Positions 1 to 64,000 of a DNA stretch of 64,000 nt are shown here, piece by piece. The notes beneath the pieces are model-generated. The model was not told the origin of the DNA and made no database searches. It saw nothing but the letters and a program-made list of their open reading frames with translations. The number at the start of each line of letters is the position of its first letter. Position 1 is the stretch's first letter. The translations under genes were made by a program, and so were the position numbers. This DNA comes from Phaeosaccion multiseriatum. Lineage: Eukaryota > Protista > Ochrophyta, other classes. The stretch lies in NCBI GenBank assembly GCA_965112735.1, contig OZ218960.1, positions 62,001 to 126,000 of the forward strand, in the 5' to 3' direction.

Positions 1-26
1 AACGGGGAGAGAACCCAATCAGCCAG

Positions 27-33
<7 letters not shown>

Positions 34-108
<75 letters not shown>
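34..108. repeat. (GT)n microsatellite
   Basis: Uninterrupted GT run, presumably intronic. Confidence 0.95.
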
Positions 109-113
<5 letters not shown>

Positions 114-227
114 GCCGTCTCCTTTATTCGCCCGCCTCCCCCTCCCCCGTCCCGCCACTGACGAAGGCCACTGACTCCAGGCACTGACTCCAGGCACTGA
201 CTCCAGGCAATAACACCAGGCACTGAC

Positions 228-2427
228 CTTCTCCGCGGGGATGCGCAGCTTCTCGGCGGCGTTCTCCTCCTTTGCACTGATCCACACGGGGATATTCGTA
301 CCGGGGAAGGTGTTTTCGACACTCGCTAGGGTCTCTTTGACCCCTCCGATTGGCCCGATCCAACACCCCAACACGCCCGGCGGCACTCCTCCTGCGTGGT
401 CTGGCGTACACAAACCAAAGGGGGGATGACATAAAGGTGCCACGGAGGAAGGGCATATGGGCGGGGGACAGTTACATGGGTAAGAGGAACAGAGAAGCGC
501 GCCGAACCTCCTCTCCGAGACTACCCTGCCCGACGTGAGCTGACATCACATGACATCACATGACATCACATGACATCACCTCCTCGCTCAATCAATCAAC
601 GCCTCTGAAAGAGAGGCTCTCGCTGCCTCTGCACTCCCACTCACCGAAGTGCGTGCTGGTCAGGACGATGGCCTTTGGCTTGAAGCGCGCCGTCTTGATA
701 ATCCTCACGATGGCATCGGGGTCCCACGCCGGGTCAACCACCACGCACTCGCGCGACTCCGCGTCGGCAACAAGATACGTGCAGCTTGAACGCGTTCGAG
801 CGAAGCGGACGAGAGACGGGCAGCGGCCCTTGGGAGGGGGGGGAGAGGGCTGCCCGGAACCCCAGCACTGCTCGCACTCGCGCCGGTGCTCGCGCCACTG
901 GGCCTTCTCGTCGCTTGTCATGGGCTTGCCGGGGGGAAGGAGCTGCACGCCCGAGATGAGCTGCCGCACGATGAAGCCTCCCGTGGGGTTCGAGCGCTTA
1001 CTTACTCCTGCATCTGCTCCTCGGAAAGGAAGGGGCGTGCGTGTGCATGCGCGGCAGGTGACTTTGAGTAAGCATAACACATGAATCATCCACCTATCAC
1101 CATCCATGACCATCTATGACCATCCATGACCGTCCATGACTATCTATGACCATCTATGACCACCTTTGACCATCTATGACCATCTATGACCATCTATGAC
1201 CATCATGGGGGGTCGATGGGCAGTAGGCAGTGGACAGAGGGCAGAGGGCAGAGCACAGAGGGCACGCACACACAAGAAACGGCGGTAGGGGGTAGGGCTG
1301 CGCTGTGGGGCTGCGCTCTCAATGCACAGCGCAACGCCTCTCTCTCTCGGCATGTGGGGCACGAGAGCCTCCGTCGCTACCTCCCTCTCTCCCTCCTCCG
1401 TCTCTCCCTCCCTCCTCTCTCCCTTCCTTTCCTCCCTGCCCGCCCCCTGCAGCACTTTTCGCTTGTACACGTGCAGGCACAGGCAGACGGTAGGACAAAC
1501 AAACAGGGCAGCAGCTCACCTTTGCTGTTGCTGCCCCCCTCCGCCGCTGTGGGCTCGTCGTCCTGGAGCTGCCCCAGGGCATGCAGCGTCTCTTCGCACT
1601 GGCGGATGAAGACGTCTCTCTCTGGGGCTGCGATGCACTCATGGTGCCGCAGCGTGTGCAGAGCGTCCCAATAGAGCCCCTCATGGAACTGCGCAACGCC
1701 CAATCTGGGGGGAGGAGGCGGGGCATGTGCACGCGACCGTACGCGTGAGTGCGTGTGTGTGGTGCGCTCTTTTCTCTTCCCGACCTCTCTGGTCACAAGC
1801 TGCGCACATTGACTATGGCTTGAAAGCGGACGGCAAAGTTGAGCAGCGCAGCGACACAAGATCCATCTCTGTGTGAAACTCTTAGCCGTCAAGGTCCAAC
1901 CTTCACGTGCAACCTTCCACCCACCTAAGGTACAGCTTGGGCCATCCGAAGCCCTCCGCGAAGCCCTTTTTGGCGGTCACAAGTGCAGCGTTGCCGTCTT
2001 CCAGAACAAGCCAGGCATGCGCGAGGTTGCTGTAGCACTTGGCGATGGTCAGGAAGGTGGCTTCCTCTGCTTCTCCTTCCGCACTTTTGCCCTTGCTTCT
2101 CGAACGCGGTTGCTGCTGTGCTTGCTGCTGCGCCCCACCCAATACTTCAGGTGCGACTGCTGCATCTGCCACGTCCATCTCGGGATGCTCTTCCGAAAAT
2201 TTCTTCTCCGCCACAAACGCCTGACCCAAAACTTTGATGGCGTCTTCCCACTTTTCCGTGGCCTTTGCCCTTTCTCCGTCATTGAAGCACTGTTTGGCCT
2301 CATCCTTCAGGCGTATACCCTGAAGTTTGAGGTTCCGTAGCTGGCTCGCTTTCTCCTCTGCACTCGACTCAATGAGCTCATCGTCACTGTCCGCGGCGTT
2401 GCGGCTAGTGCCCCACCATTTCCTCAT
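228..2427 (-). CDS. TPR-domain / metallo-beta-lactamase-fold (glyoxalase II/ETHE1-like) fusion protein; 3' part probably runs off the left edge
   Basis: Phase-compatible GT-AG exons 2427-1925, 1704-1520, 1007-645, 400-228. The N-terminus is TPR-like (LKDEAKQCFNDGERAKATEKWEDAI; CYSNLAHAWLVLEDGNAAL; WPKLYLR|LGVAQF). The C-terminus has MBL-fold signatures TYLVAD...ECVVVDPAWD...AIVLTSTHF|DHAGG. Confidence 0.75.
541..579. repeat. Tandem decamer (TGACATCACA) x~4
   Basis: Directly visible, in an intron of the TPR-MBL gene. Confidence 0.9.
1101..1204. repeat. Tandem decamer (CATCTATGAC/CATCCATGAC) x~10
   Basis: Directly visible, intronic. Confidence 0.9.
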
Positions 2428-2831
2428 CTCCTCTGTCGATCCTGCCCGGAACAGACAGGCTGCAGGCTATTCAACACTAACTGAGACCCATGAAAGGTAC
2501 AAGGGCCGCGTGTGGGGATCGGGACAGAGAGAGAGAAAGAGCGAGCGAGCGAGCGAGAGAGAGAGGGGGGGGGGGGAGAGAGGGAGAGAGAGAGAGAGAG
2601 AGGGAGAGAGAGACGAGGAGGGAGACAGACCAGGGAGAGACAGCAGGGAGAGACCGCAAGGGGAGAGAGGAGAGATAGACTGATGTTTCAGAGGGACAAA
2701 GCGAGAGAGCGAGGGAGAGAGAAAGAGACAAAGAAAAAGCGGGGGGGGGGGGGGAGCGGCGCGAAGTAAAGATCAATAATTTCAGCTTCTCCTCCCTGCC
2801 CTCTTGCACACTTCGGCCCCTGCCCTGCCCA

Positions 2832-4373
2832 ATGCTCTCGCATTGCAAGTCAGGCACATGTGGTTTCATTGCTGCTCCGCCAGCTGTAAGAGCTACTGTC
2901 CGCACTGGGTGGGCGAGTAGCAAGAGGCTGGCGAAGGCCACGGAAGCAGGCTTTGAAGAAGATCGAGGCCACGTATCTGGAGAGAGGAAAAGAGCGCTGT
3001 CTTCTCGCCGCCGGGTTCTCCAGCAGATCGGCTCCGCAGCTGTCCTATTTACTGCAGGGGCTGCAGCCGACCCTCTTCTTTTTGTCCCGACGGCTGCGGC
3101 GGACGACAGTGGAGGCAGCAGCGAGAAATTTCAGGATTTTAGCGTGGAGTTTGGGACGGGCCCTTTAGGACTCCAGCTCGTTGAAGCGGAGTCAGATGAT
3201 ACCACAACGGCATGGAGAACGGCCAAGAAGGTCGTCGTAGAAGCGGTAAGCCCGGTATTTACTCCATGGAGTGCCCTGCGTCATTTCAGTTCAGCTCAAT
3301 AGAAAAATGATCCGACCAAACGATGAGCAATACTTGCAAGCAAGCCTCCCTCACTGCTTACCTGCTGCTGTTTCCTTCGTTCGCTGGTGGTGAAGGTCCT
3401 GATGAAATCGCAGGCTGTCATGCATCCTACCATTCGGGCGGGACAAGCAGTCGTTGCGGTGAATGGCCTGGCTGTGGATCCCTCCCTCCGGGCCAAGCAA
3501 GTGAAGCTTTTGATTCAAACATCACCGCGCCCCTTGACCATCACGTTCAGAGACTTTAATCCGAAGGACAATGCGGCACTGCAGGCTGAGACGAGGGCGA
3601 AAGCGGGGGCGAAGAAGAGCGAAGGTGACGCAGAAGGTGGTGGGGGGTCAGGACTCGCTCAGGAGGCAGCAGCCGACACGAGTGGGACGAGTGGGCCTAG
3701 TGGGACTGCCCCCCCCGCGGAGAACGAGCTTCAGGTCAAGCGAGTACGGCCCGGGACCGCATGTGGCGTAAGGACAAGAACTGGAGACCTCATCGTGAGT
3801 CACACAAACATACCTTTGACCTTTGTGTAGGCATACCTTTGTGTAGGCAGGTTCGGAGGACTCTGGTCCGCCCTGCTCGGGCGCATGTCCACCCCGTCGT
3901 TTGTGTGTCTGGGGCTGCTTCTTTCACCCGTTATGTGTGAGATGTAAGCGTGCTGTGTTGGTTGTGCCCCGAAACCTTCGCAGGAGATCAAGTACACCGC
4001 GAGGATTGGATCCATCGCAGGGAGAGAGTTCGACAGCTCAAACAAACGCGGCCTGCAGTCCTTCGCCTTCACCCTGGGGAATGGCGAGGTGCTGAAGGGC
4101 CTTGAGCTCGCCTGCTACGACATGTGCATCGGGGAGCGGAGGAAGATTGACATTCCCCCACGGCTCGCCTTCGGGGAGCAGGGCAGCAAGGCCTACGGCG
4201 TGCCCTCCAACACGCGGCTCGTGTACGGTGTGGAGCTCACCGCCATCAACTTGAACGGATCCCCCGTCACCACGCGGGCAGACAACTACTACACCGGCGC
4301 TCCTTGCTCGGAGGGAGCCTTCAAGAAGGGGACTGCGTCGGGCAATTGCGTGGCTGTCGAAGACGATTATTGA
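2832..4373 (+). CDS. Thylakoid-lumen PDZ-like + FKBP-type peptidyl-prolyl isomerase
   Basis: Exons ~2832-3245, 3396-3794, 3984-4373. Twin-Arg motif SRRRVLQQ followed by a hydrophobic stretch ending TAAA. PDZ-like segments FSVEFGTGPLGLQL...IRAGQAVVAVNG...RPLTITFRD. FKBP core GDLI|EIKY...FDSS...FTLGNGEVLKGLE...MCIGERRKIDIPPRLAFG. The true start may lie upstream. Confidence 0.85.
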
Positions 4374-4768
4374 AGGGAACTTGCCGCTGTGCGGGCAGGG
4401 CTAGTCTCTTCTCTTCTCTTCGTTGTGAAGAAGGCGGTTCTTGAACAGCCGAATGCAGACGCGAAAGGCCTGGCCAGTGCATACCCCTTTCCACTTCTAT
4501 CTGAGTCTCAACCTGTATTTATATTTATATATAGAGTGCACTTGTTCCAGAGACGACACGCCGTCATTGCCCAGGTGATAAGATAGAGTGCTGTGAAGTC
4601 CATTGCGTAACGTCAGCTATCACCATAGGCTTGCCGTGCTGTACCAGCTGCGGACAACGGAGAGTGGAGAATGCTCTCTCCATGCCATTCTTTTCTACCC
4701 GATGACGGGCCAGAAGCAGCACGTAAACGCCTTGTGCTTCACTCACAAAGTGCTTGACACAAAGTGCC

Positions 4769-6242
4769 TCACTTGATCCTCTCCAGCAGCACCTCGAAGA
4801 GCACGTCTGCACTCATGCGGGGGTTGGTGATGACTCGGTCGTAGGCACGCTGCTCGTCCTTCGTCACAGGGGAGGGCAGGCCGTCTTCTGCTCGAGCATA
4901 GCCGGGCTTACGGACCTGGCGCGGTTGAGTGAAGCGGGGCAAACAGGAGCAGCAGGAGCAGGGGGGAGGGAGGAAAGGGGAAGATAGGGCGCGTGAGTGC
5001 GGAGGATGAGGAGAGTGGCCTCGCTCACTGGCCACGACATTGGGGAAACACACACACACACACACACGGGCCGCCCTTGAGGGAGGGGAGCAAGAGCAAG
5101 GGCACACTATACCAATCGCACGTCTTCGGGGCTGCGCAGGCTATAGCGCACACACGAGACGGCCAGGGGGGGGGGGGGGCAGGAAGCACAAGCCCTGGAC
5201 GTACTGTAGTCTAGAGGCGGGCGAAAATCCCCCCCCTGTCCCCACTGCGTAGTTGAAAACGACACCAGAGACCACGGCCCCGTGTGAAAGAGACCGCTCG
5301 TCCCTGGCTTTGTCCTTCGTCAGCCCCCCCCTCGTGCCTCCTATCCACCCATTCTTGGGCCCTTTGCTTTGCTTTGCTTGCGTACCTGGTCGGACGGCAC
5401 AACTATCCGCCGGATTGAGCCGACTTTCATCCCGATCATCCCCTCCTCCAGGCCGGGAAGAGCCCTGCCCTTGCCCATCCTCCACGTGAGCTCCTGGAAG
5501 TCGGGCAGGTTCTTGGTGGAGAAGAACTGGAGCCCTCCCGGTTGCGTCTGAGTCTGAGTGGCGGGAGAGAGGAAGGTAATGAGGTGTCTCTGCCAATGGA
5601 CTGGGTGGTGCTGCAGGGCATTGGCACGGCACTTCGGCAGCGGACCTCTCCGTTGAGCAGTGTGAGAAGTACAGTACGTCTCACCTGAAGAGTTGGCAAC
5701 CGGCAAGTCATCTGCACCGTGACCTTGCTGTCATTTGTTACCACGGCGTCTCCTGTCCCCTCCACAAACTCGGCCATCTTTACGCCAGAGTCGAGTACGT
5801 CGTACTCACGTTCCTGCAGTCCAGGGTCCTTGGGGGGCTCCCCGCCCATAGCCTTGATGCGCTTCATTGCCGCCGACTTTTCGTCGTCAACTCCGGTGTC
5901 TACCTTGAGGCCCTTCACATCGATGGCCCATGCTGCATTGCTCCCTCCTCCTCCCGCCACAGCAGCAGCTCCAGTGGCCAGACCCAGCCCCGCCAACAGA
6001 ATCTCACGCCTGCTGCTGCCGCTGCTACTCGTGATGACGCCTCCGTCTTCCCCTGTTTCCCGCTTCGCCCAGGTTACAGAAGCGCTTTTTCTCTCCCTCT
6101 TTCTGTTGCTGTAGTTGCTCGCGCTCATGGGAAGCCGTGCCACCTTCCCAGTGACCGCAAAGGCCGCAACGGAGGCTGGCTGGCACAGCATCAGGAGCAA
6201 GCTCGAAACTACCGCAATTCCGGTGGACCTGAGGTGCACCAT
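4769..6242 (-). CDS. Thylakoid-lumen FKBP-type peptidyl-prolyl isomerase (divergent)
   Basis: Exons 6242-5685, ~5550-5386, 4915-4769. Signal peptide ending ASVAA-F (ASAFAP-like), transit peptide, Tat motif SRREILL...AAWA. FKBP motifs DSGVKMAEFVEGTG, GKGRALPGLEEGMIGMKVGSIRRIVVP and VLFEVLLERIK. Confidence 0.85.
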
Positions 6243-6354
6243 AGCTACTGCACGTCCCGGAGGAAGAAAAAAAAGGCTAATGGTGACATGAACAAACCTG
6301 TTGGTGGTATGCACGGGCTCACACTTTCCTCCTTCCCTTTCATCTCTCCCTGAA

Positions 6355-6990
6355 ATGCCGCCCTCTTCCTCCGTGCGCCTCTGTCGCCTGCCCTCTTGTG
6401 CGAAGGCTATCGCGGGGCCAAGGATCAACAAGTGTAGCAAATGCCTTCAAGCGGCGTATTGTGGTCGGGAGTGCCAGAGGGCACACTGGAAGGCCCATAA
6501 AAGCGAGTGTAAAGCTTGTGTGGAGGATAACGCCAGGCTATCGAAGGTCTTTGCGCCTTCTGAAGACGACAGTAATACTGGCACATATGTTTTGGCCCCT
6601 GATGCGCTCACAGCGGACGAGGAAGCCCAATTGCTTTCGGATTGGAGACGCTCCATGACAGTCAGCGACTGCATTCCAGGCTGCAGCCCTGCGGATACCA
6701 TGAGAAAGCTAAACGTCTGCTATGGTCTGGTCAAGGGTCTCGCAGTGGGGGACTGGGAAGGGTTGACACAGCGGATGAGACAATCATCCAAGCATTTGCG
6801 AATCAAGAACGTCCCGCCCCTTCAAGCTGGCGACCGAGTTGAGGTGCACGCTGGCAACGACATTCAGTGGGAGTCGGTGGGGGAGAAGGGGGTACTCGTC
6901 GAGTACTTTCGTAGGGACGGAAAGTGGGGCATTGAATTTGATAGTGGGGCAATGAAACTGGTTCACCACGGCAACCTGAAGCGTGTGTAA
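6355..6990 (+). CDS. MYND-type zinc-finger protein with C-terminal SH3/KOW-like domain (intronless)
   Basis: CRLPSC...KCSKCLQAAYCGRECQRAHWKAHKSEC is a canonical MYND finger. The C-terminal LQAGDRVEV...GEKGVLVEY...GKWGIEFD...KLVHHGNLKRV looks like a beta-barrel. Confidence 0.85.
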   Translation: MPPSSSVRLCRLPSCAKAIAGPRINKCSKCLQAAYCGRECQRAHWKAHKSECKACVEDNARLSKVFAPSEDDSNTGTYVLAPDALTADEEAQLLSDWRRSMTVSDCIPGCSPADTMRKLNVCYGLVKGLAVGDWEGLTQRMRQSSKHLRIKNVPPLQAGDRVEVHAGNDIQWESVGEKGVLVEYFRRDGKWGIEFDSGAMKLVHHGNLKRV

Positions 6991-7882
6991 CACTGTGCGA
7001 ACCCTTCTTTCCTTCTCAAGGCAAAGGGTGCGTGGCCCACCTTTCCTTGCCACGGGAGAAAGTGTGTGTGGCCCACAATAGCACCAGTAACGACATAAAA
7101 AGGCAGTGACAGCACCGCGAAGGAGAGGCAACCCCAATTGCACTAAGTATGTACGGAACGGGAGCGCACCGGGGGCGGTGGGCAGGCCGAGCAGGCGGGT
7201 AAGCTGGGCATGCGTTTCACTCGAGCTGCTGGAAGTTTGGCCTCCCACTCAATTGACCGGAAGAGGGCTGCCAGACGACTTGTCTGTCTCTACACTTTTG
7301 CTGGAGAGCCGCCCGAGTCTGACGCGTGCAGCCCCGCCTCTCTCTCCCCCCTCCAGGCTGAAGGAGCAACAACCCTCCCAGGAAGTAAGCAAGGCCATCC
7401 TTTGCACCTGAGTACACTGCGCCTTCCATGAGGAGCTGTGCCGATACCGCCACCCACAGTCAGGCTCATGGAGAGCAGAGGCAGCAACAATGACGCACGG
7501 GAAAGTGGCGCATGGTGGGGCAGCTGTACAGCACCGATGATTCTCCTTTTCTTACCGGCACTTGTTTACACTCGATTTGCGTAAGAATCGCCCAAATCGC
7601 CCGTTTTTTAGAGATCGGGCGGCAAGGGGGGAGTGCTCTTGCAGAAATGCTGAAAAGTAGGGAAGGGAAAAAGCGATGAAAGTCGAAAGACTATGCATCG
7701 ATAGGCATCTCAAAGAGCTACACGAAGAGCTATAGCGCTTCTCCAAGCGTCATTTTGCTGAGCTCTCCCCAAACTCAAAGTGTTCAAAAATGGAGCGCTT
7801 CTTACGCAAAATTGATTTGTGTTCCAATTAATTCTAAAAGTGCAAAATTAATAAAAATGCAAATAGTCGTGCCCCTGGTCCC

Positions 7883-9694
7883 CTACTTGGCTGCTGAGGC
7901 ATCGCCGTATCTGCTCCACGGATCCTGCATCTTCCGAGCCCCTCGACAGTGCACAGTCACCCTCCTCCAGTCCATATCCATGTTGTCGTAGCCATCGTCG
8001 TCCTCCTCTGGCCACCCAATGTGCCCCACTTCCACCTTGATCTTCCTCAGCGCCGGGGAGAGAGGCGGCGGCAGAAAGGGCGCATCAAACGGCAGCTCGC
8101 CAGCCGGGCCGCAATCCCAGTATATCAACTTCTTGAGGGTGGAGGGGAGATGAGGGAAATCATATCGTGAGAGGGAGTAGCCGGGGCCGAGAACCACCAC
8201 CTCTACACCGTGGGGGGGAGTGAGGGGCTGAGCGAAATTGGCTGATCTCGGCAGCCTCAGCTCACGCAACGACGGCGGAAGGACGGGGAGGGCCATTTCC
8301 AACGAGTAACACTCTTCAAGATCGAGGACACGAAGAAGAGGCGGCAAGGGGCGCAGCTTCAGACAATATCCAAAGACGACGACTCTCTCCAGCCCCCGTG
8401 GTAACGTGACGGTGCCCTCGTTCGCGACCATGAACCTGCCATGGAACTGCACGCTCTTGAGGGTCGAAGGAAGAATCAGGTTTGGCTGATTGAATGATCC
8501 GGAAAGCTTAAGTCTTTGAAGCCCCTCTGGGAGCTCCAAAGGCTGATTGAAGCAGCCTCGGAACACGGCCTCCTCAAGCCCTTTAGGAAGGCGCAGGTCG
8601 GCTCGGTTGAAACAATACCCAAACGTAACCTTCTTCAGCGAGGACGGGAGAACGATACGTTTGTTGAATGAGAAACCGCATGTCAACTCCTCCAGCCCCT
8701 CAAAGAGCTTCAAAGGTTGGTTGAAATCCTCTCCCAGCACCAGGCTTCGAAGCCCCGCTGGCACCTCCAAAGGCTGATCGAAGTCTGAGCAGAATTCTAC
8801 CTTCTTCAACGAGGCAGGAAGCACGATAGGCTGATTGTATCTGTTTCCGAATGTCACCTCCTCAAGCCCTTCAGGAAGTCTCGTATTGGCCTGGTCGAAG
8901 TCACACCCGAAAAAAATCTTCTTGAGCGAGGCCGGCAGCTCCAATTCACCATTGAAGTAGTCGCCCAGCTCGAGAACACGCAGGCCGAAAGGAAGGCGGC
9001 ACTGAAGCCGCTCGATGTAGTGGCCTATTTGGATGCGCTTAATAGAGCCGCACAGAGACATCTTGCCCATGGCCTCGCGCACCAACCTCCGTTCTACCAC
9101 CCTCTGTGTTCTGCTCATGAACTCGTCGCACGGCAGGCTCCCCAGTCTAACCTCTGCAAAAGGGAAACGCCACAGCCTGTCACAGGAAGGCATGTTGCTC
9201 TGGTTCGGGCCGCAGCGCAGCTGTAATGTGAGATTCAAATCGACAGAGCCTAGGCTTAGGCTCTGTAGCAGCATCTGCTTGAGGTCCTCGTCGCGCTTGC
9301 CCTCCTCCACCGCACGGTGGATGGAGTTGAGCAGCATCTTCGTCATTTCGTTCTTGCTCATCCCCTCCACTGCATGCGCCATGGATGCGACAAGCATCTG
9401 CTTAAGCTTATCCGTGCTCTGCGCACGGTGAATATACTCTGGGGCCACGGGCTCGCTCGCCAACATTCGCAAGAACCGTCGCTGCACCTCGAAGGGCATG
9501 AATGAGTGCAGCACCAGACGGCGGGGACTAATCATGTCCAAGCCTCTGCTGATGCCCCACAGCTCCCTCTGCGGGCCAGAGGTGGTCAATACGAGAGTGA
9601 GGACCTGATAACCTGTTGTTGCGCCGTTCCCATTGGGCCTCTGTCGCTTAGGATCCCTCTTAATGAGTATTCGCACCCTTGCGGGTGGCTCCAT
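7883..9694 (-). CDS. FNIP-repeat (LRR-like) protein, 603 aa, intronless
   Basis: Long clean ORF with about ten ~21-22 aa repeats of the type LP(xS/EG)LxxLxFGxxFNQPL (e.g. LPEGLEEVTFGNRYNQPI, VPAGLRSLVLGEDFNQPL, LPEGLQRLKLSGSFNQPN). Confidence 0.88.
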   Translation of the reverse strand: MEPPARVRILIKRDPKRQRPNGNGATTGYQVLTLVLTTSGPQRELWGISRGLDMISPRRLVLHSFMPFEVQRRFLRMLASEPVAPEYIHRAQSTDKLKQMLVASMAHAVEGMSKNEMTKMLLNSIHRAVEEGKRDEDLKQMLLQSLSLGSVDLNLTLQLRCGPNQSNMPSCDRLWRFPFAEVRLGSLPCDEFMSRTQRVVERRLVREAMGKMSLCGSIKRIQIGHYIERLQCRLPFGLRVLELGDYFNGELELPASLKKIFFGCDFDQANTRLPEGLEEVTFGNRYNQPIVLPASLKKVEFCSDFDQPLEVPAGLRSLVLGEDFNQPLKLFEGLEELTCGFSFNKRIVLPSSLKKVTFGYCFNRADLRLPKGLEEAVFRGCFNQPLELPEGLQRLKLSGSFNQPNLILPSTLKSVQFHGRFMVANEGTVTLPRGLERVVVFGYCLKLRPLPPLLRVLDLEECYSLEMALPVLPPSLRELRLPRSANFAQPLTPPHGVEVVVLGPGYSLSRYDFPHLPSTLKKLIYWDCGPAGELPFDAPFLPPPLSPALRKIKVEVGHIGWPEEDDDGYDNMDMDWRRVTVHCRGARKMQDPWSRYGDASAAK

Positions 9695-10232
9695 TTCCCC
9701 TCTTTCCCCTTCCCTTTCTTTCCTTTTTGCTTCTCTTCACATTTTTTCCAAAAAAAAAAGAGCAAATAGAAAAGCCATCCAGTGCCATTTTGCTGACTTA
9801 TTGACATCACTCACGCACGAATTAACGAGTCAGTCAGAGACTTCGCGCGAATTGGCTGGATACCCGCACACTCACTTCCCTTGTCTGTCTCTGGATAAGT
9901 CTCCGCGTGATTGTACCAGGACGAGTCATAGGTCATCTGTCCTTTCCCTTAAGGTTTGTCGTAACTCAAATTTGGAATTTCCCACACCCTACCCTCTGTA
10001 TCCACACCCTATACCCACCTCTTACCCCTTCTTCTCCCACCTCCCCGGCCGCTGTACCGAACCTCTCCCACCACTCCTCCCTCCGGAACGCAAATGCCTT
10101 TCCTTTCCTCTTCTTTTTTGGATAGTCAGTACATCATTATCCCCCCTTGCAGTCAGCAATTTCTCAGTCTCAGGATCTCTTTCACTCCCTTCTCGTTCTC
10201 TCTTTTACTCCTCCGTGTTATCAGCAGGAAGT

Positions 10233-11327
10233 ATGCAGTCTTTTACTCTCATCGCCCTGGTGACGTGCCTGTCCAGCTCACTGGCATTCATGGTGAACAC
10301 CGGGCTCCAAAGGGCCATGATGGTGCAGCAGGCTCCTCAAGGAGTGAGGCGAGGGGGAATGAGCATGGAGTACATTCCGGACGGTATCTCACCCAAGCAG
10401 TGGGAAGAGATGAAGAAGAAGGAGAAAGCGAAGAAGGATGGCATTGACCTTGGGGTGAGTGCTCGGTAGAGAGACAGAGGAGACGAGCGAAGGTTGAAGG
10501 AAGAAGGTCAAAGGACGGACAAAATAACCCACTGGTCAACAACAGTCTGAAGGAGAGAAGAGGGGAGAGGGGGGAAGGTGCGCTCTTCATAACCTCATCT
10601 TCGTCCATTCCTTGCTCCCCTCTTGGTCTGATCCTGTACCCCTCTTCCAGTACACGGGCATCACAAAGTTCAAGAGCAAGTCATTTAAAGGTGAGGAGTT
10701 GCGGAGGGGAGGGAGGGAAGGCGGCTTGGCGTCCCACAAAAGGGAGGTGTGGCCCTGGCCGGAAAAGGTTTAAAGTGTCACTACTGGAAGAGCTGAGCCT
10801 TCCCTGGTATCGCCCTGCTGCTCCTGTCCTCTGTGCCCAACTCCTCAGATTGGCAGCTTTCCGGCCAGAAGGCGAACTGTAAGTAGCATATGTCGTTGCT
10901 TTTTCTCTGTTTTGCTTCCTCTCCCCCCCCCCCCCCCCCCCCCCGCCTCCACTCCCTCTCTCCTTTTTCTAACGCTTGTCCTCTTAACCAGAGGGCTCGC
11001 CACACTCATCGGAGGAGTGGATATGCCGTGGCTTGTCTCGTCTCTGCGCTCTACACACCTCCGCCCTTCTCACAAGTGGCCCCTCTCTTTCTTGTTCTCC
11101 TCCTGCTCCTGCTGCCGCTGCTTGCAGACCCGGGGGAGGACAAGAAGTCTCAGCCCTACATGAGGCAGGGGGGGGGCATCGACTGGGAGGAGGTGAAGCG
11201 GAAGAAGGAGGAGGACAGGCTGGCCAAGCTCAAGGGCGCCGCCAAGAGAAAGGAGGAGGCCAAGATGGCCAAGAACGCCCCCAAGGAGGACAAGCCCAAG
11301 AAGAAGGGGCTCTTCGGCATGTGGTAG
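10233..11327 (+). CDS. Small plastid-targeted basic protein of unknown function (YIPDG...W motif)
   Basis: Phase-compatible exons 10233-10454, 10651-10690, 10849-10878, 11128-11327. Signal peptide ending SSLA-F, then YIPDGISPKQWEEMKKKEK...G|YTGITKFKSKSFK|DWQLSG...PYMRQGG...KKKGLFGMW. Confidence 0.8.
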
Positions 11328-12475
11328 GCGCTTGCTCGGTGGGATATATGTCAAGGAAAGACGGAGCGGCTGTTCTTTAGAGTGCTGGAACGGAAGCAAT
11401 ATCTATGATTGTATACTTAGAGGGGAGGGGAGGGATCAGGGTGGGGCTGAGGAGGAGAGTTGACGCGGCGCTGGCAAAAGGCGCAGGCACGCGATGGGTG
11501 TGTAACGGCCAGCATAAACTTGTTGGGAAGCAGGGCCTGGGAAGAAAAGGGAAGCTGGCGGCTCCACAAAGAGGCCCGAGAGATGCAGAGCGTGCCACAT
11601 CTGCCACACCTGCGGGGCCAGCCATCCCAGGCACGCACAGAAAGGCGCTCAGCGGGGCTCATGAGCAATGGCTGGTCTGTGGCGGGCTTTACTTTTTTAT
11701 AAATATTGTATAATCATCCCCAACTATCAGAGGCCCGACCAAGGGAGGGGAGGGTGGACAGGGTGGGGGTGCGTCCCCCGATAGGGCCGAGGAGGGGGGG
11801 CACAGGGAGAAGCGTGCCAGCCATGCAGCAAGCCTGCACCACCGGACAGCCCACGCCGCTGCACACGCTTCAGTCAAGGGGCCATCCACTGCCCCTTGAT
11901 AACTTGTTGATTAATTTTAAAAAATATTAACTTCTTTTCACTGAAAATGTTTGTATTTGCTACTCCTGCCGACATAATTTCCCCAACCGGCCCAACCGGA
12001 AGACGGCTGTTGGCTCGCTTGGCGTGCCATCGTCGAGCGGCTCGCAGAGGGGCCGAAATCGCCTCCGCTGCTTCGGCCTCCCTTCTCTGCTCCTTCCTTC
12101 CCTTCTCCTCCTGCTTCTGCTCCTCCTCCTCCTCCTGCTGCTACTGCTGCTGCTGCTACAGCGGTTCTTGAATCTGAGCTGCGCAACTTGCAGTGCTGTG
12201 CGTTACAGTCAGTGTCTGTGTCCAACGCCCCCCCCCGTTCCAACAACTAAAAAAGAACTATTAACACAACTCCCTGCCCATTCTATGTCACAGAGGAAAC
12301 ACCTTTGAACATGTGCTCTCCCCCTGAGCAAAGTACACACACTTAGAGCCCCTTCCTGACGTGTCTACAAATCACGAATTCCTCACGGCCCTCAAGCTGA
12401 GCAACACCCCCCCCCCCCCCTCCGCCTCTGCCGCCTAAGCTTTGCCATGTTAGGTCCTGTAGCCTCTCAAGCTCG

Positions 12476-12660
12476 CTATAGCAGCCCCCTCCGGCTCGCT
12501 GCGTAGACCTTGGCTGTAAGTGGCGGCTCCTCCCACTCATGGCCGATGAGCTGCGCTATTTGGGGGAAGCGGTCGCTGCCGAAGAAGTGGTGCCACTTGG
12601 AAGGGTCGGGCTCCACTCCCTGCACCGCCATTCGAGCGGAGGATCCACAGGGGGAAAACG

Positions 12661-12712
<52 letters not shown>

Positions 12713-14537
12713 GTGCGTGTGTGTGTGTGCGTGTGTGCGCGTGAAAGAGAGAGTGTGCGTGTATGTGTGTGATTGAGAGAGGGGAGGGGGGAGAGACAAG
12801 CGGGGGTTGGGAGGGGATAAAACTTTGAGAGAGTAATGAGAGAGTGGTTTAGAAAGAGAAAGAGGGAGCGAAGTGAGGATGAGAGGGCGAAGGGACAAGG
12901 GAGAGAGATAGCGCGGAGAGACGGAGAGAAGAGACAGTATGTGAGGAGGGAGGGGGTCAGAGGAAGGAGACAGAGTATGTGTGCGTAATACCAAGACAGT
13001 AGACTTGTGCTCTCCCACCTGCACAAAGATGGCGGGGGCGCCGAATGCCCCTCGATTGATCGCTTCCGCCGTCACCTCTGTCAGAGCCTCCTTCACCTGA
13101 GCCACAAGCAGAAGGGACGGAGTGAGGGAGGGAGTAAGCGAGTGGGTGAGGGAGTGAAGACAGATTTCCCGGGCCTACTCTCTGGCCTTCTCTCTGCCTT
13201 CGGTCGTTACCTGTGCGTCCTGAGCACGGGCTAGCAGGGCGGCGGATGTGGAAGTGTCCATTCCGACGGCAGCGCAGGCTTCTTGCAGACTCTACGGAGA
13301 GCCGAGGCAGAGACGCGAGAGTGGGGGGGGCGAGAGCGTCGGGAAGGGGGGGGGAGGAAGGGAGGGGTATGTTAGAGCTTATGAGCTCAGAGTAAGGTAC
13401 TAGGAAGCGAGGCCGCAGCAGGGATGCATGGGCAAAAGGCCGGGAACGCACTGGGCGGAAGAGAGAAGGAAAAGGGGGCTGCAATCACACAGAATAAATA
13501 CCCTCTTCTCGACGGCCTCACCTCGGGCGTGGTGATGTCCTCGTCTCTGCTCCAGATGCGGCTCCAGATCTCCCTGGTCAGCGCCTCCAGCCGCTCGGGC
13601 CGATCTATCTCAGTGGCCTTGAGCAGACGCATGGCGGGGAGGGTGCCCATGATCACCTTCAGCAGGGGCAGGCAGGGCCAGGCAGGGGCAGGCAGGGGCA
13701 GGCAGCGGCAGGCAGCGGCCGGATGAGTGCCGTGCAGGGGATTACACAGTGCCACGCGACTCGAGCCTCCCCTGATACGAGCCTCCGCTCGTCACCCATC
13801 GGCGCTGGGCAACGGATCGCAGCCCTGCGGGGCAAGCGGGGGGGGGGGGTGACGCTCATCGGTCGCTGCATCCGTCGTGAAAGCCCCCCCCCACCCTCCC
13901 CTCTCTCTCTCCCTCTTTCTCTCTCTCTCTCTTGTCCCTCCCCCGGTCTTTCTCTCTTTGTCTCCAAGGATGGGGGGCAGAGAAGACTCAAAGACGCCTC
14001 CTTTGCACAACACAACCAAAACTCCGGCGCTCCACAAGCCGATCTCCCCCACTGTCCTGCTCCTTCCTCCAAGTCCCCTCCAGTGGCTTACCATGGCCCC
14101 TCCAGTGCCTTCCTTACCTTGGGGTCTTTGGGGCGGGTGATGGGCACGTTAAAGTAGTTGGCCTGTCTCATGAGGTCCTGCGACATGTACTTGGCCTTGG
14201 CGGGAAGCATGCCGGGCGGGCGGTTCCTGAGACAAGGGGGATGGGGAGAAGTACTCTGAGAGGCAGGCCAACGAGGGGGTGACACACGATGTCGGTGATA
14301 CAAGAGAGCCTGTGAGCGTACCCTGTGGCCTTCATAACGCCTCCGAGGTAGAAGGGCCGTGTCGCAATCGTGGCACCCTTCCACGCCTTGTTGCGCTGCC
14401 GCAAAAGAGTCTCAAAGGCAAGCCAGGTGTCTGGAGAAAGGGGGGGAGGCGAGAACAAAAGGGGGAGAGGGAAGACGTGGGAGAAGTAGGCAGAGAGAGA
14501 GAATAGTGAGGGAGAGAGAGAAGGAAACACGGAAAGG

Positions 14538-14568
<31 letters not shown>

Positions 14569-14754
14569 GAATACGAAGAGAGAGAGGGGGGGAGAGAAGA
14601 GTGAAAGGGGGAGGAAGAGAGGGAAGGGGAGAGTGAGAGAGAGACGGGAAAGGGACTAAATGAGAGAGCGAGAGAGAATATTGCGGTGGAGAATCTTACA
14701 TGGGCTCGCCACATCGTAGAAGAGCTCGATCCGCAGGCTGGCAGCAGCCGCCAT
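12476..14754 (-). CDS. GSTK1: Glutathione S-transferase kappa (DsbA/HCCA-isomerase family)
   Basis: About 7 exons splice to MAAAASLRIELFYDVASP|YTWLAFE...RPFYLGGVMKATG|NRPPGMLPAKAKYM...IWSRIWSRDEDIT...AINRGAFGAPAIFV...FFGSDRFPQIA. These are the kappa-class motifs YDxxSPY, GAFGxP and FGSDR. Confidence 0.9.
12662..12770. repeat. (TG)n microsatellite in the last GSTK intron
   Basis: Directly visible. Confidence 0.9.
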
Positions 14755-15092
14755 GGTGTAAGGATTTTGGAAGTTCATTTTACTTTTGGTAAGCAGCGCA
14801 GATGGCATTGGATGTGCGTATCTCTCTCCCTCTCGACCTCTCGATCCCTCGGCTCCAGACTGGCCTAGAAGCCTTGCTGCCCTAGGCCGGCCATTTTTTC
14901 TCCCTAGGCCGGCGGTTCTAGGCCTAGGCCTCGACCTATCTGATTACTGATTACGGTCGGCGCAGCCGGCAGCCGGCCTGGTTGCTGATTACAGCCGGTG
15001 ACCGGTGACCAGCCGTATTACTGATTATGCGCCAGCCGGGGGCTGATTACTGATTACGGCCGGCGCACACCGTAATCTTGTCCAGGGTCGAA

Positions 15093-15548
15093 GGGAGGGA
15101 GGGAGGGAGGGAGGGAGGGAGGGAGGGAGGGAGGGAGGGAGGGAGGGAGGGAGGGAGGGAGGGAGGGAGGGAGGGAGGGAGGGAGGGAGGGAGGGAGGGA
15201 GGGAGGGAGGGAGGGAGGGAGGGAGGGAGGGAGGGAGGGAGGGAGGGAGGGAGGGAGGGAGGGAGGGAGGGAGGGAGGGAGGGAGGGAGGGAGGGAGGGA
15301 GGGAGGGAGGGAGGGAGGGAGGGAGGGAGGGAGGGAGGGAGGGAGGGAGGGAGGGAGGGAGGGAGGGAGGGAGGGAGGGAGGGAGGGAGGGAGGGAGGGA
15401 GGGAGGGAGGGAGGGAGGGAGGGAGGGAGGGAGGGAGGGAGGGAGGGAGGGAGGGAGGGAGGGAGGGAGGGAGGGAGGGAGGGAGGGAGGGAGGGAGGGA
15501 GGGAGGGAGGGAGGGAGGGAGGGAGGGAGGGTGGGAGGGAGGGAGGGA
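15093..15548. repeat. (GGGA)n tetranucleotide array, ~114 units
   Basis: Near-perfect array with one GTGG variant near 15531. Degenerate GGGA tracts continue at 15828-16071. Confidence 0.97.
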
Positions 15549-16072
15549 CAGAGGGGTAGAGGGATAGAAGGAGGTAGGGAGGGATGTAAAACGGCATGCG
15601 CTGTCGCCTACAGATAGGATAGAACTAGACACACGGACAAGGTAACAGCAACCCCAAAGCCAGCCTAGCAGCCAGCCTTGCCTCTATTAACTTATCACAT
15701 GCTAGTCCTAAACGACCACCTACGCACATAGGATAGTGAGAGCCACGCCATCCGTTCTCACCGTATCTGCCTGGGCCTGGGCCATTGACTTACGAATCGA
15801 CTTTCCACAGAGAGGAATAGCGGGATAGAGGGAGGGAGGGAGGGAGGGATGGAGGGATAGAAAGAGGGAGAATGGGAGGGGCGGAGGGAGGGAGGGAGGG
15901 AGGGAGGGAGGGAGGGAGGGACAGTGGGATAGACGGATACGAGGAGGTAGGGAGGGCGGAGGGATAGCGGGATAGACAGAGGGAGGGAGGGAGGGAGGGA
16001 GGGAGGGAAAGAAGGAAAGAGGAAGGGAGGGGCGGAGGAAGGAGGGAGGGAGGGAGGGAGGGAGGGAGGGAG

Positions 16073-16142
16073 TCGACCCTGGACAAGATTATCTGATTAC
16101 TGATTACGGCCGGTGCAGCACCGTAATCTTGTCCCTGGTCGA
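16073..16142. repeat. 70-bp hairpin mini-element with 19-bp inverted ends; related copies at 14931-15091 and 18523-18676
   Basis: TCGACCCTGGACAAGATTA...TAATCTTGTCCCTGGTCGA with an internal CTGATTACTGATTACGGCCGG. The same end sequence and internal motif recur at the other two sites. Confidence 0.75.
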
Positions 16143-16876
16143 TAGGCCTAGGCCGGGGGCCTGCGGCCCGCCTAGGCCGGCCGAATTTCGTCTCTAGGCC
16201 TAGGCTTCTAGGCCACTCTGGAGCCGACTCTCGCGGCTCCCATCCGCAATCACTAGCATTTTTTACATAGCATAGCATAGCAGTAGCATAGCAGCCCCAA
16301 CTGGTACGTCTGCAATACTTCCACGGAACGCATTGCGACTGTGCGCCTGCGAGAAGCCAAGCGCCCCTCCTCGCACCGGGGAAGCGCTGACGAAGGCACC
16401 ACACCGCAGCCAGTGCGCCCGGTCCCCCAAGCCCGACGCAGCTTCCAAGCTGCTGCGCTTGTGTTCTGCCCAACAGCTGTGCTCGTCTGCTGCCCCTCCC
16501 TGGGGGCTGCCCCGAATGCCCTCCCTCAGAGAGAGAGCGCGTTCCTTCCGAGGGGGGGCGAATCAACGGAGCCGCCATCGCAGCTCCTCACCCCCCGAGA
16601 CGTCTCCAGAGCCACGCATAGCGGCGGAAACACTCCTTCGCTAAATGGGGGGCCGCCAAAAAGAGGCGGAGAGACAGAGGGACAAGCGGTCTCCTGTCCC
16701 TCTCTCCTTCTCGCCTGCGCTGCTGCAAGCCTCACAGCAGCGGAGGCAGCTCCCGGCACCACTTCAGATAGAGACAAATCGCCAGAGAGAAGGAGAGGGC
16801 AGGAGAGAGAGGAAGATCGAAACACCGGGGGAGAAAGCGGAGCCCATGGGACGACGACCGACGCAGGAGAGATGAG

Positions 16877-17826
16877 TCAGCCCTTGGCCTGCGCAAAGGC
16901 CCCCATGACCAGCAGCAGCACCACCCCCAAGTGCAAGAAGACCGACCCCACGAACACGTAGAAGGCGGCGAGATTGCGCTTGCCGATGCACTTGCCCGTC
17001 CAAGGGCAGTGGTGGTCTAAGCCGTCGATGCAAAGGTTACACTCTCCACAGTGCTGCGCTGTATCTGGTCGCATCACTTCGCATCGCCCTGTTATGTTAG
17101 CGTGGAGTGGGTTGGGGTGCAAGGGTGGGTGGAGGGGAGAGTGTGGGTTGGTTGCTTGGTTGCTTGGTTGGTTGGCCGATTTAACAGAATGATTGCTCAA
17201 ACACTTTACTCACACAGACAACTACAAGCCCCAGTCCCTGATATGCTCCCATCCACTGCCATCCTCACGCACCACATAGTGTGCCCTCCTCTATTTGGTG
17301 CTCCTCGTGCCGCGCCCCCACCCCTCCCTCTCCTACTGCCGCGACTGCTGAGCCTGCCCCTGACGGCTGCCCAGGCCTTGCCCCGTAGATGATGCCCGGA
17401 TCACTACACGCCGTGAAGGAGAAGGCGCAAAGTAGTGTGGTGAAGCTCACGGCGAGCATGATAGCGATGTAGAAGGGGTACGAGGGCGCGCTGCTCGGTG
17501 GAGAGAGGGGGAAGATGAATAAGGGGGGGAGGAGAAGACGGGGCAGGGAGCGGGGTGGAGGAAGGGGTCTTGATGGGAGCAAACACACGTGCACAGATAG
17601 AAACTACATGGAAAGGAAGAGAGGGCTCTTCACTTCGGATGAGGACTTACACAAAGACGAAGACCACCACGGAGGGGACAATGATGAGGCAGTAGGTGAC
17701 GAGCATGCACTGGTACTGCGGCCCTACGAGGCAGTGGAAGGGGAACCCGCTGGCGCTCTGCTCCCCGCAGAGCAGGTAGCAGGCGCCCACCTTCTTAGGC
17801 CGGTGGGGGACGCATCCCTTGCCCAT
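16877..17826 (-). CDS. DHHC-type protein S-palmitoyltransferase
   Basis: Exons ~17826-17651, ~17492-17273, 17088-16877. TM segments, FTACSDPGII, and the Cys-rich domain LCG|RCEVMRPDTAQHCGECNLCIDGLDHHCPWTGKCIGKRN. Confidence 0.92.
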
Positions 17827-18522
17827 GTTTCCCGCCGCTGCTGCTCACACGGCTGGCTGCGTTGCGTCTCTCTGCGTGCTCTCCCGCCTCTGCCCTGGGC
17901 CACAGCTGCTGCGCTTCGGCCCGTTAGCCCTACTGTAATGTCCCGCTGTTCCTCTCCCTCCGTTCCAGCTTCCGCTTTTGCCTTTGGCACAGCTGCCGCT
18001 GCTTTTGGTCCACACACGCCTTCCCTGCCACTGATGCGGATTTCTATGCGTCGCTCCCCGGATCGTATCGCCTGCTGTGGCATGTTGGTACTTCCGCGGT
18101 TCCGTGGCGACTCGATCCATCACTGACTTACTCTCTCCGCTCTTTTTTTTCACATCTACGTGCTCACGCCCTCCTCCCTTGGTGCTTCCGTTTGTCTCGC
18201 ATACGTGCCACCGTGTGTGCATGAAACGAACAAAACAACCAAACGCAATCCCCCCCACAAAGCCTTCGACTACGAGCTTGCTAAGAGGCACAACTTTTAG
18301 GAGGATTCTAAAGTAGCCCGGGCCTTTGACACTCCTCACAGCAGCAAGCTCGTCGTCAAGCTCTCGATAAGGAAAGAGGACTGAAGCAGTCGATCGAGGC
18401 GCGGCGGCCGTCCCTTGAAGTGTAAGATAATTCACATGAGCTGGAGCTTGGAAGGGCTTCGCTTCAAGTCACCAAGGGCTTCCGAGTCACTTCAAAGTCA
18501 CAGCCAGACAGGAACAGGGGTT

Positions 18523-18705
18523 TCGACCCTGGACAAGTTTATCTGAATACTGATTACGGCCAGCCAGATTACTGATTATGGCGCCAACCGGGCCTGATTA
18601 CTGATTATTTCCGGCGCCAGCCGGCCTGATGACTGATTATATGGCGCCAGCCGGCCTCATTACTGATTATGGGCGGAGGGAGGGAGGGAGGGAGGGAGGG
18701 AGGGA
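18523..18705. repeat. Truncated copy of the TCGACCCTGGACAAG / CTGATTACTGATTA element followed by (GGGA)n
   Basis: Same left end as the 16073 copy, about five internal CTGATTACTGATTA...GGCGCCAGCCGG units, then a GGGA run. Confidence 0.7.
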
Positions 18706-19346
18706 GAGAGACCCTCCTCACCACCCTCCCCTTACGTCCCTCTTCAAAGCTTCAGAGGTGGTGGTATAGAGAGGAGTGGTCACCTTTTTTTAAATCTTAT
18801 TACTAGAGAAGAAGGGAGGGTGGGGGGGAGTGGCTGGAGAGCGGAGCACCAATGGCTGATGGAACTGGAAGGAGTCACAAGGTCAAAGCCCTGGCGGTGT
18901 TTGTTGCCGTCGGTGGCGCATCCACTCGACCATTCAATAGCTAACGGGGCGCTCGATTGCTTTGTGTATTGGTGGCCCCTCTACATCCATAAATACTTCC
19001 TTTCCTACCTCTCGCACGCACTCACCCCGGCCGCGCACGCTCGCACGCGTTCACTCGCCCTGCCTGTCCCGCACGCTTGCCCGCAGAGGCATTGCAAGTA
19101 GGCGGTATTGCAAATCCTCTCCCTATCCTTCTTGGGCAGCATTTATGACGTGAAGCCCCGGCGTCCCGTGTGCGCGTGGCGGGAAAACACGAAAATGCGA
19201 AAATCAAAATCATGTAACGGCCGTAACACCATCCAAGGCAGTTGGGTGTCACGCCCTGGCGACGACTTCACGCAGGATGAGAGTGGCAGGTGAAGAAGAA
19301 GAGGAGGGAGAGGAGCATCTTCCTCTCTTCTTCCTCTCTTCCTTCG

Positions 19347-19844
19347 ATGAACTACCACGCGAACTCCCTGCCCATCCGAAAGGCTGAGTGGGACGATAAC
19401 GGGGTGTCCTCTCTGGTGCAGTGCCGTATCGGCGAAGCCTCCCTCCCTGTGGTGCTTTGCGCACCACATGGGGGCAACGAGGTGGACGGGGCGCAGGCCG
19501 AGCGGTGGCAGCAACGGCCGGAGCACTTACCGGGGGTGAGGACTCTCAGCGACGTTGGTACACTCCAGCTATGTGAGGAGGTGGACAGGAGATTGACCCA
19601 GGTATGAATGAACGAGTTTTCCCTTGCGCAACGTTAATCATAATCCTACACTCCGTTACTTGACACTGCCCACATTGTGCTTGGTTGTACAGATGACAGG
19701 ACACGCAGCCTACGTGGTCATGGCTCGCTTCCATAGGCAATTCATAGACGCGAATAGGGACGCCTTGGACGATAACGTAAGAGATACAGACAGACAGACA
19801 GACAGACAGATAGACAGGACAGACAGACAGAGAGACAGACAGAC

Positions 19845-19875
<31 letters not shown>

Positions 19876-21949
19876 GCGAGAGAGGGAGAGAGAGGGAGAG
19901 GGAGAGAAAAAGAGAGAGAGAAAGAGAAAGAGAAAGGGAAAGGGAGAGGGAGTGAGGGAGAGGGAGAGAGAGAACGAGAGAGGGAGAGTGAGGGGGAGGG
20001 AGAGAGGGGAGTGGGGTAGATATTGATAGATTGGGGGGGAGGGAGAGTGTGAACGGTAGTAGCAGCCTGCTCTCACATCCAGTTGGGGGGCCTCCTCAGA
20101 GACTTCCCTACCTTCGTCTACCTCTCTCCCTCTCCCTCCTCCTCTCCCTCTCGACAGGCAGTGGCGGTGTGTCCCGGCTGCGAGTCTGCCCGGGAAACTC
20201 ACGACCTCTACCACTACCGCATCGACGCAGCCGTCAGGAAGCACAACGCGTGCCACAGGGAGGGGCGCCTGCTGCTGCTGGACATTCACGGCCAGGTGTG
20301 TGTGTGTGTGTGTGCGTGTCTGCGTGTTTGTGTGTGCGTGTGTGTATGTGTATGTGTGTGTGTCTGTGTGTATGTGTGCGTGTGTGTGTCTATGTCTCTC
20401 TGTGTGTGTGTGTGTGCGTCTGTGTGTGTATGCGTGTGTATGTGTGTGTGTGCGTGTGTGTGAGCGGGGGGTGTGTTTGCACGTGCCCCCCCTGTCTCAC
20501 CGTTAGTATGTGTGAGTTTGTTTTGCTCCTTCTCGGGAAGCGGGACGGCCTCTGACCTATGCACGCCCACACCCACACCCACCCACACACCCACACACTC
20601 ACCCACACGCTCACCCGCACCCACGCAGGCGAAGCACTCGGAGGCGGTGCTGTTGGGCACTCAGGGAGGAGACACGGCAGACATTGAGGCCCTGGAGCGG
20701 CCCGGGGAAGGCTTTCTCTGGCACCTGCGCAGGGAACTGGGGGGGGCGCTGCAGCAGGGGGGGGTGGCAGTGGATGGGTGTGTGTCTAGCACGGTCCTGC
20801 CCGAGAGGGGGGGGGTGGAGCTGAGCGGATACCGCGGAGGCTATACCGTGCAGAGGTGAGGTGTGCGAAGGTACAGAACAGGCATACGGGTATCACACAG
20901 GCATACGGGAGCATGCATCGCGTCTGCTCCTCTCCTGTCATGGCCGTGTTTCTATGCGGGTTGGTGATACATACGTGCTCACATACTCGATGGGCGTCTC
21001 CTGTCTGCTCGCCCTCCCTTCCTCTCCAGACACAGCGGCTTGGGGGTGAATGCCATTCAACTCGAGTTTGGGGATAAGTGGCGGAGAGCGGCGGGTAAGA
21101 GGGGGGAGGCCGCACAAGCATTGGCGACGGCCCTGTTCTACCACCTGCAGCCCCTCGTCCCCTTCGTGGCAGATGCGGTACGTAGTGAGGGTTACGTAAT
21201 TAGAGCAGCCAACGCGGAGCGAAGCAAAGCAGCAAGAGAGGAGAGAGAGAGATAGAGAGGGACAGACAGATGAAGATGGCGAGAGGGAGGAGAGGAAAGA
21301 TGGCATGGCTCAAGTCTTTTTACTTCAAGCGTCATCTCACTTGTTCGTTTCCGTTCTAGTTTCAATTTCAGAGTTGTTCTTGACGTCGTTGTCCCGACCC
21401 CCCTCCCCCCCCCCTCCTCCTCCTCCTCCTCCTCCTCCTCCTCGGCTTGTGTAGGCTCAGCGCCTGAGGGAGCCTTGGGGCAGAGAGCGGCAGCTCCGAG
21501 TGGTTGGGGCGTTACAGAAGTTAGGCCTCGCCACCCCTGCGCGGCTCATGGCCCTCCTTGAGAGCGGCAGCAGCAGCAGCAGCAGCAGCGAGGATGGCAG
21601 CGGAAGGGACAGTAGCGAAGATGTCAGTGGACGGGGAAGTCACTCTTGCTTGGGCGACGAGGATGGCAGTGGACGGGGAAGTCCTCCCATAGGCTTCCGA
21701 GGTGGGGCCATTAACAGCAAGAAGGACAAGGACCAGGCAGCAGCAGCATTAGCAGAAGGAGAAGATAGCAGCAATCATAGCAGCAGCATTGCGTATGTCA
21801 AGGGCAACAGCAGTATTGCATGGGTCAAGGGCAGCAGGAGCAGCCAGGGCCTAGCGCTGCTCAATGCCAAGCTGAGGCGGGCCCGGGAGCAAGAGCTCAA
21901 CGAGGGGGAGGCCGCCGCCCTTAGAGAGAGCTTTCGTATGCTGCTCTGA
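19347..21949 (+). CDS. N-formylglutamate amidohydrolase (HutG/FGase)-like Zn hydrolase with C-terminal extension
   Basis: Exons 19347-19601, 19693-19776, 20158-20295, 20629-20855, 21030-21177, 21455-21949. Motifs [10 protein letters not shown]-x-[36 protein letters not shown] and NAIQLEF occur in the expected order. Confidence 0.85.
19786..20017. repeat. (GACA)n and (GA)-rich polypurine tract, intronic
   Basis: Directly visible. Confidence 0.9.
20296..20462. repeat. Degenerate (GT)n starting at an intron donor
   Basis: Directly visible. The donor GT is the first unit of the run. Confidence 0.9.
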
Positions 21950-22549
21950 GTGGGGGGCACCCCTCGTGATGAAGTACGTACAGTAAGTTATTCCATTTGT
22001 ACTGCCCTTAATCCCTATAATTTTGAAGTCATTTGCCCTTCTTCCCCTCCTAATCGTATGTAACTATTTAGTAATCCTCCCTGTTCACTCCGTGGGTTTC
22101 TGTTGCTTCTGTTTGTCCAGTGAAGAACGATTGGAAATTCGCAAGCCCCCCGCCCCCATTTTGCGTCACTCACTCTCTCGAGCCTGGCACCAAGCGTGGT
22201 GACTGACCATGTGCCCGTATGCCCGACGGAAGCAGTGCAGTGATGCTCCAAACGGCTTCACGCACCATCCACCGTTGTACCACCTACTGCTGTGCCTGTA
22301 CAGCCTACCTACCCCGCAGCGAGGCGAGCCGGCGCTCCCCCGAAGTAGAGCAGCAACGCCCCCCCCCCACTGCCATCCACTGCCATCCACTGCCATCCCC
22401 GCACTTCGAAGGTCTCAACGATCTCCAATGCGACTCTCCACTTCTGCCCCAGAGCCCGCCATCCACTGCCATCCAGCCACTCGTGCTCCTCGCGGACAAC
22501 AAACTACTTGCCTTCCTCACTCAAGCACTCAACAAGCCACGCCAGCTAC

Positions 22550-25134
22550 TCAAGCAGTGGCCGTCACAGCCGCTCCCTTGCCCTCATCCCCGCTGACAAA
22601 TACCCACTTGTTGCCCCTCTGCTCCACCATGAAGCACTTGGTGGCGAGTCTCCACACGGCCTTGTGCAGGGGAGTGGGGTCGTACAAGTAATGCTCCGGG
22701 AAGGCTTCCTTGATGGCCTCCGTGGCCTCATCGGCATGGTAGAAGGGCATGGAGCTGTCCAGGTGGTGGGCCACATGGGTGGACCCAATCTTATGCAGGG
22801 CCCAATCAAAGAACTTGCCGTAGGGGCGGTCGATGGAGTGGAAGGCGCCCTTGACAAAGTTCCAATCCTCTCCGCTGTAGTGAGGCACGTCTGTGTCGGT
22901 GTGCTGCAGCCAAGTGATGCCCACCAGCCACGCGTTGACCACGAGGTAAGGAGCACCGTACAGCAGGGCCATGTTCATGAGGCCGAAGGTCTTTGCCCAC
23001 ATGACCAGACCGCCGACGGTGGCCGCGATTCCAATGTCGCTGAGCCATACCTTACCCTTCCACTTGCCGGGGAACAGCTCCTTGCCCGCCTCGGCGTTGT
23101 TCACTGGCACGAAGTGGCTGAGCATGGGGGAGGGGGTTAGGGTTAGGGTTAGTTGGGGCCAAAGGAAGAAAAGGCTGGCAACCGTTAGTGAGGGGCAAGA
23201 GTTAGTGAGGGGCAAGAGGAGGAGGAGGAGGAGGAGGAGGAGGAGGAGGGGGAGGAGGAGGAGGAGGGGGAGGAGGGGGAGGAGGAGGAGGAGGAGGAGG
23301 AGGAGGAGGAGGAGGAAGAGGAGGAGGAAGAGGAGGAGGAAGAGGAAGAGGAGGAGGAGGAGGAGGAGGAGGAGGAGGAGGAGGAAGAGGAGGAGGAGGC
23401 GGATTCCCACCCACGCCCGCCCAACCATCCACGGACCCACACTTCTTGACTCACTTGGTGAACTTGCGAACGGGCCCTCCGGTAGCCCCCCACAGCATGT
23501 AGGCGGGCCAGCCAACCACGAGATGCAGGAAGGACTGCACCCCGCCGAACAGAGTGCCCCCGAGCCGCTTGCCCAGTACCGTCCTGAACGCCTTGCGCAT
23601 CCCTGCCACCATCCTGAGAAGGAGAGACGAGACGAGATGGTCATGGTGAAGGTGAAGGTGAAACACAAGGGGCGGCGAAGTCAGTTCCTTGTCCTCCTGT
23701 CCTTCTATCAGGCTGTATCTGCATCCGTCTCTCCGCCTCTCATCTTGAGTCTGTCCCACCCCCCTGTCCCACCCCCCTGTCCACCCCCTACCCGCCCCAT
23801 TCACAGTGCGTCTGTCTTCTCGTGCCCACCTCGATGTACGAAAGACTTGACTGACGGCAATGCGTCATCATACCTTTCCCATCCCCACTTCCCCATACGC
23901 CTCCATTACCCTTCTCCTAGAGGCCTCCACTATCGACTCCACTACCCTTACTTCGCCTCCACCATCTCCTCTCCTCACCTGCCCTCGTGTCCCTCTTTGG
24001 TGGGCGGCACGTGCGTCTCTCCCTCCGTCATGTGATTCGTGCGCGCGTGGTGCACACCGTGGCCTGAGGGGGCAATAAAGGACAAAAACGGGAGAGAGAG
24101 AGAGCAGGTTAAGTACGCGCGGAAAGAGGGAAAGAGAGGTGTACGCTGTGCGAGACGGAGGAATACACGTATCTCTCCCTTCACCTCCCTCTCTCTCTCC
24201 CCACTCACTTCTCTGCCAACTGAAGTAGGGCACGAGCAACGCGCTGTGCAGGAGGTAGCCCACACTGTCCTGTAGAGTCTTGTTGTTGCTGAAGGCCCCG
24301 TGCCCACACTCGTGGGCGATGACCCACAGGCCAGTGGCGAGGGTGCCGTTAAGGAGCGCGTAGGCCACCCAAGCAGGGGCCATGGCCGCCTTGTGATAAA
24401 GGATGCAGCAGTTGGTGAAAAAGGATGCAGCAGATGGTTAATAAGAGGGGAGTTGAGGAGATCTCGAAACGCACACAGCACATCCTGTCTGCATCCCCTC
24501 CCTCTCTCGTATGTGTCTCTCTCATATACCACTCGCGGGACCCACTTGTGAGTAAGGTCACTCTTACCCCCTTCCCCTTCCCCTTCCCCTTCCCCTCCCA
24601 CTCCCTTTCTCACTCTCAACCCCCTTCTCATTCACTCACCGTGAAGGGGATGAAGGCCGCCGCCAATGCCCCCGTGCCGATGGTGCACACGAGCGAGCGC
24701 AGCGTGTAGAGCAGCGCCTTCTTGGTGTCCTTCTCGAAGCAGTGCTTGGGCACGACACCCAGCACCTCGCTCTTCTTGGGCCACACCTTGTCGGTCAGCG
24801 CCTGGCCGTTGAGGCCCGACAGAGTAATGCCAGTCATATCAAAGGCTTCGCTTGATTTCGGGGGGGCTACTGCCTCCACCGGCGGGGAAAGCGTAGTAGT
24901 TCCACCCATGGCAGTGGCGGGAGCGGACGACATCATGGACAGTCTGCGTCTCCGAGCAGCTGAGGGTGCCCCTACTCGAGACGAAGAGGGTGAGTGGGTA
25001 GAAGAGGCGGTGGTGGTGGTGGTGGTGGTGGACAAAGATCGAACGCTCCCGGCAGGGTTGACGAGAAGAGCGGTGGTGCTCTGCGGGGTCGTGGCACAGA
25101 GCAGGGCCCCAGCCGCAGCAGCAAACGCCCTCAT
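22550..25134 (-). CDS. FAD6: Plastid-targeted membrane fatty-acid desaturase, delta-12/omega-6 type (stramenopile FAD6-like)
   Basis: About 5 exons. N-terminal signal plus Ser/Thr-rich transit peptide. Three His boxes: WVIAHECGH, WQRS|HGVHHARTNH...ETHVP and HKIGSTHVAHH. Regiospecificity is inferred, not shown. Confidence 0.85.
23216..23399. repeat. (GAG/GAA)n trinucleotide tract in a desaturase intron
   Basis: Directly visible. It produces the spurious poly-L/S/P/R ORFs. Confidence 0.95.
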
Positions 25135-25879
25135 GGCTCTCTGTTCTCCTCCTCTCGGGTCTCGGCACCTCTGGCGGCTGACGCCTCGCTTCTTCGCTCA
25201 ACCCTCTCCCCTCACGACAGTTTTCCTTCTTTTCCCTCCGGGAGATCCTCTGCAAACGAGCGGTACTACACCAATCAGGTTAGTGGAGGCTGCTGCTGCT
25301 GCTGCTGCTCCAGCCGCTAGCTGTTTTTTATATAAAATCACGTGTGTGGTTCGTTGGTGGAATTGACGTCATCGTTGAGTTTTGGTTTCAGGTGCCACCG
25401 CCCAGTTTCCGTTTCAATTTGGGTACTCCCGGCCCAAAAGAAATTGTCCAATTTTTTCTTCAAGCAAAGAGGGAAGAAGAAGAAGAGGGATCAGAGCGAG
25501 AGGCCTAATCAAGCCGGTGCTGCTTCAGGGATCTGTCTTCCTCTTGAGTGGCTGTCCTCGTTCGAGTGGTGGAAGCGTGTGAGGTGCTGGATTGTACCGG
25601 ATTGTGGACCTGAGCGAGTCTCGATGCTTTGATCAGCAGAGCGGGGCGTGTCGTACGCGACTGGGGACGAAGGGACAACGAACAGTACAGCCTACAGAGA
25701 AGCGAAGGTCTGCAGGACGCTGCTGGACAGGAAGGGAGAACGAGAGCCGTAGAAGCTCCAGAACGGGCCCTAAAAGAATCTTAGAAGAGAGCGGAGGAGG
25801 AGAGCAGCTCGCGACTGGGCAGAAAGGGACAGCGAGGAGTACGGGCTACGGCAACAGCGGGGCCTTACAGCACACTCCG

Positions 25880-28316
25880 ATGGCAGGGGCTAGTGCTGAT
25901 TGGGTGCTGACACCGCTGGCCCGCGTATTGGCGATTTTGACAACCATCGTTGCTCTGACTCTGTCCCTCTACAATATCATCAAGCACATCATTCACTACA
26001 ACTACCCCAGGACCCAAAAGTTTATATTCCGGATATGTCTTATCATTCCTATCTATAGCATTTCTTCCTGTATCAGGTGAGAGACAATATAGAAAGAGAG
26101 GGAGAGAGAGAGAACCGAGGGGGATGGAGAAAAAGTGAGGCACAGCGGGCGGGAGAGAGAAAGAGAGGGAGAGAGAAACAGATTATGGAGAGATCGCGGG
26201 GCGCAGGATTTGGCGAGAGCATGCCTTGCCTGCGAAATGATGGGCAGCAAGCAGAAGGGAGGCACAGCCCCCTACACCTCATCACCGCATCGATGCCTCC
26301 CTCCCTCCCTCCCTCCCTCCTTGCCCCGCGTCCATCTTTCCCCCTCCTGCCCCATCTGCCCCCCTTCGCTCTCTTCCCTCTCTCTCTGTGTGTATGGGTG
26401 TGGCGGTGTGTGTCCTCCCGTCTCTCTCCCCTGCCACCCTGCCCCGGTCAACCCACTCCCCTCCACTCCCCTTCCCTTCACTCAACTACACCCCACTCCA
26501 CCCCACTCCACCCCACTTCACTCTCTTCCAGTGTGGTACACCCTCCGGCCTCCGCGGCGGTGCAGACCATCCGGGGAGTGTACGAGGCCGTGGTGGTGTA
26601 CTCGTTTCTCACTCTGCTGCTCGAGTACGCGGGAGGGGACTATGTCTGCATCGAGGCCATCAAGGTCAGAGGGGAGGAGGAGGAGGAGGAGGAGGAGGAG
26701 GAGGAGGAGGTGGAGGAGGAGGAGGAGGAGGAGGAGGAGGAGGAGGAGGAGGGGGAGGAGGAAAGAGAGGGGGGAGGAGGATAGTAGGGAGCAGGGAGGT
26801 GTGGTTCCGGAGAGGGAAGGCGAGAGGGAGGAGGGAAGGATCCGTCTCTCTGTGTGGAGGAGAGGATGGTGGCCAGAGTGGTCAGAGGGAGGGTGGTGAA
26901 CGGCAAGAGGGCAAGAGGCACACAAGGCTTGCCCGAGAGCAGAGGAGGCCCGTGCGCGGCTGGAGGGGACTGCTCCTTTCTTTCGTCCTTCTTTGCGCTC
27001 TAGGTTCGCCTCGCTCTCATCTCGCCCGCATGCCTCCCTCCTTCCCTTTCTCCCTGCGTCTCTCCCTTCCTCCCTCCCTCCCTCCCTCTCCCCCCCCTCC
27101 ACACCATATCATCACCTGAATGAACTGAAATGAACCGAAATGAAACGACGTACGTACGCAGCACCACCCGCCCATTCGGCACCCCTTCCCCCTGGGCTGC
27201 ATCCTCCCCAAGATCCGACGCGACGGGCGACTCGTGCGCTACTGCAAACAGGGCACGCTGCAGTTCGTGGTCATCAAGCCGCTGGTGGCGGTGCTGAGCC
27301 TCATCGCACTCGGCCAAGGCTTCTACTACACAGACTCGTACCAGGGCTTCCTCCTTGTGGTGTACAACCTCAGCTACTCAGCTGCGCTGTACGCCCTGCT
27401 GGTCTTTTACCTGGCGGTGGTGCAAAACACGGCCATTCTGACGCAGTACAAGCCCGTGACCAAGTTCTTTGCAGTCAAGAGCATCGTGTTTGCCACATTT
27501 TGGCAGAGCGTGGTGATTGGCCTCCTGCCCGGCATCTCCACGGCCAAATCCATTCTGTGGAACGATTTCTTGCTGTGTTGCGAGGCTGTGCCCTTCGCGC
27601 TGCTGCTGAACCGGGCCTTTCCTTACAAGGAGTTTTTGGGGGGCAACTTCGCCGTGCATGCCTTCGGGGACAGGGCCATGCTCGACAATATGAAGCAGGT
27701 ATTCAGCGTTGGCGACGTCTTTCAGGACGCGTATCACAACTACCACGCCTCCTATCAGGACTACGCGGTTGCGAGGGATGATACCGAAACTGATTCGAGA
27801 AAGTTCCGCGCCAGAACGTTCTTGGTGGGCAATCTCGACTCGGCGGAGATGGAGAAGGGGGCCCGGGGCGGGGACCGCGGGGCGGGGGGGGGGGCATCGG
27901 CAGCAGCAGCAGCCGCAGCAGCAGCAGCTGCGGGAGCAGGAGGACGACGAGGAGGAGGAGGGGGAGGCAAAGGGAGGGACGAGGGGGCGATGGAAGCAGG
28001 GGCAGGATCGGCAGGATCAGTTGCAGCGGCAGTGGCAGCAGCAGGGCCGGGGAAGGGAGGTCCGAATCGTAGCACTGCAGAGGAGGAGGCTAAGCTGCCC
28101 GATGGTGATGATCATGATGATGAAGCGGACGGAGGAGTGCTCGGTCCGGGCCATCTGCAACATAGACCCAGCTTCGCACACGCTCAGGCGACAGCGCAGG
28201 AGGAGGAGGACGAGGACTGGTCGGAGGATGTTGATGTGATGGAGGTGCGTAGCAGAGGCACCACTCCAGAGGCCGGGCAGGGCAGGAGCAGGAGCATCAC
28301 AAGGGCCATGGTGTGA
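25880..28316 (+). CDS. TMEM184 / organic solute transporter OST-alpha (LAZ1-like) family membrane protein
   Basis: Exons ~25880-26076, 26532-26664, 27162-28316. Motifs IIKHIIHYNYPRTQKFIFRICLIIPIYSISS, IRGVYEAVVVYSFLTLL, YCKQGTLQFVVIKP, KPVTKFFAVKSIVFATFWQ and AFPYKEF. Confidence 0.92.
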
Positions 28317-28846
28317 GCACATGAGGTCGTCAGCTGTAAATGATCGCGGTACGACGCTGCAGCTACGGTGGTGTTGTACCCCACGGGAGAGGAGAGGGTG
28401 GTGCGTGGCTGTGGCCGCTTCCTCGAGATGATCCACGAATGGCGAGGTATGTCACCAACCTTTGACCTTACCACTCCGCTGAACGCCGCCGTTGAGGACC
28501 ATGAGAGCTCGAGGAGGCCATCGCAAAGAGCACGTGCCGCCCTCTCTTCTTGCATTGTGTACTGTGCACTGCTCTTGCACTTGAAGCAAGAGGGGGCATC
28601 ACCAGCTGTCAGGACCACGTTCGGTGCCCATGGTATCGAACTGCGCTGCAGCGGAGAGAGGTGGAGAGCGGCTGGGAGAGTCTTGTCTTTCCTTTGTGGT
28701 TTGGTCACAGAGCTTCGGCGTGCGTGCATGGGTGGCGGATATCGGATATTGATATCGCGAGCCGAGCCAGAGGGGCGCTCCTGGGCAGAGAGAGAGAGAG
28801 AGAGAGAGAGCGGCGCTGGAGGAGGGGATGGGGGATGCAGTGGATG

Positions 28847-28922
28847 CAGTGGATACATATTGCCAGAGTCCTTGGATGCATGTTCAGTGGATACATATTG
28901 CCAGAGTCCTTGGATGCATGTT
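28847..28922. repeat. Perfect 38-bp tandem duplication
   Basis: CAGTGGATACATATTGCCAGAGTCCTTGGATGCATGTT at 28847-28884 and 28885-28922. Confidence 0.9.
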
Positions 28923-29578
28923 GCCGGTGTCCTTGGCCACCCCTCGTAGGCTTCTTTTGTGGCCACGGACAGCACCAGAGCCTCACCTCTCCTCGCAGGG
29001 TGGGGGGCTCTTTTAGCTTCGCTTGAGCCGCTGCCTCACTGCCTTACTGCCTTACTGTAGGCAGTGCTGTTTACTGTAAGGTGTGTTGGACGCTGTGCGA
29101 AGAAGATGGGAGGGAGGGAGGGAGGGAGGGAGGGAGGGAGGGAGGGGGTGCGTGCGGTGGATGGGGTCTCAGCCTCTGTCTCAGTGCGCCTCTCCTCTCC
29201 GGTGTTGTGCTACTTTGGTGCTTCAGCGTTTCGAGAGTGGACGCGTGGGTACTTCAGAATTTTTTTTTTTTACATAACAGACACTGTGAATTAACAAAGC
29301 GGCACTCGGGATAACACATAACACTCGGGATAAGAAACAAGGCCTTGTCCGCACAGTTACCTTCTGCCTTCATCACATCCCTTGTGCTCAAGAGCAAAAC
29401 AAAAGGTTACACAGCGACGTAGAGTGTGGGGGGCCCTTCCCCAAGGGGAAAGAAGGTACATACAGAAAGAAGGCGGGCAACCGACCCCTGCCGAAGGAGC
29501 CGACTAAGTCAGTAAGAGTAAGTCGGTAAGCTTCAGATTGCCCTCCATGGGCCCGAGTCAAGGGGTGATGCCGCCTGC

Positions 29579-32500
29579 TCACATCCGAGCTGCCGTTGAA
29601 GAGCGTCGAGCGTCAGCAGCAGCAGCAGCAGCCGCAGCAGCAGCCTCAGCGGCGTTGGCAGCGATGCGAGCCTCGACGTTCTTGAGGTTAATCCTCATCT
29701 GCGGGTGTGCCCCTGCCCTACCCTCAGCATCGCCGCCCTCGTTGTCCATCACTTCGATTGCCCTCGCATACAGCGCCCGCGCCTCCTCCAGCTCCCCCAG
29801 CAGCTCCTGTACGGTTTCAGTTTCAGTTGAATGCACTGTAAGGTTAACACGTCACGTCGGGTCCGTAACCCATGTGTGGGTAGGAACCACTCGCTGCTCT
29901 CTCTGTCTAGATTCTTGTCCTTTCGTCGTTCGCCAGCTCTTCGTTTCTTCGTCTCTCGAGGTGTGCCATGGCATCTTCTCACCTTCTGTCTGTTTGTGAT
30001 CCTCTCACTCTCTTCATACCTCCCTCTCTCCTTGTCCCTCTGTCTCTATCGCTCTCTTCTCTCCGTGTGTGTGTCTCTCCGCATCTCTCTCTTCCCTCTG
30101 TCTCATTCCCTTTACACACTGCACCAACCAACCCATTCCCTTCACACACAGCACCACCCAACTCGACCGCTTGCGTGGTAGACGGCCTTAAAAACTGCAA
30201 ATGAGCTGACCACTGAACTGAACCACGACTTTCCTTCACCCTTCACCTCACCTGCAGGTAGCCAACATTGTTGAGCAGCTCCGGCGAGCTTGGCTCCTGC
30301 TGCAGGGCCCGCGAGTACAGGCTGCGGGCAGTGACCAAGTCCTGTTTGTCCTGATACGCCACCCCCGCGTTGACCAGGAGGGCCAGGCTGTCAGGCTCGT
30401 GCAGCAGCCCTGTTGCAAAGGCTTCGGCGGCCACGTCTAGCAGTCCGCCTGCGGAGTACAAGGAGTGGAGGGGAGGACGTGGAGTAAGTCGAGGCACCAG
30501 GACGAAGGGTATGTGATGTGAAAGGATAGTCATGGTCAGATATAAAGATGGAGGAGACAGAGAGGAAGAGAGAGAGAAAAGGGAGAGAGAGGTACTTGGA
30601 ATAGTTTTGCGTCTCTATCCACCCACCCACCAACCCCACGCACGCACGCACGCACCGTCCTTGGCGGCAAGCCCCATTTGGTTGTAAATATCCTCGAAGG
30701 CCATGCGATCGCCGCCATCCACTGCCATCCCCGCGTTTCTGTGGGCCGCCTCCACGTAGCTGCGCACTGCCTCAGCGAAACCGCCGCGAAAGGCCAACGC
30801 CATTGCTCGGCAGTACCACGCCAAAGGGAGGGCTTGCCCCCCTGCCCCTCCTCCTCCTGCTCCTCCTTGGCCCTCGTCCGTCCTCCCTCCTCCTTCCCCC
30901 GCCTCCTGCTGTATCACCAACAGCTGCTGCTGCTGCTGGTGGTGTTGACCGTGCAAATACCGCGGAGAGGGCCCCAGGCTCCGCTCGAGGTAGCCCTCGG
31001 CGATGAGCAGCAGCTGATGAGCGTCGTCAAGCGCCCCCAGCCCCGCCGCCTTGGTCACCAGCAAGAGGTGCTCGTGTGCCAGGTACGTGAGCGCGTGCGC
31101 GTTCTCACCCCGACCAATCATATCGACATCGACATCGGTATCGATAACACTGCCACCGGAGGAGGGGTCAGAGGAGGGGTCCAGTTGCCGTTGTTGTTGT
31201 TGTTGTTGCACCACGGGGCGTAGAGATAGCTCCAAGTGCTCAATGGCAGCGGCGCTGTCTCGCTGGAGGCGTGCGGCAAGGCCTCTGTTGTACTGTGCAA
31301 CTTCGAAGGTGGGGTAGATCTGGAGGCATATGGAGGGAGGGAGGAGGGGGTGGGCGGGAAGGAGGGGGGAGGGAGGGAGGGAAGGAAGGAGGGGGGGGGG
31401 GGAAGGAGGGAGGGAGGAAGGGAGGGAAGGAAGGAGGGGGGGGGGGGGAAGGAGGGAGGGAGGAAGGGAGGGAGGGAGAGGTCCGGGGATGCAGGGATAA
31501 GGGACAAGGCGGGAGGGTCGGAGGAGGGTGGCTTAGCACAAGACAGTAGAGGGAGAGGCGGAGCGGGCGTAAAGGAGAAGCAGCACCAAGGCGTGCAAGG
31601 AGAGGGGGGGGGGAGGAATGAGGATCAATCTGCGGCTTTCCCTCTCTCGGATCGATCTCCCCCCCTACCCTCCCCTCTCCCTACCTGCAAGGCCCTGTCC
31701 AGCAGCTGTGCTGCCTCCCCAGCCTCGAAGGGCGTGAGCTTAAGCATGGCGAGGTTGTTGAGCGTCTTGACTCCCGAAGGACACACCAAAAGGGCGGCCT
31801 CGAAAAGGGCTCTCTCGCTGCGCCACTCCCCGCAGCGCCGATAGGTTCTGACACCGAAGTGCACAGCCCAAGCGAGGAGCAGAACCAGCAGCAGCAGTCG
31901 CAGGCTTCCCTGCGACTGGGGGGGGCGCGAGGGTTGTACCACCAACTGGTGTGGACTCTTCCCTCCTGCGTCTTGCTGCTCCACCGTAGACGGTGCAGAA
32001 GGTTGGCCGCTGCTGCGCACTTTCTCCTTCTCCTTCTCCTCGTCCTCCTCCTCGTCCTCCTCCTCCTGCTCCTCCTCCCCGTCCTCATCCTCTTTCTCAT
32101 CCTGCGGGTCCGTTTCGCTCTCGTCCGTTTCGCTGCCATCGTTCTCCTCCTCCAGCTCCTCTAAAATGGCCTCTCCTGCCAACACCTCATCATCATCATC
32201 CTCCTCCTCCTCCTCCTCCTCCCCCTCCTCTTCCGCCTCTCCTTCATGCTCTCCTTCTCCTTGTTCTTGCTCTCCCTTGGATACGACCGTTTCGTCCTGG
32301 TTCTTCTCCTCCTCCCACCTTTTCACGCCCTCCTTGCTCTCCTCCTCATCGCCCTTCCCCCCCTCACCACCTTCTCCCACGTCCGCATCCCCTCGATAGT
32401 CGTACAGCACACACCCAGCCAGCACGCACGCCCCCACGCTCGGCAGGTAGAGCAAGCGCTCCGCCAGCACCGTGCCCACGGGAAAGAAGAGCTGCGCCGC

Positions 32501-33033
32501 CGGAAGGAATGGAACCAACAACATGACCATACCCCACAGCAAGGGGAAGTGGCGCAGGCGGAGGCCCATCACCACTGCCCACAAGGCCGCTGCATAGAGG
32601 ACTACGGCCAGCCCATTACGCCAGTCCGCCCACTCCTCGATTCGAGGCAGGCAAGCCCACCCCCAGTCGTAGCACAGCCTCTGGGGCCACAGCAGCAGCC
32701 ACGCGTAGCGCACGTGGGTATGTGCGTAACTCAGGAGCCGCGCCCGCTTCAGGGGAAGGATGGCAATGTCGTTCTCAAGCACGCCCCAAGGCCGCAGCAG
32801 GGATGACCCGTGGAGGGCTACATGGGACAGCACCACGCCAATTGTGAGCCCCACGAGCGCGCCCATGCGAAGGAGCAGGCAGACAAGGCCTTCTCGCCGG
32901 CTGTGCTGCGCCACGGCGGCCCAAAACACCCTCCACCACGAGCTCCTCCCACAGAGGCCACTGGGGGCACCCCTCTGTCTCTGCTGCGCCTTCTGCTGCC
33001 CACTCATGTCCCTCTTGGGCGGTTGTATCACCA

Positions 33034-33071
<38 letters not shown>

Positions 33072-34844
33072 TGTTGCTCCTGCATTGGCCAGAGAGAAGC
33101 CCGCAGGAAGTGCAAAGCCTCTCCACAGAGCAGCACCCCGAAGGTTGTGACTCCAACCTCCTTGCACAGCGTCGCCAGCACGGGCAGTCCCAGCGACAAG
33201 CACACCTTGACCGCTGGCATAAGGCGCCCATACCACCACTTCCACCACCAACACCCGGCCGCGATGCCTTCCTCCCCACCCTCCTCACTCTTCTCTCCCT
33301 TCCCCTTCCCCTTCCCCTCCCCATCACCCTGGTCCCGTGCCTCCTGCCGAGTGTGATGCGGCGAGGGCCAAGCCAGCAGCAGGGCGGCCAAGCTGAGCAG
33401 GCCACAGAGCACATCTGCCCTCCCCACGAGGGGCGCCACGGCCTCCACATGGGCGGGGTGCACGGTGAAGAGCAGCGAGGACAGCACGGCAGGTGTCTCC
33501 TGCAGTCGCACCACACGCGGGCTGGTGCTTGGGCTGCTTGGGCTGCTGCCAAGCTTTTGGCCGTTACTACTATTCCTACTTGTACTGCTACTGTTCTTAC
33601 TTGCCCGAGGGGGTTCACAGCCACTCTCCTCCCACGCGGGGGGAAATGGGCCTGCCCTGGTCTTGGGCGCTGATGCTGCCGCTGGTGCTGCCACTGAATC
33701 ACCAACGGCTGCTGCTGCTGCTGCTTTTGTGGGTTCCGCTCGGCTGATGGGCCCGCCTACGGCTCTCCGTGCCAGCGTGGAAACCCTGCCTGGCACAGGC
33801 GTCACGGCGAAGACCCTCCTCACGAGCAGTAGCACCAGCACACACGCGAGGGCGTGCAAGCATACGTTGGTCAAGTGGAAGTGGCGAGTGCATCCACTGC
33901 TACTACCTTCCTCCAGCCGAAGCCCAGATGCGTGCTCGCTCCCCGACTGGGGAGACGAGGGGGGGAGAGAGGGGGGTGAGGATGGGAGGGGGAGAGAGAG
34001 GGAGTTCGAGATGGAGTGAGACTGAGAGTGAGAGAGACACACATAGGGAAAGTCAGAGTGAGATAAACACACATGTACACACATCAATAGAGAGAGGGGG
34101 GCATGCTCCGGTAAGGGCACGCGCCGGAATCCTTGGAGGGAGGGCAGCAACCAGGCCGAGCTCAGCTTTGAGTGCAAGCACCACAAAGTAGGGGCCTTGC
34201 CGACGAGCGTGGCGTCCGTTGCTGTAAAGGCACAGTTACTGCTCCAGGTGCAATCTTCTCCACCCTCTCGTCGCTCCCTACCCCCCCTCCTCTGCCGCTC
34301 ACTTACCCGCTCGGAGTCGCTGCCGTGGGCGAACAAGGGGCTGGGCGCGAGCGCCCTGTTCCATCGGTACGTGGCTGTGGTGAGGGGCCTGAAGCTCTTG
34401 TGACTGCCAGGGAGGGTGATGTCCTGCCCCCAGAAGTCGTGGTGGAGGAGGGAGGACCAGGGCTGGTCGGCATTGATGTCTGCGTTGTCGAGCTGTGGAG
34501 AAGAGGAGGTGAAAGGGCGAAGAGAGGAGTGAGAATCTTACATGCAATTTTCCGGCCTTCCCACCCCGCTCTACATGTCCTCTGCCTCTTTTGCGACTGG
34601 GAGTCTAGAGTCTTTGCGTGCGCGAATGAAGGGAAGGTGACAGGGAATTTGCAAGGACAAACCGTGACGAGTGACGGCTAACGCTCACCACAGCTGCTCT
34701 GTCGTCCCACACAAAGCCTCCCTCCAGCGTGGTCCAGTGAAGTCCAGCAGCCAACAGGAAGATGCACAGCGGAGCCAGCCATGGCCTAACCAGCCTCTGC
34801 CTCTCAATCGAATGGAGCAGCCCGAGGAGAACCTTCCGCGGCAT
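29579..34844 (-). CDS. TMTC-family protein O-mannosyltransferase (DUF1736 + TPR repeats)
   Basis: About 6 exons. GFVWDDRAAV|LDNAD, HDFWG...SHKSFRPLT, FHLTNVCLH, LFTVHPAHVEAVAPLVGRAD, LCKEVG, LLLWPQRLCYDW, FFPVGTVLAERLLYLPSVG, EWRSERALF, then TPRs (KTLNNLAML, LLVNAGVAY, LLNNVGYL). Confidence 0.92.
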
Positions 34845-35128
34845 ACCACCGAGGATACACCTCGCAACGGTTGACTCGCCTCCTACTCCTGGCTACTCCT
34901 GCTTGCACTCCTGCTGCTGGCGATGCAAGTCTCTCTCCACACCATTAATGAAAGCGTGATACCTATTGAGCACACACTGACTGCGGCACAGAGCCTGACC
35001 TAAACCGACCGCGAGAGTACGAGCAAGTCTGCCATTCGCCAGATGGCACCAAATGGAGGAGGAGAACCAGAGGGGACATCGATGAATTAACCGGCCGTAA
35101 GGCCTCAATTGCAGGGGATAGAGGGACG

Positions 35129-36027
35129 ATGTTGAGGCGCACGCAGTCGCTGTCGTCCAGAGAAAAGACGGGGAAGGGGAAGGGGGAGGGAAGGAGTGGC
35201 GAGGGTTCTGCTGGCGCTGCTCGTGCTGCTGCTGCTGGTGCTCTTGCTGCCGCTGCTTCTGCTTCTACTGTTGAGAAGCCCGTCTTCCAGCGGAGACCAA
35301 TCTCCTCTTCCGCGAAGCGAGAAGGGAAGCCAAGTGTTGCGCCATCGAGAGGTTTCGCAAAATCCCCCTCCAAGGGGGAGGCATACTGGGACTTTAAGCA
35401 CAGTTATGTTGATCCCCGCACGTTGGGCCACACCTGCAGGGAGTGCAGACAGCCCTTCACGACGCTGGGAGAGCAGATCACCTTAAGGAGAGGAGGGAGA
35501 ATCGAACTCAGGTAATGGAGGGGAATGTAACAAGGGTTCTCTCTCCTCCCCTTCACCATGCCCCCCTTCCTGCCTCCGCGGCCGGCCCTATACCCTTATC
35601 CTCCTGCCCCACTCGACTCGGTAATGAACCCGTCCATGCATACGCAGGTACCACAATGAGTGCTTCTCCGGCATTGCTGACCCGCGATCGCAGCGCAGGA
35701 GCTCCGCCAACCTCGGAGAGTGGGCCGCGGGTCTGCAGAACACCACCGCGCCGGAGAAGCGGTACCACAAGATGAGGTGAGCACGAGGAGGAGAGGGAAA
35801 AGATTGACCTCACTCGGATGAACTCGCTTTCCTTTCTTGCTGGGGTCTGCTCCTGGTGTGTAATGCTATTTGATGTCTCACTCTCTCTCTCTGTGTCTCT
35901 GTCGCTTTCTGTCCCTACTTATCTCTCTCTCTCGCTCGTCTCTCTCTATCCCTCTCTCTCTTTCTCTCTTTCTCCCTCCCTCTCTCTCTGTCCATCCACT
36001 CTACTCAGGACGAGCTCTCATTGGTGA
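35129..36027 (+). CDS. Small protein with a PARP-type zinc-finger-like domain
   Basis: Exons 35129-35511, 35649-35776, ~36010-36027. TCRECRQPF...GEQITLRRGGRIELR|YHNECFSGIADPRSQ fits CxxC...HxxC spacing. Confidence 0.7.
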
Positions 36028-37781
36028 CGGACAAGTCGACAAGTCAAACAATATGCCCATTCTTCTTCTCCCGTGTTTTTGGAGGGAAAGGCAGGAGAGG
36101 AGGTGGTAGTCTGAAGGGGCTTCACTCGGCAGCTGAGAGGAGCATGCGTGAGGCCTTCGCCTCCCTGTGACATGATGACGATGAGAGCAGGGGTGGAAAT
36201 CGGGAGCGAGAGGGGCAAGCAAGGGAGGGAGCGAGACCTGCCCCTCTCCCCTCCGCCAGCGTCAGCGCACACGAAGCGTGCCGGCGCGAGCACTCATCAG
36301 CGCTTCGAGCAAGGCTAAGGTACCATGTACATGTAGTCTGTGGGATGGATGAAGTGAGGGGCGAGTCTTTGCCATGGCGATTGGAGTGGACGGAGAGGAG
36401 GGAGGAGGCTCCATGCGATTGACTCGCTCCTTGAGAGAGACGTAACCGACGCACGCGCTGCACCAGCCCACATCCTGCCACCCTGCCCACAGGGAAGGGG
36501 ACGCTCGAGGGGAGGGGGGGTGTCTTCCCTTCACAGGCCCGCCGACGCTGATGATGCTACTGATGCTGCTGATGCTGCTGATGCTACTGCTGCTGCTGCT
36601 GCTGCTGCGGATGCTGCTGATGTTGCTGCCCGACCGACCGGATGGGTATGGGTAGGACACTTCCTGGAGCGGGATGGCCCAGAGAAGCCTCTTGTTCCCG
36701 GCCGGATGGGATGTCGTGCCCCTGGAAGACCTCGCCGCATTCGAAAGCAGTGCCAGACGGACTTGTCGGAGACGCAAGTGTGGGAGGGAGGGCAGCGCCT
36801 GGGAGGATGAAGGCAGCGACTGCCCAAGAGCGAGGAGGGGGTGGCGATAGTGAGCGGGGCAGGAGCACGGGCCTCGCCAGCGATATGTCTTCTGGTGCTG
36901 CTGCTGCCAGTGCTGGTGCTGGTGCTGTTGCCGCTGCTACTACAAGGAGGGACGGTGATGTTGAGATGGAAGGACAAGGACGTCATACAAAGCGAAGTCG
37001 AAGAAGGGCATGCAGAGAGGGCAGAGAGGGCAGAGAGGGCAGAGAGGGCAGAGAAAGCGTCCCCGGCCTCCTTCCAGTGTCGAGGAGTGTCGAGCTCAAC
37101 CTCGGGACTCGTTTTGATGACGGCTGTGGTGAAGGGTTGTGGGACAAAGAGGACAAAGAGGACAAAGAGGACGAGGAGACGGCGGTCTGTCCGACTGGGA
37201 CTCTCTTCGGCGGGAGACGCAGGACAGGCACCGGAGGGAGAGGGAGAGGAGCGAGCAGGAGGCGCAGAGGCGGAGAGCAGGATCGATCAAGATGGAGAGC
37301 AACGACGCAGCTGAGCGAACCCAAAGAGAAGACGAAGAAGGACAAGCAGGAGGAACACGAGAGAAGGAGAGGAGAAAGAAGGAGGGCCGAGAGGGAACGG
37401 GGGGGGCGTGTGCAGGCTGTGGATCTGGACGAGGGGCGGAGGGGCACGAACTAACGAACTGGTTAGGGCGTCATGTGTAAAGCTGGCGAGGGATGAGGGC
37501 CGCCGAGCGACTCAAAAGGAGAAAAGGGGTAGAAAGACAAACGTTGCTTTTTACTTTTGGTAATCCGACGACGGGCTCCCGAGTCTCGCCGAGGCAACCT
37601 CGAGCAAAACAAGCAAACAAAACAACACATAAGAGAAGAAAAAAGATAGCCTAAGAGAAGCTAAAGATGACTAGAGTAAGTGCGGAAGGCCGCGGCAAGC
37701 CGCAATAGCCGAGAGCGTCGAAAGCCACAAGAGCCAGTTAGAAAACCAGCAAGTAGACAAAGGAGATTGCGGGAAGGGACC

Positions 37782-40700
37782 ATGAGGCTTCAATTGCGTC
37801 CCCTGCGCTTCTGCCTTGCTACCCTCCTCGCCACCACCTCGGTAGCCTTCTCTGCCTCATCCTCCTCGTCTTCCTCCGGCACTCTGTGCGATGTGGTGGT
37901 CGAGCACAGCCTCTCTGCCTCCTCGGACGAGACCACAGGTGGAAACGGGGTCGTTTGTGAGGGCAGCAACCATCTCATGACGTGGGAGCTGACGGGAGGC
38001 GTCGAGAGCGAGATCAGCGCGGGTGTGCTGGACATTGTCGTTCTCATCGACGAGTCTGGCTCGGTCTGGACGGACTGCAACAGGACCTACGATTGCTACA
38101 ACGAGGTGTGTGGAGCGGTAGATGAGACGAGGCCCCAGTCCATCCATCCATGGCAGAAAGAGCAGGGGGTCCGGCCTCCCCAAACATTGCGCGTTGCTTG
38201 GGTCGGGTACCCCTGAGTACTCCATCTCCCTTTTTTTGTCTCTCCACGCGTTCCCTCGCTCATCCTGCCACTCGCTCGCGCTGTGGTCCTCTCTGCACCT
38301 CCCCGCAGGAGGTGGCCTTCGCCCGAGACCTCATCCTGGAGCTCGACACGGCGGGGGGACTCTTCAAAAATGGCGGCATGGCTGGATACGTTGAGTTCTC
38401 CTCCTACATTAGCGGCTCGGGCACTTTCACCAACGCCTCAGGTAGGGGGCATGTTAGGGAGGGTTGACGAGGAGAGGAGGACGGGCGGTTCCAGGCAGCC
38501 CAGCACCTTCGCCATAGTCCAGCAGGGCAGTGGAGTACAGAAAAATATCAGTGCCACGCAATGACTCTTAACGCGATCCTGAGATACAGGCACAAACACA
38601 CACGTCTACACACACACGCACACAAATCTTTCTTCGTGTCTTTCTGTCTCCCTCACTTTCCCCCCGCCCCTCCTCTCTCTCTCTCGTGGCCTACAGAATG
38701 GACGACGGAGTTGGACGCCCAGACCATCCAGGGGGGCTCCACTGCCATCGGCTTGGCCATCCATAAGGCCCGCGAACTGCTCCTCGCTGTGGATGACCGA
38801 GCTGCACACGAGCAAGTCATTGTGGTCATTACAGACGGGCACGATAACCGAGCCTCCTCCAACGGATATTATCCCGACGCACAGGCAGACCTGGCCCGAG
38901 AGGACGACATGATAGTCTACACAGTGGCGGTGAACGCGTGTGGTGACGGCTCGTGTACCAACGCGGATACCATGCTGGCCATTGCGGGCAGTGCGGAGAA
39001 CGTGATGACCGTCGACGACTTCAGCGACCTCAACACCAACTTGATCTCCGAGGTAAGTGTGTGTATGTGTGTGTGTGCCGTTCTTATCTTACTTTGTTTG
39101 CTTTCGCCGCCATTGTCGACTCCATCGCACGGGACCACTCATGCCTACCCGTTTCGGCCTCCTCTCCATTTCCTCCCTCTTCTCTCTCCTCCTCTCCCTC
39201 TCTCTCCTTCCCTTTCCTACCCCCCTCTCCCTCCTTCTCTCCAAACCACCCCACTCCTACCCCCCCTCTCCCTCTCTGCTGCTCCCCTTTCAGCTGGTCG
39301 ACTCTATCCAAGTGCCGTGCGTGAACAACGCCACTCTCACCTTTGACTTCGGAAGTGACGCCCTTGCCCTGCCCAAGGCCGGCTCAGTCTCTGCCGCAAA
39401 CGACACGACCTTCCTGCAGACGGGATCGGTGGCCACCTGGTCCATTCCCTTGTTGGGGGTGACTCCCAAGCTCTTGCAGTACGAGGTGGAGCTGGAGTGC
39501 TCGTGTGCCGCGGAGGGACGCTCGACGGCTCTGTATGAGAGTGTGGCATACGATGTGAGTGTGAGCTTGCTGGACTGGCCTCTTCGCCTCCTCTCTCCCT
39601 CCCTCGCTGCGTATCTCCCTCCCTACCTCCCTGCCTGCACGGCCTGCTATAGGCACAGCTAATGCTGTCGGCAACCCCCCTTTTAATCGCTGCGAATTGT
39701 ACGTCCCTGACCGCTGCCCACTACAGGATGCGGAGCTGCGAATCGTGGAAGTGGCGTGGGAGGACTTGACGGCCTCGGTGCAGAGCGTGGAGGGGTGTGC
39801 GGAAGCGCCCTCACTGGCACCCACAGCAGCACCAACAGTTGCACCAACAGTTGCACCAACATTCAAGCCTACAGCCCCACCCACAGCAGCACCAACAGCA
39901 GCTCCAACAGCAGCTCCCACGGCGGCGCCAACAGCAGCGCCAACAGTAGCGCCAACAGCAGCGCCAACAGCAGCGCCAACAGCAGCACCAACAGTTGCAC
40001 CAACAGTTGCACCAACATTCAAGCCTACAGCCCCACCCACAGCGGCACCGACTGCAGCCCCCACCGTCGCTCCAACGGCCGCCCCCAGCCCCAGCCAAGC
40101 TCCTCCGACGACGGCACCGACAACGGCACCGACTGCCGCGACGGAGGCGCCTCTGTCGGTATCCGCCACCATCTCGCCAACCGCCGATGTCACCACCCCC
40201 GGTCCCTCTCCTTCGCCATCGTCGTCGTTGGAGCCGTCGCCGTACAGTACCTTCCAGGGCACCCTCGTGGCTAAGGGGCTCTCCTCGTGCGATCAGAACG
40301 AGGCTGAGTGGATGGCCAATACCGAGGGGGCGTTGCTGGAGCTGTTCCCTCTGCTCTATAGCGTGAGCGTTACCACCTCGTGCGAGGCCCTTAGGGAGGA
40401 TGCGGACGCCGCCTCGGCATTCACCTTTGGCGCCGGTTCTTCTGCTGCTCAAGGAGATGAGGATGGCAATCGTCGCCAGCGTCGTCGCCAGCTGTTGGTC
40501 GACTCCAGCAGCGACGGGGGGACACAAGCACAGTCACAAGCACAGGGCCTCGACCTCGAGTTCGCTCGCTCCACCGACTTTGAGCTAAAGTACGTGGACA
40601 GCGACGGTTTCATCTCCGAAGACGAGCTGCCCAGCGGGGACTTTCGCCGCCGTCGGATGAACGAAGCCACGGTGCTGCTGTCGGCGAGCGCCAAGCTCAG

Positions 40701-42120
40701 CCTCGACATTGTGGAGGGCTTCTCTCGCTTCGAGCGCTACAGCCTCTTTGCCACTTCCCTCGGGGTGCCCCTTGCCGACTTGACCCTCTACCGCATGGGC
40801 TTTACGCAGAACCCCCTCACAGCGCCGTCGCCAGTTGAGAATGACGACAACACGGCGGCCGTGGGGGCCATCGTGGCGAGCTGGAGCGATGGCAGCAGTC
40901 GCCAGCCCGGCGGAGGGGCCGGTGCGGGGCTTGGTGGCGGCGCCTCGCTCCTGTCCTTGGCAGGGATGCTAGCGGTGCTACTCAGCCTGTGGGCCCTGCT
41001 GCTGTTCGGCTGCCTGAAAGCGAGGCGGTGGTACCGAGCCAAGCAGAGAGGCAAGGCATGGAAGCAGCAGCAGCAGCAGCAGGAGGAGGACGAGGAGCAC
41101 TTGTCTGCGCTGGCCTACTACTGGCGGAGGGCGTCGAGCTCCATCGCCTTCCGACCCGTTTGGGGTGGAGGAGGAGGAGGAGGAGGAGGCGGCGGCGGGG
41201 AGGAGGAGGGAGAGGAAGGCGGCGAAGCAGTTGGTGATACAGCTGCGGCCATGGCGCGATCCAGTGTATTCAGTAAGCGCTCTTCCACCGGACATTTTGC
41301 CACGCCTCCCATCACGCCTCAGCCGCTGCTTGTGCAGAACGACCCCGAGGAGGAGCACGTGCTGTGGTCCAACGAGTCAGACTCGGAACAAGAGGGAGAG
41401 GACGCGGAGAACGACCGGGAGGACGACGACGACGACGAGAAGGAGGGCGAAGCTGCTGGCGGACACAACACACAAGCTGTGGCAGGGGAGCGGCAGAAGA
41501 AGTCCATCTTCCGTAAGCTCGTGTCTTCCCCGCAGAATAAGAACAAGAGCAAGAAGAACAAGAAGGAGAAGGACGACGCCAAGCTGCACGGCGGACGCGT
41601 TCCGCAGCAACCACCCCAGAGCAGAAACCCCATGTTCAAGCACCACCAGCGCTCCGTCTCGGCGGTGCCCCCCTCCGGGGGAGGCGCTGGGGCCAAGGGG
41701 AGAAAGGGTTCTGCCCCATCGCCGCCTGTGCCCTCTGCGATAGACATTATCGACACGCTCGACTTTGACACCAATGACGACTTTGGTGTGGGAGGAGGGG
41801 GAGGAGGGAGGGAAGGGGAGGAGGAGGACGAGGAGTACCCGCAGCAGCAGCAGCAGCAGCAGGGGCACCGCCATGAGCAGACGGCAGGGAGACTGTTCGG
41901 GGACCACTTCTTTGGCGACGGGGTGGCCTTTCCTCCTGACGATGGAGGATATGCGGGGGCCGCACACAGCCGATTACAAGAGTCCTTCGAGGGCTTCGTG
42001 GACAAGCTACAGCAGGGCGGAGGGAGGGGGAGGGGAGGAGAGGGGGAGGAGGAGGACGACGACGAGGGGCTGGCGGCGGCCATGCTGAGGGAGGAGAAGG
42101 GCTCGCGCTTTGGCCACTGA
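37782..42120 (+). CDS. Type I membrane protein: signal peptide, VWA domain, Pro/Thr/Ala mucin-like stalk, TM helix, long acidic cytoplasmic tail
   Basis: About 5 exons (37782-38105, 38309-38441, 38697-39052, 39294-39554, 39727-42120). MIDAS motif LDIVVLIDESGSV, GGSTAIGLAI, VIVVITDG, VYTVAV. (PTAA/PTVA)n stalk. TM LLSLAGMLAVLLSLWALLLFGCL followed by KARRWYR. Confidence 0.88.
39817..40140 (+). repeat. Coding 12-bp repeat array encoding (PTAA/PTVA)n
   Basis: About 25 units with a higher-order duplication (APTVAPTVAPTFKPTAPPT occurs twice). Confidence 0.9.
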
Positions 42121-42291
42121 TACAGTTACAGCCACGCACGCACCAAGTTCGTTGGGTTGTGCCTCGGTGTGAGGCCTCGAGGTACTTGATTGAGGAAATG
42201 GAGTATGGGACGGGGTAAGCTGAGTAGGAAGATGATAAGAGAGAGGGAGGGGGAGGGGGGAGATGGTGACTGAGGGAGAAGGTACAGAACC

Positions 42292-42323
<32 letters not shown>

Positions 42324-42613
42324 GAAAGAGAAGGGGATGGGGGAGAGGGAGAGAGGAAGAAGGGGAACTGTACATACAGACGACTGAGGGCTACTATTGA
42401 TATATACACGCAGGGAGAGTGAAGAGAGAGTGGAAGACTCCCTTTACACACAGTCTCGTAATAACATGATACCAAACCTTCGAGTCAGACATGCTACACA
42501 TGCCAACCAAAAAGAAGGTGTGTCTTAACTCCTCTAAATGGTGCTTCGGGAGGGGGACGCGCCGCCCCGTTTCGAGCCGCAACAGCCCCCGCCCGCGCCA
42601 GACCAGGCTGACG

Positions 42614-44835
42614 TCATAGAGCTGCAGATGTCACAGAAGATCTAGGTCTGCTCCAGCGGGGCCAGCAGGCTGACGTCATCGATCTGCTCACGTCATGAGC
42701 CCGCTCTTTGATCATGAGCATGAGAGCGGCAGACAGCACCCCCCGGGAGAGCTCCGGCGCGAGGCCTCTGAACAGTGCCCACGGGCCCTCGTCACGCACC
42801 ACGAGCGCCAGGCTGCCCAGGATGCCACTGTTGGTGTCAGGACTGCTGCGGCTGCCCATATGACTGCTGCTGGTGTGAGCACGGCTATCAGGACTGCTGC
42901 TGCTCTCCCGAGGCGGCGGTGGGGCGTGAATTGTATCCCGTTGGTCTGCTTCCGCTTCCGCTTCCTCCTTCCCTTCCTCTTCCTCTTCTTCCTCCTCTTG
43001 CTCCTCGCGCTCCTCCTTCGTCGAAATACTAGTGCTAGAAATACCACCACCACCACCAGCGCCATCATCCGCACCACCGCCACCACTACTGCTGCTGGTG
43101 CTCTCGGCGGCGCTGGCCTTGGCCCTGCTCATCATGATGACCTTGCCCCGAATGTAGGGGAACACAATGACGGTAGCGATGGCCCTTGCCAACGCCCCCA
43201 AAGCGAAGGCCTCCCCTGCCCCGAGGTTGCTCCCGCTCCTCCTCCCCTGGGCCAGCAGCAGGGCCGCCTTGACTCTGTTGAACACGGCGTACTGAATGGC
43301 GGGCTTGAGGCAGAGCACCACGTAGGCCTGGGCATGAGAGATAGGGGGGCAGGAATGGGGCACACATGGGGCATGAATGGGGTATGAGAGGGCCTTCGTA
43401 TACATTGGTATTCATACACTGGTGTTGGTATCTACACGGGTGTTGGCACCGTAGAGCATGAGAGAGCGCGTGAGTGCGTGGGTGAGTGTGGGTGTGAGTG
43501 CGTGCGTTATGAAGGGTGGGTGGAAGTATATCGGACATGATCAGAGAGGATCGGAGACGGGGCCGAGGGAGGGGAGGGAGCGGGTGTGTGTGCAGGAGAG
43601 GGAGAGGGAGGGAGAAGGAGAGGGCGAGATGGAGGTGGGTGGAAACAAGAGGGCGTCCGAGGGAGGATGGCAGCAGACGTGAAGACACAGAGGGGGCCCA
43701 CGGGAGGGAGCGAGGACGTTGAGCATGGGTGGAGGTACATGGGTATGCCCATGAGACTAGTCTCACTTCAGCCCCGCAGGACTGGCCGTGTGCGGCAGTC
43801 CTCTGATCTTCTCCCCTCTCCCCCTTTGGTCCTCTCCCCTCTCTCCACCCGCCTACTCTCTTCTACCCTGTCTCTTCTGCCCTCTCCCCTCTTCCCCTAC
43901 CCCCTGTCTCACTCCATCTTTGGCCCTCTCCCCTCGCCCGCTCTTCCCTCTCCTCCTCCGCCCTCTCCCGTCTGCCCCCCCCCTCACCTGCATCCCCTTG
44001 TAGAGGCCCTGACTGCCTTCCTTGCTGAGTATGGCTTGCAGCAGGCCCACCACGCCCCCGTACTGCGCCGCCCCGCCAGATGTGATGATTCGAGTCACCA
44101 ACACCTGATGGTTCATGCATGTGTGTGCGTCGATGTTAGGCCCCACCCCACATCTCGGGCCCAGTGGCCTCTCTGCTCCCTCCTCTTTCCTCTTCAATAT
44201 CCTCATCTCCCCTTTCCCCCTCTCCCTCCCTCCCCTCCCCCCCACCTCCTCCCCTCCTACCTCCATTGGGATGGTGACGGGCAAGTGTGAAGCCTCTGAC
44301 AAGTAGCCCAGCACCAGGTCCGTAAGCGTACTAGGCTGCTGCTGGGGACGGCCGCGCATCACGAGTCTGGGAAGGACGGAGGCGGGGGGGTCGTACCAGC
44401 AGGTCAACCAATCACATCGCTGGCCCCTTCTCTTTATATGTAGTTGAGTCGCAGGCTACTAGATCCTGCCTCAATGAAATGAGATACCGCTTCCTTTCAT
44501 AGGGTGGAAGCCTCGACCTTCCATGCTCTGCCCAAGAGAGTGGAGACGGACAACCAGCACACTCACCTCCGCAGACCCGTATACACAAAGAAGTACGCAG
44601 CTTTGTCGACAGCACTCTGCAAGGAGGCGTAGCCCACCCCGTCAAAGAATCCTGCAATGCCACGTGCCTTCCATACCTCCTTCACCACACCCTCCTCTGC
44701 GGGTTTCTCCTTCTTCTCCTCGCCATTCTTTCCCGCTTGCAATTTGGTTTTGACGACTTGGAGCGGGAAAAGTATAGCGGTAGAAAGAGCCCCACCCACA
44801 GCTGCTGCTCCAGCTGCCGCCACCTGCTGCTCCAT
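42614..44835 (-). CDS. Mitochondrial-carrier-family (SLC25) protein, peroxisomal adenine nucleotide/cofactor carrier (PMP34/ANT1-like)
   Basis: Four exons carry three carrier repeats: FPLQVVKTKLQ...GIAGFFDG, IPME|VLVTRI...EGSQGLYKG|...PAIQYAVF, and FPYIRGKVIM...EGPWALFRGLAPELSRGVLSAALMLMIKE. Confidence 0.85.
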
Positions 44836-45485
44836 CTTCGAATGAAAGAGGGGAAAGTTCTTAGGGTTAGCCTTTAAGTGGGGGGGGGAGGGGGAAAGGG
44901 GGATTTTAAGGGGGAAAAGAAAGGAAAAGAGAAAAAGGGTGGGTGGTGGGAATTCAGTTGTCGCCATTTGCAATCCCCGTCCCACCGCTTTCTTAAGTCA
45001 ATATATGTGTCCCACCGCTTTTCCTTCCTTACCTGCTCGATATAGAGGAGGCACTTTAGGGCGGGGGCTCTGGTATTTTGGGCTGCAAGACATCCTTCTG
45101 TAAGACCCGATGGCCCTTACGGAAGGAACAGGAATTTCAGTTTGTTAGGCCTCCACACGCTGGACTTGACAGAATAATAAAGAGAGCGAGGGGAGTGCTG
45201 TCGGTGAAGTGAAAGTAAGGAAGTGCATAGGGGGAGATGAGGGAGAAAGCTCATGGGCGAAGAGCAGCTCCAGTTTGAGTATACATTTGTCTATAGAAGG
45301 AGAAGAAGGATGGAAGACCCCCCCCCCACCTTTCTCTGGTCTACTCGGGTGGTGATGGAGTGGTGGTGCTGACTCCCACTCCCCACTCCCCTCCGACCCA
45401 ATCAAAACCTTCCACTCAGGTCTGCTCAGGTCTGCCAGCCTGAAAAAGTAGTTCGACTCTTCTCCGCCTCCCTCTGGCCCGCCCA

Positions 45486-46146
45486 TCACCCGCTCCTCTC
45501 CTCCTCCTCCTGCTCCTCTTCCTCCCCCTCCTCCTCTAGTCCCCCCCCCCCTCCTCCTCCTCCTGCCGTCACCTCCTCGGATTGGCCGCCTCCCCCCCGG
45601 GGCCGGATGAGACGCAACTCCCTTAGTTCACACAGCGGTGCGACACTCGGCCTCCCGTGCGCGCACTGAAAGGGCAGGCTGCAGCGGGACAGCTGTGACA
45701 CGATGGACGAGCACTGCGCCAGGCTCAGTAAGTCACCGAAGCGGACGGCGCTGTGACACGCCTTGTACTGCAGGATGTGGTGCACCTGCAGATGGCAGTG
45801 GATGGTAGGGGATGGCAGGGTATGGCAGGGGATGGCAGGGGATGGTAGGGGATGGCAGGGGATGGCAGGGGATGGCAGGGGATGGCAGGGGATGGCAGGG
45901 GACGGTAGAGGGATGGCAGTGAACGTCAGTGAATGGCAGTGAATGGCAGGGGGCGGCAGGGGGTAGCAGGGGAAGGTAGAGGGATGGCAGTGAATGTCAT
46001 GGCAGAGAGGGAGGATTTCGGTCAGTCGGTCGGTCAGTAGGGTGTAGTACACGTGTGTGTACATCGGCGAGGGGGCGAAAGCAGACAAGGCGGTACGAGC
46101 CTGGGGGGGTGAGGGGAAGCTCAAAAGGAGAGGGAGAGAAAACTCA

Positions 46147-46181
<35 letters not shown>

Positions 46182-47143
46182 AGTACTCACATGTGCGGGC
46201 TTCACCCAATCGGGACTGCCGACATGGTGCTCTACCAAGTGGTCGACGAAGCCAAGCATGTCCCGCGTAGAGAGGCGCACGCCCATCACAGACGGCACCG
46301 CACTCACCAACACAGTCACCTCCGACGCCTCTGATGACTCCCATGCCTCCGACTCCGACCCTGACTCCGCCCCCGCTTCGGCCTCCCCGGGGTCCTCGGC
46401 GTCGGCCTCTAACGAGCGTGGTCCCGCTTGCCTCTCTCCTTCGCACCCGTGCTCTTGCCCTTGCCCTTGCTCTTGCCCTTGCCCTTGTTCTTGTCCTTCT
46501 CCCTCCGCAGCGATGCGGCCTCTGCCTGTATCCGACGCTGCTGAGCGAGCCCCCTCCCCCTTCCCCCCCATCCCCTCGAAGCGAAACTGGAACTGCCAAT
46601 TGGCCAGCTGCGGCTCGAAGCGGCGCAGGGCGCTCGCATAGTGCGCAGACACACGGATTCGATCCGGCGGCTCGAGTGTGAGGCGCTGCACGTTCCGCTC
46701 CGTCCTGTCCGCCCCATAAACTGCCGTCTCGAAGGCGTCCAGCTTCACGCGCTCATCGGCTGCGTGCTGATCCAGCAGCAGCAGAGAGGAGGCCCCGGTG
46801 TGCACCCGCCCGTGCCTCCCCTGCCCTTGACCCAAGCATTGCTGCGCATTTCCTCCTCCCCCACTTGCTCCTCGCCATTCACTGCCATCACTCGGAGGCT
46901 CTAGTCTGGTGCGCACGACGATGAATCGGAGGTCCACCTGTGTACAATGCGGCGTGTCCAGAGACAAGCAAGCAAGAAAGACGCCGAGGACGTTAGAACA
47001 GCAGCAAGGGCCGAGATGAACTTGCCCTCCCCTCATCTCTCGTCACCCCCCCCTCCCTTCCTCGTCCGTTCTCCCCTCTTCCCCTCCTTCACTCTCCCCT
47101 GTCCAACTTGGGCGACAGTTGCAAAGGTCCTACTGTACCATCA

Positions 47144-47176
<33 letters not shown>

Positions 47177-48594
47177 GGTATCGCGTTATATTAAGTGTTT
47201 CCTGCGCCCACCTCCGCATACTGAGAAGAAGAGAAGGAGATAAAAGATGCCCCACAAGGTTACATCCTCACCCCCCACCCCTCACCCCTCACCCCTCACC
47301 TGTCCGATGACGTGTGCGTCTCTCAGCGCATGTGGAGAGAGACTGACGGGGTCCGTCACCAGCGCCGCTGCTTCCTGGGAGAGCGACGCGTCCGCGATCA
47401 CAACTGGATCATTCGCATCACCACCGTCCCCCCATCCGCTGTCACCCCCCTCCCCATCGCTGCTGTGCGCCCTCCATCCACTGCCACCCCCCTTCCCCTC
47501 CCCCTCCCTTCTCGCTTGCCTCATCGCCTGGGCCCAGGCCTGTCCTCCCCCCTTTCTCCAGCGGCGGATCCTCTTGCGCGCAGGACCTGCCCGTTTGCTG
47601 GTGCCGGTTTCACTGCTGGGGCCAGCGACGGCAGCATCAATGCGCGTAAGCTCCCAAGGCAGTTCGTCCTCGCTCTCGTCCCCACCGAAGCCCCCCTCAT
47701 CCTCGAGTCTCCACTCTTCTTCCTCCTCCTCCTCCTCCTCCTCCTCCTGCTGCTGCTGCTGCTCCTGCTCTTCTTCTCCCTGCTGCGGCAGCTGCCCCTT
47801 GTCGAGTCTCCTCTGCTCCTCTCCATCCTCCTCCGTTCGCAGTCCCCCCCCCCCCTCCTCCTCCTCCTCCTCCTCCCATCCACTGCCATCCCCCCCCTCT
47901 TGCAGCCCCCCCTCCTCGACTTGGAGACCCTCATGCTCTTCGCCATGCTCAGCACGCACCCCCCTGCCCCCATCCTCCTGACGTAACCCTACCTCTTGTA
48001 CCTCTTGACATGGAAAGCTTGCAGCCTCCTCTCTGCTGCTCCTGCTGCTGCTGCTGCTGCTCGGCAGGCCACCAGTCCCCTCCTCCCAGTGCCCCTCTCC
48101 ATGCCTCTGCTCCCCCTCACCATCGCATGCCCCGCTTCTGTCTGCATCTGACAAAGCATGCCCAGGCAAGGCACAAGCACCCTTGTCTGCAGATTCTCCC
48201 TCCTCCCCCTTTCTGCCGCCCCTTTCCTCCTCCTTCTCCTCATCAAGTTCTTCTTCCGCTTCTTTTTCCCTTCCACCCCCCCCGACAGCCGCCTGAAGAT
48301 GTCTCACTTCCTCCGCACGTGTCGACCCCTGGGCAGAAGAGAAAGAAGAAGAACACGCAGGAGGAAGAGCAGGGCATTCCCCCAGTCCTTGCCCCACACT
48401 CGCAGGCAGAGCCACCTCGTGTGCTCCCCCCAGCTGGCCCATACGACTGTGTCTGCCTCTCTCGCCATCAAACTCACCACCTTCCGGCGAAGGGGCAGTG
48501 CCAGTGCAGTCATTGTAGCCCAATGGCCCACCTGAGGGGATGGCAGCTAATGGCTCTGGAGAGGGTAGAGGAGCGGCCTCTGCTGGTTCTACTC

Positions 48595-48644
<50 letters not shown>

Positions 48645-51600
48645 TGTCCACATACGCGACGAGGGCGAGAGTGCCGCTCGGTGCCCCTCGGGGGACTAAT
48701 AAAGGGCTCCTCGACTTCTGAGGATGGGAGTCCTCGCAGCGCGCGGGGAGGCGTCGCCAAAGCCAAAGCACCCCCACCACCACAACCACCCGCCTCTCGA
48801 GAGCCATCCTCCGCCGCCGACCGCCGCCGCACGGGAGGGCCTATCGCCTGAACTGCTCTTCTGCTCCTTCCTCGCCGTTCACGAATGTTCCGTTGGCCAT
48901 CCTCCTCCATCTCCCCCTCCTCCTCCTCCCTCCCCCCATCCCTCCTTCCCTCCTCCTGCGACTCCTGCTGCTCCCGCTGCTCCTGCCCCGCATTTCCTTC
49001 TGCCGCTGTCAAGAATCCCCTCTCCCCATCACTGCTGAGGTCGAATTGTGGACTGGGCGGGCGCCGCACAGTGACTCGGTGAGTTGGAGCCTCCAAATGC
49101 TGTTGCAAGGAGGCACACGGTCCTCGAGCAGCAGCAGTTGGTGATACAGCACAAATAGCAGGGCCGTCGGGACGCGAGGGGGGCGGTGACGGGGTGTAGG
49201 CGTACGAAGAGAACAGATCCAAGACAGGCGAAGACGGACCCCGGGGTGAGTCCGCGTCCCCGGATGCCAGCGCCCGCCACCGATGGGTGTACCTCCCCGT
49301 CGCCGCCGCTCCTTCCTCTTCCCCACTTCCTCCGTTGCCATCTTCTTCACCTTGGGCCTCCCCCGCGTCCCAATACCCGTCCTCCACCAGCGGGCCGTGC
49401 TTCTTCGCACGCCGTGTGGGCGACAACTCTGCTTGCTCTTCTTCTTCCGTTGCTGCGCACCTCTCAGTGGGATGCTCTCTCTCTTCCTCCCCCTCCTCCC
49501 TCTCCTCCTCGACTTGGAACCGTCCCTCCTCTACAGCCCGTTGCTGCTGCCTCTCCTCCTCATCTTCAGCCCCGTCCCCCCCTGTCAAAGGCCCTGTAGC
49601 CATAGCTCTCCACCCTCTCTTTCTCCGTCGCGTCGACTGCTGACTCCTCCTGGTGTGCTGACCAGCTCCAGTAGTTGGTGCTACAGCAGCAGCTGGTGAT
49701 ATAGCCGCAGCAGCACTAGCTCTGTGGGAAGTACCGCCGACTTGTCTGCTGCCATCCCCTCCTAGAGCGAACATACGACTACTTGCTCCTCCTGCCGCAG
49801 GTGCATCACGTGCACCACCTCCCGTAGCACTAGCAGCCTCCTCAGCAGCTGCCTGGTGATAGTCCTCAGCAGCTGCCTGGTGATAGTCATCGGTGCGGTC
49901 ACCGTTGCCATCCTCCTCATGGTATTGATGGGTGCCATCCTCGTTGGTGCCCCCCTGGGCATACTGATGGGTGTCATCACTGCCGAATGCCAAGAAGTCT
50001 CCTCTGAGCGACGTGCCCCTCCTTCCGTCTCCTCCCTCTGCCCCTGTCTGATCGCCCTTGACCGATGCAATGTCCCTACCCATACGATTGCTCCATACCC
50101 ACCCCGCATCCGATGTCCACCGACTCGCTGCTCCCCCATCATGGCATGGCTCAAGGGCAGCAGTTGGTGATACAGCAGTACGGCTGGGTCCCGAGGGTTG
50201 GCCATGATGTCCCTGGTGTGGGGGCGTGCGCTGGTCTGGGGAGCGCAGATCCACGTCGGACAGAGCGCCACTGGGGAGACAAGCAAGCAAGCAAGCAAGG
50301 AAGGAAGGAAGGAAGGAAGGAAGGAAGGAAGGAAGGGGGGAAGGAAAGAAGAAAAGAAGTAAGGAAGGGAGCAAGTAGGACGGAAGGAAGGGAGGAAGGA
50401 AGGAAAGAAGGAAGGAGGGAAGAAAAGACAAAAGGAAGGAAGGAAGGAAGAAAAGAAGGAAGAAGGAAGGAAGGAAGAGGGGGCGAAAAAGCGAAGGGTG
50501 AGGAGGAGACGAGAAGCAGAGATGAGTGGAGAGACGGAAAGGGAGCCGAGAGTGGCAGAGGGAGAGGAAGGTCGCGGCCGTGAAGGGAGCGGCAAGGAGA
50601 GGAGTAGCGGGGCTCGCAGCGATGACGGAATGGGGGGGAGTGGGGTTGTAGGGGAGTTGGTTGTACGTGGGGTATAGGGCAAAGGGACCGGTAGGTAGGG
50701 GTCCGTGGGAGGGCACCGCTACAGCTACCGCTACTGCCTGACTGCCTGTCCGCAAGGAGCAAGGCGAAGGCCCATCTGGCCATCTCACCTGGTCACTTGT
50801 TCGTCTGCAGGTAGAGCAGCGAGCCTCAGCGCTGCCTCCGCGTCTGCCGCTGAGCCCCTCAAGTCCGTCCCATCCCCTCCATCCACTGCCATCTGCCCAC
50901 CTCTGCCCACCCTCCCCGTCGGCTGCAGCGGCAAGACTGCCGTCACCGCCGGCCGTACGAAGCCGGTCCGCCCCGTGGCAATGCCCATGCCCAGTGTGGT
51001 TTGCTGCTGGCTGACAGAGAACAACGACGATGGAACCCCTCGTCCTCCCCGACCCTCCCCCGTCCCCTCCACTGCCGATGTCGCTGTATCACCAACTGCT
51101 GCAGCTGCTGCTACTGCGTCAGCGCCGGCGTGGGCCTCGTCGCACTCCTGCACCTTACGTCGGAGGTCGCTCAAGGAGCAATCCGGCACCTGACGAGGAG
51201 GATGGCAGTGGATGGGGCGGGGGGAGGGGATGAGGAGGAGGAGGAGGGGGGGGAGGCGGAGAAGGAGGAAGAGGGTACACGATTTCAGGTTGTAAGTACT
51301 GAAACTGAAACCGAAACTTTAGTACTCCTAGGGTACGCACCACATGGGGGAAGGCGGAGAGGAAGGCCAGGAGCAGGCCGGCAGTGCAGCAGCGAGCAGC
51401 TAGAGAGTCCGAGAAGTGGATCACAGACTTGTCTGCTTCGCTCAGGAGGTCGAAGCTGTGGCGCACACGCATGCATACATCACAGGGAACAAGGGAGGGG
51501 AGGAAGGGTAGGGGAGGGGCATTACACCATATGAAATTGTTGGGCTCGGCGCTCTGTCTCTGACATCTGTGACATGTGCAAGCTCTCATTGCAGCGATGA

Positions 51601-52631
51601 CCAACACGTGTGATCTTCTTCAGCGAGACAGCAAGGCGTCCAGAGGAAGGTTAAGCCAACTTGGTTAAGCACGCAATGAATCGTCCATGGCCAATCAATC
51701 CGCAAGTTGTGATGCCCAATTGTGCCCACCTCGTCGGGTCGCACTCCATCTCGAGCATGAAGATGGGCCACACCCGGTGCTGCTTGCCAGAGCTCGCGTC
51801 GCTGCGACTGCCCGCGCCTCTGCCTGGGGCCTTGTTCACACCACCTCCTCCTCCTCCTCCTCCTCCTCCTCCTGCTGCTGCTGCTGCTCCTCCTCCTCCT
51901 CCCGCCGAGCCCTCCCCTGTGGCGGCAGCCGAGGAGATGGCACTCGAAGGCGCAGTAATAGCAGCAGCAGCAGCAGCAGCAGCAGCGGTGGTGGAGGCCT
52001 GTCGGGCCAGGAGGAGCTTGCAGCATTGGCTGTACACAGAGTTGATGAGGGCAGTCACCTCGGGGAACTTCCGCACCCACCGCCTGGGGCGAAGGGGCAG
52101 GGAAGATGGCAGTGGATGGACAGGATGGTAGTGGATGGAGAGACGAGAGCCAGGGGATGGCAGTGTATGGAGGGCCAGGGCGGGAGGGGACAGGGAGCAG
52201 GGAGCAGGGCCAGTTTGTGAGTGCCTGCCAGCTTCGGTTGTCCAGATTCAGATTCCAGCTTCAGTTTGTAGTGCCAGTTTCAGATTGCTTCTCCCCCCCC
52301 CAGCGTTCAGAAAACAGGAGCTAGGTGGGGCTGTTGCAACACCGTCGCCTCTCCCGCCCTTAGAGCGAAGGGAAGGAGTCTCTCTCGCCAAAAGGGCCCA
52401 ATACGAGGACCTCTTCTCCCCCTCAACCCTCTGCACTGCCGGGCGAATAAACTGGAAGTGAAACTGTAGCCCTCGTGCGTGCGCGTCACCTGTTGATGAA
52501 GGCGAACTGAAGCTCCTTGTTCCAGTGGCAGTGCTGCGTGGAGGGCTCGCTCAAGAAGCCGGAGATGCGGAAACCGCGATACTCATGCTGGGGGGGGGGG
52601 TGGGGGGGTCGCGTGTTGTGTGAGTGGGTGT

Positions 52632-52672
<41 letters not shown>

Positions 52673-54428
52673 GGTAGGTGGGTGCACGTAGGTGCCAATA
52701 TGAGTCGAGGAGCAGGGAGGGCGTTAGAAAAGAACGCGGTAAGGCAGGGAGGGGTGGTCAGATTTCCGCGGATAAGGAAAGCACAGAGGTCCCGAAAATA
52801 AGGGGCCTCTCTGTCCCTCCCATCCACTGCCATCCCTCTGCCCCTCTACCCTACCCATTCACTGCCATCCCTCTGCCCCTCTACCCTCCCCATCCACTGC
52901 CGTCCTTCCGCCCCTCCCGTCCACTGCCATCCCCCTGCCCCTTTAACCCACTGCCATCCTCTGTCATTCCTTTGCGCCTCTCACCTGCACGGGATGCATG
53001 GCCCTGCGCTTGTCCTCCCCGAAGAGAAGCTCGAAGCGCGCAGATGGCGACGCGCACGGAGGGCTCTGAAGCACCACCTTGCCCCTGCGAGAGCTGGGCG
53101 AAGGCGTATGGGGAGGGAGATTAGAGGACTACGGGAAGGAACAATAGAGAATAAAGCACGCTCGCACGCACTCACGCACCACGCACTCACCCGTCCTTGA
53201 GCACGAAGGCCACGCCTGCATGAAGCAGCGAGATGCTGAGTATCGTCTCCCTGAGCCTGTTTCACACCCCAAGTTCCAGTTCATGCAGTTCGTGGGGTCG
53301 GGCAGGTGTTGAGATGAAGGCAACCCGATAATACTGAAGGGCAGATTGTCCTTCTCTCAACAGTGGGTCACTACACACACATCAAGCATCCATGATCGTC
53401 AGACAGCGTGTCCCACAGAGCTCACACGGACCTGGCGAGCTGCTGCTGCATGTCCAGGGCTCTCCTCCGCACGGGATAGCGGTAGAATAAGTCACGCACA
53501 GTCACCACGGTGCCGTGACCCACCGCGGCTAGCGTTCGGGCAGCCTCCAAAGCCGAGGAAGAGGAAGGGGAAGAGGAAGAGAAGGATGGGGTAAAGGATG
53601 ATGCGCTGGTGCCCTGCCTACAGGGCTGAGCTGCTGGGGCTGTAGCTGCTGGTGCTGGTGCTGGTGCTGACCCCGGGGGGTGCGGCGTGACCTGCTTGCA
53701 GGGCAGCACCTGCCCGCCCCGCACCATCTTGGAAAAGGCGCTTGCGGCACCGGGGCGGCGCGATGTCACCTCCAGCAGAGACGTGGTGGCCAGGGACACA
53801 AGAGCCTCGCCTCGAAAGCCGTACGAAGAGGCCGACGCCATGTCATGCAGGCTTTGGGCTGATGCGTGTGGGTGAGTGTGTTTGAAGGGAGGGGAAGTGG
53901 CAGTGCGGTTTGTACTATCAGGGGCGTGAAGGCAAAGAGGTTACAACACCTCTTCTTTAGCACTGTATTCAGGGTCAGGGATAAGATATAAGATAGAAGA
54001 GCGAAAGTACGAGTGCGTAGGGTCTCCTTATCCCTCTGAAAAGGATAGATACGGTGAATCCATCGTGAGACCGAGCAGCCAAACGTCCAAGCCAAGCAAC
54101 GACATTATCAATCAAGCTGGATAGATGCTTCCCCACCCCCCTTCCCTTTTACTGTCTCACCCTTAGAAGTAGCGTGGGCCGTCCCTGTGAGCCCCTGAAG
54201 CGCCGCCTCCTCAATGCCATGCCCATTGTCCGTCACCTGTACTCTGTACGAAGGGAAGTCGCAAACCACCTCGATAGCGGAGGCGGAGGCATCCAGACTG
54301 TTGTAAACCAGTTCCTCCACAACCTGCGCAAAGCTACCCAGCACAGCAGCGGAGCGAATCTGCTGCGCCGTTCCCTCCACGATACGCTCCACTACGGGGG
54401 CTGGCTGAGGAGGGTGCCGTGAGGGCAT
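45486..54428 (-). CDS. MLH3: DNA mismatch repair / meiotic crossover protein MutL homolog 3
   Basis: About 10 exons. GHKL ATPase motifs VVEELVYNSLDA, VTDNGHGI, HATSK, YGFRGEAL, GTVVTVRDLFYRYPVRR. C-terminal VIGQ|VDLRFI, DQHAADERVKL, KACHSAVRFGD and LPFQCAHGRPS, the last being typical of MLH3. Confidence 0.92.
45791..45995. repeat. Tandem decamer minisatellite (GATGGCAGGG/GATGGCAGTG) abutting the acceptor of the last MLH3 exon
   Basis: About 20 degenerate units are directly visible. Confidence 0.92.
50281..50478. repeat. (GCAA)n/(GGAA)n polypurine tract in an MLH3 intron
   Basis: Directly visible. Confidence 0.9.
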
Positions 54429-54751
54429 TGTCTCGCTGTTGCCACTGCTGTCCCTACGGGTGCTACCCTAGCTGCTACTTCCCCTCCTCCTCCCCAACGG
54501 GCACGGCCGAGGAGGTAGTGATGATCGATTAAGAGGAGAGAGAGCTCCCCCAACACACTCGCCATCTGTGAAAGGAGAACCAACCCTCGAACGTCGAAAC
54601 ATTCCCCCGCATTCCCCCACGATATCCCCCCAATAGGATGATTCCTATTAAGTAAATACATAAAATTCCCCACGTGCAGGCTCATTCTTCTGCATAAAAA
54701 GCGCTTTGGTCTTTGTTGGGAGCGGTGAGGTGGGGTTGAAAGGGCATTTCT

Positions 54752-56044
54752 CTATTCCTTGGGGGAAGTAGCTCTAGGATACAAAAAGAAAGGGGTACAC
54801 AGCAGTTGGTGATACAGCACAGGATGAGAGATGAGCGCTGCGAAGAGGATTACATTTACTCCCTCTACGCTTGCTCGTTGGTGTCTCGCTTGAGGTGCAA
54901 GAGAAAGACTACCTCCGCCAGAAGGGGGCCTTGGACGCCCACCGTCTCCGTGTCCGTAAGGTACCATCGTAACGCTGCATCTTGCGCATCTTGCTCCTCT
55001 TGTCCGCCACTTCCTCGGCCCTTCGCAAACGCGTCTACAGCCCGTTACACCCGTAACGGCACGGGGCGTCGCGTGTTGCTTCCCATGCCGCGTGCGTGAA
55101 CTCCGACGGCGGATGGCGTGGGTCGCTGGCATCACGACACGAGAGGAGCCACCCCGTAGCAGTCGCCCCTCCTCCTCTGCCCTGCTCACTTGCACACCTT
55201 CGTAGCACTGTGTAACGGCATTGGGAAGGTCCCGGGGAGAGTCGTGCGCTGTGAAGGGCCGACTGCTGCAGGCAGCAAAGGGGCAGGCAGCAAAGGGGCA
55301 GGCAGCAAAGGGGCAGGCCAGGCTACGCAAGCCCGACCCCCTTCCTCTTCCTGCTGCGGCTTCGGCGGCGGCATTCTCGATGGCGCGAGGGACGCAATCG
55401 CCGCAAACAAAGTGCTTGACAACGGCAACGTTGGTGGCGTCTGTTCCCTCTTCCCGCTCGGGGCTGCACTCCATGCCTCTGAGGGCGTTGCGGTCTCCAT
55501 TCAAGCACAAGCAACAGGACCTGCCTGCCTGACTGCCCTGGAGCGAAGCCCGCGCTTCAACTCAGCGCTTTGCACCCATCAGCAGCTCGGCTCGGTCGAC
55601 AAAGGGTGTGGCTATGCTCTGTGGGTCCTCAACAAATTATCACTCTACTAACCCACCTGCCTCCTCTGTTGTCGCTCGAGTAAGGCATCGCCCGTCACTC
55701 TGGCCCGCCAGCTCTCAGCGTCACGCCGTATCCTCTCCAGCTCCACCTCCACCTCCTCCTCCTCCTCCTCCTCCTCCTCCTCCTCGTCGTCGTCGTCGGC
55801 GTCGTTGTCTCTGCATGCTTCTACTCTCACTATCCACCCCGTCGCTCACACCTTCGAGTAGTACTAGTAACAGCAGCAACAGCGGGCCCCTCACTTTCTC
55901 AACACCACGGCACCAACAAAGGCTCTGCGATGCTCCCACCCCCCTCAAGGCTGCCCATTGTCACAGGCTGACACTACTGCTGCTGCGGCTGTAGCTGCTG
56001 AGGATAGTCCGCCTAAGCCTTGCTGCTGCTCTTGCCGTGCCATC

Positions 56045-56080
<36 letters not shown>

Positions 56081-56886
56081 GTTTTGTTTGTGGCGTTATC
56101 ATCTGCTGATGTCAGTGGTGCTTCCCATCTACCGATGACTTTTGTGCATCACATCTGCTGGTGTCATTGGCGCGTGAACACCACGTATTGTCTGGGGGTC
56201 AACCCTGGTGGGGTCGATGGCACGTATTGTCTACGGGCAACGGTTGGGATTATCTTCTCAGCGTTGCTGGGACCACAGCCACAGAGACGCCACTTCCATG
56301 CCGCAGCGCCAGCGACCACCATGCCTGCCGCGATCAGCCCCAAGATGAGGCCCAGTTGTACGGCACTCCCTGCCGCAGTCTTCATTTCGTACTCCACTTG
56401 GACCGAGAATGTGCAATCGTACCACCAGTTCGCGCAATAGATGAGCACACAAAACCCGTCGGCATCATCTCCAAAATCAGCGTACTCAGTCATGGCCACT
56501 GACACATCCGAAGTCCGAGACTCAAAGGAGTACGCAGGGGATATCAATACTTCATCGAGGCTTGCTGTGGAAGTTACTTGGGCGCAGTTTAACACAAGGT
56601 ATATACTAAGCTCCGTGTCGCTCCCGAGACCAGTTACTGAGTATGTCACCTTCTCGCCAAGGTCTGAGGACATACACGAGGCATAAGTGGCCCAAGATAA
56701 AGCGCCGAGTGTCTCCGATGAGCTGGCATGGTCACACTCTGAGCTGAAGGAGTCCAGGGCGAAGCTGCTGTTTGCAGGTGCTGTCCCATTCCAATGCGGG
56801 GCACCAGCAGTGCTGTTCTTGGAGACGAGCGCCATGGCCCCCTCCAGCAGAGGCGACACGTTGCCCATTCCGTGCGAGTTCCCCAT
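54752..56886 (-). pseudogene. Probable pseudogene of a membrane-anchored RING/RBR-like protein
   Basis: Intact 240-aa ORF (56886-56164) with an ectodomain and a TM helix (LGLILGLIAAGMVVAGAAAW). Coding-like sequence continues through TGA stops and frameshifts (poly-Q, poly-E) to ELLMGAKR*VEAR...SCCLC...MECS...KHFVCGDC...LACPFAAC, a RING-like Cys/His pattern. Confidence 0.5.
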
Positions 56887-57167
56887 ACTCGCTGCAGTGT
56901 GGACGGTGGTGTGTGCTTCGTTTCAGACCCCGTAGCACTCTTGTTTGTTTCTCTTTGCCACCATCCTCCCCTCGGCGACTGTTGCAGAGCGAGCGTTTCA
57001 AAGCTTCCATGGAGCACGTCGCAGCTTCTGCACACACACATGGTGTCCCCTTGCATGGTTCTGTTCCCCCCTCCCACATACTGAATCTGTAATCATCAGT
57101 TACGGCGAGATGAAACTGCCAGGCGCGGAAACCAGAACCTTTCCAGGCCTACTGTACTATTTGGGGT

Positions 57168-57700
57168 TGCCTACATGTAGCGAGGGCCGTAGGACTTCGG
57201 CCTATTTATATGCCGCCGCCTAGGCGGCCTAGGCGGCCTAGGCGGGCCGAAGGCCCGCGGCCTAGGGCAAACGCCAACTAGGCGAACGGTGGGAGAGGCC
57301 AGAGTGCAAAGAGTAGTCAGTTTTAAGCAAATGCATTGCATGGGATTGGAAGTGAGGAGTAGAGTAGACTGGGTTCGTGTTGACTCTTTCCGCCTCGCTG
57401 GCCCTACGAGGAGTGAAGGCCTACAGGTGTGCTGCTACCCACTGGCTGGGCGGCACCACGCACGCGCCCACGGTCACTGGGAGGCTGCCTAGAGGCGGGC
57501 TAGAGGCCGCCTAGGACTAAAAAGTGAGCAGCCTAGAGCGGCCGAAGGCTGAGCGGCCTAGCGGCCTAGAGCAAAACCGCTAGGCGTGCATGGGGCTGAC
57601 CAATAGCATACTTTCGAACCCTGCTATAGCATCCGGCTGACGCTGGCGATAGCAGATAGCACGCCGGCTGGCGCCGGCGATAGAAGATGCATAGCGCGCC
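57168..57700. repeat. CCTAG(G)-rich repeat element with degenerate direct repeats
   Basis: (CCTAGGCGG)x3 near 57219-57245. GGCCGAAGGC...GCGGCCTAGRGCAAA...CTAGGCG occurs at ~57245-57283 and ~57540-57586. Composition resembles the ends of the 14849-16227 element. Confidence 0.55.
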
Positions 57701-57743
57701 GAAGGAAGGGGGTGATTGTGCTACTCGGCCGCGCCCTCATCGT

Positions 57744-59228
57744 TCATCCTCCTGTTCCTCTTCCTTGTCCGCCTCCTCCGTTCTTGTCCTGCTTGTCCTC
57801 TTGATGCCCCCCCTCCTCCTCGTACTCTTCGTGGTCGTCCTCGTACTCCACTTCCTCCTCACAACAATGCCCACTACCCACCCCATTGCTAAGACCCCGG
57901 CCCCCCATCCCATGCGAACTAGCAACAGCAGAAACACCAACAGTAGTGGCAGCAGCAGCAGCCGGAACAGCAGCAGGAGGAGCAGGGAGAGGAGGGGCAA
58001 CGGGGGCAGAAGGAAGAGCAGCACCATGAGGACTCGACGTCCAGTTCGAAAATGGCCCCGCTCCTCCTTCCCCGCCGCTCCTAACACCGCTGGCAGCAGG
58101 AGCAGCTACTGGTGATACAGCACTAGCCCCATCTCGAGGGAGGGCGGGAAAGCCCATGACGACAAGCTGAGCCAACGTAGGTCCTCTACCGGCCTCCATG
58201 TCCCCCTTCTTCTTCTTCGTCTTCTTCTTCTTCATCATCTTCGTCTTCGTCCTCTGCACATTCTGCTCCTCGACGTAGTCCTCCTCCCCCTCTTGCGCAA
58301 TGACCTCTGGCTGCTGTATCACCAGCTGCTGATCGACCTGCTCCTCCTCCTCCTCCTCCTCCTCCTCCTCCTCCTCCTCCTCCTCCTCCTCGACGAAGGC
58401 AGGCATGTCCTCTTCCTCCCCAGCAGCAGCAGTGGCCGAAGTAGCAGCAGCAGGCGCAGCAGAAGGATAATTGCCAGGGCGAAGGGCATTGACAGTGTCC
58501 ATCACTAATGCTACTGCGGCTCCTTCCTGTGGAGACGAACCCTCTGCCCAGACACACCCCTTCTCCTCCTTCTCTCTCGCCGTAGTACCCTCGCCCTGCT
58601 GCTGCTTGTCGCGTTGTTGTTGCTGCGCCCTCGCCCTGCGTCGTCGTCCTTCAAGCTGCCGCCCCTGCTGCCTCCGCGCTTCGCCAGCTGGCTTGCTGTC
58701 GCCGTGTGCCTGCTGCTGTATCACCAACTGCTGCTGCTGCCGAAGCTTGGCAAAGCCTGCGCGGCCTGACAGCTGGGGGGCGTGTGTGCACTCCCTCCCT
58801 TGCTCCTCCCACGCGCTCCTCGCGAGGTCTTCCCTCTTCTCGCGCTGCCTCGTGGCGTCCATGTAGAGCTTCTCATGCACGGTGCAGGAGAGAAGCATTG
58901 CCTCGGTGGTGGTGAGGTGATCTTTACTCGAGCAATACTCTTCCTCTTCCTCCTCCTGCTCCTCCTGCTCCTCCTGCTGCTCCTGCTGCTCCTGCTGCAG
59001 CTGCTGCTCCTGCTGGTGGTGGTGCTGGTGGTGGTCCCGCTCCCTCCGCTGCCGCACCCCTCGCAGCAGCAAGCGCCTCTTCCTCTGCCTCTCGGCGTGG
59101 ATGGCCTCTGCCTTGGGGGTAATGGTGGGTGTGAAGGTGAGTTCCGACTCAGAGCAGTCGTCCCAATCGCGCAGGTGCTCGGGAATCACGTAGCGCTGCT
59201 GCACTTCCTGCTGGCCCTGTATCACCAA

Positions 59229-59266
<38 letters not shown>

Positions 59267-59828
59267 CAGTGCGGTCGCTCTTGGTCCATGCCGTACCACT
59301 GGCGACCATCTGCCGCCTATGAGAGGCGAGCAGGTGGGCTGTCGGAGGCCCCTGTCCCTGTCGGCTTTGCAGTTGGCTCTCCACGAGAGCGCAGAACTTA
59401 GTGAACGTAAGCATGGCGCCTGCAGTACCACCCCCCCCTAGTTGGAGACCCTCCTCCTCCTCCTCCTCCTCCTCCTCCTCCTCCTCCTCCTCCTCCTCCT
59501 CCTCCTCCTCCTCCTCCTCCTCCTCCGCTGCTACTGGATCGCCAAGCACTGCTGCGCCACCGCTGCCGTTGAAGGAACCGGATCGCAGAGGGGCGAAAGC
59601 ATCATGCACGAGCTGTGCGAGCTCGCTACCGTGCTGCTGCAGCAGTTGGTGATACACGTCAATGCCGTCGAGCTCGAGCCGCATGCCCCTCCAGGCCTCG
59701 CTCGAGTCGTCCAGGATGGCCTTCACCGCCACGGCCCGGGACTTCTCGTCCTCCTCGACTCGGAGACCCTCCTCCTCCTCCTCCTCCTCCTCCTCCTCCT
59801 CCTCCTCCTCCTCCTCCTCCTCCTCCTC

Positions 59829-59862
<34 letters not shown>

Positions 59863-62800
59863 TCTTGTTCTTGTTGATCTTGTTGCTCTTCTTCTTCCTC
59901 CGCCTCGTTCATCACTGTTCCCTCTCGCCCCCCTCCATCTCCCCCTCCCCCTCCCCCTCCTCCTCCCACACGGCCACCGCTGCTACTCGGGCGGCGCACG
60001 CTTGTGAAGGGGACGGTGTTGGTGGCGGCGACAAGTAGAGTGCGAAACAAGGCCTCCAAGGCCCTCTCTTTCATGTACTTGACTAAGCGCTTTGACGAAC
60101 GGGTCGAGTGCGCTGCGGTCTGCTGCCGCTCCACCTCCCTCTCACGGGCCTCCCTCCGTCTGCGGGCGTTGCGGAGATCCTCTTGACTCTTGCGGTACAG
60201 TCGCTCGTACACGGTTCTTGTCGACGCTGCTGCCGTATCACCAACTGCTGCAGCTGCGCCATCTCCGGTGCTGCCCCTCCTCCTTCTCCGCCGTCCCGCC
60301 ACCCCTCCCACACCGCCCCCAGGCTCCGAATCTGAAGCGGAAAAGGCGTCCGAAATCATCCCACCCGCTTGGTTCGCCCCTTGATACTCCACCCCCCCCT
60401 CCGCCGACTCGATCGAGGAGGCCGATTGTGTATCCACGTGATGCTGCGACTCACAGAAGGGAATGATACGGGGGCGGAAGGTCTCGTGGGGTGAGGGCCG
60501 CGCGGTCGTCTCTTGGCGCTGACGCTCGAGCTTTGCTTGGCGACGAAAGTACTCCTGTTGGTTGTTTGGAGGAGGTGTACGTATGAATGGCAAAGGATAA
60601 TGGACGGATGGTTGGTTGGGTGGATGGATGCGAGAGAGTAGACCTCTAATAGTACACGCATGGTATGGTGTACGACAGATGAGAGAGGGCAGCTTACTGA
60701 TCCTCCTTCTCCATGGGTGCTTCTGCTTCGTCTTTGGACGTACGAAAGATACAAAGAAAAGGGAGAACAAGAAAATGACAGAAAACATGTGCCAAGACAA
60801 GACAATAAAAGTGAGGGTACTGACCTTGTACAAGCGCTCCTGTACAGGCCCTTCTCTGTCGGGCAGCCACTCTGCCCAGAGGTTGATACGGGGGGTGAAG
60901 GGGCATTGCTGGCTCTGCAGCAGGGCAGCCTCCTCTCGGAGGGACTCCTGCCGTTTAAAGTGATCTTCGTAGAGGCGTTCTGCAGAGAGAGCGTAGGGAG
61001 GGAGGGGGGATGAGTGTGAGCGAGAGAGGTACATATCACTCACTCACACTCACTCACTCACTCACCCACACACCCACCCACTCACTCACTCACTCACTCA
61101 CTCCACTCCCCCTCCCCTCCGTCTCTCACTCACCGCTGCAGTCAGTGTGATTGATACTCCTCCTTGTTGTGGATGCTCTGCCGCCCCAATCTCCTGCTGT
61201 CCCTTCTCCTCCATCCCCCCCGTGCAGGCCACTCTCGTCCTCGTCCTCTATGTACGACAGCGAATCCGGGTCCAGATCGTATTCCTCCTCTCCCTCCTCC
61301 CCGTCTATTGCCATCCCCTCCACCTGCTGCCGCCATTGCCTCCGCCGTGCCCTCCGCTCGGCCAAGCGCACACTGCGTGGCGGCAGGGATGGCGCAAAGG
61401 GCATCGAAGTAGACACTTCGCTTAGCACCTGCGTGTATATGGGCAGGCATAAGCAGGTATATCGGCAGGTACGTACGGGCAAGGCACGGAAGCGTACGTA
61501 GGGCGGGCAGGCGGAAAGGTGTATGGGCAAGCACAAATGAGAGCATACGAGCCAAGCAGAATGCGGAGGGAGTTCCCGCAGCAGTTGGTGATACAGCCCA
61601 CTCCTCACCCCCCCCGTCCAAGCAGGTACCTTAGCGAAGGAGCTCCGGCGGGGACAGAGCGCCGCCGCAGCTGCAGCAGGAGTTGGTGATCCTGTAGTCG
61701 CAGTCACAGCAGCAGGGTTATACGAACCGGCGGGAAGGACCCCATTCCCGAAGGGGAAGGGCTCCCTATCTTCCACCCACGCCCCATCCTTTGCAGCGCC
61801 CTTGGGTTTCTCGCCCCCCGGGGCTCGCGCAGGGTTCCCCGCGGGCGAAACCCTACTCTCTGGTCTGCAGGAGTAGAGGTGGTCGAAGACAGACTGCTCA
61901 GGCGGGCGCTGGTGCCGTTTCGAGTCGAGAGGTCCCTGTAGATAAGGGGGGTGAGGAAGGCCAAGAGGCACGAGACACGGGAGCGCAACACGTGAGCAGC
62001 AGCAGCAGCATCCAAGAGGAGGGGAGGGGAGAGGGAGCTCTCTCCTTTCTGCTTTCGTCGAGTGGCATTCGTTGTGCGGTTTGATTTTGATATTCAGCCC
62101 CAACGGTGCGCACCTTGGAGCTGAAGGTCGTTGGTATGAACATCCGAGCGGGCCTCGGGACGCCGCAGCGCCGAATGGCATCGGTACCATAAGCACTGGC
62201 ACTCAAACTGCTGCTGTTCGCGGTCCCCACTGCTGCAGACATTCCACTCCTGTTGCTCCTATTGTTGTTGTTGTTGTTATTGTTGCTGCTGCCCTCGTGG
62301 CTGCTGCCGTCATTGCAGCTCCCAGTGTCAGCAGCATGGTTGAAGATGAGCGTTCCCCAGTGGCTACTGAGCTCCTTCTCCCCGCCCCCTCCCACCCATA
62401 TGCCTCTATTCCCCCCTCCTCCCCTGGGGCCAGCCTTGTGCTGCAGTCTCTGCGCAAGCTTCTCCACGCTGTGCGTCACTCTGACCCATGCGTGCTCCAG
62501 GGGGGCACTCTCCAGCGACTCCGTAGAGAGACCCATGGGCCTGGAGAGAGGGAGTTGAGTAGAGGGACATGGGGAGGGGAGGGGAAGAAAGGGAATAGAG
62601 CGTGGGAGATGAGGTGTGTACCTCCTTGGCACAGAGGAGAGAAGCACAACATTCATACGCCCCCCCCCCCCCCCTCCGTCCACCCCTCCATCCTCCTGCC
62701 CATATTCCCCCCTCTCCCCTGTGCCTCCTGTAAGTCAACAAATATCCCCCCCCCGCGTCGTGAACCCACCTCATACAGCCCCTGTCTTGCGGAGAGTTGC

Positions 62801-64000
62801 CGTACCCACACTTGGGGCAGGACCAGTCGCCCCACTGCTCTTTCTCCGTTCGGTCCTGCCTGCCCCTCTCCTGTCTCCTCTGCTGCGCCCTTTGGGTACC
62901 CTCCCAGGACTCGTGCAGCCGATGCCCCACCGGCAGACGCTGAAACGCAGCACCAGCAGCAGCACCAGTTGGTGATACGGCAGTGGCGGTGCTAGCGCTG
63001 GCCTGAAAGAGAACAGAATGCTCGCTCGGGACCCCCCCCGCGCTGTCTCCAAAGTTGCTCCCGTCGAGCACTCCGAAGGCGCCGTCCATTCCCCCGGGGG
63101 TCGACGCCAACCGCCGCAGTGCACTGTGGCCGGAGCTGCTCCGGCTCCTCCTCGGGTGCCCCGCAGCTCCATCTGTGGTAGTTGGTGATACAGTCGCAGC
63201 CGCAGCCGCAGCGGCGGCAGAAGCAGCGGCAGTGGTGGCTCTACTGAGAGCAATGATCTTGCGAGTCCCGCGGCTCAGCGTGGGAGCGAGTGGACAGGCC
63301 AGGGCCTCCTCCTGGAGCAGGACGGCTTGGTTGTGGCTCCTCTGCTCGGCTTGACGGCATCGTATCACCTCGGCATGACCGTACAGGCGCGCTACAGACG
63401 CCACCTGCTGCCTCTGCAGGGCCTTGTGCGTGTGGGCGTGTGCGTGCGCCCCAAACCTTCCGCCCCTGTCAGCACTACTGCTCCTGCTGCTGTGGCCCTC
63501 GCTGCTGGCGCCTCTAGTCTGCTGCTGCTGCTGCTGCTGCTGCCTCGTCTCCTCACTCGCAATCTCTCGCTCTCGCTGCTCGGCTCTTCCTCCTCCTCGC
63601 CCCTCCCCCCCCCTTCCATCCCTCTTCCTCCTTCTCCTCCTACCAGTACCTAGACTCACGTCCTCAACCCTCATTCTGCTCCGTATTGCCCCCTCCCGCC
63701 CGCTTCGTCCTCTTCCCCCCGATGTGATGCCCAAGAAAGCAGCAGCGTCGGTACCACTCCAAACCTCCCCCCTTCCCCCCTCCACATGCCCTGCGCACCT
63801 CTTTTGATCATCCTCGTGCAGTTGGCCTCCAGTCAAGTCTTTCCATCCTCCTCCTCCTCCTCCTCCTCCTCCTCCTCCTCCTCCTCCTCCTCCTCCTCCT
63901 CTTCCTTCTTCTGCGAGACTTCTCTCCCTTTGAGGCAAAGCCCCTCCATCGCCGCTGCTGGAGCTCACTGAGGGCCTACCCGGTCCGCTACTCCCTCGCG
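57744..64000 (-). CDS. Very large low-complexity protein with recurring ERLY...TFxPxI modules and a RanBP2-like zinc finger; 5' end outside the window
   Basis: Long ORFs 63968-62406 (frame open to the window edge) and 61043-57744, plus smaller exons. Repeated modules VARLY...CPLAPTL, VFDHLY...PFAPSL, ERLYEDH...CPFTPRIN, ERLYK...ETFRPRI, YERLY, ELTFTPTI and HEKLY...ECTHAPQL. GDWSCPKCGYGN...C finger. Exon structure only partly resolved. Confidence 0.7.
61037..61103. repeat. (ACTC)n tetranucleotide tract, intronic
   Basis: Directly visible. Confidence 0.9.

Follow-up and report, generated by a model that had tools for sequence, protein, structure and literature searches.

A 17-base word at CAG/GCA tracts in an alga: a candidate ultra-short interspersed repeat

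Related systems

Among the described systems, HIP1 (GCGATCGC) of cyanobacteria and the DUS/USS words of Neisseria and Pasteurellaceae are short, exact and lineage-specific, are distributed genome-wide on both strands and are read in multiple frames, and in all of these respects the word GCAGTTGGTGATACAGC, which is described here, resembles them. It differs from them in being 17 bp long, eukaryotic and non-palindromic, in its association, of fixed polarity, with trinucleotide tracts, and in showing no sign of maintenance, whereas HIP1 is an 8-bp palindrome, the drive behind DUS/USS is biased uptake during natural transformation, and all of these systems are bacterial. The reverse complement of the word, GCTGTATCACCAACTGC, is not identical to the word, which sets it apart from palindromes of the HIP1 kind. 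The RAYT-mobilised REP/REPIN units are likewise very short (20–40 bp), gene-less and present in hundreds of copies, but REPs are imperfect palindromes with hairpins, intergenic and RAYT-dependent, whereas the word has no hairpin and lies inside exons and introns.

Microsatellite families with shared flanks, known from Lepidoptera and other invertebrates, carry the same flank beside the same microsatellite at many unrelated loci, as is the case here. In the Lepidoptera type, however, the shared flank stretches over tens to hundreds of bp and stems from an identifiable mobile element, whereas the word spans 12–17 bp, has sharp ends and has no parent in the window, which is the whole 64-kb stretch of DNA analysed here. 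The microsatellite-specific non-LTR retrotransposons of the R4/Dong type are similar in that they insert into a simple repeat, carry a tail of the same repeat and do so with polarity, but those elements leave behind a graded series of copies, stemming from parents of several kb, whereas the word is present as a complete 17-bp unit or not at all.

Mechanistically, the patch synthesis proposed below comes closest to the insertion of interstitial telomeric repeats by telomerase, in which a short fixed unit is templated by RNA and added to a 3′ end at a break, so that ~1.5 units remain, sharply bounded and without duplication of the target; the word itself shows no relation to TTAGGG, which it does not contain, and its template would be hypothetical. 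A telomere-repeat origin was dropped. Polymerase-theta end joining likewise introduces a short patch (roughly 5–30 nt), which is primed by microhomology and rejoined by microhomology, but its insertions are copied from the vicinity of the break and vary between events, whereas here one word recurs thousands of times.

Abundance and genome-wide copy number

Seven exact copies of the 17-mer are present in the window, on both strands, and none occurred across 100 dinucleotide-preserving shuffles of it. For the 12-mer core GTTGGTGATACA, 12 exact and 8 one-mismatch copies were counted, against a mean of ~0.07 expected, and the total number of word copies, variants included, comes to about 25. The core variants with two mismatches (at 47134, 49692, 58108 and 61682) have to be read against the ~5 two-mismatch matches that, by our own calculation, are expected by chance. 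The recount bears out every coordinate given in a preliminary description of this DNA, those of the exact 17-mers included, and equally the excess of 12 exact cores that had been reported there.

The word copies are not an assembly artefact, because they are spanned by Logan contigs from two independent samples, which confirms them at the level of the sequencing data. Contigs of run X1 span the copies at 59645, 60234, 61584, 61682, 62968 and 63181 without differences, and those of run X5, which comes from a separate sample and study, span the copies at 58108, 59645 and 61682. In the bin of the copy at 58715, the summed contig depth of X1 reaches ~371,000 against a baseline of ~500, and this ~700-fold depth at a single word locus implies that thousands of word copies are present in the genome. 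Loose contig ends of the same run accumulate at 58709/58710 and at 58740/58742, flanking ~31 nt, from which it follows that thousands of other loci have only these ~31 nt in common there. The depth and the loose ends at this locus thus support a genome-wide excess of the word.

Location of the copies and reading frames

The strands of the genes were set by Pfam and orthologue matches, by composition skew, and by one intron that is skipped in an X5 contig. Relative to the genes, ~9 copies are in sense and ~11 in antisense orientation, without bias, and there is no clustering of orientation along the window, since a runs test made by hand on 23 copies gave 11 runs vs ~12.3 expected.

The exact 17-mer at 41227..41243 (+) is read as AVGDTA in a plus-strand VWA/PT-repeat ORF and has a single GCA unit upstream, and those at 49134..49150 (+) and 50160..50176 (+) lie antisense to a 1268-aa minus-strand ORF (AVSPTA in both cases). 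The exact copy at 51083..51099 (−) follows an imperfect CAG tract, the one at 54802..54818 (+) is found in AT-richer, apparently non-coding surroundings without a long tract nearby, and the one at 61581..61597 (+) is probably intronic, being positioned ~30 nt from a putative minus-strand 5′ splice site, as judged by eye. At 20957..20973 (+), apparently in non-coding DNA and without CAG context, the 12-mer core is exact while each of the five flank positions is changed; two further exact cores are found at 30908..30924 (−), with one flank mismatch and following (CAG)5, and at 63178..63194 (+), with two flank mismatches and antisense in a 530-aa minus-strand ORF. One-mismatch cores occur at 14288..14304 (+), without CAG context, and at 62965..62981 (+), in antisense and following an imperfect CAG tract. 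Further copies comprise a variant in which two core positions are mismatched and which stands at the 3′ edge of (CAG)10 (47132..47148, −), two diverged copies that stand in tandem 18 nt apart (49671..49705, +), and a decayed copy with four mismatches within the 17-mer (61679..61695, +).

The minus-strand gene at 57747–61043 carries six copies, which are read as QLVIQ (three times), AVGDT, AVSP and YHQL and thereby represent four frame/orientation classes. Its exact 17-mer at 58715..58731 (−), flanked by (CAG)4 and (CAG)3 and read in sense as QQLVIQQ, is the site at which contigs from other loci pile up. The remaining sense copies are a one-mismatch copy at 58313..58329 (−; QQLVIQQ), a core with one mismatch, placed at the 3′ edge of (CAG)11, at 59216..59232 (−; QHLVIQ), and a one-mismatch copy at 60232..60248 (−; AVGDTA), while an exact core at 59642..59658 (+; YHQL) and a variant with two core mismatches at 58105..58121 (+) are antisense in this 1099-aa gene and are both covered by an X5 contig. 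The readings QLVIQ, AVGDT, AVSPT and YHQL arise from identical DNA, and the copies do not show the single frame with free synonymous sites that a conserved peptide would have. The word is a DNA-level repeat and not a peptide: the preliminary description had held as much, and the four readings across the six copies of this gene support it, just as the ORF readings agree with its statement that exonic copies occur in several frames and on both strands. The avoidance in exons of the frame containing TGA, to which it had also pointed, is true, but it holds by construction and hence is uninformative.

Decay and constraint

Over 20 real copies, the number of copies declines with increasing mismatch count in the series 7, 4, 5, 2, 1, 1. 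When copies are chosen by a central 7-mer anchor, the other core positions differ by 11% and the flanks by 18%, a difference that we judge too small to matter on these small counts. The earlier claim that the constraint is on the DNA word did not find support in this comparison, in which core and flank decay at similar rates, and the pattern fits a neutral decay of copied units rather than their maintenance, with the small counts again to be kept in mind.

TMTC is the one gene with an alignable orthologue, and its copies are located in a polyQ loop, in an acidic linker, and in a stretch between two conserved blocks. An exact core (33022..33038, −) stands at the 3′ edge of (CAG)11, where the polyQ-LVIQ segment corresponds to a loop for which the orthologue has a gap; a one-mismatch core (31933..31949, −), read as HQLVVQ, lies in the non-conserved linker; and another (33693..33709, −), which follows (CAG)5, separates two blocks that are contiguous in the orthologue, so that it would belong to a lineage-specific insert or to an intron. 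None of the TMTC segments bearing the word has a conserved counterpart in the orthologue, and TMTC therefore offers no example of the word within conserved coding sequence. Because flank and core decay alike and the TMTC copies reside in non-conserved loops and linkers, there is no evidence for selection on the word.

Association with CAG tracts

The position matrix of the copies displays a GCA periodicity upstream of the word and a weaker one downstream, with 12 nt between, and supports the parse suggested earlier, in which the word is an in-phase interruption of 9 or 12 nt in CAG/GCA tracts. The tract context is polar. Within 36 nt, GCA units number 3.5 upstream vs 1.7 downstream of the word (Wilcoxon p=0.0066), nine tracts have the word at, or at most 6 bases from, their 3′ edge vs two with the word directly at the 5′ edge, and all three tracts of at least 10 units terminate in the word. 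The exact copies at 41227, 54802 and 61581 have only 3–8 nt of GCA-type sequence upstream, and the copies at 20957 and 14288 lack any CAG context, which counts against the explanation preferred below. The notion that the tract grows from the word was rejected, as the age of the word and the length of the tract are uncorrelated (rho −0.09).

The word is an all-or-none unit with sharp ends. In blastn comparisons among the copies, the similarity stops at the word and the CAG tract; matches to the left anchor continue either into the whole word (0–3 mismatches) or into unrelated sequence (6–8 mismatches), with nothing between; and truncated copies are absent among the ~23 copies in the window. Outside full copies, sub-words occur at, or within about twofold of, their chance frequency, with the exception of GTTGGTG, which is raised threefold, largely through a local 12-nt minisatellite. 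No longer element around the copies was detected by blastn in the 64-kb window, and the output of a whole-window repeat finder was dominated by microsatellites.

A second word, GGATGGCAGTGGATGG, behaves like the first: where the first consists of CAG...CAG around 9 nt, the second consists of GGATGG...GGATGG around CAGT. Neither this second word nor the position of the first at the 3′ tract edge had been part of the preliminary description.

Distribution outside the alga

The host alga is a relative of the brown seaweeds. No copy of the word was found in a total of 44 kb of Phaeothamnion, Discosporangium and Ectocarpus sequence, where ~14 would be expected at the density of the window, and judging by these three distant relatives the word is probably lineage-specific. 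Of two sequencing runs from relatives searched at 80% likeness, X6 gave nothing that aligned and X7 one poor 36-nt piece; no closer relatives were found in the protein database, in which the best desaturase matches were 60–62% identical.

Among 596 Gb of prokaryotic genomes, the 17-mer gave 102 single matches vs ~70 calculated for chance, a number close to the chance level. A metagenome scan with a 20-mer returned 10 single matches, five of them near-identical copies of one conserved locus and five unrelated, and a viral scan returned 34 single matches (one per contig), mostly from one conserved AT-rich viral gene. Dispersal of the word within contigs was not seen in the metagenome, viral or prokaryotic collections. 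Full-text literature searches with either word and with the complement of the first retrieved primers and unrelated matches only, and a concept search nothing relevant; within the full-text literature searched, the word is thus undescribed, as had been supposed.

Origin of the word

The best explanation, to which we give a little less than an even chance, is that the word is an ultra-short interspersed repeat of this alga's lineage, which is patch-synthesised at GCA 3′ ends and subsequently decays neutrally. In the mechanism proposed, a unit of ~17 bp, GCA-GTTGGTGATACA-GC, would be copied whole at the DNA level and placed in phase within a GCA/CAG tract, even one of only one or two units, at its 3′ edge on the CAG strand. 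A DNA 3′ end in ...GCA, located at a break or at a stalled fork, would pair with a word-bearing template, either another genomic copy or a short nucleic acid of fixed length, following which one fixed patch would be added and the DNA rejoined via the terminal CAGC microhomology. Ordinary mutation would then erode the inserted copies. Since a 9- or 12-nt unit that keeps the phase of the tract leaves five of the six frames open, the word could persist in coding segments of low complexity and low conservation that tolerate four extra residues, and introns would also retain copies.

That the word is inserted at all is suggested by the pattern of the copies, and from the same pattern we infer the priming, the patch synthesis and the possible nature of the template. 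Homologous strand invasion would require more than the 3–8 nt of GCA-type sequence upstream of three exact copies, and the mechanism therefore has to be primed by microhomology. It has to be noted that known end-joining polymerases, when they make templated insertions, normally use nearby sequence as the template and not one fixed word, which counts against patch synthesis of this kind. A more far-reaching form of the proposal, which we consider conceivable but rather doubtful, is an undescribed copy-and-paste of words of ~16–17 nt, in which a polymerase or reverse transcriptase would extend 3′ ends on a short template of “a unit and a bit”, as telomerase does, placing patches at simple-repeat breaks genome-wide, exons included. 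Repeated rounds would give rise to minisatellites, and both words would be products of this activity.

The word could instead be the very last 3′ portion of a retroelement that has a trinucleotide tail, or targets one, with an RNA ending in ...GCUGUAUCACCAAC(UGC)n and target-primed reverse transcription in CAG/CTG tracts leaving the tail together with a tiny stub. In the antisense reading, the word is indeed followed by (TGC)n of variable length, with the polarity that a head-plus-tail insertion predicts, and the copies do have a simple-repeat tail of fixed polarity. Such an origin is nevertheless unlikely, considering that graded 5′ truncation is absent (none of the ~23 copies is longer than the 17-mer or truncated inside), that target-site duplications around tract and word were not seen in the flanks, which were inspected by eye, that exact copies exist with one or two tract units only, and that a parent element is absent from the 64-kb window. 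If a parent retroelement were found, the case would become that of an unusual but ordinary stub family.

It is improbable, to a somewhat greater degree, that the word acts in cis as a functional signal which is retained or propagated because something recognises it, such as a protein-binding site, a recombination-initiating site or a site of biased conversion in the manner of DUS or HIP1. The word is very abundant, strand-independent and genome-wide, some copies (20957) keep the exact core with all five flank positions changed, and the tract polarity beside the word could mark a cis-acting initiator, to which polarity is tied in human minisatellites; the antisense strand also contains CAACTG and ACCAAC, which resemble Myb-type motifs and would make it a candidate binding site. 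Against this, the information content of ~30 bits (a rough matrix sum) is far above the need of a binding site, and the copies must therefore share descent; the core, once ascertainment is corrected for, shows no clear excess of conservation over the flanks; and orientation shows neither a bias relative to the genes nor clustering. The copies in TMTC lie in dispensable low-complexity segments, the word is absent from the three related algae, and hotspot motifs are expected to erode rather than to spread.

We regard it as very unlikely that the word is a nano-MITE or the excision scar of a minimal DNA transposon with CAG as its duplicated target. The arrangement CAG–9 nt–CAG resembles a 3-bp duplication around a short insert, and a weak inverted symmetry (GCWGT...ACWGC) is present, but an insertion into a CAG tract explains the flanking CAGs equally well, and the “inverted repeat” spans only 5 nt, includes a mismatch and fails to fold. 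The interrupted palindrome proposed earlier is not upheld, as six copies with their flanks, folded as DNA, gave z-scores of −1.27 to +0.94 and no common stem. The terminal inverted repeats of ~10 bp or more with target-site duplication that characterise MITEs are lacking, excision scars vary whereas the 9-nt core is invariant, and a full-length element bounded by half-words is absent from the window.

A primer-binding site or tRNA 3′ end (TGG... after GCAGT) was dropped as a source of the word, as no tRNA matched, and the 64-kb window contains neither Rfam matches nor tRNAs. Partial, gapped resemblances to U6 and U4 snRNA, to tRNA D-loops and to the SMART oligo are presumably coincidental. An origin of the word through contaminating adapters, misassembly, or coding selection that converged on one peptide is already refuted and of negligible probability, given copies in contigs of two samples and studies that are in frame within long ORFs, at least four peptide readings, and a chance expectation of zero copies.

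Implications

For exact words of this length, present thousands-fold in the exons and introns of a eukaryote without the hallmarks of transposons, no counterpart was found in the full-text literature, the sequence collections or the families tested. In practical terms, the word will interfere with the mapping of reads, the masking of repeats and the prediction of genes in this algal group. If the proposed copying step is true, the genome records an unknown activity of DNA repair or reverse transcription, one that inserts four codons into proteins, seeds or caps trinucleotide repeats, and builds minisatellites. Such an activity would constitute a new source of low-complexity variation in proteins and of repeat instability.

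A dispersed word in CAG tracts

The 17-mer GCAGTTGGTGATACAGC (word 1) occurs in seven exact copies in the window, each confirmed at the position assigned to it in the preliminary description, and in none of 100 dinucleotide-preserving shuffles of the window. Its 12-mer core, GTTGGTGATACA, is present in 12 exact and eight one-mismatch copies against 0.07 expected; the dispersed word noticed from the sequence is confirmed. At the two-mismatch level, at which about five hits in the window are calculated to arise by chance, the variants include clear relatives of the word at 47134, 49692, 58108, and 61682. A k-mer census of the window returned only this word and one other as non-tandem words of such abundance. 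Two diverged copies stand in tandem at 49671-49705, 18 nt apart, the only hint in the window of the word beginning to form an array.

The similarity between copies is confined to the word and the adjoining CAG repeat, 19-46 nt in total. In the position matrix, GCA recurs periodically upstream of the word and, less strongly, downstream of it, and the 12-mer keeps this phase exactly (...GCA GCA / GTT GGT GAT ACA / GCA GC), so that the word forms an in-phase interruption of the tract; given the repetitive flanks, its length may be taken as 9, 12, or 15 nt. The arrangement is polar when read on the CAG strand, with the word at the 3′ edge of nine CAG tracts (or at most 6 bases from it) and directly at the 5′ edge of two, and with 3.5 GCA units within 36 nt upstream as against 1.7 downstream (Wilcoxon p = 0.0066). 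By count, roughly 70% of copies have at least two CAG units upstream, and all three CAG tracts of at least 10 units end in the word; only ~15% of CAG tracts carry it. Micro- and minisatellites are unusually frequent in the window: CAG runs of at least three units number 61, and a long (GGGA)n array together with several (GT)n arrays occupies 15080-15700, 1-110, 12660-12760, and 20290-20520. A 12-nt coding minisatellite at 39790-40100 (PT repeat, PF04886), which reads GTTGGTGCAACT or GTTGGTGCTGCT on the minus strand, equals the word core at 9 of 12 positions, and this could be kinship or coincidence.

The word is an all-or-none unit. Outside full copies, its seven-mers occur at, or at most about twofold from, chance frequency, the exception being GTTGGTG, which is raised threefold, largely through the local 12-nt minisatellite, and matches to the left anchor GCAGTTG continue either as the complete word, with 0-3 mismatches, or as unrelated sequence, with 6-8. 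The downstream end is sharp at ...ACAGC, regardless of the sequence that follows, and inspection of the copy flanks revealed no target-site duplications around the tract and word. A palindrome had also been suggested; this reading is not supported, the termini showing no inversion beyond a 5-nt imperfect symmetry and the folded copies no consistent hairpin.

Copies in sequencing runs and genes

The copies are genuine, and the word is genome-wide. In the sequencing run X1, Logan contigs span six copies between 59.6 and 63.2 kb with zero differences, and contigs of X5, a run from another sample and study, span three. In X1, the 200-nt bin with the copy at 58715 gathers a summed depth of ~371,000 versus roughly 500 for unique sequence, and loose contig ends lie around this copy at 58709/58710 and 58740/58742, which indicates that thousands of contigs from elsewhere have only ~31 nt in common with the locus. 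One X5 contig skips the minus-strand GT..AG interval 60555-60824; this run, labeled “DNA?”, is thus RNA-like in its behavior, and transcripts retain the word. Coverage of genes in X5 is likewise uneven, as in RNA. The skipped 270-nt intron is open in frame and a 1099-aa ORF reads straight through it, so that, in this GC-rich genome, a long ORF does not prove an exon. A 603-aa ORF at 7883-9694 on the minus strand, with an ATG start and FNIP repeats (PF05725, E = 8e-31), is apparently intronless.

Gene strands were set by Pfam and orthologue matches, purine skew, and the skipped intron, with the Pfam and orthologue matches assigning TMTC to the minus and VWA/PT to the plus strand. Six copies fall in the minus-strand gene at 57747-61043, four in sense (QLVIQ three times, AVGDT once) and two in antisense (AVSP and YHQL). 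The preliminary description was correct in its DNA-level reading, the word being a unit of DNA rather than of peptide or RNA. Its frames are simply those tolerating CAG/GCA tracts (polyQ, polyA, polyL), minus the one containing TGA. Across the whole window, the count is about 9 copies in sense and 11 in antisense, their orientations following one another in an order no more clustered than chance (runs test by hand).

Decay and distribution

The further proposal that the word is under constraint was not supported. Since the core seems better conserved than it is if it serves to select the copies, the central 7-mer was used instead as the sole criterion; mismatches then occupy 11 of 100 other core cells versus 18 of 100 cells of five flank positions, a gap judged too small to matter on such counts. 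Over the 20 real copies, mismatches per copy drop smoothly (7, 4, 5, 2, 1, 1), which is the pattern expected from copying followed by neutral decay. TMTC is the one gene in the window that could be aligned to an orthologue. Its copy at 33024 falls within a polyQ loop opposite a gap in the orthologue, that at 31935 inside an acidic linker lacking conservation, and that at 33695 between two blocks that adjoin in the orthologue, so that in this gene the word occupies dispensable parts and is not forced onto conserved codons.

A second dispersed word of fixed length, GGATGGCAGTGGATGG (word 2), amounts to 1.6 units of the decamer GGATGGCAGT, which is also expanded into local 10-bp arrays (minisatellites at 22367-22400, 45789-46010, and 52820-52960). 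Its 17 solitary copies, found on both strands in G-rich flanks and with edges as sharp as those of word 1, include those at 11882, 17249, 20766, 22459, 30715, 47474, 47876, 50879, 51204, and 52108. Each of the two words is one unit plus part of the next of a short tandem repeat. A copy of each is found at 20766/20960, 30715/30910, and 50879/51085 (word 2 given first), with spacings of 194, 195, and 206 nt, roughly a nucleosome repeat, in an order that differs among the three places and in a sample too small to judge by.

The host belongs to the ochrophytes, close to the brown algae; its desaturase best matches those of Ectocarpus, Undaria, and Phaeothamnion (60-62% identity), and its TMTC is nearest to a Discosporangium protein (33%). 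Genomic contigs of Phaeothamnion, Discosporangium, and Ectocarpus, 44 kb in all, contain zero copies of either word, with about 14 expected at the density of the window. Prokaryotic genomes (596 Gb) gave 102 single matches to the 17-mer, about the calculated chance level, viral contigs gave single matches only, mostly in one conserved viral gene, and metagenomes gave ten single matches to a 20-mer version. A full-text literature search did not find the word.

Origin of the word

The information content of the unit, about 30 bits as a rough sum of the position matrix, excludes convergent origin, and the copies are therefore related by descent. A copying process has to account for the fixed length, the need for at least a GCA-type 3′ context upstream, the polarity, the sharp downstream end, and the lack of target duplication. 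The simplest fit is templated short-patch synthesis, in which a DNA end terminating in GCA would prime the copying of a single short stretch from a template, with the patch presumably closed via CAGC microhomology. Such synthesis would resemble telomerase, which can extend a break by one unit plus part of the next, as well as microhomology-primed templated insertion. It has to be noted that templated insertions of the known kind copy local sequence, that no template is known for the word, and that a small number of copies have no CAG context, all of which weigh against it. The main rival, in which the word is the stub of a microsatellite-targeting retroelement, accounts for the polarity; it fails in that the copies in the window show neither graded truncation nor target duplications. 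The word is less likely to be a functional signal, whether a binding site or of the DUS/HIP1 type, and nothing positive favors that reading here.

By the tests applied, the word fits none of the families considered, apart from the loosely defined microsatellite-associated interspersed flanks. Judged from a window of 64 kb of the genome, that this alga harbors an undescribed word-writing process is a tentative proposal, more probably wrong than right. The shared make-up of the two words points to a general process in the genome rather than to a peculiarity of one sequence.
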